From the NCBI GenBank assembly GCA_000004985.1, contig GG738865.1: a stretch of DNA of 64,000 bases. One strand, given 5' to 3'. This stretch comes from Naegleria gruberi (taxonomy: Eukaryota). The translations under genes were made by a program, and so were the position numbers. The notes under the pieces are model-generated. The model searched no databases. It was given only the letters and a program-made list of their open reading frames with translations, and had not been told where the DNA came from. This document shows positions 1-64,000 of this stretch, piece by piece; position 1 is the stretch's first letter; every line of letters begins with the position of its first letter.

Positions 1-1
1 T

Positions 2-999
2 AAACTTCCTTCTCAAATATCATCACGTCCAACAGAGTTTGATATCAAGGCTCCGATTGAATATGATAAAATTTCAATGCCACCTTGTTTGAAGGAGGAA
101 CAACATAAAGCCTTTTTAGAAATGGTTAGATTAACAAGGGAATATGAGGAAACAAATGGTTTGACACCTTATCAGAAATATTACATTTATTATGCTGATG
201 CTGATCATCATTGTTTAGTTAGATATTTACGTGCTAGAGATTTTGATGTGCATAAGGCTTTTAACTTGTTGAAACATTCATTGGAATGGATTGAATCATA
301 CAAGCCACACATGATTAATGCAACAAAAATCGACCATGAAGGGTCTACAGGAAAGATGTTTGTTCATGGACATGATAAATTCGGAAGACCTGTTGTCTAT
401 CTTGTTCCTGCAAGAGAGAATACCTATGATAATGTTGCTAATATTGAATTGTTGGTTTATACGTTGTGGACTGCTGTTGATAGAATGGATGATGGTCATA
501 CCCAAATGGTTTGTTTCATTTGTTTTTAACTCATTACCAAATTATTTAATTATGAATAATAATTCATTTGGAATAATGTTAATAGGTTTGGATTTGTGAT
601 TATTCGGGATATTCAATGAAGAATGCACCAAGTTTATCTGTCTGTAAACAAACAGTTGAAATTTTGAGTAGTCATTTCCCTGAAAGATTGGGAGTTGCCT
701 TAATTATGAATCCACCAAGAGTTTTCAGTTGGTTCTGGAAGCTCATTAGTCCATTTATTCCAGCTGCCACAAAGGAAAAGATTAAATTCTGTAACACTTC
801 TAATAAGGAAGAAATGATGAAATTTATGGAACCTTACTTTACACCTGATCTTGTTTTAAAAGATTTTGGCGGTGAAAATGAATTTGAATTTGCAAAGGTC
901 TGGAAACAAGATAAGGTTCTAGACAATACTCGTCTGAAAAAGATTAATGATTTTGGTTTGGCTGATGTTTCTTCACTTTTTGCCAATGTTGAACCATAA
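2..999 (+). CDS. Sec14/CRAL-TRIO lipid-transfer protein. The frame is open to the window edge, so the 5' end is partial. Two exons, approximately join(2..508,586..999), with a 77-nt intron.
   Basis: ORFs 77..529 and 616..999 carry the CRAL-TRIO N and C regions. Yeast Sec14 'DLKGISISSAYSV' corresponds to 'DYSGYSMKNAPSLSV' here. A YPERLG motif is present. Frame 2 is open upstream of 77 to position 2. A GT at 509 and an AG at 584-585 give a 77-nt AT-rich intron that joins the two frames in phase 0. Confidence 0.6.
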
Positions 1000-1092
1000 A
1001 CTCTGAATATGTTTTGTTTCATATTATTTATCCATCTATTATTACTATTATATTACTGCATCTGTTTTGGTCTAGAAATTAGGAGCGTTGAG

Positions 1093-1110
1093 ATTTTTTC
1101 CCGCCAATAA
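1093..1110. promoter_or_regulatory. E2F-like site, TTGGCGGGAAAA on the minus strand, about 90 nt upstream of the 1195 gene.
   Basis: The plus strand reads 'ttttttcccgccaataaaaa'. This is a rare GC-rich 10-mer in AT-rich intergenic DNA. Confidence 0.35.
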
Positions 1111-1194
1111 AAAAACAGTTTTATTATTCAAAAAAAAATCCTTAATGACCATCTTCCCTCATCATCCCATCACTTCCTCTGCACAACAATCATC

Positions 1195-4100
1195 ATGATG
1201 AAATCGATTAGTAACAATAAATCCAAAAGGGAACAGCAACAACGCTCAATGAGCAAATCTTTATCATCGAGTACAATATCCACCCTCCATCAACAACCAG
1301 AAAAAACAACACCCAAAAGAAGAAAATCACAAAATACAAGTCAAGCTCCTGTGCTTGTGGCAGCTTCTCTTGATGATTTTAGTCTTGCTTCTTCAACTCT
1401 TCAAAAAAATGTTCAAGACTCTATTCTAACCACAACTCCATCAACAGTACCAACACCTCTGGTTCAAGTTTCTTTATTTTCCATTCTGAATAAGAGTGGA
1501 TCTTCGGCGCCAAAATTGCCAACAATTTTCAATGATGATGAGGATGAGCAAGAGGTAGAGGAGAGTGAGAGCATAATTTCCTTCCGAAACAATGAAGAAA
1601 TTAGTCAACAACCATCCCGACCAGAATTATCAGCCGCTGAAAACACTTCCCTCTCCGAGCAACAATATTCCTCTCCTCAAATAATGTTCAAAGAATTGAC
1701 GAGGGAGAAATTATTCTCTCAAAAAACATCCCCCAAAAGACCTCTCGTAATTAAATCTTGTGCACATCCAAAGGATAGTACATTTTCCACAGTCAATTTA
1801 ATGTTGGAAAAGGTTTTAAAAATTATTGGAAACTCAAAGAAAGGAACCTTTCTCTTTTTAACAAGATCCAATATGGACTCTCGTATTATCAAGGATATCC
1901 TACTCCAACAAGTTCCTGACCAGATGAAGGATATTAAAGTCATGTCATTTCACACCTTCTCCAGTACCATCCTTAAAAAGGCAGGAAAACCATATGGAAA
2001 TTCTGGATTTAAGATCATTTCCAATGAGGATACTAGATTTTGTTTGAGTAAGGTATTGGAACATAATGATAAAACCAACTCTCTTAAGGAATTATCAATG
2101 GATGTGGAGGGTATTCAGAATTTTATTGAAGCTCTCAAACTGGAAATGAAAACTCCAGACATGCTCCTCCGCGAAATCATTTCACAACACCAAAGAGATT
2201 CAGTCAATGGAGAGAGAAGAAAGTTAATGTTGCTGCAAAATATTTACAGTGAATATGAAAATCTGAAAATGCAAAGTAAGAGTTTGGATTTTACAGATTT
2301 ATTATTGCAATGTCATACTCTCCTGACAAATCCATCATCTGAAACTCTCTCCAACATTGGGCTATCGAATAGATCTGATCTTTATATTCTAATTGATGAT
2401 TTTGAATTGTTAGATCTTCCTCAACATACTCTTTGTAAAGATATTATTTATTTGATGAGTCAAACTCAACAGACATCCATCAAGAGTGTATTGCTAGGAA
2501 CTCAAAAATTGGATTGTGATAATTTGGCTAATTTAAAGCAAACTTTTATGGATCCATTTAGTTTTGATATTTTCAATTTTGATTCTATTGAAGATCAAAT
2601 GAAAGAGACAAAGATCGCAGCCCATCATATACCAATTGAATCAACAAATATATTTGATGATCTCAAATCAGGAGAGTTAGTTTGGAGGTACATTTCTATT
2701 GAAGGGAAAATATTGGATGAAAAAACTTTGCATACAGTCGTTTCAAGATTTGCCGTTAAGGGATTTGAAAAGAATGAAAATGAAACCATCAGTGACATTC
2801 CAACAGAGACAATTCAAATAAGTCCAGAGACTAGTGAGCTTATCTTCCAAAGTGACTCCCTTTCTACCCCAATAGGTGCTGCTGACTATCTGACTGCTCC
2901 ACAAAAAGTATGCAATATTTATTTGGAGTTTTCCTCGAAGAAGGAACAAATGGAATGGTTGGCATCTATTGAAAGAGGAATCATGCTTCAACAAAAGCCA
3001 CTCAAGATGCCACCTTGTTTCAAGGACAAGTGTCAAAAGTTAGATGTAACCAAAGATCAAAAAACAACATTCCAACCCAAGATTAGAATCAATAGGGAAA
3101 AGATTAGAGATATGGTCTATTACAGGCACTCAATATCTGAACAATTCCTCATGAAACTAGAACATGTCATCAACATAATCGAGCAACATATTAACAAGAG
3201 TGCCAAAGCAGCAATTGGAGACGATGTTCCTCTCAAGAATTTAGTAATGAGTAGAATATTCAAGCAACTTGGACAAGAAACACCTGACCAGATAATTATT
3301 GTGGATTTGAAATTGGAGGATTTTTGTCAAGAATGGGAAAAGGATTGGAAGAATTCTTTATTATGGGGTGAAAAGGTAACAGAGCCTTCAACCTCTGAAA
3401 AACTCATGAAATCCATTGCCGAGACTTTATCAAAACTTGGTCAAGAATGTGAAGAAACAACAACACCGATAGTATTGGAAGAAAGTCTTGAAGAGAAAAT
3501 CGAACAAACATCTATGATTGAGGAGCAACCAAAAGAAGAATTTAACAACATGGAAGAGGAGGAAGACCAGATTATCAGTGATATTGTCTCACCAAATTTT
3601 AAAACTCCAAACAATGTCTCCTCTCTTGATGCTCTCATTTCTTCTGCCAACACTGAAAATCCAATGACCATTGAGCAATTGGCTTCGTCAGTTATTGATG
3701 AGGAAATTTATGTTTCTCCTGACAGACAACCATCAAGGGATAGTACTCCACCAAAATCCACTGAAAAAACTCCAAATCAAACAACTATTACTCTTGAACC
3801 AATAAGTACAAACTACTCGAATTATGATGCTAGATCCATTCTGGATCATTTCAGAAAGACACTTTCCACCCAAAAAATCGAACCAACAAAAACACTAGTC
3901 CCCCAAGACAATAAGAAACAACTTATAGAAATTGATTACGAGATGAATAGACTCCTGAATGCCACTCAAGAACACGTCATGCTCGACGACTCTGCCTATG
4001 CCTTTGATTCATCGAAACCACAACTCGACATTACATTCAATAATCAATCGGCATTGAACATGACTGATATTTCTCAAAAACCACTCTTTACACCAACCAA

Positions 4101-4764
4101 GCCATCCTCAAACTTGGCCAAACTTAGAGAGCTAACCTCTCCAAACTCTCCAAGCACTGTATTTTCTAGTATTGTTTCCAAATCTCTTTCCAAAAAGTTA
4201 ACTTCTCCACCTCCTAAAACAAGTCCTTCAATAACCCCTTCGAGAGCTGAACGAAGAAATGCCAAACTTGTTCAAGTCAAATCTGGTTCACCAAGTAAGA
4301 TTATTCAAGTAATTAAAACTCTCAAAACTGGTGTGACCATATATAAACACTCATCGAGTGGAACCTCTAAGAAGAAACTTGTCCACCTATTCCTCTCTGC
4401 AGACGAGAACTTTGTTTGCTATGTGAAACCAGAGTCGAGAAATATTGTCCCTCTCTATGAAATTAAATCCAAATTCCCAGTATCTTCGATCAGATATCTC
4501 CAAAAGGGAGAACTTGTTAAGAAGAGAAGACTATTGGAAATTAAGGGTGGTATTGCAAGTACCTTATTAGGTATCAAGAAGGAGGAAATGAAAGTCGATT
4601 CAACTGTTCTCTTTTCCTTCTGTCTCCCAGAGAGGTATTTAGATTTTGAAGCCAAATCAATAATTGAGTGTCAAACATGGTTTGACATGTGGGAATACTT
4701 TGTAGCAGCTATAGCTAAAAATCAAGCCGAAAAGCAGGTTGAAGAACCAAGTGTTTCTCAATAA
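1195..4764 (+). CDS. Large (1189 aa) low-complexity protein with two PH-like domains, one central and one C-terminal. The N-terminal region has weak UvrD/Rep-like helicase motif similarity without an intact Walker A.
   Basis: The ATG at 1195 was verified. PH-like segments are 'GELVWRYISIEGK...EQMEWLASIERGI' and 'VTIYKHSSSG...CQTWFDMWEYFVAA'. The N-terminal 'GTFLFLTRSNMDSRI', 'VMSFHTFSSTILKK' and 'YILIDDFELLD' resemble UvrD motifs Ia, Ib and II. Where GxGKT would be expected the sequence reads 'SCAHPKDSTFS'. S/T/P-rich tracts are present. Confidence 0.5.
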   Translation: MMKSISNNKSKREQQQRSMSKSLSSSTISTLHQQPEKTTPKRRKSQNTSQAPVLVAASLDDFSLASSTLQKNVQDSILTTTPSTVPTPLVQVSLFSILNKSGSSAPKLPTIFNDDEDEQEVEESESIISFRNNEEISQQPSRPELSAAENTSLSEQQYSSPQIMFKELTREKLFSQKTSPKRPLVIKSCAHPKDSTFSTVNLMLEKVLKIIGNSKKGTFLFLTRSNMDSRIIKDILLQQVPDQMKDIKVMSFHTFSSTILKKAGKPYGNSGFKIISNEDTRFCLSKVLEHNDKTNSLKELSMDVEGIQNFIEALKLEMKTPDMLLREIISQHQRDSVNGERRKLMLLQNIYSEYENLKMQSKSLDFTDLLLQCHTLLTNPSSETLSNIGLSNRSDLYILIDDFELLDLPQHTLCKDIIYLMSQTQQTSIKSVLLGTQKLDCDNLANLKQTFMDPFSFDIFNFDSIEDQMKETKIAAHHIPIESTNIFDDLKSGELVWRYISIEGKILDEKTLHTVVSRFAVKGFEKNENETISDIPTETIQISPETSELIFQSDSLSTPIGAADYLTAPQKVCNIYLEFSSKKEQMEWLASIERGIMLQQKPLKMPPCFKDKCQKLDVTKDQKTTFQPKIRINREKIRDMVYYRHSISEQFLMKLEHVINIIEQHINKSAKAAIGDDVPLKNLVMSRIFKQLGQETPDQIIIVDLKLEDFCQEWEKDWKNSLLWGEKVTEPSTSEKLMKSIAETLSKLGQECEETTTPIVLEESLEEKIEQTSMIEEQPKEEFNNMEEEEDQIISDIVSPNFKTPNNVSSLDALISSANTENPMTIEQLASSVIDEEIYVSPDRQPSRDSTPPKSTEKTPNQTTITLEPISTNYSNYDARSILDHFRKTLSTQKIEPTKTLVPQDNKKQLIEIDYEMNRLLNATQEHVMLDDSAYAFDSSKPQLDITFNNQSALNMTDISQKPLFTPTKPSSNLAKLRELTSPNSPSTVFSSIVSKSLSKKLTSPPPKTSPSITPSRAERRNAKLVQVKSGSPSKIIQVIKTLKTGVTIYKHSSSGTSKKKLVHLFLSADENFVCYVKPESRNIVPLYEIKSKFPVSSIRYLQKGELVKKRRLLEIKGGIASTLLGIKKEEMKVDSTVLFSFCLPERYLDFEAKSIIECQTWFDMWEYFVAAIAKNQAEKQVEEPSVSQ

Positions 4765-4932
4765 ACATATTTTTCTTTCAAATTTCAATACCCTCAATCC
4801 AAAACTATTAATTTAAACCTATTTCACATCATTGAGTTTTTGAAATGGAAATTCATAAAGGAGTCCAAACAATGTTAAGGATATCAAGGAAAAAATCTCT
4901 CAAATATTTTAAAAAAATATTATCCAAACATC

Positions 4933-5727
4933 ATGTACAACCAAAGTGAAACGGCAATCTTTAACAACGAAGAGCAGCCACCTCAAGTAGAAGATGCCTA
5001 TGCCGGATATGATGATGTTGCCACAGGAACAACAGAAGCACCTGGATTGTCTGCCGAAATTGTCTATCATCCTTACTTTCAATTGGCAACATTTTGCTTA
5101 ATAATGGGAGTTATTGGTGTTGTTGCTGTTCCAATCTCTGGTTGGTTTATTGGTGATGGATTATATCGTTCCTATAGCGGACCATCACATTTATTAGATG
5201 TTGTTGTTTGCTTATTGGTTGGATTATTCTTAATGGCCCTTACTTTGATGATTGTTGGATTTATTTTGGCTGTTTTGGCTACCCAATGGAATTACATTCA
5301 TGAAGGTACATCAAAGGAACAGTATGGAGCAGGTGAAGGAATGACATCAACCCCAGTATACGATCAAAAGACTATTGTTCAAAAGAGGAGAACATTTATC
5401 ATTTCAGTAATCTTTACCGTTCCATACTCTATTATTGGTTTTTATTATTGTATTGCTGGATTAGTTGCTGTTATTTCCACAGCCTCATCAAATTTCCCAA
5501 CATTTACTAACTTTGTCGATTACACTGGATTTGGTTTGGGATTTTTAATGCTCTATTTTGGTTGTGCTTTGATTTCGCTTACAGTCATGATCTCAGTAGG
5601 TCTTTTCAGAAGTTGGAAACAAGCTGAAACCTCTGATCCAGGTTGTTCACATCCTATTCTTCAAAAGATTGGAGACTTTTTGAAGAGATATGTTTGCTGT
5701 GTTAATGGTCAAGTTGCCGAAGCTTAA
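4933..5727 (+). CDS. Multi-pass membrane protein of 264 aa with four or more predicted TM helices. Function unknown.
   Basis: The ATG at 4933 was verified. There are several 20-25 aa hydrophobic stretches (LIMGVIGVVAVPISGWFI, VVCLLVGLFLMALTLMIVGFILAVLA, FIISVIFTVPYSIIGFYYCIAGLVAVI, LGFLMLYFGCALISLTVMISVGL). It is convergent with the next gene, with only about 20 nt between their stops. Confidence 0.45.
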   Translation: MYNQSETAIFNNEEQPPQVEDAYAGYDDVATGTTEAPGLSAEIVYHPYFQLATFCLIMGVIGVVAVPISGWFIGDGLYRSYSGPSHLLDVVVCLLVGLFLMALTLMIVGFILAVLATQWNYIHEGTSKEQYGAGEGMTSTPVYDQKTIVQKRRTFIISVIFTVPYSIIGFYYCIAGLVAVISTASSNFPTFTNFVDYTGFGLGFLMLYFGCALISLTVMISVGLFRSWKQAETSDPGCSHPILQKIGDFLKRYVCCVNGQVAEA

Positions 5728-5747
5728 ATAAACTAAATATTTCACTC

Positions 5748-8700
5748 TTACTTTTTTTTATTGGAAATTGAGTTGGTGGTTGGTAAGAGTGATGTAGGTG
5801 GCTGAACCTTATCTCCTAGATTTCGTTTCTTTTCAGCTTTAATCAGTCTTTGATTTTCTGCTGTTAAGGTTTCTAAATTGTCTTTCAGTTGTTGTAGCTC
5901 GGACTTGGTTTGTTCTTGCAATCGTAATAGATTGGATTTTTCGTATTCTAGTTGTTTGAGGTGATTGTTAAGAAGGGTATTGTTTTCCTCAAGCTTTCGT
6001 CCATATTCTTCGACTTGCATGAGTTGGGTCTTTTGTTTTTCAAAGTCCACTTCAATCTTACGATATTTAGAAATATCCAATTGAGTTTTTCTAAGCTCCT
6101 TTTCATATTTTGATATGGTTTCCTCCTTACTCTTGTTAACTTGCATGATTTGTTGGGCAAGCTCAACGTTCTTTTGTTTGAGTCTCAAAATTTCAGATCT
6201 TAATTGTTTCCACAAGTCAACCGTGGTATTTGGTGAGAGTGGAGTGGTTTGAATAATTGCTGAGAATTTACCATTTCTGTGAGTTGGAGTTTTAGAAGCC
6301 ATCTCAGGAGATCCTTCAACACTTGAAGGAGGACCTCCACCCTTGGTCAATTGTTCTAAAAGTCTTTCCACTTCTTGTTGCATCTTTTCATTAGATTGTC
6401 TATTTTCATCGAATTGGCGTTTCAGGTCATAGTTTTCCCTTCTCAGATCGTTCAATTCTCTGCTCTCGACAGCAGAGTTTTGAGATTTTGTCATCAAACT
6501 CTTCTCAAGTGCTTCCTTCTCCTTATTTAACCTTTCGATATTAAGAGCATTATTGGAAAGACTTTCTTGGAGAGAGTTGAGCACTTGGTTAGCATTTTGC
6601 ATTTCTCTATCGTGTTCCAATTGCTGTTTTGCTAAAAGACTTTGCAAGTTTGAAATCAAGTCGTTCTTTTCTTGTAATTCATTGAATGATGAGGAAATTT
6701 GTTCTTGGAAGTGAGTGATTTCCGTCTCGGCTCTCTCCTTGTAAATATTGTAAGTTTCCATGAATCTGTCCAATTCCTCCTTTGATTTTTGAATTTCCCT
6801 TTCCTTTTCAGAAATAGTGTTTTCCTTCTTTTCTATATTCTTCTCTAGTTGATCAATTTGGTTTAAGAGTTCTTGATTATCTCCTTGAGATTTGAGGTCT
6901 TCCCTAATTGTATCAATTGTAAGCTTATAATCCTCAACTTGAATTTTTAGAACTAGTATTTCATTATTGAGTGACTCTACTTCTTGATTTGACTCATCAA
7001 GAAGTGCCTTATATCTTTCACAGCCATCCAGTGATCTTTCCAACTTTGAATTTATCTCGTCATCCCCAGAGCTTAATTGATTTTGAAGGTCATTATTTTT
7101 TCTTTGTATTTGCTCCAAATCTTTCTCAATGGCTTTCAATTGTTCCTTTAATTTTTCATTTTCTTCATCTAGTTGTTCCAATCGAGAAGAATACTCATCA
7201 ATGGTGGAATCCTTAATGTCCAACAATGATTTCACCTCTGTATTTTCCTTCTCCAAATCTGCCATGATGGATTCCTTATTTTTGATTTCGTGAGAGTAAT
7301 TTTCTAGTAATTCCTCAAGTCTACTTCTTTCCTCATCAAATTCTTGCTTCTCAAGTTCCTTTCTTTCCTCAATTTGTTTTAGCTCTTCTTCCATTTCATT
7401 TAGACTATTCTCTAGATCTAAATTTCTTTCTTCCAACCTTTTGATTTGTTCATTTTCGGAATCGCTCTTTCCATTTAATGTATCTTTCAAAATATCAATA
7501 TCTCTTCCTAATTGCGTAATCTCCTTGCATTTAATATTGAACTGTTTCTCCTTATCTTGTAGTTTTTCTTCCACACCATTCAACTGCTTTTGTTGCTGCA
7601 CGAGTTCAGCTCGCAAAGAATAAATCTCATCATCCTTATCCTTAACTTCATCGAGAAGAGATTCTATTTGAGCATTTTGTCCTTCCAGCTGTTCGAAAGT
7701 TGACTCTGCTGCTTCTTGCTTGGTTGAAAGGAGGTCTTCCACATTCTGCTGGGATTCTGTCAATTTTCCTTCTAAATCTTCAACAATTTCTTCCTTTTCT
7801 TCAAGCATTTTCTTCAATGCCTCCAATTCTGAATTCATCAATTTCACTTGTTGAGAGGTATTTGCAATCACATTCTTGTTATTGTTATCCTCATCGATTC
7901 TCTCTTGCAGTGTTTCCAGCAATTCCTCATACTTTTTTCGTTCAGCTTCCAAATCATCCTCTAGATTTTGTTTATGAATTGGAATTTCTTCCAAATCTTT
8001 AGTCAGTTTGGTGGATGATTCGTTTGCCTTGTTCACTTCTGCTGTCATTAGTTCAACAACAGTCCTAGCCTCGTTCAATTCCTTCTCTAAATCTGTTATT
8101 TTGTTTGTTGTTGCCTCTTGGTTCTTTGTATCTTGATTTTGAAGGGTTTCAATTTCATTCTCTAGAATCTTTCTTTCCCTTTCAAAGTCGTCGCTCTGAG
8201 TTTGCATTTCATTCTTGATTCTTTCCAGCTCCTTCTCCAACAGTTCGAGCACTTTCTTATTGGCATCAATTCCATAGGAAATGTTCTGAGAAATGAAATC
8301 CCTCTCCTCCACTAAAGTTTGATTTTCAGTTATGAGCTTTTCCACAGCTTCCTCTTTTTCGGCAAGCTTGTCAAGCAATTGCTGTATCTGCCCATCTCTC
8401 TCTTTTAACAATTCTTCGTCGACAAGTGGTTTCTCCTCTTCGAATATTGAGCATTGAACAGGTGTTTCTGCAATTGTTTTTTGTTCTGTTTCTGTGTTGG
8501 TGCTATTTTCAGAAGTATTTGAAACAGGGATATAGGTTTGGGTTGGAGCTTCATTGGTGCTGGTTTGTACTTGTGTGCTCGCTTCTTTGACCTCCAAGTC
8601 TGTATTTGTACTCTCATCATTGGTAAGATTTAAAAGGTTATGATCTGCTTGCACGGATTCTTCTTTAGATTGTGGAACATCCTCTTCTTTAGAATCTGCC

Positions 8701-9905
8701 ACTGGATGACTTGAAGAAAAACTTGAATTTAATGGAGGTATAGGAGGTACACAATACACCAACTCAACAATTTTATCGTTCAAGCCATTGATTTTTTCCT
8801 CAAACGATATCTTTTCATTTTCAAATTGTTGTTTTTCCTCCTCCAGATTTGTGATTGTTTCTTCTTTTGATTTCAACTCATTTTCCAATTCCCTAAGTTT
8901 CTCTTTGTTTTCCTCCTCTATAATTGATAATTTTTCCTCCTTTGATTTTAATTCGCTCTCCATTTCCTTAAGCTTTTCCTTCAACTGAGAACATTTTTCG
9001 ACAATGTTGCAAATCTGCTCCTCTTCCTTTTCCTCTTCCTCACTAATATGTACATTTTCATCGAACATAAAATCTTTTGAAGGTAATTCCTGTAGAGATT
9101 CATTAGTGTATGATTCCCCATGGTTGGATGGAGATGTGAGTTTGTTTGGTGTAATGTTAGAAGTGAAATTCAAGAGTTTTGTCAACTCTTCTTCATCTGA
9201 AAAATCTCCATCATTAATATTTGGGATATCGATATGAATAGGAGTTTGTGAAATAGAGGAAGAACCTAGAATGAAATCCAATGGTTTTGACCTCCTTTCA
9301 GAATGATAGAAAAATGGACTGTTTGAGTTTGTTACTCGATTATTTGATGGTTCTGTTGTTGGTGATACATTTCTCCTGATTACTATTTTAGTTGAGCCAT
9401 GAAGATTGGTAGGAGTTTTGTTAGACTTGTTCAATTCACTCTCCAAGGTCACATTTCCATTAGAGTCTGTTGGGAGGGAAATATAAGGATGCAGATATCC
9501 ACAACCACAACGAGCATGAGAAACTTTGGTTCCTCTTGGAAAGAATCTTTTGAAAATGTTTTTAACCTCAGTTTCCTGTAATTCATCTAGGGAAATAGAT
9601 CCATCCTTTTGATTCATTTGTGATGATGATTGTTGATGATGGTTTGGTTCCTTCTTCGATTGAATGATGGTAGAAAATGTATTTTCATTATTCCGAGATA
9701 ATACAATTGGTTTAGATTTGGATTTGTTGCATAGAGAGTGTTTGATATTCTCTGTTGTTATATTATGTAAATGTAAATGTTTTGATGAGGGTGCAAATGT
9801 TCTATTACTATTTAATGAACCAATATTAAGTGGAGGTATTCTCACTTCATGCTCCGTTGATATTTTGTGTTTTTTCAATTCCAAATATTCCTCAGATGAA
9901 GCCAT
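5748..9905 (-). CDS. Very large (1385 aa) coiled-coil protein, golgin/myosin-tail-like, with E/K/L/Q-rich heptad sequence. The N-terminal region is Cys/His-containing.
   Basis: The ATG at 9903-9905 (minus strand) was verified. About 1000 aa are of continuous coiled-coil character (ELKSKEE..., LEKELNEAR...). No motor or enzymatic domain was recognised. Confidence 0.6.
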   Translation of the reverse strand: MASSEEYLELKKHKISTEHEVRIPPLNIGSLNSNRTFAPSSKHLHLHNITTENIKHSLCNKSKSKPIVLSRNNENTFSTIIQSKKEPNHHQQSSSQMNQKDGSISLDELQETEVKNIFKRFFPRGTKVSHARCGCGYLHPYISLPTDSNGNVTLESELNKSNKTPTNLHGSTKIVIRRNVSPTTEPSNNRVTNSNSPFFYHSERRSKPLDFILGSSSISQTPIHIDIPNINDGDFSDEEELTKLLNFTSNITPNKLTSPSNHGESYTNESLQELPSKDFMFDENVHISEEEEKEEEQICNIVEKCSQLKEKLKEMESELKSKEEKLSIIEEENKEKLRELENELKSKEETITNLEEEKQQFENEKISFEEKINGLNDKIVELVYCVPPIPPLNSSFSSSHPVADSKEEDVPQSKEESVQADHNLLNLTNDESTNTDLEVKEASTQVQTSTNEAPTQTYIPVSNTSENSTNTETEQKTIAETPVQCSIFEEEKPLVDEELLKERDGQIQQLLDKLAEKEEAVEKLITENQTLVEERDFISQNISYGIDANKKVLELLEKELERIKNEMQTQSDDFERERKILENEIETLQNQDTKNQEATTNKITDLEKELNEARTVVELMTAEVNKANESSTKLTKDLEEIPIHKQNLEDDLEAERKKYEELLETLQERIDEDNNNKNVIANTSQQVKLMNSELEALKKMLEEKEEIVEDLEGKLTESQQNVEDLLSTKQEAAESTFEQLEGQNAQIESLLDEVKDKDDEIYSLRAELVQQQKQLNGVEEKLQDKEKQFNIKCKEITQLGRDIDILKDTLNGKSDSENEQIKRLEERNLDLENSLNEMEEELKQIEERKELEKQEFDEERSRLEELLENYSHEIKNKESIMADLEKENTEVKSLLDIKDSTIDEYSSRLEQLDEENEKLKEQLKAIEKDLEQIQRKNNDLQNQLSSGDDEINSKLERSLDGCERYKALLDESNQEVESLNNEILVLKIQVEDYKLTIDTIREDLKSQGDNQELLNQIDQLEKNIEKKENTISEKEREIQKSKEELDRFMETYNIYKERAETEITHFQEQISSSFNELQEKNDLISNLQSLLAKQQLEHDREMQNANQVLNSLQESLSNNALNIERLNKEKEALEKSLMTKSQNSAVESRELNDLRRENYDLKRQFDENRQSNEKMQQEVERLLEQLTKGGGPPSSVEGSPEMASKTPTHRNGKFSAIIQTTPLSPNTTVDLWKQLRSEILRLKQKNVELAQQIMQVNKSKEETISKYEKELRKTQLDISKYRKIEVDFEKQKTQLMQVEEYGRKLEENNTLLNNHLKQLEYEKSNLLRLQEQTKSELQQLKDNLETLTAENQRLIKAEKKRNLGDKVQPPTSLLPTTNSISNKKK

Positions 9906-10348
9906 CTCTTTTGATGATTTTAATTGCTTAGGTTTACGATTTGCCGCTTTTTTTTTTAAATTTAAAACAAAACCTCAGTTAACATCAAGATTATGCTTTC
10001 AACAGGACATTGGACAAGCTTAATAAATAGAAATCCAGCACTACAATATTTTAGCGATAAAACGACTTTTCACCTCACAGCCATTCAATACCAGCAGGTC
10101 AATATTTAATTAATTAAGGGAAAATTGGATAGGGAAGAAAGTATTAAGAATCAATGGTATTCCTCAGATTTATTTAGTCGAATGAAAAGTGACATCTCCA
10201 CTTGCATTTACGTGTGTAAGTCTGCATAGCAATTCCTCATAATTTTGGAACTATTTTTTTCACGCTATTATTTATTATTTAAATATTTACAAAGATTACA
10301 ATGTTAATCTCACAACAATTAAAAGGAAATTAAATTTCATTCATATTT

Positions 10349-10744
10349 TTACCACTTCTTTTCATGGTATTCCTCTCTTGAAATTGTAGAGTGAGTGGAT
10401 GGCACACTAGATTGATTTAACATGGCATCCTTTGTTGGAACTGTAGTTGTGGTTCTAGTACTTGAGAGAGGATTTGTTGTGACTGGAGGTACTCCAACAT
10501 CTTTAGCTCCAAGCTCTTGAGCCAAGTGTGGATCGGTTTCTGCTAGCTTCTTTTGTTCTCTGGTTTGATAGGTAATGTTGGTGTCAGTATCGTGGGTGAA
10601 TGGATGTTTAATCTTTTCAGCAATGTTATGTAAGGTTCCTCCTCCTGTGGTACTTGTCTTTTGTGGTTGCATTTTGTTGTATTGTTTTTGATTGAGTAAA
10701 TATGAGTTCGTTTCTCTTTTCAGATTTGAAGGTTTTGCTAGCAT
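10349..10744 (-). CDS. Small hypothetical protein of about 132 aa from its first ATG.
   Basis: ORF 10349..10759 begins at a TTG, and the first ATG is near 10744. No recognisable domain; T/S-rich. Confidence 0.25.
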   Translation of the reverse strand: MLAKPSNLKRETNSYLLNQKQYNKMQPQKTSTTGGGTLHNIAEKIKHPFTHDTDTNITYQTREQKKLAETDPHLAQELGAKDVGVPPVTTNPLSSTRTTTTVPTKDAMLNQSSVPSTHSTISREEYHEKKW

Positions 10745-10888
10745 TACTTTTTTGACCAATTGACTGATTTAGTAATTATGAAAATAGAAAATATATAATT
10801 ATATCTTTTTTGGACAACCCTATAATGCAAGTTCAATTACAATCAAATTGGATATATATGAATAAACAACCCAAAAAACTCCCAACAT

Positions 10889-11401
10889 CTAATCCTCCTC
10901 ATAGTTTACAATAAATCCAATATTTTCAAAACTAAAATCATTCTTGTATAAATGCACATTCCTCATGTGCTCGTCTCTCTCTTCACTTGTTCTGAATTTG
11001 GCATTACAAATGGATTTATCTTCAACCAAGCATTGATAACAATCCTTTTTGAGAGTCATCACACTAAAGAATGAATCATGCTTCTCCTCCAAATGTACTG
11101 ATAAGAGAAATGCACTCGGAAATACTCTACTACACTCTGTACAAACATGTTTATGGAGAGTTTCCAAATGATGTTCATATTCAAAATTATTTCCAACATA
11201 TTGTCCACATAATTCACAATTAAATCCTTCTTCCTGATAATTAATTTCCTCATCACTAAAATCTTCTTCCGATATTATTAAATTAGAATCATGAGCCATG
11301 ATGGTAGAATCAAGAAAAGAGGGTGGAATACTCCCACAAGAAAAGAATGAATCAATAGGAGAGATGATTCTTCTCAGTCGAGGGAAGGAACTCTCATTCA
11401 T
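10889..11401 (-). CDS. C2H2 zinc-finger protein, ZNF511-like.
   Basis: Three C2H2-type fingers: 'CELCGQYVGNNFEYEHHLETLHK', 'HVCTECSRVFPSAFLLSVHLEEKHD' and 'YQCLVEDKSICNAKFRTSEERDEHMRNVH'. The ATG was seen at about 11399. Confidence 0.55.
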   Translation of the reverse strand: MNESSFPRLRRIISPIDSFFSCGSIPPSFLDSTIMAHDSNLIISEEDFSDEEINYQEEGFNCELCGQYVGNNFEYEHHLETLHKHVCTECSRVFPSAFLLSVHLEEKHDSFFSVMTLKKDCYQCLVEDKSICNAKFRTSEERDEHMRNVHLYKNDFSFENIGFIVNYEED

Positions 11402-11764
11402 TTTTCATCTTGATTTTTTGTATTTGATTTAATTTTTAAATTTTAAATTTTAAATTTATGGTCATCTACAGTTTCATTCTGTAGATTTAGATGGTAATGA
11501 AATGATTTTTTAAAGAATGAGATTATTTTGTTAAGAGCACTATTTATTAGGCGAGGAAGAACTCTCTTGTTGATGGTTGATTTTTCTCCACGAGGGTAGA
11601 ATGGGTTAATGGATAAATCGTGTTTGATCCCTCACTTTCTGATGAGGGATCCATGTGTGGATGATAATAAGCCTATTCCAAATCGGTTTGTGTTCCCCGA
11701 AGGCAATAGATGATGTTTTTAAGAAGCTAGGAAGGTGGTTGACATTGTATCATCACAAACAATC

Positions 11765-12916
11765 TTACATGTTAATAGCCTCCAAAGATTGTGGTTGTTG
11801 TTTAAGAGAGTCAACAATAACAGCAGTAGAATTGGAGTTGGAGGACAATAATTGCTCCCATTCACTACAAATCTCATCAATACAAACAGGTCTCAATGGA
11901 AGAATACTACCCCACATGGATGGAGCACAGTTTGCTAATGTTGTTGTTTGATGCTGATCATTAATCATCAAATGATTACATACAGTAGAGTTGGACAATG
12001 AAGAGGAAGCAGATGGTGAAGCTATCGAATTGTTGCAAGATGAAGTAATACCCTCTCCGATTACCAAAGGTTTCAATACACCCGAAGAAGTGCTTGGTAT
12101 CACATGTTGTTGTGCTTGCTCCGAATTATTATTTACACTATTCGGAGTAGCGTGAGAAATCACAGAATTCTGTTGAGCAACAGATGCTTGTTCATGTTGT
12201 TGGAGTGTGCCACTATATCCATTGTCATTGTTATTGCTCATTAACAATTCTACTAAACTTGAAGTATTTTCGATAATGGTTGGTTTCTCAGCTACTAGTA
12301 CAGGTTGAGTTGTGGTAGATGGATTCGTGCTGAAAAAGTTATCATTTAAATTGGGAAATTCTTGATTAATAATATTAGGGGAGAGTGCAAATGATGGAAG
12401 TGTTGATGATTTAATCATCATGTTTGAATCCGAATCAAAGGAAACAATTGGGAATGAATTTGTAATTGTTCCACTACTCATTGATGTAAAAGGTGTTGTT
12501 GCTACCTCCATGTTATTGTTGCTGCTGCTGCAGATGCTTGCAGACTTTTTCCTCTTCTTACTACTAGTTGATTGAGATGTTGCAGAGGAATTGTTTGTTG
12601 TTGTCTTTCTCTTGTTTGTTATTGTTTGATGATTGACCTTATTGTAAATATTACCATTGAAACTACTCTCAAAGGAAGAACATGTACTTGCTGAGGTATC
12701 CATCATTCTCATCTCAAAGTAATTCTCTTTGAAACGCTTATTCTTATTGAATTTTCTCATTCTAAAACCTGGAGTATCTTGCAAGGTTTTATTTATGGAT
12801 GGAGATGTTGATGTCATATTATCTGCTACTTGATTGAGTTGACTAGTGGTGGTAGCATTACTAATTCCACAAGAAGGTGTTGATGAATTACTTGTTGGAT
12901 ATTCTGTTTGTTTCAT
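11765..12916 (-). CDS. Low-complexity N/S/T-rich protein of about 383 aa from its first ATG. Function unknown.
   Basis: The ORF track start at 12970 is a GTG, and the first ATG is at 12914-12916. Composition is dominated by S/N/T runs. The C-terminus contains 'CIDEICSEWEQLL'. Confidence 0.4.
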   Translation of the reverse strand: MKQTEYPTSNSSTPSCGISNATTTSQLNQVADNMTSTSPSINKTLQDTPGFRMRKFNKNKRFKENYFEMRMMDTSASTCSSFESSFNGNIYNKVNHQTITNKRKTTTNNSSATSQSTSSKKRKKSASICSSSNNNMEVATTPFTSMSSGTITNSFPIVSFDSDSNMMIKSSTLPSFALSPNIINQEFPNLNDNFFSTNPSTTTQPVLVAEKPTIIENTSSLVELLMSNNNDNGYSGTLQQHEQASVAQQNSVISHATPNSVNNNSEQAQQHVIPSTSSGVLKPLVIGEGITSSCNNSIASPSASSSLSNSTVCNHLMINDQHQTTTLANCAPSMWGSILPLRPVCIDEICSEWEQLLSSNSNSTAVIVDSLKQQPQSLEAINM

Positions 12917-13953
12917 GATTAGTTGTTGTTTTTTTGCAATTCGAAACAACAATGGAGGTGATTTGTTCACACATAATCATAATGATGAAGATATTGTTGT
13001 TTGGTTGTGATAATAACTTGGTGTCAGCATGCCAACAATGAAGTTAAACAGTGCGAAAGAGCATTCATTATTGATTAGTCGTATTTCTCACTCTTTATTG
13101 TTTGGCCTCTTACCGAATTGTTTGAGGTAAAACTTTACGCCTATTGCAGGACTTTTCGACGTTTTACAGTCATGCCCTACCGAAGGCCTCAACTAGAACT
13201 GACGTGAAATGACAGTAGCGTATTTTCATCTTGTTGGGGTATTATGCCAAACTTTTTAAAATGTGGACTTGTTGTCAAATATGGTCAGATGATGGATTTA
13301 GCTGGTGATGTTGATACGCGTTCTAACATTATATTGTTATTTAACTTATTTTATGTGTTGGACAAATTGTGGAGGGGTTACAGTTTTACTTGTTGTTTTT
13401 GCCAGTTTCGTTATTTCAAAGAATTCAACAATAATTAACTATATGTGCATGGAATTGAGATTCACAATAGTTAAATGCGCTTAGAATATATTTTGAAATC
13501 ATCTTGCTTTATTATCTCATGCATGATGAATGGTTTACTTGCAGTTTGTCTTAGTAAAAAGGAAGAACTTACAGGAACCGCTCGGGTTTTAATCTGTAAA
13601 AAGAAGGAATAAAACATGATGTGACATGTATTGACTGTTTATCAAATGACATTAACAAACTTAAATACAGTAATTATAATCAATAACCAAATGAATCTGG
13701 TGTTACTCTTTCCAGTTCTATCAAAACAGAAGGAATTAGGAACTTTAACAATAGATCAGTAAACAACATTGACAATTGTTTTTTTAATAAGGTAGCCACT
13801 TCCCTTCCAACCAAATCCAAACGTTAAAGATATCTTGTTAGCTTCACATTGATTTACAACGATTGTATGGTTATTAGAATAATATTTGAATTGAGGGAAA
13901 TAATTGTTTCAGTCCTCTCAAACAGCATCTGTTATAAGATTATAATCCAATGC

Positions 13954-15339
13954 TCACAATCCAACAATATTCACCTTCTTCTTCTTTTTCTTTGCCAACA
14001 TTTCTTGTTCTATTTCTTCTGAGGTTTTGTTCTTCTTTTTAGAGGTGGAGGATTTGGTTTTATCCTCAGTTGTGGTGGCCTGTTTGGCTATCTTATCATC
14101 TTTCTTTGGTGTAGGTGGTGGCACTACTTTTTGTTGTATATTCTCATTTGTGGCCTTAGTTTCATTATCATTGGATACGAATTTTTTCAATGCTTGATTG
14201 ACCTTAGCGAAATAGGGATGTTCTGGATTGGATTCTCTCAATTTTTCCTCAATTTTGGAAGAAATTTCAGCCCTTTGTTTACTTGTATAGAGTGCCATAC
14301 TTTCGAGAACTCCACTCGATCTAATGATGGCAGCCCTCACCTCTTGAATACCAAGCATATTTTCAGAACTGGTTGGAATAATGTATGGGAAACATGTTCT
14401 AAAGGCCTCTCCAGATTTCATAGCATCGTAGGTAACTTGCATCAATTCACACAAGTGTTCATGAGATACTTTATCACACTTGGTGAGAATTATTTGATAG
14501 GGAACTCCTGATTCCTCCAACATGTCCATAAATTCACAATCCTGTTCATAAATACCATATCTTGCATCCAATAATATGAAAACTCTTCTCAATACTGTAT
14601 TTTCTGTGCAGTATTGTCTCAGTACTGTATTCCAACCCTTGATTTTTTCCTTATTTCCTTCAGCGTATCCATATCCAGGTAAATCCACAACATAGAGCAT
14701 GTCATGCATATTGAAATAATTAATACGTTTCGTGTGACCTGGCGTCGATGACACTCTAGCCAATCTATCAGAATCCACAATAGAATTCAATAAACTCGAT
14801 TTTCCAACATTACTTCTTCCAGCAAATGCAATTTGTGGCATTTTCTCATTCGGTTCTGGAAATTCCTCAACTGTTCCACAAGTAAATTCCATCTTTGAGT
14901 GTTCCCTACTGAAAATATATTCAATATCAGAGTAGGTCACTGGAAGTTCTCCCTCAAGTTTTGTAGTAACAATATCAGGTGCCGAGTTGAGAATTATTGG
15001 TGGAGAAATGTAATCAGGTGCAGAAGGAACAGGTAATCCATTAAAGGTGTACTTGTACTTTTTCATTAGAGTTTTAGGATCAAAGGAAGAGACAATGGAT
15101 GTTGATTCTTCCATTTCATTTTCATCATCTATCAAAATATCATCATTATTTGATGATGAAAATTTATCATCGGAATAATATCGTTTTTGAATGGATGAAG
15201 TTGTAGTGTTGTTGAGAATGGAATTGATAACAAATTGTTGATTTGTAATTGTTTGAAAAACTTGTTGCTGTTTTGAATATTGATTGAAAAGATGCAATTG
15301 TTTTGATGATGACCCTATTCTACTAATTAATTTGTGCAT
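13954..15339 (-). CDS. EngB/YihA-family GTPase (GTPBP8-like), likely a mitochondrial ribosome-biogenesis GTPase. It has N- and C-terminal extensions.
   Basis: G1 'AFAGRSNVGKSSLLN', G2 'TPGHTKRINYF', G3 'VVDLPGYGYA' and G4 'ILTKCDKV' appear in EngB order and spacing. The ATG at 15337-15339 was verified. The tail is K-rich. Confidence 0.7.
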   Translation of the reverse strand: MHKLISRIGSSSKQLHLFNQYSKQQQVFQTITNQQFVINSILNNTTTSSIQKRYYSDDKFSSSNNDDILIDDENEMEESTSIVSSFDPKTLMKKYKYTFNGLPVPSAPDYISPPIILNSAPDIVTTKLEGELPVTYSDIEYIFSREHSKMEFTCGTVEEFPEPNEKMPQIAFAGRSNVGKSSLLNSIVDSDRLARVSSTPGHTKRINYFNMHDMLYVVDLPGYGYAEGNKEKIKGWNTVLRQYCTENTVLRRVFILLDARYGIYEQDCEFMDMLEESGVPYQIILTKCDKVSHEHLCELMQVTYDAMKSGEAFRTCFPYIIPTSSENMLGIQEVRAAIIRSSGVLESMALYTSKQRAEISSKIEEKLRESNPEHPYFAKVNQALKKFVSNDNETKATNENIQQKVVPPPTPKKDDKIAKQATTTEDKTKSSTSKKKNKTSEEIEQEMLAKKKKKKVNIVGL

Positions 15340-15417
15340 TTTTTTACTTTTAATTCAATTATTATTATTTTCATAATTTACTAAATATTTAGGAATAAAT
15401 TGAAAAAGATAATTATT

Positions 15418-16732
15418 TTACTTGGAAATCTTTGTAAAATCAGGGAATAAATTCAAATTCTTAAAGTATTTGATTTGTTCTTCAATAAGATCCTTGGTAA
15501 CCTTTGGATGTTCATAATTGAAGCCAGTATCCTTTTCAATCAATGATCCATCAACAGAGAGTGAGTTATTGTACAATAATTCCTTATCAATGTAAGGTGA
15601 AAGAGGAGTAAATTTGATTCCTGATTGTTTGATCATTTCACTCCAAGGATTCATGTGATTTTCGTTAGCAGTTTCAGCAGCACTCTTCATGTTCAATTTG
15701 GCTGCTTGTGAGAGAAGTGTTCCAAAGAATCCAGTTTCAATTCCGAAAATTTGTTCGAAAATTTCATTAATCTTCTTTTGATCTGTTTGATTCTTATCAC
15801 TCAAATTATAGACAAGAGTTCCAGTTGATTTGGTATTCATGTAGACATGCCAGAGAGCACGAGCAACATCTCTAACGTGAACAGTATTAATACACAAATC
15901 ACCACTCCACAAGAATTTCATCTTATCCTTGGTGAGAGTATAAGTACAGGCACAAGTAATACGTGGAGTAAGACCATTCAAATCAGCAGGTCCATAAATT
16001 ATTGATGGACGAAGAATGACCAATTTTTGAGAGAGTTCAGGTGAAAGCTTTTTCAATTCATCTTCAGCTTGAGCCTTGAACTTAGCTTGATTAGTCCATG
16101 GAGCAATCTTGTCAGTTTCTTTACTGGCCTTGCTACCAGAGTCATAGACTTGAGCAGTACTAACTTCAACATACTTTTCAATTGATGACAAGTAATTGAG
16201 AGCTTCCTTGGCACAGTTAATAGAAATGTCGAAAATCATTTGCTTGTAAGTGGCTTCTTCTTGTCCGTATCTGGTTTCAGCAGCCAAATTGACAACAAAT
16301 TGATATGGTCCAGTGGTATCTTCAAAAGCCTTTTTAATGTGAGTTGGATTAGACAAGTTAGCTTGTTTGAATTCAACAATTGGATTGTTTTCATAAATGT
16401 TGAGGAATTCTTCGGACAAGTAGGCTATTGTTGTTGTTTAAATTAATTTAATTATGAAATATATTATTGATGATGATGAATTTAAATTGATGATGAACAG
16501 ATGATGATGACAGTCGACGGTGATTCAAATGATTATTCATAAGCATCACCATTAAATATTAATAATAATTAATTAACAACAATAATATTCAAAACATACC
16601 AGTCTTTGGCAATTGCTTATCAGCAACTCTAATCTTACTAGCCAAATCTTTATCCACAAGGTATTTAACAAAATGTCTACCGACAAATCCAGTTCCTCCC
16701 AAAACGAGCACTCTTGGTTTAGCTGTTGGCAT
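15418..16732 (-). CDS. NAD(P)-binding epimerase/dehydratase-type SDR (extended family). Two exons, approximately complement(join(15418..16424,16600..16732)).
   Basis: Exon 1 'MPTAKPRVLVLGGTGFVGRHFVKYL...PKT' carries the Rossmann GxxGxxG. It ends at a GTATGT donor. The acceptor is a TAG followed by '...YLSEEFLNIYENN'. The 175-nt intron joins the two ORFs in frame, for a total of 1140 nt or 380 codons. The ORF-track 'M' at 16419 is a TTG. Confidence 0.6.
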
Positions 16733-17257
16733 TTTCTCTTTTATAGTACAATATTTAATAACAACACAACAATAATACAATTAATTATCAAAGTCTTCCG
16801 CGCTCACCCAAGAAAAAACCAAGAAAAAAATTCTTCTCTCTTTTTTATTAAAATTTGATGATGAAGAGAATGCTGCATTGTCTTTATGCTTGATGGCTGT
16901 TGTTGGTGATATGATGAATATCGAACCATGTACGCGATGACTTCGAATGTTCACCTGTGCTCGGATTTATGAGAGATTTGGTTTTTGACGAGTTTTGTGT
17001 GATTCGTTCAGTGCACTCTTAGGAAGGTTTGACTTGATTTGGAGCACCATTTGAATTGAAGATATTGAGAGCAGAGGATTAAGGGATTTTGATGAGATTG
17101 GTGTGCCATTGAGTGGATAATAGTGTAATTTATCATTGTATTGAAAATATTATGACCTACCATTGTTAATTTCAACACAGTTGATCTGACATCACCTGCC
17201 AAATGCAAGTTCATCTTTCTGACATTTCAAATTTACATCATTTTAAAAAAATTCACA

Positions 17258-17824
17258 ATGCAAATCAACGGCAAACTTGTTTTCACCCTCCTATTGGCTG
17301 TTGTATTGTTATTCTTCATTGCTGACTCTCAACAATCATGTAGTGGTCTTCCAACTTGTTCAACTCCTCGTGCTGGACACAAACCTTCTGTGAATGGTTG
17401 CGGACCTAGACATTCAAAGATCTTGAACTTGTTAGGAAATGTTCTTTTCAAAGCTTTTGAAGAATGTTGTAATGGTCATGGTATGTTTCTTCTTTCAAAA
17501 ATTATCGGATTGACCATTTTATTTTGTTTGGCATGTTTTAATTGACTATTTAATTTTGGAAAAGATGTTTGTTATGAAACATGTGGAGTTTCTAGATCAA
17601 CTTGTGATAGTCAACTTTATAGTTGCATGAAGCAAGTTTGTAAGAAACAATCAAGACTCAAGAGAGGTTGGTGTGAATTGAAAGCTAAGGGAATTAACAT
17701 GGGATTGAAACCTGATTTTGATGTGAATTGTAAGGCATTTGCTGGAGCTCAAAATAAGGCATGTGATTGCTCTGTTGCTGCACCAGCTTCCAATGATGAT
17801 GATGATCTTTCAGATGAGGAATAA
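17258..17824 (+). CDS. Group XII-type secretory phospholipase A2. Two exons, join(17258..17480,17565..17824), with a signal peptide.
   Basis: There is an N-terminal signal peptide 'MQINGKLVFTLLLAVVLLFFIA'. The catalytic motif 'CCNGH|DVCYETCG' is split by an 84-nt intron (GTATGT...AG). The D codon is reconstituted as g+at. Human PLA2G12A has 'CCNQHDRCYETCG'. Further Cys pairs lie downstream. Confidence 0.7.
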
Positions 17825-17924
17825 ATTGTATTTGCAACAAACTTTGAATTTGCTTTAAATTTTTGTGGAATATGGATTAATCTTGTTTATGGTTGACAAT
17901 TAACTAAATATGAATAAGAGAATT

Positions 17925-20900
17925 TTATTTGGATGTGAGAGAGGATGGTAGGTAGAATTTCAGAGAAGGAATGGTAACTGATGAATTATCAAGTAGGGAT
18001 CTTCCAGTAATTTGCAAGAGTACAAAATCGTCATCTGAATTGAAAGCATTGAAATTCACCCAAAGTTGGACCAATTTAGAGCTCATTCTCTGATTCAATG
18101 GAGATACAGTAGAGAATACAAATTGAAAATTGGAATAGATTGAGTAGGAATTGCCAGATGCATTGGAATCTTTCAATTCTATAGAAAGAGTTTCACATGA
18201 GTATTTTTCCTTCATCATGTCAACAATATCCTTAATTGTAAAGTCTTGTCTTTCATTTGCATTGTTAAGTTCTAAAAGATCCCATTCTGTTACAGAAATA
18301 GTTTCATTTCCTGTATTAAGGGAAAAGCTTTGTGTTCTCAAATGTAAGTATTTAAAAAAATCTGTTGAATACTTTCCACTACAATCTATTGAATAACTGG
18401 GGAATTGTTCACCTTTCATAGGAGATTCTTGTACAAGCTTTCCAATAATTGTTAAAAGTATTGTAACAATCAAACACATACCTTGTAATATTGTAAAGTT
18501 GCATATCCAGCAGTTATTGAATTACTAATTGAATTGCTAGGAGTCAATCCAACCACTCTCTTAATATAGTGTTTATCCACTATTGGTGGAATTTTATAGC
18601 ATTGAGCTCTAACTAGAGCACATGCTTGAACGAAATCCAAATGTAAATCATTGTAAGGATCAAAAGTAATGAATTCAATATTCAATTGGTTCAATATTGT
18701 TTCAATTTTTTCTTTCAATGTTTCTTCAGAAAGTTCAGAATCAATTTTTTTCATTCCCAAATCTTCTTCTTTCAAAACTTTGGCTAATATTTCTTTCAAT
18801 TCTTCCATATTTGGTAAATCAACTGAATAAACCTTGGATCTCAAAATAGCACTATATAGAACAAAATCCAAGTGAGAGGCATTGATAGCATTGAAAGGAA
18901 CAGGAACTGGTCTTCTCATTCTAGCCAAATATTCAGGTAAAGTGCCATTCCTCATGAATGGAGCAAAATATGTTTCTAATATTTCACTAATTCCCTTATC
19001 GAAATATTCATTGAATTTGACAACTGCCCATCTTATGCTATTTTCAAAATGGCAAGGATTGTATAGAACAATATCAGTGTACTTGTCTCTGAAATCACCA
19101 AATGGGCCTAAATGAATGAGTAAATTATCCTTATACATTTCTTTGAAAGGATAGTCAATTGAGAAATTTATCATATCCTTCATGGAGCCATAATAATTGA
19201 TTATTTGTGGATAGGATACTTCGTTACTCTCCCTAACATGCTTTCCACTCAAGTGTGGAATCATTAAAGTGACATTTCCTTTCATACATTCACTTGTGGC
19301 AAAAATTGCTCTTTTGGTAGAATTAATGACACGAGAAACAATTAAATCAGCAATTGGTTTTCCAGGAACTGTGCACGTATATCCACTATATTGATCCAAA
19401 TTATTCCAAGAAAATTGTTCCTCTTCTTCATTCACTGGTCTTGCTCTCGCATATTCTTCAACCATGTCAATTTTCATTTGAGGATTAATGTGATTTTTCA
19501 CGTAGTCTATTGCGAGCATGGACTTGATATTGGCAAACTTACTTATATCCTCCTCTATAATGAATGGATGTGTTATGAGATTTGGTAAGATGGCCTCCTT
19601 GGCATCGACAAGAGTTGTGGATGGAGCTTCTTCATGAGAACTGAGACCCATCAGGGCATAATTCTTCAAACATTCCCATCCTAATCCACCCATTCCAAAT
19701 ATTACCTCATTAGATTTCATTATTTTTGATTGTAATGTTTTACCAATCAAGTTAATTTGTTGTTGAAATCTTTTCATTTTGTGTGGAATGTTAACACAAT
19801 CTTCGTGAGTTGGAAGAGGACTTGGCAGGCAATCCCATGCATCTAAACATTCCCATTGATCAATTATTGGAAAGTAATACATACTCAAATTCTTGAGAAT
19901 TTCCATCACAATGAAAGCTCCCGTGATGCTTGTGAATGGAGCTGACCTTCCTTGACATGTGAAAGCAAGGGTTTTGCAAATTTCTTGATTGAAGAATTGG
20001 TTTGGAATTCTATCTTTTGCAAATTGCACAAATTCTAAAGCATCTTGCTCATGGTAAGGTTTTGGAATTTTTCCATTCTCCCTTTCGAATAGTTCAAGTT
20101 GAGTGAAAGCATGTCTCTTCTCTACCTTCGTCCTTGAATCCGAATCTTTAAATGTTGGATTATCCAACTCTTCTTTAAGTGATTTAAGCTTGTGAGATCT
20201 TATATCTAGACCAGTAACATTACATTTCATGAAATAAGCTGAGCCATCCCCCAATTCGAATTTTCCAAAATTAGTAGAATCCAAATCTACAACCACTCGA
20301 TTTCCAATCTTTGATTTGATTCTAACCGCCTTGTGTTCATTCAATTCCGTCATTCCCCTAACATTTCTAAAGACAATATTTTGATGAACATTCATTCCCT
20401 CTTCCTTATTAAATTCATCATCTAAAAGATCAATTTTTGTTGGGTTTCCATTGATGATATCCTTAATTGAACAACCTTCTTTGAAGCCAGGGTTCAGATC
20501 TTTGATTTTGTGTTCGCCCATATCATAGAATATTAAACATGATAAGCCCTTCATGTCGGATGCCACGAATTTAATATTATTATCGTGACAGGTTTGAGCC
20601 AAATCAATCAGTGATGAAAGAGAATGTTCAGTACAAATAATAAAATCAAACTCTTTCAAAAACTGCACATCACCTGCCAAGCTGTCAACTTGACCATCTT
20701 TCACATTAATTTGTGCAAATGGATTCAATCCATTCAACACAATCATTGCTCTCTCCGCTCTATTTCTTCCAATCACTTCTACCTCCTTCGAATCGGCAAC
20801 AATCGAATAAAAATCTGCCAAATCCTCATACGAAACCATCTTTGAATCCATCAGTGTTAATTGTTCAATTCCATTTTGGAGTAAATTCTTTGCCACTTCC

Positions 20901-21022
20901 AATCCAAGTCCTCCCATTCCACACACCAACACTCTACACTTATTGAAGGTTGTGATTTTATCCTCTGGCCACCACGTATGCACCAATGTATCATAGAATT
21001 GCTGTTTGGTTAGTGTCGACAT
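17925..21022 (-). CDS. Ubiquitin-like modifier-activating enzyme E1 (UBA1/UBA6-like). Two exons, approximately complement(join(17925..18437,18482..21022)).
   Basis: There are two ThiF/MoeB folds: 'VLVCGMGGLGLEVAKNLLQNG' and 'VIFGMGGLGWECLKNYALMG'. 'KGNVTLMIPHLS' and 'NPCHFENSIRWAVVKFNEYF' match UBA1 'KGNVQVVIPFLT' and '[27 protein letters not shown]'. The C-terminal UFD-like exon is joined through a 44-nt intron (AAG|GTATGT...AAAG|CTT). The true ATG is at 21020-21022. Confidence 0.65.
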
Positions 21023-21046
21023 TTTTTTTTCTTTTGAAAAGTCGCA

Positions 21047-21063
21047 CACTTTTGGCGGGAAGA
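21047..21063. promoter_or_regulatory. E2F-like site, TTTTGGCGGGAAG, about 30 nt upstream of the E1 gene ATG (minus-strand gene).
   Basis: 'cacttttggcgggaagatg'. Confidence 0.35.
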
Positions 21064-21396
21064 TGTTTAACATTGTTTTACAATCAAATTGCTTTATTCT
21101 CTGTTATTTATTAGTATTGAATATCAAAGGTGAAATAAAGAGAATAGAAGGGAGAATAAAGGCGCCTTCTCACTACAGCTTTGTCAAAAAAGCTTATTTG
21201 GAATGGATAAATGTAAAAAATTTGTGCTTGTGGTGTAATGCATACAATCAAATTGTAGTGGCTGTCTTTGTTTCACTTTTCATCATTATTAACATGTCAA
21301 ATTCACAATGATTAATGACATTTTGATCAAACAATTCTCATAAAAAAACTTTACAAAGGTTCAATTATTCGAGAATTTACAAAACTCAAAAAAAAA

Positions 21397-23532
21397 ATGT
21401 CCTACTCATCTGAAGAAGATTATCAAGAAGAAGAACCTTTTTCCTCCTCATCACCATCATCACCATCATCATCCTCTTCTGGAGACGAAGAAGAAGAATC
21501 AACAGATGATCGATATGTGAGAGCGGAGGGTAATAATCCAAAGAGAAAAAACCTAAATGTCACCAGCAATAGCAGTAGCAGCAATATGAATTTTATTCAA
21601 AGCAATTTTAATGATCATCATTATATTTATCCTGATTCTGATCTAAATTATGGTTTTTTTCTTAATACTACTGCTAATAGAAGAAGTAGTAGTAGTATCA
21701 GTGGTGGTGATAAGAAGAATGGAGCAGCTGCATTTACATTTACTGCATCGGGACAACCGTTTGGAATTTCTGGTGGTGGTCTTGGTGGTGGTGATCAAAC
21801 TCTAATTTCCTCATCAAATTCAAATAGTTTTTCTTCATCAAATTCAACTCCGTGTGGTGGTTTCAAGTTTGATGATACTTCTAAAGTCCTGTTTAGTCAA
21901 CAAAAACCAATATTTGGTTCTTTTAATACTTCTCAGCCTTTTGGTACTAATAGTGGTGATGATCATCAAGCTACTAACAATTCAAATAGTTCAAATACTA
22001 ATAATGCATCATCCACTTCATCATTGGCAGCATCGGAAGAGAAATTATTTGTCTTTGGAAGTGTTCCATCATCCTCATCCACTTCATTAAGCCACTCACC
22101 AACAAAGACAATGCATAGAAGAGGCATAAATGTTGCATCCAAGAATAGGAATGAAAATATTGATAACATATTCAATTCATTGCCAAAACCTCCTACTTTT
22201 GGTTATCAACAAGCAGTTGATCAAAAAGATAGTACCACTGGTGATTCTTTATCAGAGATGAGTCAGTCCTTGTATAGTATTTTGAGAATGGCTAAAGTGA
22301 AGGGAGTTACCACTAAAATATCTGAACTCAAATCAAGAAAGGAACCGAGAAAATATCAAATCAAATCCTATCCAAGAGATTTAATATTGGAAGGTGGAAT
22401 GTTGCAAGTTTATGCATTTAAGCCACTATTGAAAATTGTTGCTCCTAATTTTTGTAAGAATGTCATTTGTAATGAACCATTATTGCATAGATTGGAAAGT
22501 AAGGAGATTGAAACATTGAATTTCTTCATATACATGATCTATTCGAAATCATCCTTTACAAATTTCAGCTTGTTTCCAAGCTTACCATTTTTGGTGTTTT
22601 TAATGGACGTGAGTAAGGAAGATTTTCTGCAACAGAAGAGCTACTTTATTAGTCAACTTGGCTTTGTTTATTTGAATACCAAAAACGCTGTGGACATTCT
22701 AGTGGGAACTGACAAGTACATTGCATTAAGAAACGAACTGTTCACAGAGGATATTTCTCTTAAATTTTTAGATCAAGTCAGAATCACTTGCTTGGAGTAT
22801 ATTGGAGCCAATTCGTCGTGCAAAGAATTTGATTACAATCAAGATCCAAGAGTGAAAGATTATGTATTGGAATTCTACAGATATAAGCATGTGACCCGTG
22901 ATATTGTGCCACCTTTTCAAACACCAGTCGTCATTGGAGGCATTAACATTATCTATAACTTTAAAGAGGACAGTGATGCTGTGGTGAAAATTCCTGATTC
23001 TCTGGGAGGAGTCAAAACCATATATTGTCACAAGACTGTGCTCTCCAGTGCTTCTGAAATGTTGGAAGTAAATTTTGGACCCAATTGGAGCAATGAAGAG
23101 GATGAAGACGGAAGAGCCATCATCAATGTTGAACATCTCATTGAAGTTGCCTCAGATCCAAGTGTAATGGAATTTATTATCGAGTATGCCTATGGAATTT
23201 TTGCACCAATCAAGGTTTCTTCCAAGCAAGTAATTCCACTCATTAAGGCTGCACATTTCTATAGAATTCAGGGCCTTCTCGATGAGTGTCTCTACTTGTG
23301 TGTGAATAGGGACAAGCTCTCCTTTTTCGAAGTGGCCGAATCTCTAGAGGATCATTTCGAAGACGAAACCATGGAAGCTTTTGAGGATGTTATGGTAGAA
23401 ATTGGAACTGCCAATTACCCCTTCATTATTGGAGCAAGTGATGAAGAATTAATGAAATTGCCAAAGAGAATGCTTATTAAGATGTTCAGAAAGATTTACA
23501 AAACATACATTCCAAATATCAAAACCTTGTAA
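21397..23532 (+). CDS. Protein with an S-rich/FG-repeat N-terminal region and one or two C-terminal BTB/POZ domains.
   Basis: FG-type repeats are present ('PFGISGGGLGGG', 'PIFGSFNTSQPFGTNSG'). A BTB-like block reads 'KTIYCHKTVLSSASEMLEVNF...IEYAYGIF...LIKAAHFYRIQGLLDECL'. The ATG at 21397 was verified. Confidence 0.55.
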   Translation: MSYSSEEDYQEEEPFSSSSPSSPSSSSSGDEEEESTDDRYVRAEGNNPKRKNLNVTSNSSSSNMNFIQSNFNDHHYIYPDSDLNYGFFLNTTANRRSSSSISGGDKKNGAAAFTFTASGQPFGISGGGLGGGDQTLISSSNSNSFSSSNSTPCGGFKFDDTSKVLFSQQKPIFGSFNTSQPFGTNSGDDHQATNNSNSSNTNNASSTSSLAASEEKLFVFGSVPSSSSTSLSHSPTKTMHRRGINVASKNRNENIDNIFNSLPKPPTFGYQQAVDQKDSTTGDSLSEMSQSLYSILRMAKVKGVTTKISELKSRKEPRKYQIKSYPRDLILEGGMLQVYAFKPLLKIVAPNFCKNVICNEPLLHRLESKEIETLNFFIYMIYSKSSFTNFSLFPSLPFLVFLMDVSKEDFLQQKSYFISQLGFVYLNTKNAVDILVGTDKYIALRNELFTEDISLKFLDQVRITCLEYIGANSSCKEFDYNQDPRVKDYVLEFYRYKHVTRDIVPPFQTPVVIGGINIIYNFKEDSDAVVKIPDSLGGVKTIYCHKTVLSSASEMLEVNFGPNWSNEEDEDGRAIINVEHLIEVASDPSVMEFIIEYAYGIFAPIKVSSKQVIPLIKAAHFYRIQGLLDECLYLCVNRDKLSFFEVAESLEDHFEDETMEAFEDVMVEIGTANYPFIIGASDEELMKLPKRMLIKMFRKIYKTYIPNIKTL

Positions 23533-23554
23533 CATTCTCGGTTTGATGTATTTA

Positions 23555-24208
23555 TTAGTTTTTGAAAATTCTCATTACAGTAACCAAATAGTCACGATAT
23601 TTCTCTCCAAATAAAGAGATTACTTCTTCCTTGCTTTCAAAGGCAGATCTATTATTCTTCCAAACACGGAAACAGAATCTGTTTCTTGCATTCCATTCAG
23701 CTCCATCCTTATCCAAGGTCACATGTTTGTAATAACCAGTAATTAACATCTTGACCTTTTCTTTCACAAGTGGAATATTTTTAGAGGATTGGAATGAGTT
23801 GACTAAATTGTGGAATGGAACAGATCCCTTCAAGTTTCCATGCAAGATTCCAGCAGCTTCAATTTCATCCTCAGATTGAATAAAGAGATTAGCAGTTTCA
23901 TAGGATGCAGAATTGTTAATCAAATGATTAATGGAAATACTAATCTTTTTGCTAATTATTGGTTGAGTGATGGATTTCATAAATTTAATTGATTCTTCTT
24001 CATTGAAAGGAGAGTAATATTCTCCCTTTTCAATGGCAACTTTCTTCTTGTTTGGAGTTTGAAAGTTGACAGTTTGAATCAATAAACAAATGAGTCCTGA
24101 TTTGCTATTTACCATTGAGTGAATATCAGAAATATCCTCCTTTTCATTCAAATACTCTGATGCTACCTTAATGAATGGTAAAATATTAACACGGAAGGAT
24201 TCGTCCAA
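23555..24208 (-). CDS. Hypothetical protein. It lies in the same reading frame as the upstream VWA gene and only about 105 nt downstream of it.
   Basis: The ORF-track start is a TTG, and the first ATG gives about 186 aa ('MVNSKSGLICLL...'). No domain was recognised. See the finding on the in-frame arrangement. Confidence 0.3.
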   Translation of the reverse strand: MDESFRVNILPFIKVASEYLNEKEDISDIHSMVNSKSGLICLLIQTVNFQTPNKKKVAIEKGEYYSPFNEEESIKFMKSITQPIISKKISISINHLINNSASYETANLFIQSEDEIEAAGILHGNLKGSVPFHNLVNSFQSSKNIPLVKEKVKMLITGYYKHVTLDKDGAEWNARNRFCFRVWKNNRSAFESKEEVISLFGEKYRDYLVTVMRIFKN

Positions 24209-24313
24209 TTTCGAAACAAGACCAGTTGCAAGTTGACCTAATCTTTGAATATTTCCGAAGAAAATTCCACATTAGTGTTAAATTCTGAAGCTTGTGGTTT
24301 GTTCTTCTCTGGC

Positions 24314-26638
24314 TCATCTGAAATTGACAATTTGTTCTTCTTCTTGAGCAGTTGCTTCCAATAATTGTTTCATTTTTGAAATGTATTGATTTTCTGAAGT
24401 TTCTTTCTTATTTTGGAACATTTTCTTTTTAACAATCTCAATTTGGGAATCTATAATTTCATCGAGTTGCAACATTTCACACATATCCTTTTCAGAGAAG
24501 GAATTTCTTTCAAGGATACTGCTGGATCTTCTCAAATCCTCTTCCATAATATTTTGGAAGAATAGTTTCCAATTAATGGAAGTGGAAGAAACCTTTCCAC
24601 CAATTATGGAACACAAGACTGTGGCGAGGAAGATTTGATTTTTTGGAATGGAATCTTGGAATCTAACATTGACATCTTGATTATAGTTCAATAACTTTTG
24701 ATTAATTGAGTCGTATTCGTTCAATTCTTCCAAAACTTTAGAACAAGTTTCCAAAATAATTTGCAATTGATGTTTGGAGAATTCACTTTTTCCTTGACTA
24801 TACGAAAGAACTGCCTTCACCAATACCAAAAATGGAATAGTTTCCAATTGTTCCTTCATATATCCTAATGGCTCCAAGGTTGCAACATATCCCAAAATAC
24901 TCTTCATCTTTTCCTTTGCAACTTTCCAGTGCTCTTCATTAATATACAATGGCAACACTCCAGAAATATTCTCTTTTGCAGTTCCAGTCAATACAGTTCC
25001 TGATTGACCAGAAAATCCTCCGTGGACACTAATTTGGTCATTGGTATTTTCCAATGAAAACAAGACAGAATCCAAGAATGATTCAGCTGTCATCATGGTT
25101 GCACTGACAGATTTGATTTCTACAAGAGAAGGATCTTTGATTGCATTTTCTGGACGAATGACATCAAGAGCCAAACACAAGCAATCACGATCTTGCAATG
25201 CTTCCAACCAATTTTGACAGGAAATGATGCAAGTTCCGTATTTCTCTATTGATTCATTGTACTTTTCATTCAATTCTTCAAAATTCATTTCATTAACGTA
25301 TTGCTCAATTACAGTTTCAGAATCTTTGAAAATTGAAGCATTTTCTTGCTTTCTCATGTCCAATTTCTTTTTCAAGCATTGATTAGTGACAGAACGATAA
25401 GCAATATCATTCAAGGTTGCAAGTTTGTCATTGGAAAAATTTCCAATCATGGCACTTGAAAGAATTTCATTAAATTTCACCAAAGTTTCATGAATAGTAT
25501 TTCTGAAATCGTACAAATCTCTCCTCAAAATTCGATTCTTCATTCTCTGAATATTCAAAGTAATGATTGCCAACTTGTCTTGCAATTTCTTTCCCTTATT
25601 AAAGAATTCATTAAGGGTTTCTTTTGGAGTATTGGAAGAAATGTTGGTAGTAATTTCCAATAAGGATTTTTCAATGTATTTGATGATAATCTTAATTAGA
25701 GTTGGATCGTTTTTATCCGATTGATCATTTTGATTCGCTAATGGCACAATGTTCACCACTTTTGAAAAAAGTTCAATCGAATAAGTAAACGAATCCTCTG
25801 GTTTCTTCTCAATGAACGCATATCCTCTATATCTGCCTTCTTGCTCTTGAGAAGTGAAGGAAACTCTCATGGTTTTCTCAACTTGATTTCCATCATCCTT
25901 AATTGACAAGATTCCAACACTTGAATTAGAGGTCAATAATCCAATGAGATTTTCCATCGATTGATTAATTTCATTGGCATCTTTCACATATTGGAAAGTT
26001 CCTTGAACTGAACCCAATTGAGTAATTTGGGTCAATAATGCAACATCGTGACTAGAGGTGAAACCAATGGTGTGAAATTCGAAACTTTGAGTTTTAGTTT
26101 CGAGAACTTTCTTCATCTGTTCAATGGCTTTTTCTCTCTTATGACTGGATCCATCTTGTCCATCGGTGAAAAACAAGATTGCAACCTCAGATTGACTATT
26201 AAACATGTCTAATTTTGAAATGGCCTCAAATACACAGGTAAAATCAGTTCCTCCACCAGCTTGAATCTGTTCAAGAGTTGATTGTCTAGTTTCGGCTGGT
26301 TTCTTCCTCAAATCATACAACTCTGCAGAGGTATCATAGGCAATCAATACAACATCTGGTATATCGACAACTTGTTCAAATAAATTCGAAATTGCAATCT
26401 TTGCTTGATCAATTCCTTGACCACGCATCGATCCAGAAACATCCAATGCAATTACAATTTGCTTTTCCTTCCTCTGAATATTCGAAATGAGATCAAATTG
26501 AAGACAAGTTATGCTATCATCAATTTCATATTGACGAGTTTCAATATTATTATTATCTGATTGTTTGGAGGAGGACATTGTGTTTGTTTTTTTTTTAATT
26601 TGTTTTTTTTTGTTGATTCTTGATTGACCAAAGTTCAT
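24314..26638 (-). CDS. von Willebrand factor A (VWA) domain protein, 774 aa.
   Basis: 'IVIALDVSGSMRGQGIDQAK' carries the DxSxS MIDAS motif. '...GGTDFTCVFEAI...ILFFTDGQDGSS' follows. The ATG at 26636-26638 was verified. The C-terminal approx 500 aa are unassigned. Confidence 0.65.
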   Translation of the reverse strand: MNFGQSRINKKKQIKKKTNTMSSSKQSDNNNIETRQYEIDDSITCLQFDLISNIQRKEKQIVIALDVSGSMRGQGIDQAKIAISNLFEQVVDIPDVVLIAYDTSAELYDLRKKPAETRQSTLEQIQAGGGTDFTCVFEAISKLDMFNSQSEVAILFFTDGQDGSSHKREKAIEQMKKVLETKTQSFEFHTIGFTSSHDVALLTQITQLGSVQGTFQYVKDANEINQSMENLIGLLTSNSSVGILSIKDDGNQVEKTMRVSFTSQEQEGRYRGYAFIEKKPEDSFTYSIELFSKVVNIVPLANQNDQSDKNDPTLIKIIIKYIEKSLLEITTNISSNTPKETLNEFFNKGKKLQDKLAIITLNIQRMKNRILRRDLYDFRNTIHETLVKFNEILSSAMIGNFSNDKLATLNDIAYRSVTNQCLKKKLDMRKQENASIFKDSETVIEQYVNEMNFEELNEKYNESIEKYGTCIISCQNWLEALQDRDCLCLALDVIRPENAIKDPSLVEIKSVSATMMTAESFLDSVLFSLENTNDQISVHGGFSGQSGTVLTGTAKENISGVLPLYINEEHWKVAKEKMKSILGYVATLEPLGYMKEQLETIPFLVLVKAVLSYSQGKSEFSKHQLQIILETCSKVLEELNEYDSINQKLLNYNQDVNVRFQDSIPKNQIFLATVLCSIIGGKVSSTSINWKLFFQNIMEEDLRRSSSILERNSFSEKDMCEMLQLDEIIDSQIEIVKKKMFQNKKETSENQYISKMKQLLEATAQEEEQIVNFR

Positions 26639-26857
26639 CCCCCTGATGTGGTTTAAATATGAATTTGAAGGTTATGGTTGTGGGGAGGATGAACTTTGTG
26701 AATGGATATATGCAATTATGAAAAATACGAAAGGAAGTGTGGTTGGTTGACTTTGAAACATGTTGCAACATGATAAAATTTTCTTTTTATAAATAATTTA
26801 TTAGGAAAACATTGTCAAAATAACATATTGATTAATTATAAGCAAATTAAAAAGTGA

Positions 26858-27239
26858 TTGATCATTACAAAAGTAACTGCTGAAGGATTGAAATACCTCA
26901 CTAAATTGGAACAATTGACTGACCTGGATGTTTCTTCATGCAATATTCGACATGAAGGAGCCAAAGTCCTTAGTGAAATGGCTCAATTAAAAACACTCGT
27001 CTTGCAAGACTGTAATATTGGAATGGAAGAGACTAGAAATAAGCTAGCTTACCCAATTGACTTCACTCAATATTCATAGTAATAATATTGGTGATAAGGG
27101 AGCCGAATCAATCACTACTAAACTAGAAAATCTTACAATTCTCGATATTAGTTTTAGAGAATTTAATGAAGAAATTAAGAAATCCATTTATTCAATGAAG
27201 AATTTAACAATAATCAATAATAATAGTATCATTGATTAA
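26858..27239 (+). pseudogene. Frameshifted fragment of an RNI-like leucine-rich-repeat gene.
   Basis: Two short ORFs in different frames (26858..27079 and 27057..27239) encode LRR units. These are 'LDVSSCNIRHEGAKVLSEMAQLKTLVLQDCNIG' and 'LNIHSNNIGDKGAESITTKLENLTILDIS'. They closely resemble the repeats of the intact LRR gene at 27865..29052. No start codon or upstream coding continuity is present. Confidence 0.3.
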
Positions 27240-27277
27240 CGATTATCAGATTATTCTAGAGAATTCTGCTTGCTTAG

Positions 27278-27667
27278 TTATTCATTGAAATATATTGAGG
27301 TAATCATTCCAAGAGACAATGCCATCAACACAACAATATCAACATTACAAACTCTTACAATCTGTCTATTTACCATTGACTGTTTTTTTGATAATCTACT
27401 CAACCAAATAAAGGATGCCACACTAACAATACCAGATCCAAATGCCAATCCATACAATTCTGGTCTAAATGCTCCATAACAATGAAAAGTTCCAAGTAAT
27501 CCAAATAGTACAGCTCTATGTCTCATTAAAATTTCAAGATTCTCCTCATTGATTGGAATTCCATATAATTTCTCTAATTGCCTTGATCCTAGAAGGCCAG
27601 ATAGTGGCAACAAGTGGACAATACCCGAAAGAAGAAGAGAGGCAGCTGGAATGTAATGATGAAACAT
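27278..27667 (-). CDS. Small (129 aa) membrane protein, function unknown.
   Basis: The ATG at 27665-27667 was verified. There are three hydrophobic helices. Confidence 0.3.
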   Translation of the reverse strand: MFHHYIPAASLLLSGIVHLLPLSGLLGSRQLEKLYGIPINEENLEILMRHRAVLFGLLGTFHCYGAFRPELYGLAFGSGIVSVASFIWLSRLSKKQSMVNRQIVRVCNVDIVVLMALSLGMITSIYFNE

Positions 27668-27864
27668 TTTTTAAAGAATTTCTTCTTCTGCAGAAATTAT
27701 AATCAAATGATAATATTTAATAAAAATTAATTTTCAATCAATTAATTTCATATCTTCGGAATGTTGTTGTAACATGTTAGTGTTTAATTATGTTGTAAAT
27801 AATATTTAAAATATTTAAAATAATAATAATAAAAAAATGATTAAAGGTGAAATAGTGGCCTCAG

Positions 27865-29052
27865 GTGGTAGGTGATCAAAATCATCGATATTATTATATT
27901 ATATTTATCGGATGGTTTCGAATTATAGACCAATTTGTGAGTGATGTTTGTGGAGAGATTATTTCATACATTGACGATACGTGGTTTATTTTGAATAATT
28001 GCACATTGATTTCGAAACAATGGTTGAATGCGATCAAGAATTATGCAAAACTTTATGCAGAATTTAGAAAAGATTTGACCGAGGAAAGAGTTAAATTATT
28101 ATTCGAAAGTTCATTCTTGGACAGAATTATTGGAATGATAATATATTTACATGATCCGTGTGATGAATTTTGGCGAAATCTTTGGAAATTTACAAACTTA
28201 CAATTTTTCAATTTTAGTGGATCTGCTTGGAAAGCAAGAGAATTGAATGAAAAAAAACTTGCAATGATCTGTCAATTGAAGCAATTAAATAGTTTGAATA
28301 TTGGATATTGTTCTGTAGAAGATATAGCACCATTGGGTCAATTGAAAGATTTGACATGTTTAAATATTAATCATATTCCTATTGGATTGGAAGGATTGAA
28401 AATAATTGGTGAAAATTTACAACAATTGAAAAGTCTCGATGTTACTAATTGTGGAATTACCAATGAAGCAGCTCAATACATCAGACAATTGAATAATCTG
28501 GAGAGTTTAACCATTACCTTTGTATTTTATCAAAAATGCTTGAAAGGAGTTGAAGCTCTGAGTGAAATGAAACAATTGAAATCACTAAATATTGGTAATA
28601 GTAGTGATATTGGTGGACCTCAGGGAGCAAAACTAATCAGCTCATTGTATAATCTGACTAGTTTAAGGATGGATGGGACTATGATTGAAGATGAAGGAGC
28701 AAGATTCATTTCTGAATTGAAACACTTGAGATTCCTAGACCTTACTGGAAATAACATATCTGATGAAGGTGCCAAATCTATCAGTGGATTGAAACATGTG
28801 ACAGATCTTGATATGGCTCGAAATGATATTGGTGATGAAGGAGCAAAAGCAATTGCAACTATGAACCAGTTAAAAAGGCTAATTCTTGACAACAACAAAA
28901 TAGGGGATGATGGAGCTCAATACATTGGCAAATTACCACAATTGAGATCTCTTGCTGTTTGTGGAAATAGAATAACTCCAGTATCTATCCAAAATTTAAG
29001 AATGAGTTTTTCTCCTCCATTTGGATTCATGGCTTTCAATCAATCATACTAA
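27865..29052 (+). CDS. F-box-like / RNI-type leucine-rich-repeat protein.
   Basis: An N-terminal F-box-like region reads 'CGEIISYIDDTWFILNNCTLISKQWLNAIKN'. It is followed by about 10 RNI-like LRRs ('NNISDEGAKSISGLKHVTDLDMARNDIGDEGAKAIATMNQLKRLILDNNKIGDDGAQYI'). Confidence 0.55.
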   Translation: MVGDQNHRYYYIIFIGWFRIIDQFVSDVCGEIISYIDDTWFILNNCTLISKQWLNAIKNYAKLYAEFRKDLTEERVKLLFESSFLDRIIGMIIYLHDPCDEFWRNLWKFTNLQFFNFSGSAWKARELNEKKLAMICQLKQLNSLNIGYCSVEDIAPLGQLKDLTCLNINHIPIGLEGLKIIGENLQQLKSLDVTNCGITNEAAQYIRQLNNLESLTITFVFYQKCLKGVEALSEMKQLKSLNIGNSSDIGGPQGAKLISSLYNLTSLRMDGTMIEDEGARFISELKHLRFLDLTGNNISDEGAKSISGLKHVTDLDMARNDIGDEGAKAIATMNQLKRLILDNNKIGDDGAQYIGKLPQLRSLAVCGNRITPVSIQNLRMSFSPPFGFMAFNQSY

Positions 29053-29234
29053 ATCCTATCCTTCTTCTTCTATTTCTTATATTAAAGATATAAAACTTGG
29101 TGGGCTGGTTCTCTATATGATGTTCCTAACTGATATTATTGAGTGCAATAGGTGTGTGTGTGCGTTGTTGGAAAAATACACAAATTGTTGTTGTGATAAA
29201 ATCACATCAAATTGGAAAAATTGAAATTAAAAAA

Positions 29235-30287
29235 ATGTCGCTCCAACTACTCATCAATAATCTCGCATTGGTATTTGATACGAACAGTCCAGTGTCGAGT
29301 GTTGCAATGATTATGGTCGGATGTGTGCTGAACGTTGTAGTTTTGGAAATGATTTTAAATATTGACTCAAAATTAGGACCACTCATTACATTGATACAAT
29401 TTATTTTTATTGCTTTGGAGTCTATAAGACATAATATTGATTGGGAGACAAAGTCTTTGAAGAAGAGAGCCATTCCGTTGTGGTTTTATTGTATTTTAGT
29501 ATTCTTGTTCTTTTTCCAATCCGTTGTAAATAATTTAGTATTTTCGTATCACATTTCGATTGTACTTCACACAATATTTAGATCCAGCTCATTGTTGATG
29601 AATTTAGCTATCGGAATTTTAATGTTTGGAAAAACTCATTCAAAGGAAAAGATTTACTCTGTTGTGTTGATTACTGTTGGAATTTTCTTGGCTGTGGTTG
29701 CCTCCAATAAGAGTGAATCAACAGTTTTTGGACAGGAAATTAATGGATCTGAATGGTTTGTTGGATTAATGCTCTTAACAGCAAGTCAATTCATGACTGG
29801 GTTATTGGGAAATTTACAATCGTATGCCTATCAAAAATATGGAACCAACGATGAGAATGAGAATATTTTCTATTCACACGTATTGTCCATTCCATGTTTC
29901 ATATTCTTCGCTCCATCACTGATTGAAAATTACTACTCCATGCAACAACATCCAATTTTGTATTGGTACATGTTTTTGAGTGTACTAACTCAAATTGTGT
30001 GTATTAAGGGTGTCTACAAATTGACTGCTCAAACCAACTCTTTGGCCACTACTTTGACCATTACTGTGAGAAAGTTTGTCAGCTTGTTGTTTAGTATCTT
30101 TTACTTTGGAAATACCTTTACCCTTCTCCATACCTTCAGTACCTTCTTGGTCTTTTATGGCACACACTTGTTTGTTCAGAAACCAAAGAATGTTATTACT
30201 GCTTCAGATTCAGCTCCTCCAACACCAACAACAGAGCTTCCTTCTTCAACAAAATCGGAAAAGCCAAAGGAAGTTCACACTAATTAA
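29235..30287 (+). CDS. Nucleotide-sugar transporter of the SLC35B/TPT family.
   Basis: About 10 TM helices. The motif 'LTITVRKFVSLLFSIFYFGNTFT' is typical of SLC35 nucleotide-sugar transporters. The ORF-track start 29139 is a TTG, and the ATG at 29235 precedes 'MSLQLLINN'. Confidence 0.6.
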   Translation: MSLQLLINNLALVFDTNSPVSSVAMIMVGCVLNVVVLEMILNIDSKLGPLITLIQFIFIALESIRHNIDWETKSLKKRAIPLWFYCILVFLFFFQSVVNNLVFSYHISIVLHTIFRSSSLLMNLAIGILMFGKTHSKEKIYSVVLITVGIFLAVVASNKSESTVFGQEINGSEWFVGLMLLTASQFMTGLLGNLQSYAYQKYGTNDENENIFYSHVLSIPCFIFFAPSLIENYYSMQQHPILYWYMFLSVLTQIVCIKGVYKLTAQTNSLATTLTITVRKFVSLLFSIFYFGNTFTLLHTFSTFLVFYGTHLFVQKPKNVITASDSAPPTPTTELPSSTKSEKPKEVHTN

Positions 30288-30375
30288 ACTAGTTTTCAAG
30301 TTCAATTTACTATTTTACATGGTTACTTATTGACAGTTTAAGAATTTATTTTAATTTTACTGACACTTTCTCAAT

Positions 30376-32649
30376 TCATTTGAACTCTTCGTCAACGAAT
30401 ATAGAAAAGTGGCTAGCAGGTTTTGAAATTGAAGCACCAATTGGTTGCAACATCCCCAACATCATGTCATCGTTTTGTTGTGGTAGTGAGTAATTTGTCC
30501 ACTTGTCAGGTTTCTCATTATTTTCCTTTTCTTGCTCTTGTTCACTTGTCAAGAATCGAGGTCCCATAGATGTTAGTTCTTTTGGAATTTGGAAAGGTAG
30601 AGTTCTAGTTGTGGCGGCATGGGCAATCTTTTCAGCACTTCCATTCGATTCATCATAAATCACAAAGTTATTAATTGGTGAATTCTTCTGAGAGAGACTG
30701 GCATTGCTATTTTTCATTTTAGTTGGTTTCATGGAAGGAATTGGAGGTCCTGATCTTAGGGGTCCACTGGGTATGGCAGTTGTTGGTCTTATTGAGGTTG
30801 GTTTCTTGGCTAGGCTATTGAAAGGTAATCTCTGGTTGTTGGAATCAGTAGCACTCTGCGGGTTGTGTCCTCCAATCATTGGTGGTGCTGTTTGAATTGT
30901 TGAGCTTGCCATGGTTGTTGAGGAAGTGGATGAGGCAGTCCTGTTTAGAATACTCTTCATGAAACGAGCCTTCACACCAGTGTGGAAAGTTTGTAGAGAT
31001 TTTGCAGGTTGAGCTCCTCTATTGATACCCTGTTCAAGAACAGCATCAGCTGCTTTCAAATCCTTTCGATCTTCCAATAGGGTGGCCCATCTAATGTACA
31101 GTTCAGAATGATTGAGACAAATCTTTTTAGACTCCAAAAATGTAAAGACATCAATTGGGTCCAAACACTGGTCTGCATATTTGAGCCAAACTCCCAGATA
31201 TCGTTCATCATTCCTATATCTTTCCAATAATTGTTGATTGGAGAGAATAAACTTTGTACATGCTTGCAGAGTTGGAACGTATTGAGAAGCCTTACTAAGT
31301 GTTGGATAACTCTTTTCAATCCACTCTACATATTCCAACCAAACAGTGATTGGATCTAAATGATTCGACAAGGATGCAATTCTCTTCTCAAATTGTTTTC
31401 TCTCCACTGAAAGTTTTGGTTTCATATTGTGATTATCAAAGCACACCTTTGATTTGGTGAGATTGGAAAAATTGAAATGTGGCTTTCCTTGTTGTGGTAT
31501 TGGACTGGCATCTGTCATGGCACAATCATCCTCCCCAGGTGCTGATAATGCCACAATTGTGTTAAATCCATTAAAACTACTATTCATACACGAGGTTGGT
31601 GAAAACATTCCAGTAGGAGACATTGGAGTCGAGCAAGCATTCACATTATTCGAAGCAGTCATGAGTGGATTGAAAGATGTAGAGCTACTGCTACCATTAA
31701 ATGATGTACAAAGGGTTGGTGGACTCTGGAGTGATGTAGACACAGAACCACTTCCAGGTAGCATGATTGGCTGGAGTGGCTTAATTTCCTGTAAAGGTTG
31801 TTTACCAAATATTCTCCTCAAATCAGTGGCCTTTCTACCACCTTTCAGAGGAATGATATTCTCCTTTGCAGCTTCAAATTCCTCAAAATCAACAATGACC
31901 CTTTCCTCTGTTGATGTTGGTTGTTGTGTTGAATCTTGAATTCCACTTTGATTGTTATTATTATGAGTATTAATGGCAATTGGAGATTGGAAACTATTAG
32001 AAGGTGAAACACTCAAAGATGGAAAACCCTGATTATTGGAGGAGGTAATAATTGAGGAAGGAGAGCAACTAGTCGATGGTGATGAATACACCGAAAAGGT
32101 CATACTATTCACAGTAGGTGAAGAACTCAAACCAAAGGATTGTTGTGGTGAGGATGACAATGAACCAATTTGATTATTATTATTAGTACTTGGAATATCT
32201 AGCAAGTTATTCCCATTAGTAGGCATCATGAGCATTTGATTTCCACTACTAAAACCTAATTCATTTGTATTAATTGTATTATTATTAATTGTATTAAAAG
32301 ATGATGAAGGAAAAACAAGATTAGGCTTTGATAAACTTCTACTCGGACGATTCATCAAGAGACCAGGGGCAGAACTACAACTCGTCAATGATGATCCAAC
32401 ATTGCTAATAGTATTAGTTGGTGATGGATTAACACTGGAGGAGGAAGGCTTTGATAATCTCAAGCCATTGTTGGATGATGGAAACGAGACGGAATTAGTG
32501 GGGAGTGTGATGGTGGGAGTTCCTAGGCGTTGAAAGGAGGATGGTCTGATCAGTGATGCTGGAGGCGGTTTATTGTTTGATGAAGCTTGCTGTTGATTGA
32601 TTGAAGAAGGGAGAGTAGGAGGGAATCGCAAGCGTTGACTTTCAAACAT
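30376..32649 (-). CDS. Mad3/BubR1-like spindle-assembly-checkpoint protein. It has a KEN box and the Mad3/BUB1 homology region 1 (TPR), and no kinase domain.
   Basis: 'WLEYVEWIEKSYP...YRNDERYLGVWLKYADQC.DPIDVFTFLESKKICLNHSELYIRWATLLEDRKDLKAADAVLEQGINRGAQP' matches the BUBR1 TPR region 'YHNDPRFISYCLKFAEY...PLYIAWAGHLEAQGELQHASAVLQRGIQNQAEP'. A KEN box 'FEAAKENIIPLKGG' lies upstream. The N-terminal approx 250 aa is S/N-rich. The ATG at 32647-32649 was verified. Confidence 0.65.
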   Translation of the reverse strand: MFESQRLRFPPTLPSSINQQQASSNNKPPPASLIRPSSFQRLGTPTITLPTNSVSFPSSNNGLRLSKPSSSSVNPSPTNTISNVGSSLTSCSSAPGLLMNRPSRSLSKPNLVFPSSSFNTINNNTINTNELGFSSGNQMLMMPTNGNNLLDIPSTNNNNQIGSLSSSPQQSFGLSSSPTVNSMTFSVYSSPSTSCSPSSIITSSNNQGFPSLSVSPSNSFQSPIAINTHNNNNQSGIQDSTQQPTSTEERVIVDFEEFEAAKENIIPLKGGRKATDLRRIFGKQPLQEIKPLQPIMLPGSGSVSTSLQSPPTLCTSFNGSSSSTSFNPLMTASNNVNACSTPMSPTGMFSPTSCMNSSFNGFNTIVALSAPGEDDCAMTDASPIPQQGKPHFNFSNLTKSKVCFDNHNMKPKLSVERKQFEKRIASLSNHLDPITVWLEYVEWIEKSYPTLSKASQYVPTLQACTKFILSNQQLLERYRNDERYLGVWLKYADQCLDPIDVFTFLESKKICLNHSELYIRWATLLEDRKDLKAADAVLEQGINRGAQPAKSLQTFHTGVKARFMKSILNRTASSTSSTTMASSTIQTAPPMIGGHNPQSATDSNNQRLPFNSLAKKPTSIRPTTAIPSGPLRSGPPIPSMKPTKMKNSNASLSQKNSPINNFVIYDESNGSAEKIAHAATTRTLPFQIPKELTSMGPRFLTSEQEQEKENNEKPDKWTNYSLPQQNDDMMLGMLQPIGASISKPASHFSIFVDEEFK

Positions 32650-32767
32650 TTTTTTCTGGTGTAACGGTAAAAAATTTAAAAATTGTGTAACGTTCTTGTG
32701 AAAGCAAGATGTTGTCTCAAAAGGGCTATTATGAAATTTAATAAGAATTTTGTGAAATCAAACAACG

Positions 32768-32850
32768 GCCCGCGTAGCAGAGTGGTCAAATGCGTAAGAC
32801 TTAAGATCTTATCCCGAATGGGTTCGTGGGTTCGAACCCCACCGCTGGCA
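32768..32850 (+). tRNA. tRNA-Leu, anticodon UAA.
   Basis: A cloverleaf was read by eye. The anticodon stem is TAAGA/TCTTA with loop CTTAAGA. There is a long variable arm. The T arm is GTGGG-TTCGAAC-CCCAC. The acceptor has one C-U mismatch. Coordinates are +/-2. Confidence 0.7.
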
Positions 32851-32889
32851 AATTAATTTTTTTCTGTTACCTAATTGACATAAGGATTT

Positions 32890-33468
32890 TTATTTCTTTT
32901 CAATTAATCTAGTAAACAAGTCACTAATCAATTCTTCATCCTTAGGTACCTCTTTCATTAAAATTTCATGATTTGGATGTTCTTCCCAACTTGGATATGG
33001 AGCTTCTTCATAAATTTCACCAAACTTTTCACTCAACTCAGTCTTCAACTCTTCCCAAACTCTTCCTAAATGCATATAAGGTCCAACATAGTGTTTCTTC
33101 AAATAAACTCCTTTTGGAATGGTTTTAAGTTGAATAGGAAGAGAATACGAACAAGTTTCGTTCACTTTCTTTATACTTTCTTCAAATTCTTCTCTCTTTG
33201 AAGGAAGATTGAATTTTTCAACAGTTTCTGCTGTGAGAAAAACAGCATTCTCCAAATCTACATCTTCCACAGAATCGAAACGATTGTAAAACGTAGCTGG
33301 ATACATTCTTGATTGTTCACCAACTAATTTCAATGCCATTTCATGAGTTTGTTTAATCCAATTGGTAAATTCAGGAGTAATGACACTAACTGATTGTCTG
33401 GAGACACTCAGATAGAATTGATCCTCACGGAAGGTAATAAGCTCTGCTGGTTGTGCGAGTTGAGACAT
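32890..33468 (-). CDS. GyrI-like (SbmC/AraC-effector-binding fold) small-molecule-binding domain protein, 192 aa.
   Basis: The C-terminal half 'KKHYVGPYMHLGRVWEELKTELSEKFGEIYEEAPYPSWEEHPN' fits the GyrI-like pattern (G.Y..L...W..L......G......P.YE.Y.ND). The ATG at 33466-33468 was verified. There is no intron. Confidence 0.4.
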   Translation of the reverse strand: MSQLAQPAELITFREDQFYLSVSRQSVSVITPEFTNWIKQTHEMALKLVGEQSRMYPATFYNRFDSVEDVDLENAVFLTAETVEKFNLPSKREEFEESIKKVNETCSYSLPIQLKTIPKGVYLKKHYVGPYMHLGRVWEELKTELSEKFGEIYEEAPYPSWEEHPNHEILMKEVPKDEELISDLFTRLIEKK

Positions 33469-33935
33469 TTTTTTAATTTGAAAAAAGATATTTTGATGGA
33501 AATGGATTGATTGTGGATTTACTAATTTGACACTTCTTATTGGTAGTGGAAGCTCATCTACTTCGAATATCTACTGGAAGTGGGTTCCAATCAATTTGAC
33601 CACTTTGAAAATCTATCAAATAACTTATTATTTGACCTTGGTTGATGGCAATAAGTGGATTATTATTTTCGCAGTAAATAAACTTATTGAAGCTCACCAA
33701 AAATCCTTGTGCAGATATCACTGTTGTGAAATGTTTCAAATTACAGGATGTTTTGCAAAGAAAACCTAATCGAGCATTAATTTTTTACATTCCCCTCATC
33801 ATTGTTGATTTTCTTTATGTAATAAATAAAATCATTGGACAATCTTTTCAGAGCAGATACTAGACATGATATTAAAGGTATTGATATCTCGAGAGTGGCA
33901 AAAGAAAAATAGATGAAGGAAAATGAATCAAAAGC

Positions 33936-34016
33936 TGCAGAAGGTGGGATTTGAACCCACGAAGCTTGCGCAGTAGAACTTGAGTCTACCCCCTTTGACC
34001 ACTCGGGAACCCCTGC
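33936..34016 (-). tRNA. tRNA-Leu, anticodon CAA.
   Basis: The reverse complement folds as a Leu-type tRNA. The acceptor is GCAGGGG/CTTCTGC with two G-U pairs. The D-loop is CCGAGTGGTCAAAGG. The anticodon stem is GTAGA/TCTAC with loop CTCAAGT. There is a long variable arm. The T arm is GTGGG-TTCAAAT-CCCAC. Confidence 0.7.
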
Positions 34017-34155
34017 TTCACATCGTCTCAACAAAGTTGTTTTTCACATTGAAATAGTCCAATAAAAATGGCACGTGCCTTTTTTGTTGGGAATGAATAA
34101 TTGAACTCTAACAATCTAAAATACTACCAACACAGTTCAGTAATATTGTTTAATA

Positions 34156-34833
34156 TTAGAAATGGACGACAGAGTCCATAGTTTTGTCATGTTTCTCAGT
34201 TGGAATGACAAATTGAGTCTCTTCACTTTCAATTAATTGTTTCTCAATTAATTGTTGTTTGTACTCATCGGGAAGTTTGAAATTTTCATCAATAAATTGA
34301 CATGAAAAACAAACTCCAACATGATTTGTCTCAAACTGAATCCTACCTTGCAAATCATCCAATTTTTCAAAGAAAGTATCATAATGACCCTTTCCTCTTC
34401 CCAATCTCCTATTTGAATAATCAAAGGCCAATCCAGGAACTATCACTAATAATTTACTATCCCCATTTAAAGAATCTAGTAAATTTTCTCTATTAGGTAA
34501 GCTTTCAATTGGAGGTTCCAATAACTTATATTTGGTATGAATTTTAAATGTTGAAAAATCCAATTCATCCTTCAGCGAAACCATTGTCATTATATCATTA
34601 ATTACAATGGGAATGAATAGCTGTTTTCCTCTTTTGAGAGCATTGTGAATAATATCCATGGTATCAACTTCATTGCGACCTTGCATTGGAATATAACAAC
34701 AGACATGAGTGCATTTAGTATAAAATTCACTATTTAATATTTGCTGTGCAATACTGTTGGATGATGATTGCTCTTGTTCACTTGTTGAAAGTGAAAGTTG
34801 GTGTTTAAAGTATCTTCTAAAGGTGTTTTTCAT
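34156..34833 (-). CDS. MTHFS: 5-formyltetrahydrofolate cyclo-ligase (MTHFS).
   Basis: 'LLVIVPGLAFDYSNRRLGRGKGHYDTFFEKL' matches the 5-FTHF cyclo-ligase signature (vPglAFD..G.RlG.GkGyYD). The ORF-track start at 34854 is a TTG, and the true ATG at 34831-34833 precedes 'MKNTFRRYFK'. Confidence 0.7.
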   Translation of the reverse strand: MKNTFRRYFKHQLSLSTSEQEQSSSNSIAQQILNSEFYTKCTHVCCYIPMQGRNEVDTMDIIHNALKRGKQLFIPIVINDIMTMVSLKDELDFSTFKIHTKYKLLEPPIESLPNRENLLDSLNGDSKLLVIVPGLAFDYSNRRLGRGKGHYDTFFEKLDDLQGRIQFETNHVGVCFSCQFIDENFKLPDEYKQQLIEKQLIESEETQFVIPTEKHDKTMDSVVHF

Positions 34834-35430
34834 TTTTTTTTGATCAAAAACCAATTGACTAAACTTTTACAAGATCTTTTCTCTAGGCCTAATGTCATAG
34901 ACCCGACTTTTTTGTAAAGAATATTTAACTATTACAAATAAACTTTTAACGGTGCAAATTCCTCATCTCCTTCCTCATCATCTCCTCATGAAAATCAATC
35001 CCATCATCTCCTCTCCATAATTATCACAAAAATTCGCCTGCATCATGCTGATTCGTTCACTCACAAATTTTAATAATAAAAAAATATTAAAAAAAATTTG
35101 CACAACAGTTGTTGCTGCTTTTTCATTTTGAATTTTTTGTATATTTTGTGTGTGATTAAGTGTCATATATAGCGCGTGGAGAGTTTATTGAATACATATA
35201 ATAATATACTAGTATTGAGTGTGTTGCTCTCACGTTCGTCTTCGGATCATCATTAGCGCTAGTATCTTCCCCGAGACAAAATTTTCTTCCATCACCATCA
35301 TCATTATTTATTTTCTAAATATTATATAATTCATATATATTGCATATAATATATTTATTTAATATTCACTTTTAAAATTGTAACGTATAGAGTAAAATAG
35401 CAACCAACATAACAAGTTTTTGAATACACA

Positions 35431-36774
35431 ATGGGAAATAATCCTTCTAATGATGCTCATATAGGAACCCTTCCAAAGGCTAATCGTTCTTCTTCTTCTT
35501 CTTCTTCACATAGAAAATCATCCTCTACCATATCAAATAATAACAATGCCAATCAACCTTCTGCATTACATTTAAATTTAGTAATGAATGGTAATGTTGT
35601 TGGCGCTACCTATCCACCTCCAAATAATAGTATGAATAATAGTATTAACAGTTCACCTGTTGGTGCTTCTGTGTATCAACCTAACAAGACAGATAAAGAA
35701 GCATTAATAGATGAATCACTCGAGAGTCAAACAGAAGTTCCTAATGAAATAACAGTCATGAATTTTAGTATTAGACGAGATTCTGTATTTGATGGAATGG
35801 ATCAGTGGAGAAATAGAAAAGATGCTGTTGCAAATATCATATTAGAAAGTAATGCTGATATTATTTGTATTCAAGATGCACTTCAACATCAAATACTCGA
35901 TTTATTTACCATGTTAAATGAAAAACAAGAACGTTCTCAATATTTATGGTTTGGTCTAGGACAAAGTTTTAATCAAAATACAAACGAATACAGTGGAGAA
36001 TATGTAACAATATTTTACAATACGGATAAAATTGAACTATTGGATCAAGGATGTTTCTGGTACAGCTACACTCCTTCAACGAAAGGAAGTAGAGGTTGGG
36101 ATTCTGTAGCTCCAAGACTATGTACGTGGTGTAAATTTAGAAATGTTAAAGTCAAGAAGGGCAATAGTTTTCACGTTTTCAATACACATTGGGATATTGG
36201 TGTTGAAGCAAGAAGAAATAGTGCCTATTTAATTAGAGAATATATTGAAAATTTATGTTGTCAGAGAGAAGAGGATAATACCATTCATACAAGACCATGT
36301 ATTGTTATGGGTAACTTGAATGCATTACCAGATTCTAATGCTATACATTTATTAGAAACTGGAATTGATTTGGGCGCCAAATCTATGGAAGAATCAGGAT
36401 CTGATGAAGATACTGCGAGTGATGCTTCCAATTATGAATCAGATGAAGAGGATTTATTTACACTTGTTAATTCTGATCCAACACATCATCCAACATTTGT
36501 TGGTTTGGATGGAAATGGTCCTCCATCATCATCCTCCTCATCACCTCAATCCAAATCTCCATCTAAGAAGGAATCTGTTGTGGGTGACAGTGTTACAATT
36601 GAAATTGAGGCAGGTGTATTCCCAAAGAAAGTCCAAGGAAAGTGTACTGACTACATATTCGTCTCTCCCAATGTAAAAGTATTAGATTTCAAAGTTATCA
36701 CTGATATTAAATGTCAGACAACACAAAGAAATGCCTCAGATCACCTTCCAATAATGGCTGCCTTATTAGTGTAA
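35431..36774 (+). CDS. Endonuclease/exonuclease/phosphatase (EEP) family protein with an N-myristoylation signal.
   Basis: 'MGNNPSN' has Gly2. EEP motifs are present ('ADIICIQDA', 'VFNTHWD', C-terminal 'SDHLPIMAALLV'). There is a poly-S tract. The ATG at 35431 was verified. Confidence 0.6.
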   Translation: MGNNPSNDAHIGTLPKANRSSSSSSSHRKSSSTISNNNNANQPSALHLNLVMNGNVVGATYPPPNNSMNNSINSSPVGASVYQPNKTDKEALIDESLESQTEVPNEITVMNFSIRRDSVFDGMDQWRNRKDAVANIILESNADIICIQDALQHQILDLFTMLNEKQERSQYLWFGLGQSFNQNTNEYSGEYVTIFYNTDKIELLDQGCFWYSYTPSTKGSRGWDSVAPRLCTWCKFRNVKVKKGNSFHVFNTHWDIGVEARRNSAYLIREYIENLCCQREEDNTIHTRPCIVMGNLNALPDSNAIHLLETGIDLGAKSMEESGSDEDTASDASNYESDEEDLFTLVNSDPTHHPTFVGLDGNGPPSSSSSSPQSKSPSKKESVVGDSVTIEIEAGVFPKKVQGKCTDYIFVSPNVKVLDFKVITDIKCQTTQRNASDHLPIMAALLV

Positions 36775-36917
36775 ATATTTTTACTATCGTATAATATAAT
36801 TAAGAGGTTTCGAATAGAGTCCCCAATTTTTGATATTCAGAAAGTTCTGAAATAAATTTTCCTTTTTACAATATGGCTTGACGTTTGACAACACTGATGA
36901 AATAATTAATTAAAAAA

Positions 36918-37658
36918 ATGTTAGGAGGCATGAGTGACGCTCTCGTTGAAAAGGTGGCTGATAGAGCCATTGGATTGATGTGGAAGAGAGCAAGAAATAG
37001 AGTTGGAGAATGGACTAAATTTATTCCAAATGTTGAACCATATATGAGATTTATTTCTCTTGGAGTTAGTGTTTGTATGTTTCTAATACAAATTAAATTA
37101 TCAACAAAGGATTGAAATTGTGATATTTGATGTTCATTGATAATTGTTATTATTTGGAAATTGGATTGAAAATTATTATACAATAATTACATTCGAATAA
37201 TTTGAAATAGTGGCACTGATGGCTTCTGTCGGATTGTTTTTGATTTACTTTTTAAAATCTGGAGCTGATTTTTTGGATAACAATATTTTCAATTTATATG
37301 TTGGTAGGTTTTTGAATCAAAATTTAATGATCAAATTTGGAAAGCAATTTATTGTGCACTCTATGCATTCGTTCTACCAATATTGGAAGTTCCAATCCCA
37401 TATTTTCAAAGGAAGGTTCCAATTCTCAATATTTATCACAAGAATTTTCTTGTTAGGGGAATTGTCGTTATTGTAATGAGTATTTTTGTGTGCTTTACTG
37501 TAATTTCAGCACTGCCTGGATTGGGAGGGTTATTAGTTGGTCTTGCTTATATTTGCTTATTATATCTAAGAGGAATAGAACCTGCTTGGTTGTCTGAAAA
37601 GGAAGACGAATCAGCTCAATATTCTCAAATTAATCAAGACGATGACGATGATTTTTAA
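36918..37658 (+). CDS. Possible multi-exon gene for a small membrane protein. Structure is unresolved.
   Basis: Three short same-strand ORFs are present (36918..37115, 37210..37476, 37383..37658). Hydrophobic segments are present. Candidate donors (GTATGT at about 37077, GTAGGT at about 37303) and AAAG/TAG acceptors were seen. I could not assemble a consistent model. Confidence 0.2.
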
Positions 37659-37833
37659 TAAATATTAAAGTGTATATTATCTATATTATGATATTTTGAA
37701 TGATTCAAATTCAATTACAATAAAGGAATAATTAAAATCTTGACAATGACTTTATAAACTACTATACAACCTAGTGTCCTTAGATGAAAAATAAATATCA
37801 AAATTGAACTCTTTGTAATTTAGGGATATCGCT

Positions 37834-39557
37834 CTACAGAATCAATTCGTGTTGCTGTGGTTGGGATGAGAGAATTTTAAATCTATCACGTTCTCTTTCC
37901 AATTCGAAAATTCTTCGTTGTAATTGTTGCTTCTCAGTTATGGAAGCTTGTTGGATGGAAGACATGCCTGTCTCTGCTTGTAGCAATTGTTCATTCAAAT
38001 CTTCAACTTGTCTCTGGACAGAATAAACCTTTGATCGATAGGCTTCCTTAATTTTCTTTGCTTTGGCAGCATACCTTTTAGCAATCTCTTTAGCAGCCAG
38101 CAGATCTTTCAATAATTTTTCCACCCTAACATTAGAATCTGTGTGTTTGTGTTTCAGCGTATCCATATCTAGTTTAATATCGGCAATGACCTTTAACAAG
38201 TGATTATTCTTATCGAGTTGATAGTCTCGTTCTTCTCTAAATGCCTGTGCTTCAGCTCTTACGCTTTCAGATTCTTTCCTCAGTCTGGCAATTTCATTAG
38301 TGAGTTCTTGAACATCGTGTTGACTTCTCTTTTCCTTTGAGAGTAAATCTTGTTTTAACTCATTCTTTTCAACTTCAAGTTGTAAATACTTTTCAGTTTC
38401 CTTTCTAAGTGCTTCATGAAGTCTCTCGTTTTCCTTAATGTGAATCTCGTAGGATTGTGTTACCAATTCTTGCTTGGCTTGTTGGAGATCTTCCACCCTC
38501 TTGTTCAATTCAGAAACCTTATTTGCCCAAATGTTTCTATCTCTCTCGTATTCTCTTTCTCTTTGAAGTTGATTGGCCTTGTAGGATGTTCGTTCTGAGG
38601 CAAACTGTTTTTCTGTTTCATCCAATTTGCTCTTTGTTGTGGTTAATTCCTTTTCGAGTTTTAAAATTTGATCGTGCATCTTGTCATTACTTCTGGTAAT
38701 TTCTTCAAGTTCTGCTTGAAGTCTTTCACATTTCTTTTGGAGTCTTTCGTGCTGTGTCTCTGCTGTTCTAACTTTGGAGACCAACTCGGCATGTTTCTGA
38801 TTATTCATGAGGTTGGATTGTTCTCTGGATGAAACAGCTTGCGCTTTTTCTTCTCTTACTTCATGTAGTTCGGAAAGTAGTTTTTTGATGCTTATTGACA
38901 TTTCTTCCTTTTCTTCTTCAAGGCGTTTTACTTGGAGAATCTCCTTAGATGTTTTCATCTGAATGTTCTGATCGTTTAATTGCATGATGAGCTCTTGAAC
39001 ACGATCTTCATAGTCACCCTTCATTTCATCAAATCTCTTCTCTGCCATTTTGAGTTTTTGTGTTAATTCATTCTTGGTTAGTTCGTATTCTCTTCTCAGA
39101 TCCGAATACATTTCACGAAATTTATCATTCTCATCGATTTCCCTCTCCAGACGATGTCTCAACTCCAATTCTTCCATTAATTTCATTTTCATTTGTTGAA
39201 GCTCTTGAGTATCCCGATCAAATTGATTTCGTAAGGACTCGAATTCCTTAGTTTTCTTTTCCAATTGATTTTTCCATCTCAAGTGTTGTTCATTGTTTTG
39301 ATTGTACAAATCCAGATATTCTCTTTTTAACTATTATTATTGTTGTGATGATGATAATTTTAATAATTATAATAATAATAAATTAATAATTTGCCAAAGT
39401 CATGATGATGTAAACAACTTCCGTGATGCTGCCTAATACAACTTACATTATCAAAATTTCTTTGGTAGGTATCATTCTCTGTTCTTAATCGCTGAAGTGA
39501 GAGTTGAACATTCCTATCGTCGCCCTCACGTACCGACGTTGAGGTTGTAGAGTGCAT
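37834..39557 (-). CDS. Coiled-coil protein of about 535 aa. Two exons, approximately complement(join(37834..39330,39447..39557)).
   Basis: Exon 1 'MHSTTSTSVREGDDRNVQLSLQRLRTENDTYQRNFDN' starts at a verified ATG (39555-39557) and ends at a GTAAGT donor. A 116-nt intron ends ...AATAATAG. Exon 2 begins 'LKREYLDLYNQNNEQHLRW...' in phase 0. The ORF-track 'M' at 39309 is a TTG. The remainder is E/K/R/L/Q coiled coil. Confidence 0.55.
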
Positions 39558-39595
39558 TTTTTTAAACTTAACGGCTTAATATTTTTTAATGGGTT

Positions 39596-39612
39596 ACAAT
39601 TTCGGCGGGAAG
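39596..39612. promoter_or_regulatory. E2F-like site, TTTCGGCGGGAAG, about 40 nt upstream of the coiled-coil gene ATG (39557, minus strand).
   Basis: 'caatttcggcgggaagtttttt'. Confidence 0.35.
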
Positions 39613-40078
39613 TTTTTTAAAATTCAAAGAAAGAGAGATTTTAATGTGAATCGTAAATCAAAATGTTTAATAATGTACTGGATATTCTATTCGTTAATTA
39701 TCATTGCACCTCAATAGCATGATTCTTAGTTTTGAGATAGTATCCAACACCCAATTCATTCTTCACCTTTTTAAGAAGCTCAAAACTTGATAAGCAGCAT
39801 AACATCTTAACAATTCATTTGATTAGAACATCTCAGCAAGAAAGTTTGCGGAAAATGGCAACTCTGAAGTTTATCCTGAACCAAGGAGATACAAAATGTC
39901 AAACACATTCATGAAAGATGCTTGACTTCAAGCTTAATGAAACCAATCAAATCTGCACTAATATTTAATATTTTGCACTCAATAAAACGTTGTTTAATTC
40001 TGTGGTTTTACTTTGCAAAATAATCTCATCACAAAATGAAAAAAAAATAATTAAAATTTATTTTTAATGCAATAAAAA

Positions 40079-40594
40079 ATGCTGAAATCATCAACCTTCC
40101 TCAGACCAATCGGTCTCGTTCACAGCCACTTTGTAGCCAAAAACATGGTGGTCAAGACTGAAAGAATGTCTCTCAGTTCTGTCATTCAACAAATGAATCA
40201 AAGACGTAATTTCTCACAAAATAACACCAACAGAGGATCATCCGGTCATCACGAACAAGAACATAAACAACACACTAAAAAAACCGAATTTGAAGAATTA
40301 GATGATGTGTTACCAGAACCACCAAAGAGAGAAGTCCTCTTGGCAAAGATTGCCGGTGCATCAGCAATGTTCTGGATTTTGTACAAAATGAGACAAGATG
40401 GTTTGATCGTATTTGGTTTGGAAAAGCCGCACTGGGAACATGCTATGGAAGATGATGAATCTGACAGAGATGATGAATACTTTGAAAATGCTCTTCAAGA
40501 AGATGAAGAATCTCTCGACCTCAAGATTGAATATCACTTGAGCAAGCCAGAATCCAACTTTGATAAGAAATTCGACATTTTAAAGTTGAAGTAA
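40079..40594 (+). CDS. Small mitochondrial protein, possibly an NDUFB2-like complex I accessory subunit.
   Basis: There is an N-terminal presequence-like region. 'AMFWILYKMRQDGLIVFGLEKPHWEH' resembles NDUFB2 '[24 protein letters not shown]'. The C-terminus is acidic. Confidence 0.35.
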   Translation: MLKSSTFLRPIGLVHSHFVAKNMVVKTERMSLSSVIQQMNQRRNFSQNNTNRGSSGHHEQEHKQHTKKTEFEELDDVLPEPPKREVLLAKIAGASAMFWILYKMRQDGLIVFGLEKPHWEHAMEDDESDRDDEYFENALQEDEESLDLKIEYHLSKPESNFDKKFDILKLK

Positions 40595-40955
40595 ATCAAT
40601 TTATTGGAACATTATCACTACATCATCATTTCCCGAGTTTAATAATTATTTAATAGGTCTCTCCTCTCACAAACAATTGCTATTTGTATTTAAAAGGGAT
40701 TTTTATCCATAGCACTCACATAAAACAAAATTCTTAATGTTAGCTTTTTAAAATTAGAACAACCATGATTAATTACATATATTAATTATATTATTATTGG
40801 TAAAACATTGATGAATATTGTATTCAATATTATATTAATAATTGAGAAGAAGGAGATGCAAGAACAATAATGCGTCCGTTCTTTTATCGAATCAAGATAA
40901 AGTGCTGCTGTCATCTTCAGTCTCTCATATCAAAAAATTAGAACAACATAACAAC

Positions 40956-42416
40956 ATGATGATGAAAAACAAAGCAGCCCTGATAGAACTTGCACAAAGT
41001 TGGGCCATCTGCAATGGATTTATCTTGAAGAGCCAACGTGGACAATCCTTCCAATCCGATCCAATACCATTCACTCTCACTCCAACAGGAATCAATAGAA
41101 AAGCCTACGAAAAGGTTGTTTCCATTGCTCCATTGTTGAATACACTCGTTGATCGTATGAGTAGAGATTCTACCTTTATCAATCAATCCCTGGAAAGTGT
41201 TGCCAAGTATGATGATTTTGTGAAACGTTTATTGGACATTTATAATGAAACCTACGAGAGGAATAAGAATGACTATCAATTAGCTGTTCATCGTTCCGAT
41301 TATATGATCCATGTGGATGGAAAGAGTGGACAGGAAATTCCTCAACAAGTTGAATTGAATACAGTTTCATCTGCTTTTGGTGCTTTGGGAGCAACAACAC
41401 ACAAATTGCACTCCTATTTGCAACAATATAGATCATGGCTTGTTCCCGAATATCCAGAACAAGAATTGGAACCAAATAATTCATTGGAAAACATTGTCAA
41501 TGTGATGAGACAGAGTCATGAAACTTTTGTTCAGGAAAATCCAAGCAATTTTGGTAGCATGCCTTACTTTATGCTTTTTGTTGTTCAGGATGGAGAACGT
41601 AATGTCGGTGATCAAAAACCATATGAGCATTTACTCTTACAAAAGTATGGAATTTTCGTTTTGAGAAGAAGTATGAAGGAATTGATTGGAAATGTTGAAC
41701 TTGTAAAGGATGAAAAGTCAAATAGACAACACTTGGTGATTGAAAAGCAATATCCTGTCAGTGTTGTTTACTTTAGATCAGGTTACACACCAGATGATTT
41801 CCCTACTGAAAATGAATGGGAAGTAAGAAGTGTTTTGGAGACTTGTACGGCAATTAAATGTCCAACTATTGGTGTTCAATTGGTTGGTACAAAGAAGATT
41901 CAACAAATCATGTTTGAAGATGCTGTTTTACAAAAGTATTTGACCAAGGAAGAGGCTCAATCAGTTAAGGAAGCATTCACTGGAATTTATTCATTGGAAG
42001 AATCAGAATCCTTGCAATACATGAGGGAAGCTTTTGAAAATCCAGACGATTATGTTTTAAAACCTCAAAGAGAAGGAGGAGGCAATTTGGTTTATGGAGA
42101 AAAATTAAAGGAATATTTGGACATTATTTTACACGACAAGTCACACACTGAATATGCCTCAATCAAGTATACTTACATTTTAATGAAAAAGATCAAACCA
42201 CAATTACACAATAAGGACATTATTAGACAAGGACAAGTTGCAGGTGGTGAATGTATTAGTGAGCTTGGTATTTATGGTATCTATCTTGGAAATGGTTCAC
42301 AAGAATTGACTAATGGAAGTGCTGGATATTTATTGAGAACCAAGTTGGCTAAATTCCAAGATGGAGGTGTTGCAAGTGGTGTTGCTTCTATGGATTCTAT
42401 TTATCTTCGTGATTAA
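40956..42416 (+). CDS. GSS: Glutathione synthetase (eukaryotic ATP-grasp type).
   Basis: Strong colinear similarity to eukaryotic GSS. 'QVELNTVSSAFGAL' matches human 'QIEINTISASFGGL'. 'VSVVYFRSGYTPDD' matches 'IAVVYFRDGYMP'. 'LKPQREGGGNLVYGE' matches 'LKPQREGGGNNLYGE'. 'CISELGIYGIYL' matches 'CISELGIFGVYV'. The ORF-track start 40842 lies upstream, and the likely start is the ATG run at about 40956 ('MMMKNKAAL'). Confidence 0.8.
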   Translation: MMMKNKAALIELAQSWAICNGFILKSQRGQSFQSDPIPFTLTPTGINRKAYEKVVSIAPLLNTLVDRMSRDSTFINQSLESVAKYDDFVKRLLDIYNETYERNKNDYQLAVHRSDYMIHVDGKSGQEIPQQVELNTVSSAFGALGATTHKLHSYLQQYRSWLVPEYPEQELEPNNSLENIVNVMRQSHETFVQENPSNFGSMPYFMLFVVQDGERNVGDQKPYEHLLLQKYGIFVLRRSMKELIGNVELVKDEKSNRQHLVIEKQYPVSVVYFRSGYTPDDFPTENEWEVRSVLETCTAIKCPTIGVQLVGTKKIQQIMFEDAVLQKYLTKEEAQSVKEAFTGIYSLEESESLQYMREAFENPDDYVLKPQREGGGNLVYGEKLKEYLDIILHDKSHTEYASIKYTYILMKKIKPQLHNKDIIRQGQVAGGECISELGIYGIYLGNGSQELTNGSAGYLLRTKLAKFQDGGVASGVASMDSIYLRD

Positions 42417-42488
42417 AATAAATAATTTTTTGTTAGATGAAGTGGTATAGACATTTCAAGTTAGGGTTATTTTCATTATGAATGTGAA

Positions 42489-42559
42489 GCGTCGATGGTT
42501 TAGTGGTAGAATACGGCGTTGCCATCGCCGTGACCCGGGTTCAATTCCCGGTCGACGCA
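42489..42559 (+). tRNA. tRNA-Gly, anticodon GCC.
   Basis: GCGTCGA...TCGACGC form the acceptor. The D arm carries TAGTGGTAGA. The anticodon stem is CGGCG/CGCCG with loop TTGCCAT. The T arm is CCGGG-TTCAATT-CCCGG. It lies about 70 nt downstream of the GSS stop. Confidence 0.8.
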
Positions 42560-42633
42560 GACATTTCTTTTTCTCTCAACCATTTTAGTTCCATTGTTTT
42601 TCAACTTTTTATCGCTTAAACAAGACATTAATT

Positions 42634-42761
42634 AGTACACGTGGTTCAAAAATTTCTATTCCATTCACTATATTTATCGAGAAAGAGTCCTCGGCTTTGG
42701 CCCTATTTTTTCTCAATTAAAAATGCATCGACGATTCCAAAAAGTACACGTGATTCAAAAC
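42634..42761. promoter_or_regulatory. Two copies of the 18-nt motif AGTACACGTG(G/A)TTCAAAA, about 110 nt apart, in the promoter region of gene 43023.
   Basis: Copy 1 is at 42634..42652 and copy 2 at 42743..42761. Each contains a CACGTG E-box palindrome. Confidence 0.3.
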
Positions 42762-43022
42762 AGCATACAAGATTCGTCAGGCTTTGTTGATTGTTCTTAT
42801 CATAGGAAGGATTTAATGATACAAATATACGAGTGTAAACCATCTGAATATTTAACGATATACTTGGCAACATTACCAAGTCACACACAACAAAATCTCA
42901 AGAAAATGGTGAGTGGCAATAGAAAAACCTTTGGGTATGAGTCAAAAAATTTTGAAAAGAGAAAAAAATCGGTATCGATTTCATTCCCGTCGATGGTTTT
43001 TTATATTTAGACCTTAAAAAAT

Positions 43023-43939
43023 ATGCCTCCTAGAAACAATAATGATAAACCACACCGTCTTTATACGTTTAAAGACTGTACAGATCAAACAATAGAAAAG
43101 GCACTAAAATCTTATAGGCTTGCTGATTTGAAAAGGGCAAGACAACAACTTGCCCACAATTTACCAATGAACGTGCAAGCATTGCAACAACAACAACAAG
43201 CAGAACGGTCCAATATTTGCATCACGAATACCAATAATATTCGTAATGACGATGGAGTACAACATCGAAGAATTGAAGATATCACCCCTCTCTTCGACAC
43301 TCAACCAAGCAATCCTATTTCATCGGTTGTTGATTTTGGTGATCAACTAATTGGTAATCCAATACCTGGTGAGTATTATTTTTATATATCTTTTGATTGC
43401 TAACAAATGATGATCAATTCCATTATTAAATTACCACAGAGCAAGTAAATATTGATTTACTTAGTGATGATAGCACAACAGAAGGTGATGATGATTATTA
43501 CACATTATTGTTAGATGAAGAAGAATTGTTGTCGTCTCCACAAGATGATGATGATTATATTTACTATTATAATGATCAACAACAAGATGATGATAATGAT
43601 GAAGGTAAGTAATTAAATACTATATTAATATACAAATATATAATAATATAATTATGTAATTTTCACAAACCAATTTCATATAATACAGATTTGAAGAACA
43701 ATCTCGCAACCATTGATAATGCCAAACAATTTTCCAAGAGTAAGCTTCAGGAATTAATATTCCCTCAATTAGAACTCATCTTGAGAGTGTTGGAAATCGA
43801 CCCATCCGATATCGGAATGATGGGACTGCTTGGATTTCATGGAAGAAATGTGTTCTTGCCATCGAGTTGGGATTTCTTCTGTCTGAGTGATCAAACGAAG
43901 GCAAAGTTGCAAATAGTAAACGAACACATTCGTGTTTAA
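43023..43939 (+). CDS. Hypothetical protein of 253 aa. Three exons, join(43023..43368,43440..43604,43689..43939).
   Basis: Exon 1 ends G|GTGAGT. Intron 1 is 71 nt and ends ...CCACAG. Exon 2 is D/E/Y-rich and ends G|GTAAGT. Intron 2 is 84 nt and ends ...TAATACAG. Exon 3 is 'DLKNNLATIDNAK...IVNEHIRV'. All junctions are phase 1 and restore a 762-nt, 254-codon frame. No domain was recognised. Confidence 0.5.
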
Positions 43940-44071
43940 AGTATTTTTTTTTGAATATGTTGAATTTGTTGTGAATATTAATGAAATGACCCATCTGAAA
44001 CACACTGAAAAACGATTAGGTTCAATGACAAAATTAGACAATTTCAATCACAAGGACAAAGCAAAATCATT

Positions 44072-44143
44072 CTCCCATGCCGGGAATTGAACCCGGACCT
44101 CCTGGGTGAAAGCCAGGTATCCTAGCCATTGGACTACACGGGA
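44072..44143 (-). tRNA. tRNA-Glu, anticodon UUC.
   Basis: The reverse complement reads TCCCGTGTAGTCCAATGGCTAGGATACCTGGCTTTCACCCAGGAGGTCCGGGTTCAATTCCCGGCATGGGA. The anticodon loop CTTTCAC gives UUC. The arms are canonical. Confidence 0.75.
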
Positions 44144-44209
44144 ATCTTGTTCATAATAATAGTATTACAAATTTGATAATTCATAATCATAGAAACTTTA
44201 TTGTTTTTT

Positions 44210-44479
44210 TCAATGCTCCATCAAGTCAATAATCCTGTGTTTCAATGACTCCAAATCTCTCTCCACCTCAATCGAATCACAAAATTCCTTCTCATTCTTT
44301 GTTTCCAAGTAGCATTTAACCATCCGCATCTGTTCCGAGTAATATTCAACTCGTTTTTCAATTTTTTCCTTATCATCATCACGTTGATTATAAACATCAG
44401 TGCCATTATTTAAATAATTATTATTAATATTATTAAATTGATGATCATTGATCGGATTATTGGAAGAATTGCCCTCCAT
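44210..44479 (-). CDS. Small hypothetical coiled-coil protein of about 89 aa from its first ATG.
   Basis: The ORF-track start 44554 is a TTG, and the first ATG gives 'MEGNSSNNPINDHQF...'. The C-terminal half is predicted helical. Confidence 0.3.
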   Translation of the reverse strand: MEGNSSNNPINDHQFNNINNNYLNNGTDVYNQRDDDKEKIEKRVEYYSEQMRMVKCYLETKNEKEFCDSIEVERDLESLKHRIIDLMEH

Positions 44480-44690
44480 TACTTGTTGTTGTTTCACTTC
44501 CTTCAATAACAGAATTTCAATCCAACTCTCAATAAACAGAATTTTCTTCTCCAATAAAACTCCCTTTTACGATGGTTCATGGTATTGTATTGCAATTTCT
44601 TCTTTTTTATTTAGAGAGAAGAAAGCATCAAATCTAATTCCATAAGACATTTTTTTTTTGTAAACTTTATTGAAAGATTTACTTTCACTA

Positions 44691-47600
44691 TTATTGTAAT
44701 AGGGCTCCCAATAGACCAACTGTAACCAATTTGCTTAATCTAGCAGCTGCGAGTTTATACTTGAGTTCGAATGGTTTTCTTGAAAGAGCTGCTTTGAAAC
44801 TCTGGTAACTTTCGACATATTCTCCCAATTTCTCTTCACACAAACCTAAAGTATACAATAATTCGGCATTTGTGGGATCTTTCATGAGGAGAAGGGAGGT
44901 AACAAGCTTTCCCTCAGTCCATTCCTCATTTTGGATTAAGAGTTCAACTAATAGTGCAGAATTGGATTGATCACTTTTCAAGTTGAAGGCAATTCGAGCA
45001 TGATGGAGAGCCTTCACATACCTATCAGTAAGTTTATAGGCCATTGCTAAGTAATATTGACATAGTTCAGAATTAGAGTCAATATTATTGGCTCTTTCCA
45101 AATATGGAATGGCAGCTGTTGGATTCTTATGTTTGAGATAGATTATTCCCAACAATTCACAAGCTTCATGACAGAAGGCATTACACTCTCGCAAAATCTT
45201 TTCACACACTTCTTTGGAAGTTTTAGCATTTCCAATCTTTTCCTCACATCTAGCTTTCATAATCAGTGCCTTTTCACAGAGTGGATATTTACGAAGGGCC
45301 TTGTCTAAATGTTGAACGGCTTCTTGGAAATCATTGACTATCATGTTGATTCCAGCAGCTGCAAGATCAGCCTCAAATTTCTCATCCAAAATTTCCAATT
45401 TGGCAAATTTGTGATTTTTGTGAGATGAAGTGTTCTTTTTTTGGTAACAAGAATTGCAGAGATCATAATTTGGACAATCGAGGCACTTCCAACGAATTCC
45501 TGTAAAATCACTTTGTTTACATCCATCACAAATGATATTTTCATGTTTGATTCTTGAAGAAGTATTCGAATTGGAAAGTAAAGGTGGTGATTGGGTCAAT
45601 CTTGGTTCTTGTGGTGGGTTGTTTTGTTGAGGTTTTTGGGTAGTGGATTGTGGAGGATTCTTAATTCTCAAATAAGTTTCGAATGTAGTTGGTTGAACCA
45701 TCTTTCGAATATCTGATTCACTCAAAGATTGGGAACAAGTCATACACCTGATTACAGTGCTTGAATTCATCTTGGAGATGGAATCTTCCATGTAAAATTC
45801 TAAACAATCCCTACAGACTGAATTGTTACAGGAGCAATTACTGAAACCTTTCGAATAACAAGTCGAATCTTTGCACTTGTTGCATTTTGAACATTTTGTA
45901 GTATTGTCACAAATCTTTAAAACTTCTTCTGGAGTAATTCTATCTTTTGGTTCATACAAAACCATCTTTGTGATCAATTCAATCAATCGTTTCGAATACA
46001 CTCCAGTTCGATTCCTAATCTTTTCCTGAATTCTTTCGAATAGTTTCGTTTCTTCTCTATTCGTTTCTGCAATAGTTCCAATATCAGTACTCATATTTAA
46101 CGACAATATTCTAAATAGAGTAGTACCAAATGCAAACATATCACTCGCATACGAATAGTCCTTTGATCCTTGTGTCAATAATTCTGGAGCAATATATCCC
46201 AAAGTTCCTGAACAGTTGGTTTTTGTGTGTGTTCTCATATTTTCTAATTCTTTAGCCAAGCCAAAATCGCTCAACACATAAATTTTTCCTTCTGTTCCAT
46301 CTTTTTGGAGGAAATTCTCTGGCTTAATGTCTCGATGGACTACCTTATTTTGTTTAAGGTATTCTAAGGCGAGTGCACCTTGTTTGATGAATCTCCAGAC
46401 TTCAGTTTCGGGGAGCTGTGTTCCTTGGTTCATGAGTTTGAGTAAATCACCCAGGGGAAAGTATTCCATAACCATATATAGATATGTTGGATCATTGTTG
46501 ATACGGGCATATTCAATTTTGACTATATTGGGATGAGAAAGGGAATTAGCCCTCATGGCTTCTTGTAATGCTTGATTGAGTGTTGATTCATCACTTGATT
46601 TGCTAGAATTGAGAATAACCTTTACAACTTTAGTTTTTCCATTATCAGAAACTTTGAATACGAACGAAAATCCTCCTTCTCCCAAACAAGCTACATTTTG
46701 AAACTTTTGCTGTAAACTCCTCTCAACAATACTACAAAACTCTTCTTCACTAACTTTCAACTGAGCTTTCTTTGCTTCTGGATGGACTAAACCATCAGAA
46801 ACACCATTTTTGGAAAAACTTGGCCTAAACTGAGCTCCAACATTAATAGAACTTCTGGCTCCTGTGACAATGGCTCTCATCCTTCTCTTACCAGATTCAA
46901 CCGTATTTAAATACTTGAACATTAAGCCAACACTATCATCATCTGAAATCTTATACCAAGCTCCATCTTCCAAATATTTCAAATCAAAATTGTCGCATTT
47001 GATCTTTGATTTGATTCGTTTGGTGAGATCAGAGAAGGTATCCAATTCTTTGAGAAATATTTTGTGGATATTTTCCTCTTTGGTGGATGATTGGGAAGAG
47101 AGAGTTTCCTCTAAAATAATGTTTAGTTCTGTGCCTTGAGTGGATGAAGTGCTACTTGGCAATGAAGTGCTGGATGTTGAGTTTTGACTGATAGAGATGG
47201 AAGAAATACTGCTTCTAGAAGATGATTTCTCAATGGCATGAATAATTCTATTGGACTTGTCCAGAGTTTCGTAAAATTCCATCATTGATTCGAATGATAC
47301 CTTGTTGAGGGTAAGTTTATCCTCCAATTCGAAATAGCTAATTTCAAACTCAGCATTTGGTAATTCTGCATACTTTCTAACCAATTTCATCAAATCTTCA
47401 TAACCTTCACCTGATTTCAAACTTGATGAAAATTTCAACAAATTTTCATTTGATTTCAATTGAATTTCAAGTTTGAATTCAAACTTTTTAGGTTGTAAAT
47501 CCATTTGAAAGGAGGCACTTGTAGTGAATGATCCAATTCTTGAAAATGAATTCATTGATTGTGTAGGAGAAATCAGTTTCGGCACTTCTTTCGGATAGGA

Positions 47601-47930
47601 TGAAGAATCGAAAGTGGAAGATTTTGCAATCGTTGTTGTAATGTACAAATAGTTTTTGGTGGTGCTATTGGAGAATCTGGTTACCAGTGAAGGGAGATCA
47701 TTGTTGGTAAGAAGTTTTCGTTCTAAATCGTCGTGGAATTTAATTTCGACTAGACTTTCGTTTGCAATTTCGAATACTGCTCTTGCTTTTTGTTGGATTT
47801 GAGAAATACTTTGGAAAAAGGAGTTGTCGACCTGAAGTTCTACTTCCCTCTTTTCGAGTTTGAGAATTACAGGTATTGTCATGTTGTTTTTTTTGAATTG
47901 AGAAGAATTTGAAAAAGTTTCGAACAGCAT
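44691..47930 (-). CDS. Ser/Thr protein kinase of 1079 aa. It has N-terminal PB1/ubiquitin-fold-like modules (tentative), a Cys-rich region with a ZZ-type zinc finger, and C-terminal TPR repeats.
   Basis: Kinase motifs are 'LGEGGFSFVFKV', 'VKVIL', 'VVHRDIKPENFL', 'SDFGLAKE' and 'GTLGYIAPE'. The ZZ finger reads 'ICDGCKQSDFTGIRWKCLDCPNYDLCNSCYQKKNTSSHKNHKF'. There are multiple 34-aa TPR units toward the C-terminus. The ATG at 47928-47930 was verified. Confidence 0.7.
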   Translation of the reverse strand: MLFETFSNSSQFKKNNMTIPVILKLEKREVELQVDNSFFQSISQIQQKARAVFEIANESLVEIKFHDDLERKLLTNNDLPSLVTRFSNSTTKNYLYITTTIAKSSTFDSSSYPKEVPKLISPTQSMNSFSRIGSFTTSASFQMDLQPKKFEFKLEIQLKSNENLLKFSSSLKSGEGYEDLMKLVRKYAELPNAEFEISYFELEDKLTLNKVSFESMMEFYETLDKSNRIIHAIEKSSSRSSISSISISQNSTSSTSLPSSTSSTQGTELNIILEETLSSQSSTKEENIHKIFLKELDTFSDLTKRIKSKIKCDNFDLKYLEDGAWYKISDDDSVGLMFKYLNTVESGKRRMRAIVTGARSSINVGAQFRPSFSKNGVSDGLVHPEAKKAQLKVSEEEFCSIVERSLQQKFQNVACLGEGGFSFVFKVSDNGKTKVVKVILNSSKSSDESTLNQALQEAMRANSLSHPNIVKIEYARINNDPTYLYMVMEYFPLGDLLKLMNQGTQLPETEVWRFIKQGALALEYLKQNKVVHRDIKPENFLQKDGTEGKIYVLSDFGLAKELENMRTHTKTNCSGTLGYIAPELLTQGSKDYSYASDMFAFGTTLFRILSLNMSTDIGTIAETNREETKLFERIQEKIRNRTGVYSKRLIELITKMVLYEPKDRITPEEVLKICDNTTKCSKCNKCKDSTCYSKGFSNCSCNNSVCRDCLEFYMEDSISKMNSSTVIRCMTCSQSLSESDIRKMVQPTTFETYLRIKNPPQSTTQKPQQNNPPQEPRLTQSPPLLSNSNTSSRIKHENIICDGCKQSDFTGIRWKCLDCPNYDLCNSCYQKKNTSSHKNHKFAKLEILDEKFEADLAAAGINMIVNDFQEAVQHLDKALRKYPLCEKALIMKARCEEKIGNAKTSKEVCEKILRECNAFCHEACELLGIIYLKHKNPTAAIPYLERANNIDSNSELCQYYLAMAYKLTDRYVKALHHARIAFNLKSDQSNSALLVELLIQNEEWTEGKLVTSLLLMKDPTNAELLYTLGLCEEKLGEYVESYQSFKAALSRKPFELKYKLAAARLSKLVTVGLLGALLQ

Positions 47931-48085
47931 TTATTTGAGTGAAAAGGTTAATAATAGACAATCTCAAACGTGAAACGTGATCACGCTCTTCTGTAAGATA
48001 TTTTATTGACAAACAAAACGTGATCTTCTTAAAATGGTTTATGTTGATATTTACAAAAATTTTATTCAATAATTATTCGAATCAT

Positions 48086-50101
48086 TTAAGGTTGAATGGA
48101 TCTCAATGCTTCTACAATAAATTCATCATCATTTGGTAATTTATCCAAAGCTCTCTCAAGTAATTTTCTCGATTCGTCCAATTCATTCAATTTTTTCATA
48201 TAAATTCCATGAGCAAATAAGGCAATTCCTTCATCAGTCCATGAGTAGATATTTAGAGGTGAAGATAATTGTTGTAAGACTTGAACAATTGCATCGATAG
48301 CTTCTATATTTCTTTTCAAGGAATATGACTTTGAAAGTAAAGCAACACTTCTTTCGAATAGATTAGTTTTCAAGGCACATAGTCCAGCAAGGTAGAAAGT
48401 TTTGTAATTCTCCTTTGAAAGAGCTTTTTCATATAAAGAATAGGCATTCTCGTACTTTCTAATATTAAAATAGCAATAGGCGAACCTTTCATAGAATTTG
48501 ACATCTAGTCTTGATTTCCATTCTTTAACAGAATATGCCTTACTGAAATATTCGATTGCCTTCTCATAATTTTTCAAGTAAAAGCAACAATTGGCTGCTT
48601 TCGTAAGAATTGTTAAACTTGCACTGGATCTTTTAAGATATTGATCACAAAATTTGAGAGCAATCTCATAATTTCCATTCTCATAATTTTTAGAAGCATT
48701 TTGCAAAACCTCATTAATTGGACTGAGTTTCAGAGTAATCACTCTTTGCTTTGGATCTTTTGATAGGAGGGAAGTGATCATTTGATAACATTCTGAATCA
48801 TTGGTTACGATTTCTTGATTATGAGTCAAGTTAAAGTCATTGTGCCCTAATTTCTTTTCAATTAGTTTAACCAATTCATCGTATTTAGGATAGAATGGTA
48901 ATTCGATACGATATGCTTCACCATCTGCTTGTAAAGTGAAAAGTTGCTTTTTGGTATTTAAATAGTCATTGGTCAACTGAAGCAACACATTGAGAGACAT
49001 TCTTTGAGCTGGATCTTTTTTAATCATTCCAAGAATGAGTTGACTAACAAATGGTGAAATACTCAACTCAACCAAATGTCTTTCAACTTGTTCAGGTTTC
49101 TCACATAGAATTTCTCCAGTTGCCCCGAACCTTCCAATCATTAAATAATACAATGTAATTCCCAAACTAAAGATATCACTTTGAATTGAGAAATTCTTAC
49201 AATCTTCAACAACTTCTGGTGCCAAATATCTTACAGTTCCTTCCATTTCAATATTGACTTGTCTATTGAATTTGGAAGAGGTAAAGGCACTTCCAAAATC
49301 ACTCAACACAACATGGATGCTATCATCTGAAATTGACTTGACAAGTATATTATCTGGTTTCACATCTCTATGACAAACCTTTCTATCAACACAAGCCTGA
49401 AATGCCTGGCTAACTTGATTAATAATCATCACAGCAATGTGCTCTGTAATATTTCTCAATTTTTTCTTACCATCATCGTCCAAGAAGAAGTTTTTCAAAG
49501 TTCCAAGCATTCTCTCCATTTCATAGCACACCACAGATTTGAAATAGCTAACATTATTTAGTGTGAAAAAGTTACCTGCCTCAACAATATGTGGATGATT
49601 CATTGAGAGAGTAGTTTTCACTTCATTCAATAGATCATTTCCATTATCGTCAATTAGAACTTTGACAGCAATTGGTATTGAATTTTCAATTGGAGGAAGA
49701 CCAAACACAAAACCAAAACCACCCTTACCTAGCAAGGAAATAGAGTTCTGGTCAACATTGTACTTTTCGGCTAGTTTCTTCTTTAATTTTTCTGCCTTTT
49801 CCTTGCTTGAAATGGAAGGACGAAACGATTTGTAACAAATCAATTTGTGTTCAATCTTTGCACTCCCTCTAAACTTGGTGATCATGGTTTCGACATCAAT
49901 ATCTTTCGACAAGCAGAATTCCTCCGAATCGAATTTGTATTTTAGAGAACGATTCTCGAGTGAAATGGTTTTTGATACAATTTTCTTCAATTCCTTGATT
50001 GTTCGAGTGTTTGTTGAAATCTCAACGACCAACAGGCGTTCTACTGTGTTTTCTTCCACAATAATCACCTGGACATTCTTATTGAATAGATTAAACATTT
50101 T
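48086..50101 (-). CDS. Ser/Thr protein kinase with C-terminal TPR repeats. It is a tandem paralog of 44691..47930.
   Basis: Kinase motifs are 'LGKGGFGFVFGL', 'VKVLID', 'CHRDVKPDNILV', 'SDFGSAF' and 'GTVRYLAPE'. TPR units are present in the last approx 200 aa. It has the same N-terminal module architecture as its neighbour. The ORF-track start 50176 is a GTG immediately after a TGA, and the first ATG gives 'MFNLFNKNVQVIIVEEN'. Confidence 0.7.
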   Translation of the reverse strand, partial: KMFNLFNKNVQVIIVEENTVERLLVVEISTNTRTIKELKKIVSKTISLENRSLKYKFDSEEFCLSKDIDVETMITKFRGSAKIEHKLICYKSFRPSISSKEKAEKLKKKLAEKYNVDQNSISLLGKGGFGFVFGLPPIENSIPIAVKVLIDDNGNDLLNEVKTTLSMNHPHIVEAGNFFTLNNVSYFKSVVCYEMERMLGTLKNFFLDDDGKKKLRNITEHIAVMIINQVSQAFQACVDRKVCHRDVKPDNILVKSISDDSIHVVLSDFGSAFTSSKFNRQVNIEMEGTVRYLAPEVVEDCKNFSIQSDIFSLGITLYYLMIGRFGATGEILCEKPEQVERHLVELSISPFVSQLILGMIKKDPAQRMSLNVLLQLTNDYLNTKKQLFTLQADGEAYRIELPFYPKYDELVKLIEKKLGHNDFNLTHNQEIVTNDSECYQMITSLLSKDPKQRVITLKLSPINEVLQNASKNYENGNYEIALKFCDQYLKRSSASLTILTKAANCCFYLKNYEKAIEYFSKAYSVKEWKSRLDVKFYERFAYCYFNIRKYENAYSLYEKALSKENYKTFYLAGLCALKTNLFERSVALLSKSYSLKRNIEAIDAIVQVLQQLSSPLNIYSWTDEGIALFAHGIYMKKLNELDESRKLLERALDKLPNDDEFIVEALRSIQP

Positions 50102-50283
50102 TTTATTCGAAAGTGGCTCTCTGTCACGTTTCGAATACTTCACCACAGGCAATAATCTCTTTAATTCTTTGATCACGTTTCAGATATTTTTAAACCAATT
50201 TGTCCCTCCAATCAACCTTTTTCACAAAGTTTACAAATCTTTAACTTTTCTGATAATTATTACAAAATTAATGGAAAAAAAAA

Positions 50284-51042
50284 ATGTCGCTGATCGTTCG
50301 GTTCGTTCGTCCTCGATTATTCTTCCTGCACGAGAACTTTAAAAACAAACGAATCACATGTAGTGCCGATTTACATCACTTTCATAAAAACATCAAAATT
50401 TTGATAGAATCCAAGCTTTCCGAAGATGAAATTAAACATCATAAAGGGATGAGTAGAGTCAAGCAGAGGCTGGAATATTACGGATTTGATGCTAGTTATT
50501 TTATAGGAGAGGAGGGATTATTTTCCGGAAAGATTCATCACGATAAGGAAATTAGTGATGAGAATTTATGTATCGAGCTGATGATTTTAATTTATCATTA
50601 TTTGATGTGTTGTTTGGAGGAGGCAAAGAGAGAATTTGGTTATGAGGCATTTCATCCATACTTTTGTTATTTGGAGGAGAAGATATTCCCTGGTTTTTTT
50701 GATTGTGCAAAACGAGTGGCAGAAAGATCAAATGTTGGACAAGATATGGAAGCATTCGAAACTGGAGTGGAAAGTTTGGAAAATTGGCAACAATTTATTT
50801 TACAATTATATGTTCAATTACAATGTGGGATAACTACATCTAGATCTATTACTGAATTTGGAGAGAATGGATGTTCTGTAAATTCTTGTTTTCTCTTTTT
50901 CACATTGTTGAAATACTTTCTGGAAAAGAAGGAAAAATTCTTGAAAGAGAACAAACAACAGGTTTGGGAATTACCAATGGAGAAGGAAATTTTATTCAAA
51001 GTTTTTGAATATTGGTCTCGTTACATCACTTTTTGTGAGTGA
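50284..51042 (+). CDS. 5' ORF (252 aa) of a probable interrupted gene. No domain recognised.
   Basis: Its frame is open to 51042. It overlaps the open frame of the next ORF across about 50945..51042. Confidence 0.35.
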   Translation: MSLIVRFVRPRLFFLHENFKNKRITCSADLHHFHKNIKILIESKLSEDEIKHHKGMSRVKQRLEYYGFDASYFIGEEGLFSGKIHHDKEISDENLCIELMILIYHYLMCCLEEAKREFGYEAFHPYFCYLEEKIFPGFFDCAKRVAERSNVGQDMEAFETGVESLENWQQFILQLYVQLQCGITTSRSITEFGENGCSVNSCFLFFTLLKYFLEKKEKFLKENKQQVWELPMEKEILFKVFEYWSRYITFCE

Positions 51043-53011
51043 GAAAAGAGAATTTGGTGATAAAGCTCTCAATAGTCTAGCGTCCTTTTACAGATACCAT
51101 TTTGGATATATGATACCATTATTCACAAAGTACATGTATAGTTTTACAGAGGAACACTTCACAGATGATATTCCAAGCGAGCCCTTATCAATACTGATAA
51201 GTCTAATGCCACATTCGAAGCAATCTTGGAAAATTTATAGAAATTTAATTGAAGCTGATCATTTAGAAGTGAAAAATCTGGATTCTGTGGCAATCATTTC
51301 AGAGGAACAATCTCAAAGAAATTGTTTCAAGTATGTTTGGAGGGTCAAACAAAAAATATTACATAATGTTGCTTCGATATTGGATACCGAGTTTGAAGAA
51401 TATGTATTCCAATATTCTGTGGGTACAAAATTAATTAGTAATTACAAAGATTTGCTTTTTCAATGCTTAAAAGAAAGTGGAAGTGGACCTCTTGGAAAGT
51501 TAAGCGAGACAGCTATTTCTGCTTCATTAGCGTTTATCAATGTTATTAATGACACAGGTCAGTTTAAGGAGGTGTCAAATGAAATATTGCAAGTTTGGAA
51601 AAGTTTTCTTTTTTCAAATGATTATGCATTAAGGAATTCAGCAATGATTATGTTATGTCTTTACTTCCGAAACAATTATCACTGTCCTGATGATTTGGCA
51701 GAGGCAATTATCAATTCTTATGAAAATTACAAAATCAATATTGTAGACTATTCTGTAATGTTACAAGAATTTGTAAGAATTTTGAAGCAAAATATGAACA
51801 CAAGTATTAATCAATCAATGTTGGAAAAGTTGCGAGAAATGGTTAATAATTTATTCGACACTATTGTTGTTAGAGATTCTCTTGAATATTTGAAAGATGT
51901 CAATGAATATTATCAAACAAGCCCAAGCCATCCAGAGTATGTCAATGAAGGAGAAAAAGAAAAGATACATAGCAAAAACGTAACGGCATGCTTTAGAATA
52001 GTTGAATCTACTTACTCTCTTCTTAGAGATACTAATCTGTTGTTAACGGAGAATTTTCTCTCCATTATTAAGAAAAAAACAGAAACTATTTTGGAAAATA
52101 ATTCTTTCAAAGAGGACAATTTATTGATATTATCACTTATTGATTGTATCACTGAAATAGTTAGATACACTAATAGAAGCCATCTATTAAGAGTTTTTGG
52201 AAATCTTGATTATTATCCATTTTTAACTAAATTAATTCGTAGCACAATTACAGACCCAGATTTCATGGAAACAGGAATAATGCTAGTTGGATTTTTGAGT
52301 GATACCGACGTATTATGGGATCAATGTCCTTTTGATGAAAATGAAACTCCTCAAGTAGAAAATAACTTGGTGTATGATTTTATCCTTCCAATAATTACCA
52401 ACCAAATAGAGAATTGTTTCTATTTTCTTACTGGACTCGAAGTAATGAGGCATACTGATGAACAGCATATTGAACAGTATCAGAAATGGTTTTGGGTTAT
52501 GGGAAGGATAATATTTAATGACATTTTTCGAAATGGAGGAGAGAAGTCACTTTCTCAATATGACAATGTAGCAGAAACCATATTTCATATTTTAGTAATG
52601 TTAGGTGGTAAAATATGTACCGGTTTAATAGAGTCAATTATGGTGACTCTCTTGATTATCAGCAGCAAAAGAATGGAAGTACTAGCTCCAAAACTTGCCC
52701 TTTTCCTTGATAACATTTTCAGTGTTATTGTTTTGCCAACTCTTGATAGACAAGGATACACTGTGTTTTTCTCTCGTGTTTTGGAGTTATTGGACTATCT
52801 GATGGACAATGAAATAATATCTATTGGACCAAGAGAGATGAGTTTGACAACAAACCTACCAGAGATTTACAATTCCTTTTCTATATATTTGAAACTTAAA
52901 GCTGAGAGGGTTTTATTAAAAATGGCTTCACTATTTGAAATGAATGATTCAGATGATGATACAGAAGAGGAATCAGAGCATGAGTCAGAACATGACAATA
53001 CATCTGAATAA
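51005..53011 (+). CDS. 3' ORF (668 aa) of a probable interrupted gene. It is helical-repeat-like, has an acidic C-terminus, and is of unknown function.
   Basis: The ORF-track 'M' at 51005 is a TTG. This frame is actually open from about 50945. The C-terminus is 'DSDDDTEEESEHESEHDNTSE'. Confidence 0.35.
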   Translation: MNIGLVTSLFVSEKREFGDKALNSLASFYRYHFGYMIPLFTKYMYSFTEEHFTDDIPSEPLSILISLMPHSKQSWKIYRNLIEADHLEVKNLDSVAIISEEQSQRNCFKYVWRVKQKILHNVASILDTEFEEYVFQYSVGTKLISNYKDLLFQCLKESGSGPLGKLSETAISASLAFINVINDTGQFKEVSNEILQVWKSFLFSNDYALRNSAMIMLCLYFRNNYHCPDDLAEAIINSYENYKINIVDYSVMLQEFVRILKQNMNTSINQSMLEKLREMVNNLFDTIVVRDSLEYLKDVNEYYQTSPSHPEYVNEGEKEKIHSKNVTACFRIVESTYSLLRDTNLLLTENFLSIIKKKTETILENNSFKEDNLLILSLIDCITEIVRYTNRSHLLRVFGNLDYYPFLTKLIRSTITDPDFMETGIMLVGFLSDTDVLWDQCPFDENETPQVENNLVYDFILPIITNQIENCFYFLTGLEVMRHTDEQHIEQYQKWFWVMGRIIFNDIFRNGGEKSLSQYDNVAETIFHILVMLGGKICTGLIESIMVTLLIISSKRMEVLAPKLALFLDNIFSVIVLPTLDRQGYTVFFSRVLELLDYLMDNEIISIGPREMSLTTNLPEIYNSFSIYLKLKAERVLLKMASLFEMNDSDDDTEEESEHESEHDNTSE

Positions 53012-53039
53012 TTTCTAGATCTTTATATTACACATTAAT

Positions 53040-53789
53040 TTATTCAACATCTACTTTTACAACATTATGATCATCCCTTTGCAATACGAAAAAGTAAGGT
53101 TCCTTCATTCCTTTCAAATCCATCACTCCCAAAACTGTATTCTCATCCACCTTTCTAAAAACATCATTAATTGGTTGAGTATCATACACCATGGTTGCAC
53201 TGACCTTTCCTCTAAATTCAGTCATTCTCAATCTGGCTTTGGATTTTCTTATGGAAATGAAAGGTTTCAACCATAACATGATCTTTTTAACAAATGGAGT
53301 TCTAGGAACATTGGTTAGTGTCATTCCAGCAACTACTCGATCAGGATTAACTGCAAACAAATCTCTGCTATTCGATTCATAAAACAGTAATGGATGGACA
53401 TTTTCTGTATCTTGAAACATCTTGCCATACCACCCAGAAATATCCAACATGTTATCCATAGGATGATTAGTTCTGAATTCACTTCCTTTCCATCTTCCGA
53501 TCATAAAGTCCGTGGACACAGGTTCCAACTGATCATAGAAATCCAATGCAATTTGACGTTCGGTAATTCCTCCCTTCAATCCAGAATCAAAGATCTCTCT
53601 CGTGGCCACTTGTGAATCCTTTTGCACAATATTTTGTGAGTGAAATTGATGAGTGTGAAAATTCATCATCATCATCTTTGTGGTCATCATCATCAAACCA
53701 CCCAATTGTTGTTGTGAATTATTGATGAGAAGTGGATGATGAAGACTCTTCATGATATTTAACATGTTGTTTCCTCCTTGTCTAATCAT
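53040..53789 (-). CDS. GXWXG-domain plus DUF4334-domain protein.
   Basis: 'FMIGRWKGSEF' contains the GxWxG motif. The C-terminal 'YDTQPINDVFRKVDENTVLGVMDLKGMKEPYFFVLQRD' matches the DUF4334 pattern (D.FR.vD...lG.MD.KG...P.FF.L.R). The ATG at 53787-53789 was verified. There is no intron. Confidence 0.55.
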   Translation of the reverse strand: MIRQGGNNMLNIMKSLHHPLLINNSQQQLGGLMMMTTKMMMMNFHTHQFHSQNIVQKDSQVATREIFDSGLKGGITERQIALDFYDQLEPVSTDFMIGRWKGSEFRTNHPMDNMLDISGWYGKMFQDTENVHPLLFYESNSRDLFAVNPDRVVAGMTLTNVPRTPFVKKIMLWLKPFISIRKSKARLRMTEFRGKVSATMVYDTQPINDVFRKVDENTVLGVMDLKGMKEPYFFVLQRDDHNVVKVDVE

Positions 53790-54058
53790 TTTTTTAATTT
53801 GTGTAATTTTACTGTTTGTTGTTCTGGCAGTGAGTCAATTAAGTTCGTTCGTACTCGATGGATGATGATTGTTTTTCAAGAAGGAGGACTTGTCGGAAAC
53901 TATCCGCCTCCGAACATTCCTACACTGCGATGAAATTTATTACAAAATTTTACCTTAATTGTTCATCATTGACGAATTTTAGACCATTTCCATGCTGCAT
54001 CCAGTTTTAAAAAGTGTGTGAAAACAATTTCAAAATTTAAAACCAAAATCAAAAAAAA

Positions 54059-55120
54059 ATGCAAAACGAAAAGATGAGAAGGTTTTTCAATGGTGGAATT
54101 GTTTCACAAGAGATTATAGAGAGTGCTGATTTGAGAGGAAAGACAGTTGTGGTGACTGGAGCTTTGAAAGGTGGGTTGGGATTTGAGACTGCTAAAGTAT
54201 TGTACGAGTTGGGGGCTCATGTAGTTTTGGCTGTTTTGGATGAGAAGAAAGGAAACGAATCGATGAGTGAAATTGTTAGAAAGAGTCAAGAGGAAGTGAA
54301 TGAGAGTAGAACTGCCTATACTTCAGTGGAAGCTGTTTGTTTTGGAAGAAGAGACTTGATCGGAAGTGGAAGTTTGGATGTCATGGTTGTTGATCTTTCT
54401 GATTTGGCATCTGTCAAGAAATTTACAGAAAACTTCAAAGCAAAATATGACAAGATTGACATCCTACTTAACAATGCAGGTGTCATGCTCACACCACATG
54501 GTGTTACCAAGCAAGGTGTAGAAATCCAATTTGGAATCAATCATTTGGGTCATTTCTTATTGACACATGAATTACTTGATTTGGTAATGAATGCAAATGG
54601 ACGAATTGTAAACTTGTCATCCATTTGTGGTGAATTTATCAAGTGGAAAGATCCTACTACCAATTTCTCCATTAACAGTGTTACTGGACCATGCAATTTC
54701 TCTCCATCCATCCATTTATACAATCGTTCCAAATTTGCATGTGCAATCAATGCCAAATGTCTTGACAGATTTTTATTGAAAGAGAATGATCAGAGTTTTG
54801 CTGTGAGTGTCCACCCAGGTGTAATCGAAACTAATCTATTTACTCATCGAACTGTTATGAAATATGTCTTTCATTTTGGAAATATGTTTCTCAAGAAACC
54901 ATTTTACGGAGCTCAGACAAGTTTATATGCTGCATTAGCACCAAAGGACAAACTTTTGAGAAGTGAATATCATGCTGATTGTAAACCTAAATTGATAGAT
55001 TTGAAATTGAGAAATAGTTCAGAACTTCAGGATAGATTATGGGAAACAAGTTTGAAATTATGTGAAAATTACTTGGCTGTTCAAAGAAAGTTACCAAACG
55101 CCATCAAGAATAAACTGTAA
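54059..55120 (+). CDS. Short-chain dehydrogenase/reductase, retinol-dehydrogenase/WWOX-like.
   Basis: 'KTVVVTGALKGGLGFETAK' carries TGxxxGxG. The NAG motif is in 'LLNNAGVM'. The catalytic 'YNRSKFA' gives YxxxK. 'RIVNLSS' is also present. The ATG at 54059 was verified. Confidence 0.7.
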   Translation: MQNEKMRRFFNGGIVSQEIIESADLRGKTVVVTGALKGGLGFETAKVLYELGAHVVLAVLDEKKGNESMSEIVRKSQEEVNESRTAYTSVEAVCFGRRDLIGSGSLDVMVVDLSDLASVKKFTENFKAKYDKIDILLNNAGVMLTPHGVTKQGVEIQFGINHLGHFLLTHELLDLVMNANGRIVNLSSICGEFIKWKDPTTNFSINSVTGPCNFSPSIHLYNRSKFACAINAKCLDRFLLKENDQSFAVSVHPGVIETNLFTHRTVMKYVFHFGNMFLKKPFYGAQTSLYAALAPKDKLLRSEYHADCKPKLIDLKLRNSSELQDRLWETSLKLCENYLAVQRKLPNAIKNKL

Positions 55121-55228
55121 ATAAACCCTATAATATCATAATATTTATAATATTTGGAAATTATCAGAAATTATTAGCAATTTCTTTAAATAGAAGATTT
55201 TTCCATTTTTATTTAATACTATCTTTAT

Positions 55229-56971
55229 TTAGTATAGCAATGTTTCAAGTCGTTTTATGGATACTAACCAACCCTGAGCAGTATAACCCAATTCATTCTT
55301 GTTAATTATCAAAGTTCTCAAACTTTTTAGTTCACTAGTTCTGTGGATGTGTTCCACTCCTGTGAAAGTAATTTGGTTGGATACCAATGAGAGGCTATTC
55401 AAGTTATTCATATTGGTGCTATATGCAATGTGTCTAACACCTAAATCTTTGATTTCACAATTGGATAAACCAAGCTCTGTCAGATTTTGGAGATTTTCAC
55501 AATTTGAAATATGACAGGCACCTGCAGAACCAATAGGATGATCATCCAATATCAATTGAGTCAAGTTGTTTATAAAGGGGCTCTTGCATAATAGCTGACA
55601 ACCAGTTGATGACAAACGAGTTTCCAAAGCTGTCAACCTTTCCAAATTTGTGCAAGTAAATAATTGCTTGAATTGTGATTCTCCATTTAAAAACAATCCT
55701 AATCTGACAATATTTCTAATAAACTTGCCAGAAACTATCTGGGAAGTTATTTTTTCACTCATGTGAGACAAACAAATATCAAGAAATTTCACTCTTGACA
55801 TTTTCTCACTTGACATTAAGGATTGCACTCCTTCTTCATGAATATCATTATTGTTCAATGATAAACTAGTTAAATTTTGCATGTTTTCGCTTTCTGCAAT
55901 GCTTTTCAATGCAAGATCACAAATGCCAATATCACAAATATTTAAATTTTCTAAATTTCTCATGAGTGGATTTCTGGTCAACTCTATAATTGGTTCGCTT
56001 CCAATTAAAAGATTTCTACTCCAGAATAGTTTCTTCAATTTTGGGAAATGAGAACTTTTAGCAAATGCTAAAGCACCAACAGTTGAAATTTCACATTCAC
56101 AAGCATCAAGAAAGGTCAAATTAGGCATTCCTACACATTTTGACAAGAAAATCATTCCTTCATCTCCTATTTTCGTATTGAATATAGATATTTCAATTAA
56201 ATTAGTCATATTTTTAGAATTACATAAAAATTCCATTCCAATTTTGGTAATACTATTTGTGGAAATTCTCAAAATTGTCAAATTAGTAATGAACGGACTC
56301 TCTGAAATATATTCAAGAGACTTATCTGTCAGCTTATTCATGGAAACATCCAAAACTTTCAAATTCTTCATTTTTTCACTGTTACAAAGCGCATAAATTC
56401 CCTCATCTGCAATGTAATTTCCACTCACATTAAAATGTGTCAAATTCTTTACAATATCTTGAGAGCAAAACTTTTGAAAACTGAAAGAGCTCACTTTAGA
56501 GAGTGCCACTTCCAAAGTTTCCAACTTTCTAATTTTGGAAAGTTTAGAAATCAATTCCATTCCAGAATATCCTAATTGGACATTTTCACTTGTTTTTGAT
56601 AAATGAAGGCTTGTGAAATTCTCGATATATTTTGAATTGGACTTTTGCATGACATCTAAAACTCTTTGTGGTGAAAATGGATTTTTAATTCTATAGGAAA
56701 GTCTTAACTGATTAGTTTCGAATAACCATTGTTTTGAAATTAATGCACAGGTCTGAAGAACAAAACGAAAATCAAGAAATGTCATTATTTCATGACAAAT
56801 ATCATTAGGAATATCCAGAATAACTCCTACAGTTGGAGAAGAAACTAGTTTAGTTTTGCGTTTGGTTGCATTATATTTCGGATAGGAAGTTTCTTTTAAT
56901 TTACCTGAAACAGAACCTTCTATTGTTGTTCGTTTTCTGAACGAAACGACAGGAGTTGGATAAATCCTCAT
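55229..56971 (-). CDS. F-box-like / leucine-rich-repeat protein.
   Basis: An N-terminal F-box-like region reads 'DICHEIMTFLDFRFVLQTCALISKQWLFE'. About 14 LRR units follow ('NLKVLDVSMNKLTDKSLEYI', 'NLTFLDACECEIS...'). The ATG at 56969-56971 was verified. Confidence 0.55.
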   Translation of the reverse strand: MRIYPTPVVSFRKRTTIEGSVSGKLKETSYPKYNATKRKTKLVSSPTVGVILDIPNDICHEIMTFLDFRFVLQTCALISKQWLFETNQLRLSYRIKNPFSPQRVLDVMQKSNSKYIENFTSLHLSKTSENVQLGYSGMELISKLSKIRKLETLEVALSKVSSFSFQKFCSQDIVKNLTHFNVSGNYIADEGIYALCNSEKMKNLKVLDVSMNKLTDKSLEYISESPFITNLTILRISTNSITKIGMEFLCNSKNMTNLIEISIFNTKIGDEGMIFLSKCVGMPNLTFLDACECEISTVGALAFAKSSHFPKLKKLFWSRNLLIGSEPIIELTRNPLMRNLENLNICDIGICDLALKSIAESENMQNLTSLSLNNNDIHEEGVQSLMSSEKMSRVKFLDICLSHMSEKITSQIVSGKFIRNIVRLGLFLNGESQFKQLFTCTNLERLTALETRLSSTGCQLLCKSPFINNLTQLILDDHPIGSAGACHISNCENLQNLTELGLSNCEIKDLGVRHIAYSTNMNNLNSLSLVSNQITFTGVEHIHRTSELKSLRTLIINKNELGYTAQGWLVSIKRLETLLY

Positions 56972-57366
56972 TCAAGTGTTCTTGTTTCTTTTTTTTTTCT
57001 AATTATTTTCTTGTAATGTGGCCCAATAGTTTTTTAAAGTGAAATGCGAACTTCTAATTGACACTCATCTTTCATCCATTAAAGTCTTCAAGACTTTCAA
57101 ATTGATGAAAGTTTAGGTTCAATCCAATAGATTTTAAAAACAAGTTTGATGGATAATCGGAAATATAATTTTGCAATTTGATGGACAAGGAACTTGGAAA
57201 AGCAGGTTAAAAAAATGAAAAAATGAAAGTGGCAAAGCTTTGATTAATTTCTAGATGGTTTCAAGAGATGAACATGTAAAATTTGAAAATTAGGTAGATT
57301 AGATTAATGGCTTGATATAATGAAAAAGTTAAAACTCAAAGGTTGGTGATTGTGTTAAAAATTTAT

Positions 57367-57437
57367 CTCGAGTGCCGGGAATTGAACCCGGGTCGCCAGA
57401 GTGACAGTCTGGAATGCTACCACTATACCACACCCGA
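57367..57437 (-). tRNA. tRNA-Asp, anticodon GUC.
   Basis: The reverse complement reads TCGGGTGTGGTATAGTGGTAGCATTCCAGACTGTCACTCTGGCGACCCGGGTTCAATTCCCGGCACTCGAG. The anticodon loop CTGTCAC gives GUC. Confidence 0.75.
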
Positions 57438-57504
57438 TTTCACATTTATTAACACTGTTTGTTTGATTGTATAAATTAACCGCCTAACCATTAAATTTAT
57501 TGCC

Positions 57505-58650
57505 TCAAATTGAATTATCTTCCTCATCTGAATCTGTTGTTTCCCCTTTAAACTTAGCAAAAGGTATCCATTGCTCATTACTTGCCAGGAATGATTTCTC
57601 ATGCTCTCCCAATGTACATTGTAAGTAATTATAAATGAGTTGATATCTCACAATTGTTCTTTCCTCAGACAATATTCCAATTTCTTTCAAATTCTTCTCA
57701 AAATCATTTCCAAGAATCTCACTCAATAACTCCACAGCTGGTTCATTGATCCTCTCCTTATTACTATCCATATAACCTGTAGCAGAGGAAAACATAAACC
57801 CACCAAACACCTCCTGGCCATAAACAGTGAACGATTCACTGGCATTGGAAATTCCTCTGAGCGTGTCGATATTTCTTTGATATTCTCCCTCCACCACCAG
57901 TGGATATCCACAATTGGTGAAAATCAGACATTTAACTTTGTAATGTATATGTCCTTCCATACTTTTATCTAATTTCCATTCCAAAATAAATTCATCTCGT
58001 GATCCACTTGTGAAAATTAACTCAATTTCATCTTTGCTTATTTCAGTTTTACCCAATTCTTCAGTGATAATATAAGAACCTTCTAGAAAATAACCAAAAT
58101 TTGAATTGATAAATCGTTTGGCTTTCATTCTATCCAAAATTTGATATAAATTGTCAAATTGAAAGTCTGCACTGTAAATGTCATCAATTAAATTTGATAA
58201 TTTTTCTTTGGATTTTTGATAGAGATTGGAATCATTCAATTGAAGATACCATTGAAAAACTTGTTGAAAACTCGTTGGTGGATTGGATAAGTCGAGAGTG
58301 CCCTTTTTAGAATGTTTGATATTCTTTTTTTTCTTGTCAAATGTAGTTTCGTCTCGTTTCCTCTTCTCACCAACAGCTCCATTCAATAAAGATTCACGAA
58401 ATATTGGTGGATTATAAATTAATTCTTCCAATTTCTTCTCCTCTTCCTCTAACAAATTAAAATATTCGCACAAATAATCCCGAGCGAATGTTTCACTATT
58501 CGAAAAGGAATAAAATGTTTTTGAGATCAGAAATGGCTTGCTAACTTTCCATTCCTCTGGTTTTATGAAGAGAAGAATTTGAGAACAAACAACCGTATCA
58601 AAACAAGCAAAAGATCCACTGGATGTGAAAACCGTAGCGTGTGGAAGCAT
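57505..58650 (-). CDS. Hypothetical protein of about 381 aa.
   Basis: The ORF-track start 58662 is a TTG, and the ATG at 58648-58650 precedes 'MLPHATVFTSSG'. No domain was recognised. Confidence 0.4.
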   Translation of the reverse strand: MLPHATVFTSSGSFACFDTVVCSQILLFIKPEEWKVSKPFLISKTFYSFSNSETFARDYLCEYFNLLEEEEKKLEELIYNPPIFRESLLNGAVGEKRKRDETTFDKKKKNIKHSKKGTLDLSNPPTSFQQVFQWYLQLNDSNLYQKSKEKLSNLIDDIYSADFQFDNLYQILDRMKAKRFINSNFGYFLEGSYIITEELGKTEISKDEIELIFTSGSRDEFILEWKLDKSMEGHIHYKVKCLIFTNCGYPLVVEGEYQRNIDTLRGISNASESFTVYGQEVFGGFMFSSATGYMDSNKERINEPAVELLSEILGNDFEKNLKEIGILSEERTIVRYQLIYNYLQCTLGEHEKSFLASNEQWIPFAKFKGETTDSDEEDNSI

Positions 58651-58791
58651 TTTTTTTGACAATTATTTTTACAATATTTGAAAATCTTGTAAAATTGAGA
58701 ATTTTTTAAAGTTCTTGCAGAGTTCTTTGAACTTCAGAGGTGAAATTAATTTTTCCTTTTTAGATTTTCCATAATTTTACAATAAAAAAAA

Positions 58792-59928
58792 ATGGGAAAC
58801 AAGCAAGCAACACAGGATATTGACGAACATGGTGGCGACAATGATCAAGAAACAATTCGAATAGATTCGTTTCTCATGATGGTTGGCGGAAGTTCAAGCG
58901 GAAAAACACAAACAATTTTAAATATTAGAAAGGATTTTAATATTGCGATAAGGATTTATCAAATTATGGACATGTTATTGTGGGAATTGAAAGTAGTAAC
59001 GGATGAATCTATGCAATTACCAATGTATTTAATTCCGAAATTTTGTAAAATGAAACGAAACTGGAAGAAAGAAAGAAAAGTTTATTTACAGAGATTGGAT
59101 GAAAAATTTAGAAAGAAATTGGAATTATATGATGTTTCTATTGATTCTTTGGTGGAAGTGGTTGGAAAATCCATTGGAAAGGATAAACATTTGAGTCCAC
59201 TTATGGATAAACAAATTTTCAAACGGTTGACCAAATCAGATTTTGACATTCTTGAAAAATGTAAAATAATTCTCAAGACCTTTTACATATTCGAGACGTG
59301 TAATTTTCCCTTTAGAGTTGTTAACGAGCAGAATGTCGGATTAGTACTGGTTTCGACTAACATTTTTAAACTACCTCAAGCTATTACAAATTTGAAAGCT
59401 TTGAAAATATTCGAAACTGTTTTAATTTATGTTTCATTGACTGGATTTTTAGATAATACAGACATTAGAAATCATATTAGATATTCGAATGAATTGGATA
59501 GGACCATAGAAAGTCTGATTGAAAATGTTGTACAGTTTCCTGATAAGAGATTTGAATTTGTATTTACAAAACCAGATTTATTAGAAATGGTACTATCAAA
59601 AGGTGTTGAATATCCTAGACGAATACTTCATTCAACAAGAAATGAGTTTCGTTCAATTCCATCATTTGCCAAAACTCTGAAAATCATTAGCTCAATAATT
59701 GCAGAATGCGAAGAAAAGTTTCTCCACTTTACCAACTATCAAAAACCATTCCAATTTCATATTGCTCGGGCTAATTTGTTAAATGAAATGGAGAGAGTAC
59801 TTGCTAGTGCAACAGGTAACCATTTCAAACAGTTTATTACACCAATTATCAAATTTTATACTCCACCATTCGAATCATCTCAAATCATGATCGCTTTTTC
59901 AGATATTTCATTTACGATTTCTATGTAA
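58792..59928 (+). CDS. N-myristoylated P-loop protein with divergent G-alpha-like features.
   Basis: 'MGNKQAT' has Gly2. 'MMVGGSSSGKTQTI' is P-loop-like (compare G-alpha 'LLLGAGESGKSTI'). 'FVFTKPDLLEMV' resembles the G-alpha NKxD region 'LFLNKKDLFEEK'. No DxxGQ switch II was seen. Confidence 0.35.
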   Translation: MGNKQATQDIDEHGGDNDQETIRIDSFLMMVGGSSSGKTQTILNIRKDFNIAIRIYQIMDMLLWELKVVTDESMQLPMYLIPKFCKMKRNWKKERKVYLQRLDEKFRKKLELYDVSIDSLVEVVGKSIGKDKHLSPLMDKQIFKRLTKSDFDILEKCKIILKTFYIFETCNFPFRVVNEQNVGLVLVSTNIFKLPQAITNLKALKIFETVLIYVSLTGFLDNTDIRNHIRYSNELDRTIESLIENVVQFPDKRFEFVFTKPDLLEMVLSKGVEYPRRILHSTRNEFRSIPSFAKTLKIISSIIAECEEKFLHFTNYQKPFQFHIARANLLNEMERVLASATGNHFKQFITPIIKFYTPPFESSQIMIAFSDISFTISM

Positions 59929-60025
59929 ACCAAGAGATAGTGTTGTTTCGTTTTAGTAAACAAGTACCGTAGGTCTGATTTTGTTTGACAAATTATGTTA
60001 TATTCCTTGGATTAAGGTTATGAAT

Positions 60026-60144
60026 GGCTACGGCCATATCACGATGAATGCACCTCATCCCGTCCGATTTGAGAAGTTAAGCATCGTCGAGCCACATCAG
60101 TACTGAGGTTGGAGACAACTTGGGAACCTGTGGTGCTGTAGTCT
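60026..60144 (+). rRNA. 5S ribosomal RNA gene with a downstream T-run terminator.
   Basis: GGCTACGGCCATATCACGATGAATGCACCTCATCCCGTCCGATTTGAGAAGTTAAGCATCGTCGAGCCACATCAGTACTGAGGTTGGAGACAACTTGGGAACCTGTGGTGCTGTAGTC. The conserved 5S blocks are present (CCCGTCCGAT, GAAGTTAAGC, GGTTGGAGACAAC...GGGAAC, GGTGCTGTAG). Helix I pairs the 5' GGCTAC with the 3' GTAGTC. The gene is followed by TTTTT. Confidence 0.8.
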
Positions 60145-60198
60145 TTTTATATTTTAAACCATGTTGTGGTTCTTTTATTTGGTTTTTAATGGTCTTTA

Positions 60199-61180
60199 TT
60201 ACTTTCGACTGTTTAATGAAATTATTTCTGCTTCCTTCATAAACTCTACGTCGTTTCTTAATGATTCATCGGCATATTCAAGTGCTTGTAGTCCATATGT
60301 TTTAACTGCCTCCATAACAACTTCTCTGTCTTTTCTTAATGATTCATCTGCAAATTCAAGTGCCCATCCATGTTGCTGAACTGCTTCCATTACAACTTGT
60401 CTATCTTTTTTCAATTCATTATCTGCATATTTAAGTGCTCGACCATGCATGTTAATTGCTATCATTACAAGCTCTCTATCTTTCCTCAGTGCTTCACCTG
60501 CAAATTCAAATGCCCATACATCATGTTGAACTGCTCGCAGTACAATTTCTCTATCATTTCTAAATGATTCATCGGCAAATTCAAGTGCTCGTCCCTGTAT
60601 TACAACTGCCTCTAAAACAAATTCTTTGTCTTGTTTCAATGATTCATCAGCAAATTCAAGAGCCAAACCATGTGATTTAATCGCTGCCATTACAATTCCT
60701 CTATCTTTTTTCAGTAGTGTATCTGCAAACTCGAGTGCCCATCCATTTTGTTGAACTGCCTCCAAAATCACTTCTCTGTCTTTTCTTAATGATATATCTG
60801 CATGTTTAAGTATTTGCCATTGAATCTTAATTAATTCCATTACAAGTTTTCTGTCTTTTCTGAGGGATTCATCTGCAAATTCAAATGCATGATCATTTTG
60901 TGCTACTTTTAGAATAAAGTCTCTATCTTTTCTTAATGATTCGTCTGCAAATTTAAATGCTTGTCCATGGATTTTAATTGCTTCAAATACAATTTCTCTA
61001 TCTTTTCTTAGTGATTCGTCTACATATTGAAGCGCCCATCCATTTTGCTTAACAGCTTCCATTACTATTTCTTTATCTTTTCTTAATGATTCATCTGCAA
61101 ATTCAAGTTTCAATCCCTTTCGTTTAACTGTCTCTATTACAACCTGTCTATCTTTTCTAAGTGATTCATCTGCAAATGCC
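60199..61180. repeat. Coding tandem repeat of about 13 units of about 75 nt, the DUF4116 units of the kinase gene.
   Basis: The nucleotide periodicity is visible by eye (recurring 'gattcatc[tg]gcaaattcaagtgc'). Confidence 0.5.
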
Positions 61181-62403
61181 AACAGACCATGTTCTATAAT
61201 AAAAGCCCTGCTACTACTTGGTATGGTGAGCGCTTTATCAAGATGAAAAGTTAATTCACAAAATTCCGCAGCTATTATATCATTTTTCCAAATATCATAT
61301 TTACGATTCCTAAACAAAATATAATTAAATATAAAATAATAGAATCCATCTTCCCTCTCTTGAGGATTACTCGATGTAAATCGATCAAGCATTTGAGTCA
61401 AGTCAAAATTTTCAAATACTGAATTCGAAACATCATTGTTCTGATTATTATCGAGCAGTTTTTGGAAGGTTTTTCCCAATGAATAAATATCAGAGTGGAA
61501 TGTTGGTTTAAAATCCGGACCATTCTTGAATCTATTTTGACCATCCTCAAATATCAATAATTCAGGTGCACAGTATTTAGTTGTTCCACCCAATGATACA
61601 ATTCCCATTTGATTGGCCAATGTTTCATTATGTATAGATAATCCAAAATCACATATAGCTACTTCTGCCAAATAGGTATCATTTAATTTCTTAATCAGAA
61701 TATTTGCTGGCTTTATATCAGAATGTACCATTCCATTCTGTCTCATTAAGGCCAATACTTCACAACATTGATATAGTATTAATACCATTTGTTGATGATT
61801 GAATTTAACTGTCTTGTTATCTAATAAATATTGTAAACTTCCAAATGGTAAATATTCCATTTCAATGCAGCAAATATTTCTAATAAGCATGATGTTAAAT
61901 ATTTTAATAACATTAGGATGTTTCAAATTGATAGCATTAAAAGCTTCACTCAATCCCATTGTTGAATTGGGAATAATCTTCATTGCTCTAATAGTTTCCA
62001 CTTGTTTAGTTTTTTGATTTCTCTTAGTTACCTTTAAAACAGTTCCAAATCCTCCATTTCCAATCCTTTCAGCATGCCACACCTTTTCATAATCATCAAT
62101 TTCATCATTATTCGATCCAATTTTTTCAGGCTTACCATTTAAATACTTATTAAAGTAGCCAATCACTAAATTCACACAACCCTCTGCAAATTGATCTGTA
62201 ACCTGTTGTTCATTATTCAATTTTAACAAGTGTAGAAAGTGTTCCATAATTTTAATATTATTTTCACCTTTAATACAGTGTGATGCAATGGATTGATTGA
62301 CAAATAACAAGTCTTCGTAGAATTGACTTGTTTTTTGATATTTAAAGGCTTGTTCCGTTGTATCGTCATCATAAATGTCAGCAGTCAGTTGACTTCTTTT
62401 CAT
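60199..62403 (-). CDS. Protein kinase with a C-terminal array of about 13 DUF4116-type repeats.
   Basis: Kinase motifs are 'GNGGFGTVLKV', 'AMKII', 'HSDIKPANILI', 'CDFGLS' and 'GTTKYCAPE'. The C-terminal approx 325 aa are tandem ~25-aa units 'FADESLRKDREIVMEAVKQNGWALE'. The ATG at 62401-62403 was verified. Confidence 0.65.
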   Translation of the reverse strand: MKRSQLTADIYDDDTTEQAFKYQKTSQFYEDLLFVNQSIASHCIKGENNIKIMEHFLHLLKLNNEQQVTDQFAEGCVNLVIGYFNKYLNGKPEKIGSNNDEIDDYEKVWHAERIGNGGFGTVLKVTKRNQKTKQVETIRAMKIIPNSTMGLSEAFNAINLKHPNVIKIFNIMLIRNICCIEMEYLPFGSLQYLLDNKTVKFNHQQMVLILYQCCEVLALMRQNGMVHSDIKPANILIKKLNDTYLAEVAICDFGLSIHNETLANQMGIVSLGGTTKYCAPELLIFEDGQNRFKNGPDFKPTFHSDIYSLGKTFQKLLDNNQNNDVSNSVFENFDLTQMLDRFTSSNPQEREDGFYYFIFNYILFRNRKYDIWKNDIIAAEFCELTFHLDKALTIPSSSRAFIIEHGLLAFADESLRKDRQVVIETVKRKGLKLEFADESLRKDKEIVMEAVKQNGWALQYVDESLRKDREIVFEAIKIHGQAFKFADESLRKDRDFILKVAQNDHAFEFADESLRKDRKLVMELIKIQWQILKHADISLRKDREVILEAVQQNGWALEFADTLLKKDRGIVMAAIKSHGLALEFADESLKQDKEFVLEAVVIQGRALEFADESFRNDREIVLRAVQHDVWAFEFAGEALRKDRELVMIAINMHGRALKYADNELKKDRQVVMEAVQQHGWALEFADESLRKDREVVMEAVKTYGLQALEYADESLRNDVEFMKEAEIISLNSRK

Positions 62404-62487
62404 TTTTTTTAATAATATTTTATTAATTTAATGTTGATTGTTTATGTAAACTATTCAAATTGGAATTCGTCTCTTTTCTGATAAAAT

Positions 62488-62841
62488 TCATTGATTTCTG
62501 TGCCACTTTTTATGATTAGATTTGATTTTCTTCGTTGTTTGATTTCGGATTTTGTTCTGTTTCAAATCAGCAAAATATTCGGTTCTTTCATATCCCCTCT
62601 CTGTATTGAACTTGTGATAGGAATTTGAAACAGTTTCAGCAACATTCCCATTTCTGAAAGGAAACATTCTAAAAGATCCATTATTAAATTGACAATTCGT
62701 CGAAGATTTCATTCGAAACTTGCATCTGCCTTGTTTCGGATAGGACTTTTTATTACTTGACTCAACGTTAGGTGTATTGTATTTCACTTTACCAGCACTT
62801 AACGAAAATCTCGTCGATCCAACCAATTTGATTGTGCCCAT
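62488..62841 (-). CDS. Hypothetical small basic protein of 117 aa.
   Basis: ORF only, no domain recognised. The start codon was not verified. Confidence 0.2.
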   Translation of the reverse strand: MGTIKLVGSTRFSLSAGKVKYNTPNVESSNKKSYPKQGRCKFRMKSSTNCQFNNGSFRMFPFRNGNVAETVSNSYHKFNTERGYERTEYFADLKQNKIRNQTTKKIKSNHKKWHRNQ

Positions 62842-63171
62842 AATAATATTAATCTGTTTTTTTTGAGTTTGAACTTATTAATAGCCTGCCCTTAAGTGTT
62901 GTTTTATTAGCTGTAGTTCAATTAAACAAATGCAAAGATTAATTTTCAGATATCTATCACTCTCTTATTCTTTGTGAATTGCTTTGTTTTTGTTTGAAAA
63001 TTAATGAACAAGAATTATGTTGTTTACTGTATGATAAAATGGAGAGAATTTCCAATCCATTAATGATTTTCAATATTGAAAATAATTTGTTATAATGAGA
63101 ATGCAAAATTGTCCATCCTAATATTATGAAATCCTTAAAAATTGTTCTCAATATACTAAGCAAAATGACTT

Positions 63172-63243
63172 TACCAGGAACGGGATTTGAACCCATGTCT
63201 TCGGGATGGGAACCCGACATGCTAACCTCTGCACTATCCTAGT
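63172..63243 (-). tRNA. tRNA-Gly, anticodon CCC.
   Basis: The reverse complement reads ACTAGGATAGTGCAGAGGTTAGCATGTCGGGTTCCCATCCCGAAGACATGGGTTCAAATCCCGTTCCTGGTA. The anticodon stem is TCGGG/CCCGA with loop TTCCCAT. The acceptor has a U-G pair. Confidence 0.7.
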
Positions 63244-63329
63244 CTTCAATTTTGTTTTTAAAAAAATTTCCTCCCATCCAGTATGCTATTCGGGTGGTCA
63301 TCAACAAACAGATGAGCACTCTCTCTTTA

Positions 63330-64000
63330 TCATTTCCCTGGTATGCTCATCACTGAAATTACTTGGCAACCCTTAACGAATAGCAAGGGAAATTCCCTCT
63401 CCTTCTCAACAAGACATCTCACTCTTCTCTTTCTGTTACGACTATTCTTCTTCTTTGTGGTAGTGGTGGTGGTGGTGGTGGATGGAATCATTATTCCTCT
63501 TTCCCTATCCAATGTCTTTTGTTTTTTAAATCTAATTTCCAATTCCTTGTAATTTTCCTTCACATCTAATAGTATCTGTGATGATGATAACAAGTGTTAA
63601 TAATTTAATATTAATAATTAAATATAATTTAAAGATAACTTACCATATTGAAAAACTTATCAAAACCAGATAATACTCCTTCTAACTTGCTGTGTCCATG
63701 TCTAGTTTTAACCATGACACCAACTCTCTTCTTCTCCATCACTGCCTGATATAACAAACCGAATGAATGTTGGGAAGAGGATACAGATGCTTGGCCATAC
63801 TTGTGTTCTAGAAAACCTCTGTATGTATCCTTATGGGCCAATGTTGGCAAATCCTTCACATCTGGAAGGTTAGATTTAACAATGGACTCATCACTCGATT
63901 GCTTCTGTTCTGATGATGACAAAGATGATGAAGATGAACTGCCGGCTGCAACAATTTGATCATCACGATCCACCACAACACAAGATTCCTTCTTCTCTTC
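63330..64000 (-). CDS. Sm-like (LSm) protein with an S-rich N-terminal extension. The 5' end is partial, as the frame is open to the window edge. Two exons, approximately complement(join(63330..63575,63644..64000)).
   Basis: Sm1 motif 'KLEGVLSGFDKFFNM|ILLDVKENY' is split by a 68-nt intron (ATG|GTAAGT...CACAG|ATA, phase 0). Compare LSm5 'GTLLGFDDFVNMVLEDVTE' and LSm7 'GILKGFDPLLNLVLDGTIEY'. An Sm2-like 'RERGIMIPS' follows. The ORF-track 'M' at 63976 is a GTG. Confidence 0.5.

What the first reader, a model, noticed from the sequence alone, without database searches (positions are those of the whole stretch)
1093..39612. Three E2F-type TTGGCGGGAA elements in promoters
Three sites were found: TTGGCGGGAAAA (1093..1110, minus-strand orientation), TTTTGGCGGGAAG (21047..21063) and TTTCGGCGGGAAG (39596..39612). 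Each lies 30-90 nt upstream of a start codon. The genes are a helicase-motif/PH protein, the ubiquitin E1, and a 535-aa coiled-coil protein. The ggcggg/cccgcc core was found only at these three places in the window. The match to the canonical E2F site (TTTSGCGC / TTTGGCGGGAA) suggests these genes are cell-cycle (G1/S) regulated.
Basis: partly seen in the sequence, partly recalled or inferred. Interest (0 to 1): 0.5.

Follow-up and report, generated by a model that had tools for sequence, protein, structure and literature searches.

The report
E2F-type promoter sites in Naegleria
Three short promoter motifs in this Naegleria gruberi region match the binding site of the cell-cycle factor E2F and are probably real E2F sites, which is an expected feature of this organism, not a new kind of element.

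Summary
The window is Naegleria gruberi NEG-M nuclear DNA. The three sites are real. They share TTCCCGCC[A/G]A[A/T] and hold the only GGCGGG cores in 64 kb.

The 6-mer count is not unusual (3 found, 1.65 expected). The 8-mer is enriched (3 vs 0.2 window-wide; 3 vs 0.027 in intergenic DNA). It is the top non-repeat 8-mer in an unbiased intergenic scan. All three sites read TTCCCGCC on the coding strand of the next gene, 31-89 nt before its ATG.

TTCCCGCC is the published E2F7 ChIP-seq motif, and TTGGCGGGAA is the E2F2-DP1 SELEX optimum. N. gruberi encodes E2F, DP, a DEL (E2F7/8-like) protein and RB. The E2F recognition helix matches human E2F4 except one residue, and the DP helix is near-identical to human DP2.

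In N. fowleri and N. lovaniensis the DEL gene, a classic E2F target, carries two E2F-type sites in its roughly 300-340-bp upstream region.

So "E2F-type elements" is well supported. G1/S regulation of these genes is untested. The genes are an orphan helicase-like protein, a divergent E1-like enzyme and a coiled-coil protein. The Mad3/BUB1 gene in the window has no such site. Verdict: a new member of a known kind, of modest interest.

The parts
1097..1108 (+). Site 1: TTTCCCGCCAAT. It lies 89 nt upstream of the ATG at 1195 and 98 nt downstream of the stop codon of the Sec14-like gene.
   Evidence: It matches TTTSSCGC at 8 of 8 positions. It is unchanged in a second N. gruberi haplotype or strain (L006).
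21050..21061 (-). Site 2: TTCCCGCCAAAA as read on the minus strand. It lies 31 nt upstream of the ATG at 21022 of the E1-like gene and 336 nt from the ATG of the divergent BTB gene at 21397.
   Evidence: Caveat: an in-frame ATG at 21073 would place this site inside the coding sequence. The run of A directly before 21022 matches the usual start context in this window.
39600..39611 (-). Site 3: TTCCCGCCGAAA as read on the minus strand. It lies 46 nt upstream of the ATG at 39557 of the 535-aa coiled-coil gene.
   Evidence: The gene model was confirmed by an exact match to NAEGRDRAFT_48696. The site is unchanged in the second haplotype (L003).
9940..9947 (+). Candidate fourth, weaker E2F-type site: TTTGCCGC. 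It lies 34 nt upstream of the ATG at 9905 of a 1385-aa minus-strand ORF and is antisense to that gene.
   Evidence: It matches TTTSSCGC but not TTCCCGCC. Its status is uncertain.
1195..4764 (+). Gene downstream of site 1: NAEGRDRAFT_48687, 1189 aa. It has a partial UvrD-helicase N-terminal domain and no detectable orthologues.
17925..21022 (-). Gene downstream of site 2: a divergent E1-like (ThiF, SCCH, 4HB, FCCH) enzyme of about 1017 aa. I infer a 44-nt intron at 18438-18481.
   Evidence: The annotated model was not recovered.
37834..39557 (-). Gene downstream of site 3: NAEGRDRAFT_48696, a 535-aa coiled-coil protein with an intron at 39331-39446. An orthologue exists in Willaertia magna (56% identity), and there are distant relatives in a chytrid, an ichthyosporean and Spironema.
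30376..32649 (-). Negative control: the Mad3/BUB1 homology gene (NAEGRDRAFT_66972) has no E2F-type site in its 240-nt upstream region. That region instead holds a tRNA-Leu gene.

Best explanation
The three elements are binding sites for Naegleria E2F-family factors. The candidates are the E2F-DP heterodimer (NAEGRDRAFT_54558 with NAEGRDRAFT_50903) and/or the two-domain DEL (E2F7/8-like) protein. The sites sit just upstream of the transcription start of the gene that follows each one.

By analogy with animals and plants, the RB-family protein would bind the E2F C-terminus and repress these promoters. CDK activity would relieve that repression. DEL would act as an RB-independent repressor at the same sites.

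Shown here:
- the motif is present, locally enriched, promoter-proximal and in a fixed orientation;
- the factors exist and their DNA-contact residues are conserved;
- the same kind of site occurs at a canonical E2F target promoter in two other Naegleria species.

Inferred, not shown: actual binding, the direction of regulation, and cell-cycle timing.
For: 1. Motif identity. TTCCCGCC is the predominant E2F7 ChIP-seq motif (PMC3333892). TTGGCGGGAA is preferred by E2F2-DP1, and TTTTTGGCGGGAAAA by E2F8 (PMC4686757). TTTCCCGCC is the commonest E2F site in Arabidopsis, and TTTGGCGGGAAV is an over-represented upstream motif in Cryptosporidium (PMC3734150).

2. Enrichment. The 8-mer occurs 3 times against 0.21 expected. 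In intergenic DNA it occurs 3 times against 0.027 expected and is the top non-repeat 8-mer.

3. Position. All three sites are in sense orientation, 31-89 nt from the ATG. The chance of that placement for three sites is 1.75e-5.

4. Factors. NgruE2F, NgruDP, NgruDEL and NgruRB appear in the Medina et al. 2016 source data. E2F and DP are exact matches to N. gruberi proteins in NCBI. NgruE2F has E2F_TDP and CC-MB domains. Its DNA-binding domain aligns to human E2F4 in the E2F4-DP2-DNA crystal 1CF7 at E = 7e-25; the recognition helix [27 protein letters not shown] differs at one residue. NgruDP aligns to DP2 in 1CF7 at E = 8e-28 and keeps RRRVYDALNVL.

5. Independent genus-level test. In N. lovaniensis the only two TTTSSCGC matches in 22.5 kb both lie in the roughly 340-bp region upstream of the DEL gene (TTTCCCGCC and TTTTGGCGC). 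N. fowleri has CTCCCGCC and TTTTGGCGC at the same positions. The block conserved between the two species begins 1-2 nt 5' of the CCCGCC core.
Against: - The sample is small: 64 kb plus 45 kb. After correction for all 8-mers, the unbiased enrichment is only borderline (about 0.1).
- None of the three genes is a recognisable S-phase or mitotic gene.
- The Mad3/BUB1 gene lacks a site.
- Matches to TTTSSCGC also occur inside coding sequence (1507, 36374, and probably L001 21638), so single matches can be chance.
- If the E1 gene starts at 21073, site 2 is coding.
- N. fowleri and N. lovaniensis are close relatives, and the whole roughly 230-bp proximal DEL promoter is conserved, so conservation there is not specific to the motif.
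- No binding or expression data were available.
Confidence: 0.6

Rival explanations
1. The sites are bound by a different Naegleria factor that happens to prefer a GC-rich core followed by GGAA. Candidates would be an unknown zinc-finger, STAT-like or other factor. In that case they mark a regulon unrelated to E2F and the cell cycle.
For: The three target genes have no evident cell-cycle role. In human c-myc, an E2F site of this sequence type appears in a paper on STAT3-dependent activation (PMC1887683, listed). That paper was not read and this rival was not examined further. The window itself encodes a C2H2 zinc-finger protein, so other DNA-binding families are present.
Against: The match to the E2F optimum extends over 10-11 positions, including the T and A flanks. 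The E2F and DP recognition helices are almost unchanged from human. The same motif sits at the promoter of an E2F-family gene in two other Naegleria species.
Confidence: 0.17
2. The three occurrences are coincidence. A GC-rich 8-mer happened to fall three times in AT-rich spacers and has no function.
For: The GGCGGG core count is not significant. Bonferroni over all 8-mers leaves about 0.1. TTTSSCGC also turns up in coding DNA.
Against: The 8-mer occurs 3 times against 0.2 expected, and no shuffle or simulation reached 3. All three sites are intergenic, in sense orientation and within 90 nt of an ATG (1.75e-5). The motif was defined in advance by an independent literature.
Confidence: 0.13
3. 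The sites are genuine E2F-family sites but do not drive G1/S periodicity. They might mediate constitutive or differentiation-linked control, for example during the amoeba-to-flagellate switch, or repression by DEL alone. Cryptosporidium offers a precedent, where E2F-like motifs are spread over many non-cell-cycle genes.
For: In C. parvum, E2F-like motifs precede genes in 163 of 200 expression clusters with no common timing. The target genes here are not replication genes. The coiled-coil protein has a Willaertia orthologue and distant relatives in a chytrid, an ichthyosporean and Spironema. That these are flagellated lineages is my own knowledge. In animals, E2F4/5 with MCIDAS drives centriole amplification (PMC12183034).
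Against: N. gruberi keeps RB, an E2F with a marked-box domain and an EGEGxxDLF-like C-terminus (resemblance to the E2F1 RB-binding motif is from my own knowledge), and cyclins A and B. A canonical RB-E2F cell-cycle module is therefore the simplest expectation. The coiled-coil family could not be assigned to any ciliary protein.
Confidence: 0.25

Closest known systems
Animal E2F/DP and E2F7/8 binding sites (TTTSSCGC; E2F7 ChIP-seq motif TTCCCGCC; SELEX optima TTGGCGGGAA and TTTTTGGCGGGAAAA)
   Same: The core 8-mer is identical, with T-rich and A-rich flanks, in a promoter-proximal position. The factor DNA-binding domains are near-identical. The E2F7/8-like gene itself carries sites, as human E2F7 and E2F8 do.
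   Different: The host is a heterolobosean amoeba with very short spacers, so the sites lie 31-89 nt from the ATG. The target genes are lineage-specific or divergent, not replication genes. Binding and periodic expression have not been shown.
Plant E2F sites (TTTCCCGCC / TTTGGCGGG, reported as the commonest E2F motifs in Arabidopsis)
   Same: The preferred sequence variant is the same. Plants also have the E2F, DP, DEL and RBR set of factors (quoting Ramirez-Parra 2003; Medina et al. 2016).
   Different: No genome-wide catalogue exists for Naegleria, and no functional tests.
Cryptosporidium parvum E2F-like upstream motifs (DTTGSCGCCH and TTTGGCGGGAAV)
   Same: This is another AT-rich, gene-dense protist genome in which the same GGCGGGAA-type motif stands out in short upstream regions.
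   Different: In C. parvum the motif is extremely widespread (2,379 genes) and no RB is present. Here it precedes about 3 of roughly 36 genes, and RB is present.

Membership tests
E2F-family transcription factor binding site | The sequence matches the E2F consensus (TTTSSCGC) or the ChIP/SELEX-derived motif TTCCCGCC / TTGGCGGGAA. | tested here: met
   All three sites match TTCCCGCC at 8 of 8 positions. Site 1 also matches TTTSSCGC at 8 of 8; sites 2 and 3 match it at 7 of 8. The reference motifs come from PMC3333892 and PMC4686757.
E2F-family transcription factor binding site | The organism encodes E2F and DP (or atypical E2F) proteins with intact DNA-contact residues. | tested here: met
   NgruE2F, DP, DEL and RB sequences are in the Medina et al. 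source data. E2F and DP are exact matches to NAEGRDRAFT_54558 and NAEGRDRAFT_50903. Pfam finds E2F_TDP and CC-MB domains. Both align to 1CF7 chains A and B with the RRIYD and RRRVYD helices intact.
E2F-family transcription factor binding site | The site is close to the transcription start of a gene. | tested here: inconclusive
   The sites lie 31-89 nt upstream of start codons in short intergenic spacers. Transcription start sites were not available, and the E1 start codon is ambiguous (21022 or 21073).
E2F-family transcription factor binding site | The motif is over-represented in upstream regions relative to background. | tested here: inconclusive
   This was met within the window, but on only 64 kb. 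The genome-wide test was impossible because N. gruberi DNA outside the window could not be fetched.
E2F-family transcription factor binding site | The motif is present at canonical E2F target promoters in the same lineage. | tested here: met
   Only one target could be examined. The DEL (E2F7/8-like) gene of N. fowleri and N. lovaniensis has two E2F-type sites in its roughly 300-340-bp upstream region. In N. lovaniensis these are the only two TTTSSCGC matches in 22.5 kb.
E2F-family transcription factor binding site | The sites are physically bound by E2F-family proteins (ChIP, EMSA or DAP-seq). | not testable with these tools
   No binding data for Naegleria were found in the literature searches.
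G1/S (RB-E2F) regulated gene | The mRNA is periodic across the cell cycle or is derepressed when RB is lost. | not testable with these tools
   A mitotic-synchrony RNA-seq data set exists (Kennard et al., PMC10802493), but its expression tables are not held. The gene identifiers were not found in any held paper.
G1/S (RB-E2F) regulated gene | The gene product functions in DNA replication, repair or cell-cycle control. | tested here: not met
   The helicase-like protein has only a partial UvrD N-terminal domain and no homologues. The E1-like enzyme is a divergent paralogue. The coiled-coil protein could not be assigned. 'Not met' here means no such function could be recognised, not that one was excluded.

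The most novel reading that the evidence does not exclude
The E2F cis-code (TTCCCGCC) and the wiring in which an E2F7/8-like repressor gene is itself under E2F control may be conserved in Discoba. [quoted passage not shown]

In Naegleria the regulon may also have been extended to lineage-specific genes: an orphan helicase-like/PH protein, a divergent E1 and a coiled-coil protein with relatives in a chytrid, an ichthyosporean and Spironema. These could link E2F to differentiation or de novo basal-body assembly, not only to S phase.
Probability: 0.12. Interest if true: 0.55.

Novelty: new member of a known kind. Interest (0 to 1): 0.3.

Why it matters
E2F, DP and RB proteins have been inferred for the last eukaryotic common ancestor from protein phylogenies (Medina et al. 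2016). Cis-regulatory evidence from the Discoba lineage is lacking. I found no paper describing E2F sites or any promoter motif in Naegleria.

If confirmed genome-wide, these sites would show that the E2F DNA code, and probably the E2F-to-DEL feedback, are conserved across most of eukaryotic diversity. They would also give Naegleria researchers a usable cell-cycle promoter element. This outcome is what specialists would expect, so the surprise value is low.

Tried and rejected
**Fetching more N. gruberi DNA failed.**
- Exact-product look-ups for five N. gruberi reference proteins found no record, and two further look-ups with my own ORF translations of the E1-like gene also found none.
- Only short contigs of a second haplotype or strain (ERZ929261) were found. 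At 98-99.5% identity they are too similar to be informative.

**Orthologous promoters could not be obtained.**
- Homologue searches with the E1 and helicase-like proteins returned no Naegleria orthologues.
- A 3,900-aa concatenated query timed out.
- The shorter concatenated query returned only the N. fowleri and N. lovaniensis DEL orthologues.
- Two metagenome scans found nothing.

**Assigning a function to the coiled-coil protein failed.** A profile search against PDB gave only generic coiled-coil hits such as myosin tails. Pfam and PDB gave nothing for it or for the 1385-aa ORF.

**Expression data were not available.** The supplementary tables of Kennard et al. and of Fritz-Laylin and Cande are not held.

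**Ideas considered and rejected.**
- A general core-promoter element: only about 3 of 36 genes carry the motif.
- A repeat or mobile element: the flanks of the three sites share nothing beyond the motif.
- Meaningful spacing: the roughly 19-20 kb intervals do not continue, as nothing lies at about 58-59 kb.
- GGCGCC at about 21161 as a second site: its flanks are reversed relative to the E2F consensus.
Full report
**Origin of the window.** Five ORFs are exact matches to predicted proteins of Naegleria gruberi strain NEG-M on an 820,293-bp scaffold. An example is ORF 1195-4764, which is NAEGRDRAFT_48687. The DNA is 31-36% G+C and gene-dense, with few short introns and six tRNA genes. The finding therefore concerns promoters of a free-living heterolobosean amoeba.

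The three elements are at the stated places:
- TTTTTTCCCGCCAATAAA, with TTCCCGCC at 1098-1105 on the + strand;
- TTTTGGCGGGAAG, with GGCGGGAA at 21054-21061;
- TTTCGGCGGGAAG, with GGCGGGAA at 39604-39611.

GGCGGG/CCCGCC occurs nowhere else in the 64 kb. That fact alone is weak, because 1.65 occurrences are expected and 22 of 100 shuffles gave three or more.

**The shared longer motif carries the signal.**
- TTCCCGCC occurs 3 times against 0.21 expected, and no shuffle reached 3. A Markov simulation gave a mean of 0.19, Poisson P about 1e-3.
- TTCCCGCC[A/G]A[A/T] occurs 3 times against 0.04 expected.
- All three copies lie in my approximate intergenic set, which is 19% of the window at 30% G+C. 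There the expectation is 0.027 (P = 3e-6).
- In an unbiased ranking of all intergenic 8-mers, GGCGGGAA is the best word that is not a trinucleotide or AT-rich repeat.
- A Bonferroni correction over all 8-mers leaves only about 0.1. The statistical case therefore rests partly on the motif having been defined independently beforehand.

**Anatomy.** Read on the coding strand of the nearest downstream gene, every site is TTCCCGCC followed by A/G-A-A/T.

| Site | Gap from motif to ATG | ATG position | Downstream gene |
|---|---|---|---|
| 1 | 89 nt | 1195 | helicase-like gene |
| 2 | 31 nt | 21022 | E1-like gene |
| 3 | 46 nt | 39557 | coiled-coil gene |

Only 2.6% of all position-and-strand combinations in the window lie within 100 nt upstream of a start codon in sense orientation. 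Given three sites, the chance that all do is 1.75e-5.

The flanks of the three sites share nothing beyond the motif, so this is not a repeat family.

The coiled-coil gene model is ATG 39557, a GTAAGT...TAG intron at 39331-39446, and 535 aa. It is an exact match to NAEGRDRAFT_48696.

One caveat concerns site 2. The E1 reading frame stays open to an upstream in-frame ATG at 21073, and if that were the real start the motif would encode Phe-Pro-Pro. I favour 21022 because it is preceded by the run of A seen before other start codons here. Neither of my E1 models matched the database entry.

**The factors exist and should recognise this sequence.**
- The source data of Medina et al. 2016 (PMC4862756) list N. 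gruberi E2F, DP, DEL (E2F7/8-type) and RB.
- The E2F and DP sequences are exact matches to NAEGRDRAFT_54558 and NAEGRDRAFT_50903.
- NgruE2F has the E2F_TDP and CC-MB domains.
- Its DNA-binding domain aligns with human E2F4 in the E2F4-DP2-DNA crystal 1CF7 at E = 7e-25. The recognition helix [27 protein letters not shown] differs at a single residue.
- NgruDP aligns with DP2 of the same crystal at E = 8e-28 and keeps RRRVYDALNVL.
- From my own knowledge, the NgruE2F C-terminus (EGEGVSDLF) resembles the RB-binding segment of human E2F1.

On the DNA side the published motifs agree:
- E2F7 ChIP-seq gives TTCCCGCC as the predominant motif (PMC3333892).
- E2F2-DP1 SELEX prefers TTGGCGGGAA, and E2F8 was crystallised on TTTTTGGCGGGAAAA (PMC4686757).
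- TTTCCCGCC is the commonest E2F site in Arabidopsis, and TTTGGCGGGAAV is an over-represented upstream motif in Cryptosporidium (PMC3734150).

**An independent test within the genus.** N. gruberi DNA outside the window could not be fetched. A homologue search did return the DEL orthologues of N. fowleri and N. lovaniensis (47% identical to NgruDEL), and their loci were retrievable. E2F7 and E2F8 are themselves E2F targets in mammals.
- In N. lovaniensis the only two TTTSSCGC matches in 22.5 kb both lie in the roughly 340-bp region upstream of DEL. They are TTTCCCGCC (sense strand, about 223 nt from the ATG) and TTTTGGCGC (80 nt from the ATG).
- N. fowleri has CTCCCGCC and TTTTGGCGC at the aligned positions.
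- The block conserved between the two species begins 1-2 nt 5' of the CCCGCC core. Upstream of it the alignment falls apart.
- These two species are close relatives and the whole proximal promoter is conserved. The conservation is therefore not specific to the motif, but the placement of E2F-type sites at this gene is what the hypothesis predicts.

**What the target genes are.**
- NAEGRDRAFT_48687 has only a partial UvrD-helicase N-terminal domain (residues 204-417, E = 5e-15). It has no solved relative and no orthologue among 5.8 billion proteins.
- The 'ubiquitin E1' has ThiF, SCCH, 4HB and FCCH matches but is only about 26% identical to UBA1 or UBA6. It is a divergent E1-like paralogue.
- The coiled-coil protein belongs to a real family. 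It has a 56%-identical orthologue in Willaertia magna and weaker relatives in a chytrid, an ichthyosporean and Spironema. No function could be assigned, because the profile hits in PDB were generic coiled coils.
- The one recognisable cell-cycle gene in the window is a Mad3/BUB1-homology gene. It has no E2F-type site upstream. Such genes are typically G2/M-regulated in animals, so this is only mild evidence against the hypothesis.
- A fourth, weaker candidate (TTTGCCGC at 9940) lies 34 nt upstream of a 1385-aa ORF of unknown function.
- TTTSSCGC also occurs twice inside coding sequence. Single matches can therefore be chance.

**Mechanism and rivals.** The best-supported reading (confidence about 0.6) is that these are functional E2F-family sites. 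They would be bound by E2F-DP and/or DEL close to the transcription start, with RB-dependent repression relieved by CDK activity. Binding, direction of regulation and timing are all inferred.

Three rivals remain:
- Another factor has a similar preference (about 0.17).
- The three occurrences are coincidence (about 0.13).
- As a refinement of the best reading, the sites are genuine E2F sites that do not impose G1/S periodicity. This is the situation in Cryptosporidium, where the motif is spread over many gene classes.

**Novelty.** I found no paper describing E2F sites or any promoter motif in Naegleria. This is a new instance of a very well known element in a lineage where it was expected from the protein repertoire. 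It is of modest interest, mainly as cis-regulatory support for an ancestral RB-E2F-DEL network.

**What remains to be done.** A mitotic-synchrony and differentiation RNA-seq data set already exists for this strain. Together with a genome-wide motif scan it would settle the question quickly.

Noticed in passing
window 10756-10765, 27053-27062, 34851-34860 (all minus strand): AGTCAATTGG occurs exactly three times, always intergenic and on the minus strand. Two copies lie 11 and 17 nt upstream of start codons (a 131-aa ORF and the 5-formyl-THF cyclo-ligase gene). The third is followed directly by GTAAG, a possible 5' splice site. It may be a start-proximal or initiator-like element.
   Followed up: partly
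window 32768-32850, 33936-34016, 42489-42559, 44071-44144, 57367-57437, 63172-63243: Six tRNA genes are scattered between protein genes: Leu-TAA, Leu-CAA, Gly-GCC, Glu-TTC, Asp-GTC and Gly-CCC. tRNA-Leu(TAA) sits inside the 240-nt upstream region of the Mad3/BUB1 gene. Two one-mismatch matches to TTCCCGCC (44079, 57374) are simply tRNA T-arm sequence.
   Followed up: partly
L003, L004, L005, L006 (ENA ERZ929261 / Logan, both run ERR1078381, labelled metagenome): A public assembly labelled 'metagenome' holds contigs 98-99.5% identical to this window. This is a second N. gruberi haplotype or strain. The differences in the aligned regions are mostly short indels, several of 3 bp. Sites 1 and 3 are unchanged there.
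   Followed up: partly
L001 9796-9815 and L002 9770-9789: In the N. fowleri and N. lovaniensis DEL promoters, the CCCGCC core is followed directly by TTTCAAA. On the other strand this reads TTTGAAA, which resembles the animal CHR element TTYGAA. That suggests a possible E2F/CHR-like composite.
   Followed up: no
window 21020-21073: The E1-like gene has two in-frame candidate start codons 51 nt apart. Neither of my two full-length models matches a database entry, so the annotated model probably differs. I also infer an unusually short 44-nt intron at 18438-18481.
   Followed up: partly
window 21022, 32649, 34833, 39557 and L001 21636: A run of 7-9 A residues immediately before the ATG is the usual start-codon context in these Naegleria genes. 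In L001 the sequence AAAAAAATGGCGCCAAAA suggests an unannotated first exon whose first codons mimic an E2F site.
   Followed up: no
window 44691-47930 and 48086-50179 (minus strand): Two adjacent genes encode protein kinases fused to TPR repeats. One also carries PB1 and ZZ domains. They appear to be a tandem pair of related multidomain kinases.
   Followed up: no

Follow-up and report, generated by a model that had tools for sequence, protein, structure and literature searches.

A two-exon gene of Naegleria gruberi coding for a predicted secreted phospholipase A2 of the group XII type

The conventional secreted phospholipases A2 (PLA2s) of groups I, II, V and X are characterized by a Ca2+ loop of the form XCGXGG and a catalytic site of the form DXCCXXHD (PMC3111613). 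As an enzyme, mammalian group XIIA is very weak, yet against bacteria its activity is listed as high for Gram-positive and moderate for Gram-negative species; in group XIIB, which is inactive yet biologically important, the catalytic histidine is replaced by a leucine (PMC3111613). Given the very weak activity of the one and the inactivity of the other, membership of this family is no guarantee of strong catalysis. The human XIIA protein is taken here to contain 14 cysteines and to end in the sequence KTDL. A further set of enzymes, the microbial PLA2s of the Pfam family PF09056 (e.g. 1faz from Streptomyces violaceoruber and 4aup from Tuber borchii), contain only a few cysteines.

In the window, i.e. 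the whole 64,000-nucleotide (64-kb) stretch of Naegleria gruberi DNA that was analysed, a gene on the plus strand codes for a protein whose Ca2+ loop reads GCGPRH and whose catalytic site reads EECCNGHD, and which shares only the CCxxHD core with the group I/II/V/X enzymes. Its likeness to the animal XIIA proteins (human PLA2G12A; Xenia, XP_046855039.1) extends over the shared Pfam domain PF06951, the KPSxNGCG and CCNxHDxCYETCG motifs, a sequence identity of 32-34%, and the common layout, in which a small mature domain with 14 cysteines is preceded by a signal peptide. However, it lacks the N-terminal extension of about 45 residues seen in the animal proteins, the match beginning only at position 67 of the 184 positions of the family profile, and the second of its N-terminal cysteines is shifted, such that C34 aligns with a glycine. 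At the opposite end it terminates in ...DEE, whereas the Xenia protein ends in KLEL. Mammalian XIIB (PLA2G12B) belongs to the same family and has the same cysteine-rich scaffold, but the Naegleria protein retains His74 at the position where XIIB has a leucine. With the PF09056 enzymes 1faz and 4aup it shares an aligned C-x-HD-x-Y segment and a downstream aspartate; unlike these enzymes it contains CC, rather than a single cysteine, before the HD, as well as the NGCG loop and 14 cysteines. In Naegleria fowleri the orthologue is FDP41_003699 (XP_044561759.1, A0A6A5BPT6, P0008; 156 aa), which carries the name 'Phospholipase A2 domain-containing protein' in UniProt. It displays the same cysteines, motifs and acidic ...DEE end, and is 57% identical to the N. 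gruberi protein over the mature domain and 52% identical in the multiple alignment.

The gene starts with an ATG at 17258, which is also the start of XP_002677664.1. Its first exon (17258..17480, plus strand, 223 nt) encodes the signal peptide, the region of the Ca2+ loop, the CCNGH segment and the opening G of the Asp75 codon. This is followed by a spliceosomal intron of phase 1 (17481..17564, 84 nt, 25% GC) of the form GTATGT...AG, which ends in AAAAG with the AG at 17563-17564. The second exon (17565..17824, plus strand, 260 nt) provides the remaining two bases of Asp75, the VCYETCG segment, Asp89, the other cysteines, the acidic C-terminal tail and the stop codon TAA (17822-17824). The codon of Asp75 is accordingly split as G|AT, with exon 1 ending in ...TGT TGT AAT GGT CAT G and exon 2 beginning with AT GTT TGT TAT GAA ACA TGT GGA. 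The spliced coding sequence of 483 nt specifies a 160-aa protein that contains 14 cysteines and carries the motif CCNGHDVCYETCG (CCNGH|DVCYETCG); if the intron is retained, translation stops at 17545 after 95 aa, ahead of Asp75. An earlier note, made from the letters alone, had proposed a signal peptide, the CCNGH|DVCYETCG motif and an 84-nt GTATGT...AG intron splitting the Asp codon. The motif is present in the spliced product and the signal peptide is recovered by heuristic prediction, and the length of the intron, its GTATGT...AG ends and the splitting of the Asp codon all agree. A tblastn search of the 64-kb window with 25 family members detected no second PLA2 copy.

The 160-aa spliced product is identical throughout to EFC44920.1 (XP_002677664.1; UniProt D2VDL8; NAEGRDRAFT_66966), and the reference annotation therefore uses the identical intron. 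In the databases this protein is named only 'predicted protein' or 'uncharacterized protein'. In homology searches D2VDL8 is masked, as the 90% cluster that contains it has a shorter sequence as its representative, a metagenome ORF of 96 aa (P0001) that comprises exon 1 and read-through; the absence of a name from a match list is no proof that a gene is unannotated. The group XII assignment is correct but ordinary, in that the gene model is public and a routine Pfam scan yields the family, and the Naegleria protein adds an uncharacterised member to a known family. Searches of the literature by topic and by accession brought up no discussion of this protein, and neither the papers searched nor a proteomics supplement on N. 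fowleri contained the accession numbers.

The spliced product passes the curated cut-off of PF06951 (PLA2G12, group XII secretory PLA2 precursor) with 54.2 bits against a threshold of 34 (E = 2.3e-14), residues 34-144 aligning with profile positions 67-177 of 184. No other Pfam family, including PF09056 and the conventional secreted-PLA2 families, is matched at E <= 1. A human PLA2G12A sequence obtains 282.6 bits on the same profile (positions 20-184) and, over 110 aa, shares 34% identity with the Naegleria protein. An alignment of 25 sequences shows N46, G47, C48, G49, C71, H74, D75, C100, C111, Q137 and C141 to be invariant, with the remaining cysteines mostly near-invariant. All 14 cysteines lie in the predicted mature region, and 13 of them align with cysteines of the Xenia sp. 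protein XP_046855039.1, annotated as 'group XIIA secretory phospholipase A2-like'. The identification as a group XII secretory PLA2, likewise made in the earlier note, is borne out by the profile match, the His-Asp motif, the NGCG loop and the retention of the cysteine framework of animal XIIA. What the analysis shows is the gene structure, the family membership, the conservation of the catalytic and structural residues and, as described next, the predicted fold.

An AlphaFold2 model computed from the 25-sequence alignment is mostly helical, with a mean pLDDT of 87, and its best three Foldseek matches, all with weak E-values, are the microbial PLA2s 4aup, 1faz and 8k1w. The predicted structure is in agreement with the helical fold of the secreted PLA2s. 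A single-sequence search of the PDB sequences gave no match, and no group XII protein was encountered among the PDB chains, the profile search included; the family profile does reach 1faz (E = 3e-7) and 4aup. In the resulting alignment H74, D75 and D89 correspond to H64, D65 and D85 of 1faz, of which we take H64 and D85 to be the dyad and D65 to be a Ca2+ ligand. His74 (CAT, 17477..17479), the final complete codon of exon 1 and invariant in 25/25 homologues, is the predicted catalytic histidine. The codons of N46-G47-C48-G49-P50 (17393..17407) specify the predicted Ca2+-binding loop, the first four residues of which are likewise invariant in 25/25. The split aspartate had been regarded as one half of a His-Asp dyad. 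It does follow His74 and is split by the intron, but as it aligns with Asp65 of 1faz, Asp75 would likely be a Ca2+ ligand and not the aspartate of the dyad. The candidate dyad partner of His74 is instead Asp89 (GAT, 17606..17608), which is encoded wholly in exon 2, aligns with Asp85 of 1faz, and is an aspartate in 20 and a glutamate in five of the 25 homologues.

Residues 1-24 (17258..17329) form a predicted signal peptide, based on Kyte-Doolittle hydrophobicity and the -3/-1 rule as heuristics. An n-region with a single lysine (MQINGK) precedes a 16-residue h-region (LVFTLLLAVVLLFFIA), residues 7-22 having a Kyte-Doolittle mean of 3.2, and the predicted cleavage site, ADS|QQ, is consistent with the -3/-1 rule. 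Hydrophobic N-termini are also present in the homologues. By these heuristics the N-terminus is signal-peptide-like, and the predicted mature protein would have 136 aa (~14.7 kDa), as against ~17 kDa for the precursor. At the C-terminus the protein ends in ...NDDDDLSDEE (17795-17821), with the acidic ...DEE end being common to both Naegleria orthologues. Homologues from dinoflagellates and cnidarians carry KDEL, SAEL, NSEL, KLEL or KVEL at this end, sequences that resemble ER-retrieval signals, and residence within the secretory pathway may differ between lineages of the family.

These C-termini bear on an alternative in which the Naegleria protein, as a group XII member, acts inside the ER/Golgi or as a non-enzymatic ligand or chaperone and is not a secreted lipolytic enzyme. 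Mammalian XIIB and the Xenopus protein 'Rossy' are examples of such intracellular or non-enzymatic behaviour. The KDEL-like ends of several homologues, together with the acidic end of both Naegleria orthologues, which could itself be a sorting signal, make an intracellular location conceivable, and the very weak activity of XIIA and the importance of the inactive XIIB are in line with a non-enzymatic role (PMC3111613). However, His74, Asp75 and the NGCG loop are all present in the Naegleria protein and invariant in 25/25 homologues, and its C-terminus is neither KDEL nor HDEL. We therefore consider this alternative unlikely, and favor a secreted enzyme.

The group XII family had been described in the earlier note as sparsely distributed outside animals, a view contradicted by the breadth of the family as recovered here. 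An exhaustive protein search (E <= 0.001) yielded 1091 clusters at 50% identity, with many members from protists. Named members include two paralogues in N. fowleri and proteins of the rhizarian Lapot gusevi, of the dinoflagellates Polarella, Effrenium and Symbiodinium, of the MMETSP transcriptomes and of a soft coral. In bacterial genomes a single narrow motif scan, using a 5-sequence alignment, recovered 58 loci, from Planctomycetota, Actinomycetes, Verrucomicrobiota, Myxococcales, Burkholderia, Leucothrix, Vandammella and Brevibacterium. Among six bacterial proteins three pass the PF06951 cut-off, two others pass only that of PF09056, and the remaining one falls short of both. Matches to both families occur in four of the six, which indicates that PF06951 and PF09056 grade into each other. 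In two bacterial loci, one from an Opitutales metagenome-assembled genome (L016, 1255-1983) and the other from Vandammella animalimorsus (L053, 655-1794), the C-terminal tip of an RHS/YD-repeat protein consists of a PLA2G12-like domain. There it follows the ...DPIxxxGGxNLY/F... motif at the end of the RHS core, in the manner of the toxin domains of polymorphic toxins. The Vandammella protein matches the Pfam families RHS and RHS_repeat, and the Opitutales protein passes the PF06951 cut-off.

The frequent occurrence of the domain in bacteria, some of whose proteins pass PF06951, speaks for a second alternative, namely that the N. gruberi gene is a recent bacterial acquisition or derives from bacterial contamination of the assembly. 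Several observations speak against this. In a rough neighbor-joining tree of 109 columns the N. gruberi and N. fowleri proteins form a pair with 100% bootstrap, which groups with sequences from protists and lies outside both the bacterial and the animal cluster, support for the deep nodes being negligible. N. fowleri possesses the orthologue as well as a second paralogue. The gene contains a spliceosomal intron whose donor consensus is also used by the neighboring genes, the GC content of its coding sequence (38%, as against 25% for the intron) fits that of the host window (34%), and it is flanked by N. gruberi genes on an 820-kb scaffold. Taken together, these features make a recent bacterial origin highly improbable, and argue for an endogenous gene of Naegleria.

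The gene occupies a 1.1-kb gap between two minus-strand genes, each with an intron. Upstream lies a divergently oriented gene for an NAD-dependent epimerase/3-beta-HSD-like protein (15418-16732, minus strand; ATG 16732-16730), separated from the PLA2 gene by an intergenic region of 525 nt (16733..17257) that presumably holds the PLA2 promoter and 5'UTR. Downstream is a convergent ubiquitin-E1-like gene (17925-21073, minus strand), the stop of which lies 100 nt past that of the PLA2 gene. This E1-like gene is split (17925-18479 and 18470-21073, minus strand) by a short intron starting at 18481, and its final exon, a 184-aa ORF, has no Pfam match, though it is expected to encode the E1 C-terminal domain. 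Nothing suggests a functional cluster around the PLA2 gene. In N. fowleri the neighbors of FDP41_003699 code for SPRY and kinase proteins, rather than the epimerase and E1-like proteins of N. gruberi, i.e. local synteny is absent. Five long ORFs in the window match N. gruberi proteins exactly, four with NCBI/UniProt records (EFC44919, EFC44921, EFC45027 and EFC44924), all on one scaffold of 820,293 bp, and the fifth with Logan/ENA entries only. A 264-aa ORF with an ATG start at 4933-5727 (plus strand) is represented in the protein collection by Logan/ENA ORF calls and has no NCBI N. gruberi protein there. Between the two flanking genes of the plus strand, EFC44920 is the only accession number on that strand. 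As this number belongs to the PLA2 gene, the ORF at 4933-5727 may be missing from the reference annotation or covered there by a different model.

The intron was examined through comparison with the orthologue and with a second strain. FDP41_003699 of N. fowleri is a single exon of 471 nt that lacks the intron, and the spliced N. gruberi product aligns with it without gaps across the junction (CCNGHDVCYETCG versus CCNEHDMCYETCG; 57% identity over 119 residues). This collinearity of an intronless orthologue confirms the splice sites. The donor G|GTATGT is common to three adjacent genes (17481-17486 on the plus strand, and 16599-16594 and 18481-18476 on the minus strand), and GTATGT is under-represented in the window, with 13 copies against 21.9 expected from shuffles. 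At the level of sequence comparison, the intron model is thus confirmed by the N. fowleri orthologue, the identical RefSeq product and the donor common to the neighbors. The intron is present in N. gruberi (17481-17564) and missing from N. fowleri (L002, 4001-4471), and has therefore been gained or lost within the genus Naegleria. A 2.4-kb metagenome contig (L001, 1-2423; ENA ERZ929261, run ERR1078381) is 98.2% identical to positions 15854-18283 of the window, and a Naegleria strain close to this one was evidently present in the ERR1078381 sample. Across the 483 coding nucleotides the two differ by one change, at 17452, which is synonymous (AAA -> AAG), and across the 84-nt intron by three, including a 3-nt insertion; in other words, three of the four differences within the gene fall inside the intron (Fisher p = 0.011). 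This concentration of changes, like the higher AT content of the intron relative to the exons, is further evidence that the intron is real. Over the contig as a whole the differences cluster in the two introns and the intergenic spacer.

That the unspliced frame stops after 95 aa would be expected if the gene were a decaying or unexpressed pseudogene and its intron an artefact of modelling. However, the spliced frame is open, all 14 cysteines and every catalytic residue are retained at 52% identity to N. fowleri, and the sole coding difference from the second strain is synonymous, while three changes, one of them a 3-nt indel, have built up in the intron; this possibility is accordingly even more remote than that of a recent bacterial origin. 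A chance ORF can be rejected, since the matches to PF06951 and to the N. fowleri orthologue (E = 3e-42 against 1.8 billion proteins) are far beyond chance.

We thus consider it probable that N. gruberi possesses a functional two-exon gene for a group XII-type secreted PLA2, with attack on prey or target membranes as its most likely use. The gene would be expressed, and its product would most likely act as a Ca2+-dependent PLA2, secreted or luminal, by the mechanism of the other His/Asp secreted PLA2s. The signal peptide of about 24 residues would direct the protein into the secretory pathway, and the mature protein of ~136 aa would be held together by up to seven disulfides formed among its 14 cysteines. 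The NGCG loop and Asp75 would bind Ca2+, and His74, oriented by Asp89, would activate a water molecule for cleavage of the sn-2 ester of glycerophospholipids, with a fatty acid and a lysophospholipid as the products. N. gruberi is a free-living heterolobosean amoeboflagellate that eats bacteria, and its description as a soil amoeba is a fair one. In such a bacterivorous amoeba the most likely use of the enzyme would be an attack on the membranes of prey or other targets, either in the phagolysosome or outside the cell. The antibacterial activity of XIIA, the presence of related domains at the tips of RHS toxins and the bacterivory of the organism together make such an attack plausible. The roles in digestion of bacterial prey and in signalling that had been put forward earlier are both speculation, the former by analogy with these systems.

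Secreted phospholipase A activity was reported for Naegleria culture media in 1982 and was linked to the breakdown of myelin phospholipids in primary amoebic meningoencephalitis; according to a 2023 review, no gene had been characterised for this activity. The N. gruberi gene and FDP41_003699 of N. fowleri constitute a concrete candidate gene pair for it. The stronger proposal, that these two are the source of the activity reported in 1982 and that in the harmless N. gruberi the enzyme kills or digests bacterial prey, we regard as doubtful. The finding does not challenge current understanding, and its importance is modest in that a functional name is gained for an N. gruberi gene listed by RefSeq as an 'uncharacterized protein'. 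With regard to the family as a whole, group XII-type PLA2 domains occur widely among protists and also among bacteria, where some form RHS toxin tips, and are no speciality of animals.

Follow-up and report, generated by a model that had tools for sequence, protein, structure and literature searches.

Within the window, by which we mean the whole 64-kb stretch of DNA analyzed here (64,000 nucleotides of Naegleria gruberi contig GG738865.1), we identify a single small protein-coding gene flanked on either side by a tRNA-Leu gene. This gene, NAEGRDRAFT_79546, occupies positions 32890..33468 on the minus strand and consists of a single exon encoding 192 aa (UniProt D2VDM6); it is the only substantial ORF between the two tRNA genes. 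The original prediction of an intronless 192-aa gene at this site thus corresponds to an annotated protein. An exact-sequence look-up returned XP_002677772.1/EFC45028.1 from N. gruberi NEG-M, and the flanking ORFs are the neighboring annotated N. gruberi genes on the same 820-kb scaffold. The locus is eukaryotic and nuclear, and its gene is already represented in RefSeq. A further record, NAEGRDRAFT_54658 (P0004, XP_002668695.1), lies on a 14.5-kb N. gruberi scaffold and encodes 149 aa identical to residues 44-192 of the window protein; probably, the gene model is truncated and the small scaffold is a redundant or allelic piece of the NEG-M assembly.

The two tRNA genes are standard Pol III units that converge on the GyrI-like gene. 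The tRNA-Leu(UAA) gene (32768..32850, plus strand) decodes UUA and scores 57.8 bits against the Rfam tRNA model RF00005, and the tRNA-Leu(CAA) gene (33936..34016, minus strand) decodes UUG and scores 48.7 bits, relative to a gathering score of 29. ARAGORN reproduces both genes exactly where the original prediction had placed them, in the same convergent orientation. A TTTTTTT run begins 7 nt 3' of tRNA-Leu(UAA) and a TTTT run 3 nt 3' of tRNA-Leu(CAA); such Pol III terminator-type T-runs occur within ~10 nt downstream of both genes and of the window's other four tRNAs. Each of the window's six tRNA genes occupies intergenic DNA, and four of the six lie 39-140 bp from a long ORF. A gap of 39 bp separates the 3' end of tRNA-Leu(UAA) and the GyrI-like stop codon, the two genes being on opposite strands. 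The tRNA-Leu(CAA) gene shares its strand with the GyrI-like gene, and 139 bp separate it from the upstream ORF for 5-formyltetrahydrofolate (5-FTHF) cyclo-ligase. An alignment of the two tRNA-Leu genes shows 57 matches in 83 positions, too few for recent duplicates.

Two genes flank this arrangement, each outside any unit that the tRNAs might delimit. On one side, a Mad3/BUB1-homology gene, NAEGRDRAFT_66972 (30376..32649, minus strand; Pfam PF08311, 124.5 bits), matches XP_002677771.1 exactly. On the other, the 5-FTHF cyclo-ligase gene (34156..34854, minus strand; Pfam PF01812, 109.8 bits) corresponds to an annotated N. gruberi protein (P0015) that is 100% identical across 97% of the ORF. The mechanical ORF at 34156-34854 begins at a TTG and spans 232 aa compared with 225 aa in the annotation, and its true start is presumably an internal ATG. 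A further neighbor encodes an endonuclease/exonuclease/phosphatase (EEP)-family protein.

The 467-bp spacer between the start codon of the GyrI-like gene and tRNA-Leu(CAA) (33469..33935, minus strand) presumably holds the promoter and 5' leader of the gene. A scan for sigma-70 promoters and intrinsic terminators gave background-level results; these models are bacterial and irrelevant to a eukaryote. Within the spacer, a 75-bp segment (33694-33768) is missing from two metagenome contigs, L002 and L003 (run ERR1078381), which are otherwise 95-98% identical to the window, indicating an indel polymorphism between N. gruberi-like strains. Beyond the spacer, in the interval that separates tRNA-Leu(CAA) from the stop codon of the 5-FTHF cyclo-ligase gene, lies a near-perfect palindrome, CCAATAAAAATGGCACGTGCCTTTTTTGTTGG (34059-34090), centered on CACGTG, that might be a 3'-end or regulatory element.

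Taken alone, the window protein matches the Pfam GyrI-like family PF06445 only across residues 98-185 and at 17.3 bits (E = 0.006), short of the family's gathering threshold of 26 bits, and a 72%-identical copy from metagenome contig L001 reaches 23.1 bits. PF06445 membership of the protein therefore rests on transitive homology and predicted structure. In an exhaustive HMMER search, a profile of its clade matches, over residues ~10-188, both N. fowleri FDP41_011741 (P0007; E = 6.8e-17) and the N. gruberi paralog NAEGRDRAFT_75094 (P0009; E = 2.8e-8). These two relatives pass the Pfam threshold at 36.3 and 59.3 bits, respectively, covering profile positions 3-154/155. Searched against the PDB, a seven-member family profile matches 9rtm, a rhodamine binder derived from CTR107 (3.9e-6), CTR107 (4e-4), and also CtaZ, SbmC/GyrI, and EcmrR. 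A phmmer search of PDB sequences with the window protein returned spurious antibody matches only, an NCBIfam search with it gave no match, and Pfam detected in it neither a DNA-binding domain nor a SOUL match.

An AF2 model built from a seven-sequence alignment (a three-sequence alignment gave a pLDDT of 49) predicts tandem beta-alpha-beta-beta (SHS2) repeats that form a pseudo-symmetric cleft, with two extra helices at residues 80-106 between the repeats. Structural comparison places this model closest to bacterial GyrI-like domains, both stand-alone and regulator-linked, and Lin2189 is among the top matches. Homology through the two relatives, coupled with the predicted structure, shows that the window protein is a full-length GyrI-like domain. 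The original prediction had assigned only the C-terminal half to this fold; that half is indeed the part recognized by PF06445, and the assignment was understated, as the domain spans the full length. The Pfam match that it anticipated fails for the protein on its own and holds for FDP41_011741 and NAEGRDRAFT_75094. The window clade has diverged past the Pfam threshold, and structure and genus-level homologs rescue the full-length assignment.

Across the family, Trp161-Glu162 is invariant, with Glu162 found in 7/7 members. The segment W-E-E-Y/H aligns onto the Y-E-I-Y motif of CTR107 and 9rtm, which places Glu162 on the Glu of that motif. A conserved Glu is a key ligand-contacting or catalytic residue in GyrI-like proteins, exemplified by BmrR E253 and Lin2189 E185 (PMC5684135), and through these described residues the alignment suggests that Glu162 is their equivalent. 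The aromatic position two residues after this Glu, equivalent to Lin2189 Y187, is His164 in the window clade and Tyr in the other two Naegleria clades. Among the residues that define the cyclopropanoid cyclopropyl hydrolase (CCH) activity of Lin2189, sequence alignment places only the E185 equivalent, Glu162, in the window protein.

Homologs of the window protein are few. With the clade profile as query, exhaustive HMMER returned four matches among 1.84 billion representative proteins, limited to Naegleria and metagenomes plus one artifact; this artifact, the 654-aa P0008, is a repeat protein that we rejected as a false positive. A profile search across 5.8 billion clusters adds N. lovaniensis C9374_000791 and one further metagenome member. 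Its sole match outside the genus, and the sole prokaryotic one, is a faint Dehalococcoidia GyrI-like protein (E = 5.9e-5, ~25% identity), and no eukaryote outside Naegleria carries the family in either the 5.8 billion clusters or the 1.84 billion representatives. Scans of GTDB genomes (185,579 prokaryotic species, one genome per species), of JGI metagenome contigs, and of viral contigs (IMG/VR) detected no relative. The family comprises three clades with ~30% identity between them, drawn from N. gruberi (twice), N. fowleri, N. lovaniensis, and metagenome copies: clade A contains the window gene and the L001 copy (72% identical), clade B the N. fowleri and N. lovaniensis genes (72% identical), and clade C N. 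gruberi NAEGRDRAFT_75094 and a metagenome copy (51% identical). An origin from giant viruses of Naegleria was considered and rejected, as BFVD gives no structural match at E <= 0.001.

Do the flanking tRNA genes mark the entry of this gene into the genome? The original prediction treated them as integration landmarks around a bacterial insert, a reading under which a bacterial GyrI-like gene was recently integrated at tRNA genes in the N. gruberi lineage only. The composition of the gene argues against this. Its GC content is 0.344, its GC3 is 0.254 compared with 0.295 +/- 0.039 for the 24 other window ORFs, and its codon-usage fit to the host, 0.375 bits/codon, is the best of 25 window ORFs; the gene is fully host-like in composition. 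No integrase, recombinase, reverse transcriptase, or other mobile-element gene lies between the tRNAs or among the neighbors, and the borders carry no att-like or target-site direct repeats, LTR, or TIR. Direct repeats there are short and at chance level only, and the only inverted repeats, I2 and I4, correspond to conserved D- and T-arm portions of the flanking tRNAs. The distribution of relatives points the same way: the closest are all from Naegleria, the ~30% identity between clades implies long residence, and the prokaryotic and viral collections searched yielded no relative.

One metagenome contig, however, has the appearance of a prokaryotic carrier and, at first sight, would argue strongly for transfer. 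L001 (ENA ERZ27254754, contig k141_854625; 2.5 kb) contains a full-length GyrI-like copy, 72% identical in protein and 75% in DNA, directly downstream of prokaryote-type genes: those for a DUF4258 toxin and a zinc-ribbon/MazE-like antitoxin, an NYN-domain gene, and a nucleotidyltransferase-like gene. The likeness of L001 to the window is limited to the CDS (L001 1726-2317). Its flank is 78-89% identical to Woesearchaeota/Nanoarchaeota genomes and is collinear with two of them across 784-1714. The nucleotidyltransferase-like gene, ~270 aa long in these archaeal genomes, is cut at residue ~112 in L001, and at the junction (~1712-1726) this archaeal gene abuts an A-rich leader and the ATG of a Naegleria-type gene. 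GC3 changes across the same boundary, from 0.20-0.24 in the archaeal flank to 0.46 in the GyrI-like gene, with the N. fowleri and N. lovaniensis copies at 0.42-0.44. None of 80 related archaeal loci (459 kb) contains a GyrI-like gene (0/80).

L001 is an assembly chimera between a DPANN archaeon and a Naegleria-like amoeba. We rejected it as proof of a prokaryotic host or of recent transfer on the basis of its CDS-only similarity, Naegleria-like GC3, and truncated archaeal gene at the junction, and its dismissal as a carrier weighs against recent insertion. It serves as a caution that a metagenome contig resembling direct evidence can prove to be a hybrid of archaeon and amoeba. The gene caller had shortened the GyrI-like protein of L001 to 139 aa (P0002), and the full 193-aa ORF is present. 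No tRNA lies in the 235-bp 3' flank of the copy, which does not resemble the window either; a conserved tRNA bracket thus gains no support from this locus, the only other one in clade A.

Comparison with other Naegleria species was also expected to reveal whether the gene is a lineage-specific insert. The N. fowleri and N. lovaniensis GyrI-like loci share their context, with a YEATS/RING gene upstream and a phosphoglycerate mutase gene downstream. Orthologs of the 5-FTHF cyclo-ligase in these two species (56-58% identical) lie between Macro-domain and MIF4G/MA3 genes, with no tRNA within 20 kb, and the other window ORFs of at least 120 aa have no counterpart in the GyrI-like or cyclo-ligase loci of either species. 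Low synteny between N. gruberi and N. fowleri was reported previously (PMC8040595). Because synteny is absent for every gene at the locus, the comparison cannot show an insertion, and this check of the original prediction speaks neither for nor against one. The loss of gene order that recent insertion would confine to the GyrI-like gene instead affects the whole locus. Collectively, these data largely refute a recent horizontal insertion of the GyrI-like gene, which we regard as extremely improbable.

A tRNA gene also neighbors the N. fowleri GyrI-like homolog at its unrelated locus, where a Val-AAC tRNA lies 180 bp downstream (L005 2889-2962), and in N. lovaniensis a Val-AAC tRNA lies 3.3 kb from the GyrI-like gene on the other strand (L006 13888-13961). 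The N. fowleri case suggests that small genes in these genomes often just happen to have a tRNA gene nearby.

The arrangement that the original prediction called unusual was compared with random placement. In simulations that scatter six tRNAs over 64 kb, 44% of runs contain adjacent tRNAs within 1168 bp of each other and 13% contain such a pair in convergent orientation; this estimate is restricted to the window, because a genome-wide tRNA gene count for N. gruberi was not found in the literature. The shared leucine isotype of the pair is a mild post-hoc coincidence, softened further by codon usage: Leu is most often encoded by TTG (35%) and TTA (23%) in these genes, so that many tRNA genes probably exist for both. 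The window has another convergent pair at 42489-44144, where Gly-GCC (plus strand, 42489) and Glu-UUC (minus strand, 44071) enclose ~1.5 kb. This interval holds small ORFs only (e.g., 126 aa at 43023-43403), with no exact match among annotated N. gruberi proteins and no Pfam match. Two convergent close pairs among six tRNAs have a probability of about 0.006 under a naive uniform model, which ignores the confinement of tRNA genes to a small intergenic fraction and so inflates apparent clustering. Convergent tRNA pairing may not be wholly random in the N. gruberi genome, although we treat this as a weak and unexplained hint.

tDNA insulators exist in yeast, and by analogy the convergent Pol III genes could be selected boundary or roadblock elements that insulate the GyrI-like gene or terminate its transcription. 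The position of tRNA-Leu(UAA), with its 3' end 39 bp beyond the stop codon and on the other strand, lends this idea some substance, because 3'-end formation of the GyrI-like mRNA has to take place within or against an active Pol III gene. The second convergent pair would likewise fit such a role, yet it encloses no annotated or Pfam-recognizable gene, and its apparent improbability is overstated by the uniform model, tRNAs being placed only in the small intergenic fraction. The bracket is also present in a second N. gruberi-like strain, represented by L002/L003, with tRNA-Leu(CAA) upstream in L002. This strain-level relative is the only one to keep the bracket, and at 95-98% DNA identity its retention says nothing about selection. 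Beyond that strain, the clade-A copy in L001 has no tRNA within 235 bp of its stop codon, and the N. fowleri and N. lovaniensis homologs are not bracketed. A selected bracket is, in our judgment, very unlikely.

We propose, with considerable confidence, that NAEGRDRAFT_79546 is a native, vertically maintained N. gruberi gene and that its tRNA bracket is a positional coincidence and not an integration footprint. The gene would represent one clade of a small, fast-diverging family found in these searches only in Naegleria, and the two tRNA-Leu genes would be independent Pol III genes serving UUG and UUA that occupy short gaps in a compact genome. We consider the locus an ordinary part of the N. 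gruberi genome, one that is already annotated. Taken by itself it matters little, its gene being in RefSeq, its tRNAs standard, and its protein already named "GyrI-like small molecule binding domain-containing protein" by UniProt.

Restriction of the family to Naegleria among sampled eukaryotes nevertheless raises the question of its origin, either by old bacterial transfer or by rapid divergence. In the first scenario, one bacterial gene entered the ancestor of the genus and was then duplicated into the three clades, with the tRNA neighbors irrelevant. The lack of the family in any other eukaryote searched, the Dehalococcoidia protein as sole outside match, and a predicted structure nearest to bacterial stand-alone and regulator-linked GyrI-like domains are consistent with such a history. 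Against it, the bacterial match is so faint that no donor lineage can be named, and a small protein that diverges quickly could have eukaryotic relatives that escape detection. Moreover, GyrI-like proteins are widespread in prokaryotes and eukaryotes, and their breadth in eukaryotes is argued not to be obviously derived from horizontal transfer (PMC5684135). We lean slightly against ancient transfer while giving it serious weight. It is compatible with a native, vertically maintained gene, from which it differs only on deep origin, as any acquisition would have preceded the split into three clades and be unconnected with the present tRNA neighbors.

By analogy with SbmC, CTR107, SAV2435, CtaZ, and Lin2189, all stand-alone GyrI-like proteins, the window protein may accommodate, in the cleft between its repeats, a small molecule that is planar and hydrophobic or cationic, with Glu162 (together with Trp161) acting as a buried acidic contact in the manner of BmrR Glu253 and Lin2189 Glu185. 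Toxic bacterial metabolites could thereby be sequestered, and possibly hydrolyzed, which would protect a bacterivorous soil amoeba. The protein's ligand binding, its use of Glu162, and its protective role are all put forward here as candidate properties. A broader and rather doubtful proposal combines these elements: a genus-restricted family of three clades, acquired long ago from bacteria, might protect amoebae by sequestering or hydrolyzing bacterial DNA-damaging or cationic toxins. If true, this would represent eukaryotic use of a bacterial self-resistance fold. A role of convergent tRNA pairs as boundary elements around small genes is less likely than this proposal of bacterial acquisition and toxin protection.

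Among known systems, tRNA-targeted elements, such as bacterial genomic islands and Ty3/TRE-type retrotransposons, share only tRNA adjacency with the Naegleria locus, which lacks integrase, reverse transcriptase, LTR, att site, target-site repeat, and compositional anomaly and whose cargo would be a single host-adapted gene. The protein itself has closer counterparts. Eukaryotic SOUL/HEBP heme-binding proteins match it more weakly, in structure and in sequence, than bacterial-type GyrI-like proteins do. The effector domains of BmrR and EcmrR (MerR family) and of Rob (AraC family) are fused to DNA-binding domains and work as transcription switches, whereas the Naegleria protein has no DNA-binding domain. 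In this respect it resembles the stand-alone GyrI-like proteins SbmC/GyrI (E. coli, PDB 1jyh), CTR107, SAV2435, and CtaZ. It differs from these SbmC-type proteins in its low identity (13-15%), its ~35 additional residues, the extra helices at 80-106, and its eukaryotic host, and the window clade has His where they have Tyr or Ile two residues after the conserved Glu. Identity to the cyclopropanoid cyclopropyl hydrolases Lin2189 and YtkR7 (CCH subfamily, PMC5684135) is 11-14%. Lin2189 features a second catalytic acid, E157, and an aromatic cage formed by Y46, W85, W99, F154, and Y187, the last of which has His as its equivalent in the window clade. SbmC, CTR107, CtaZ, and the albicidin-resistance protein sequester their ligands, and Lin2189 and YtkR7 hydrolyze theirs.
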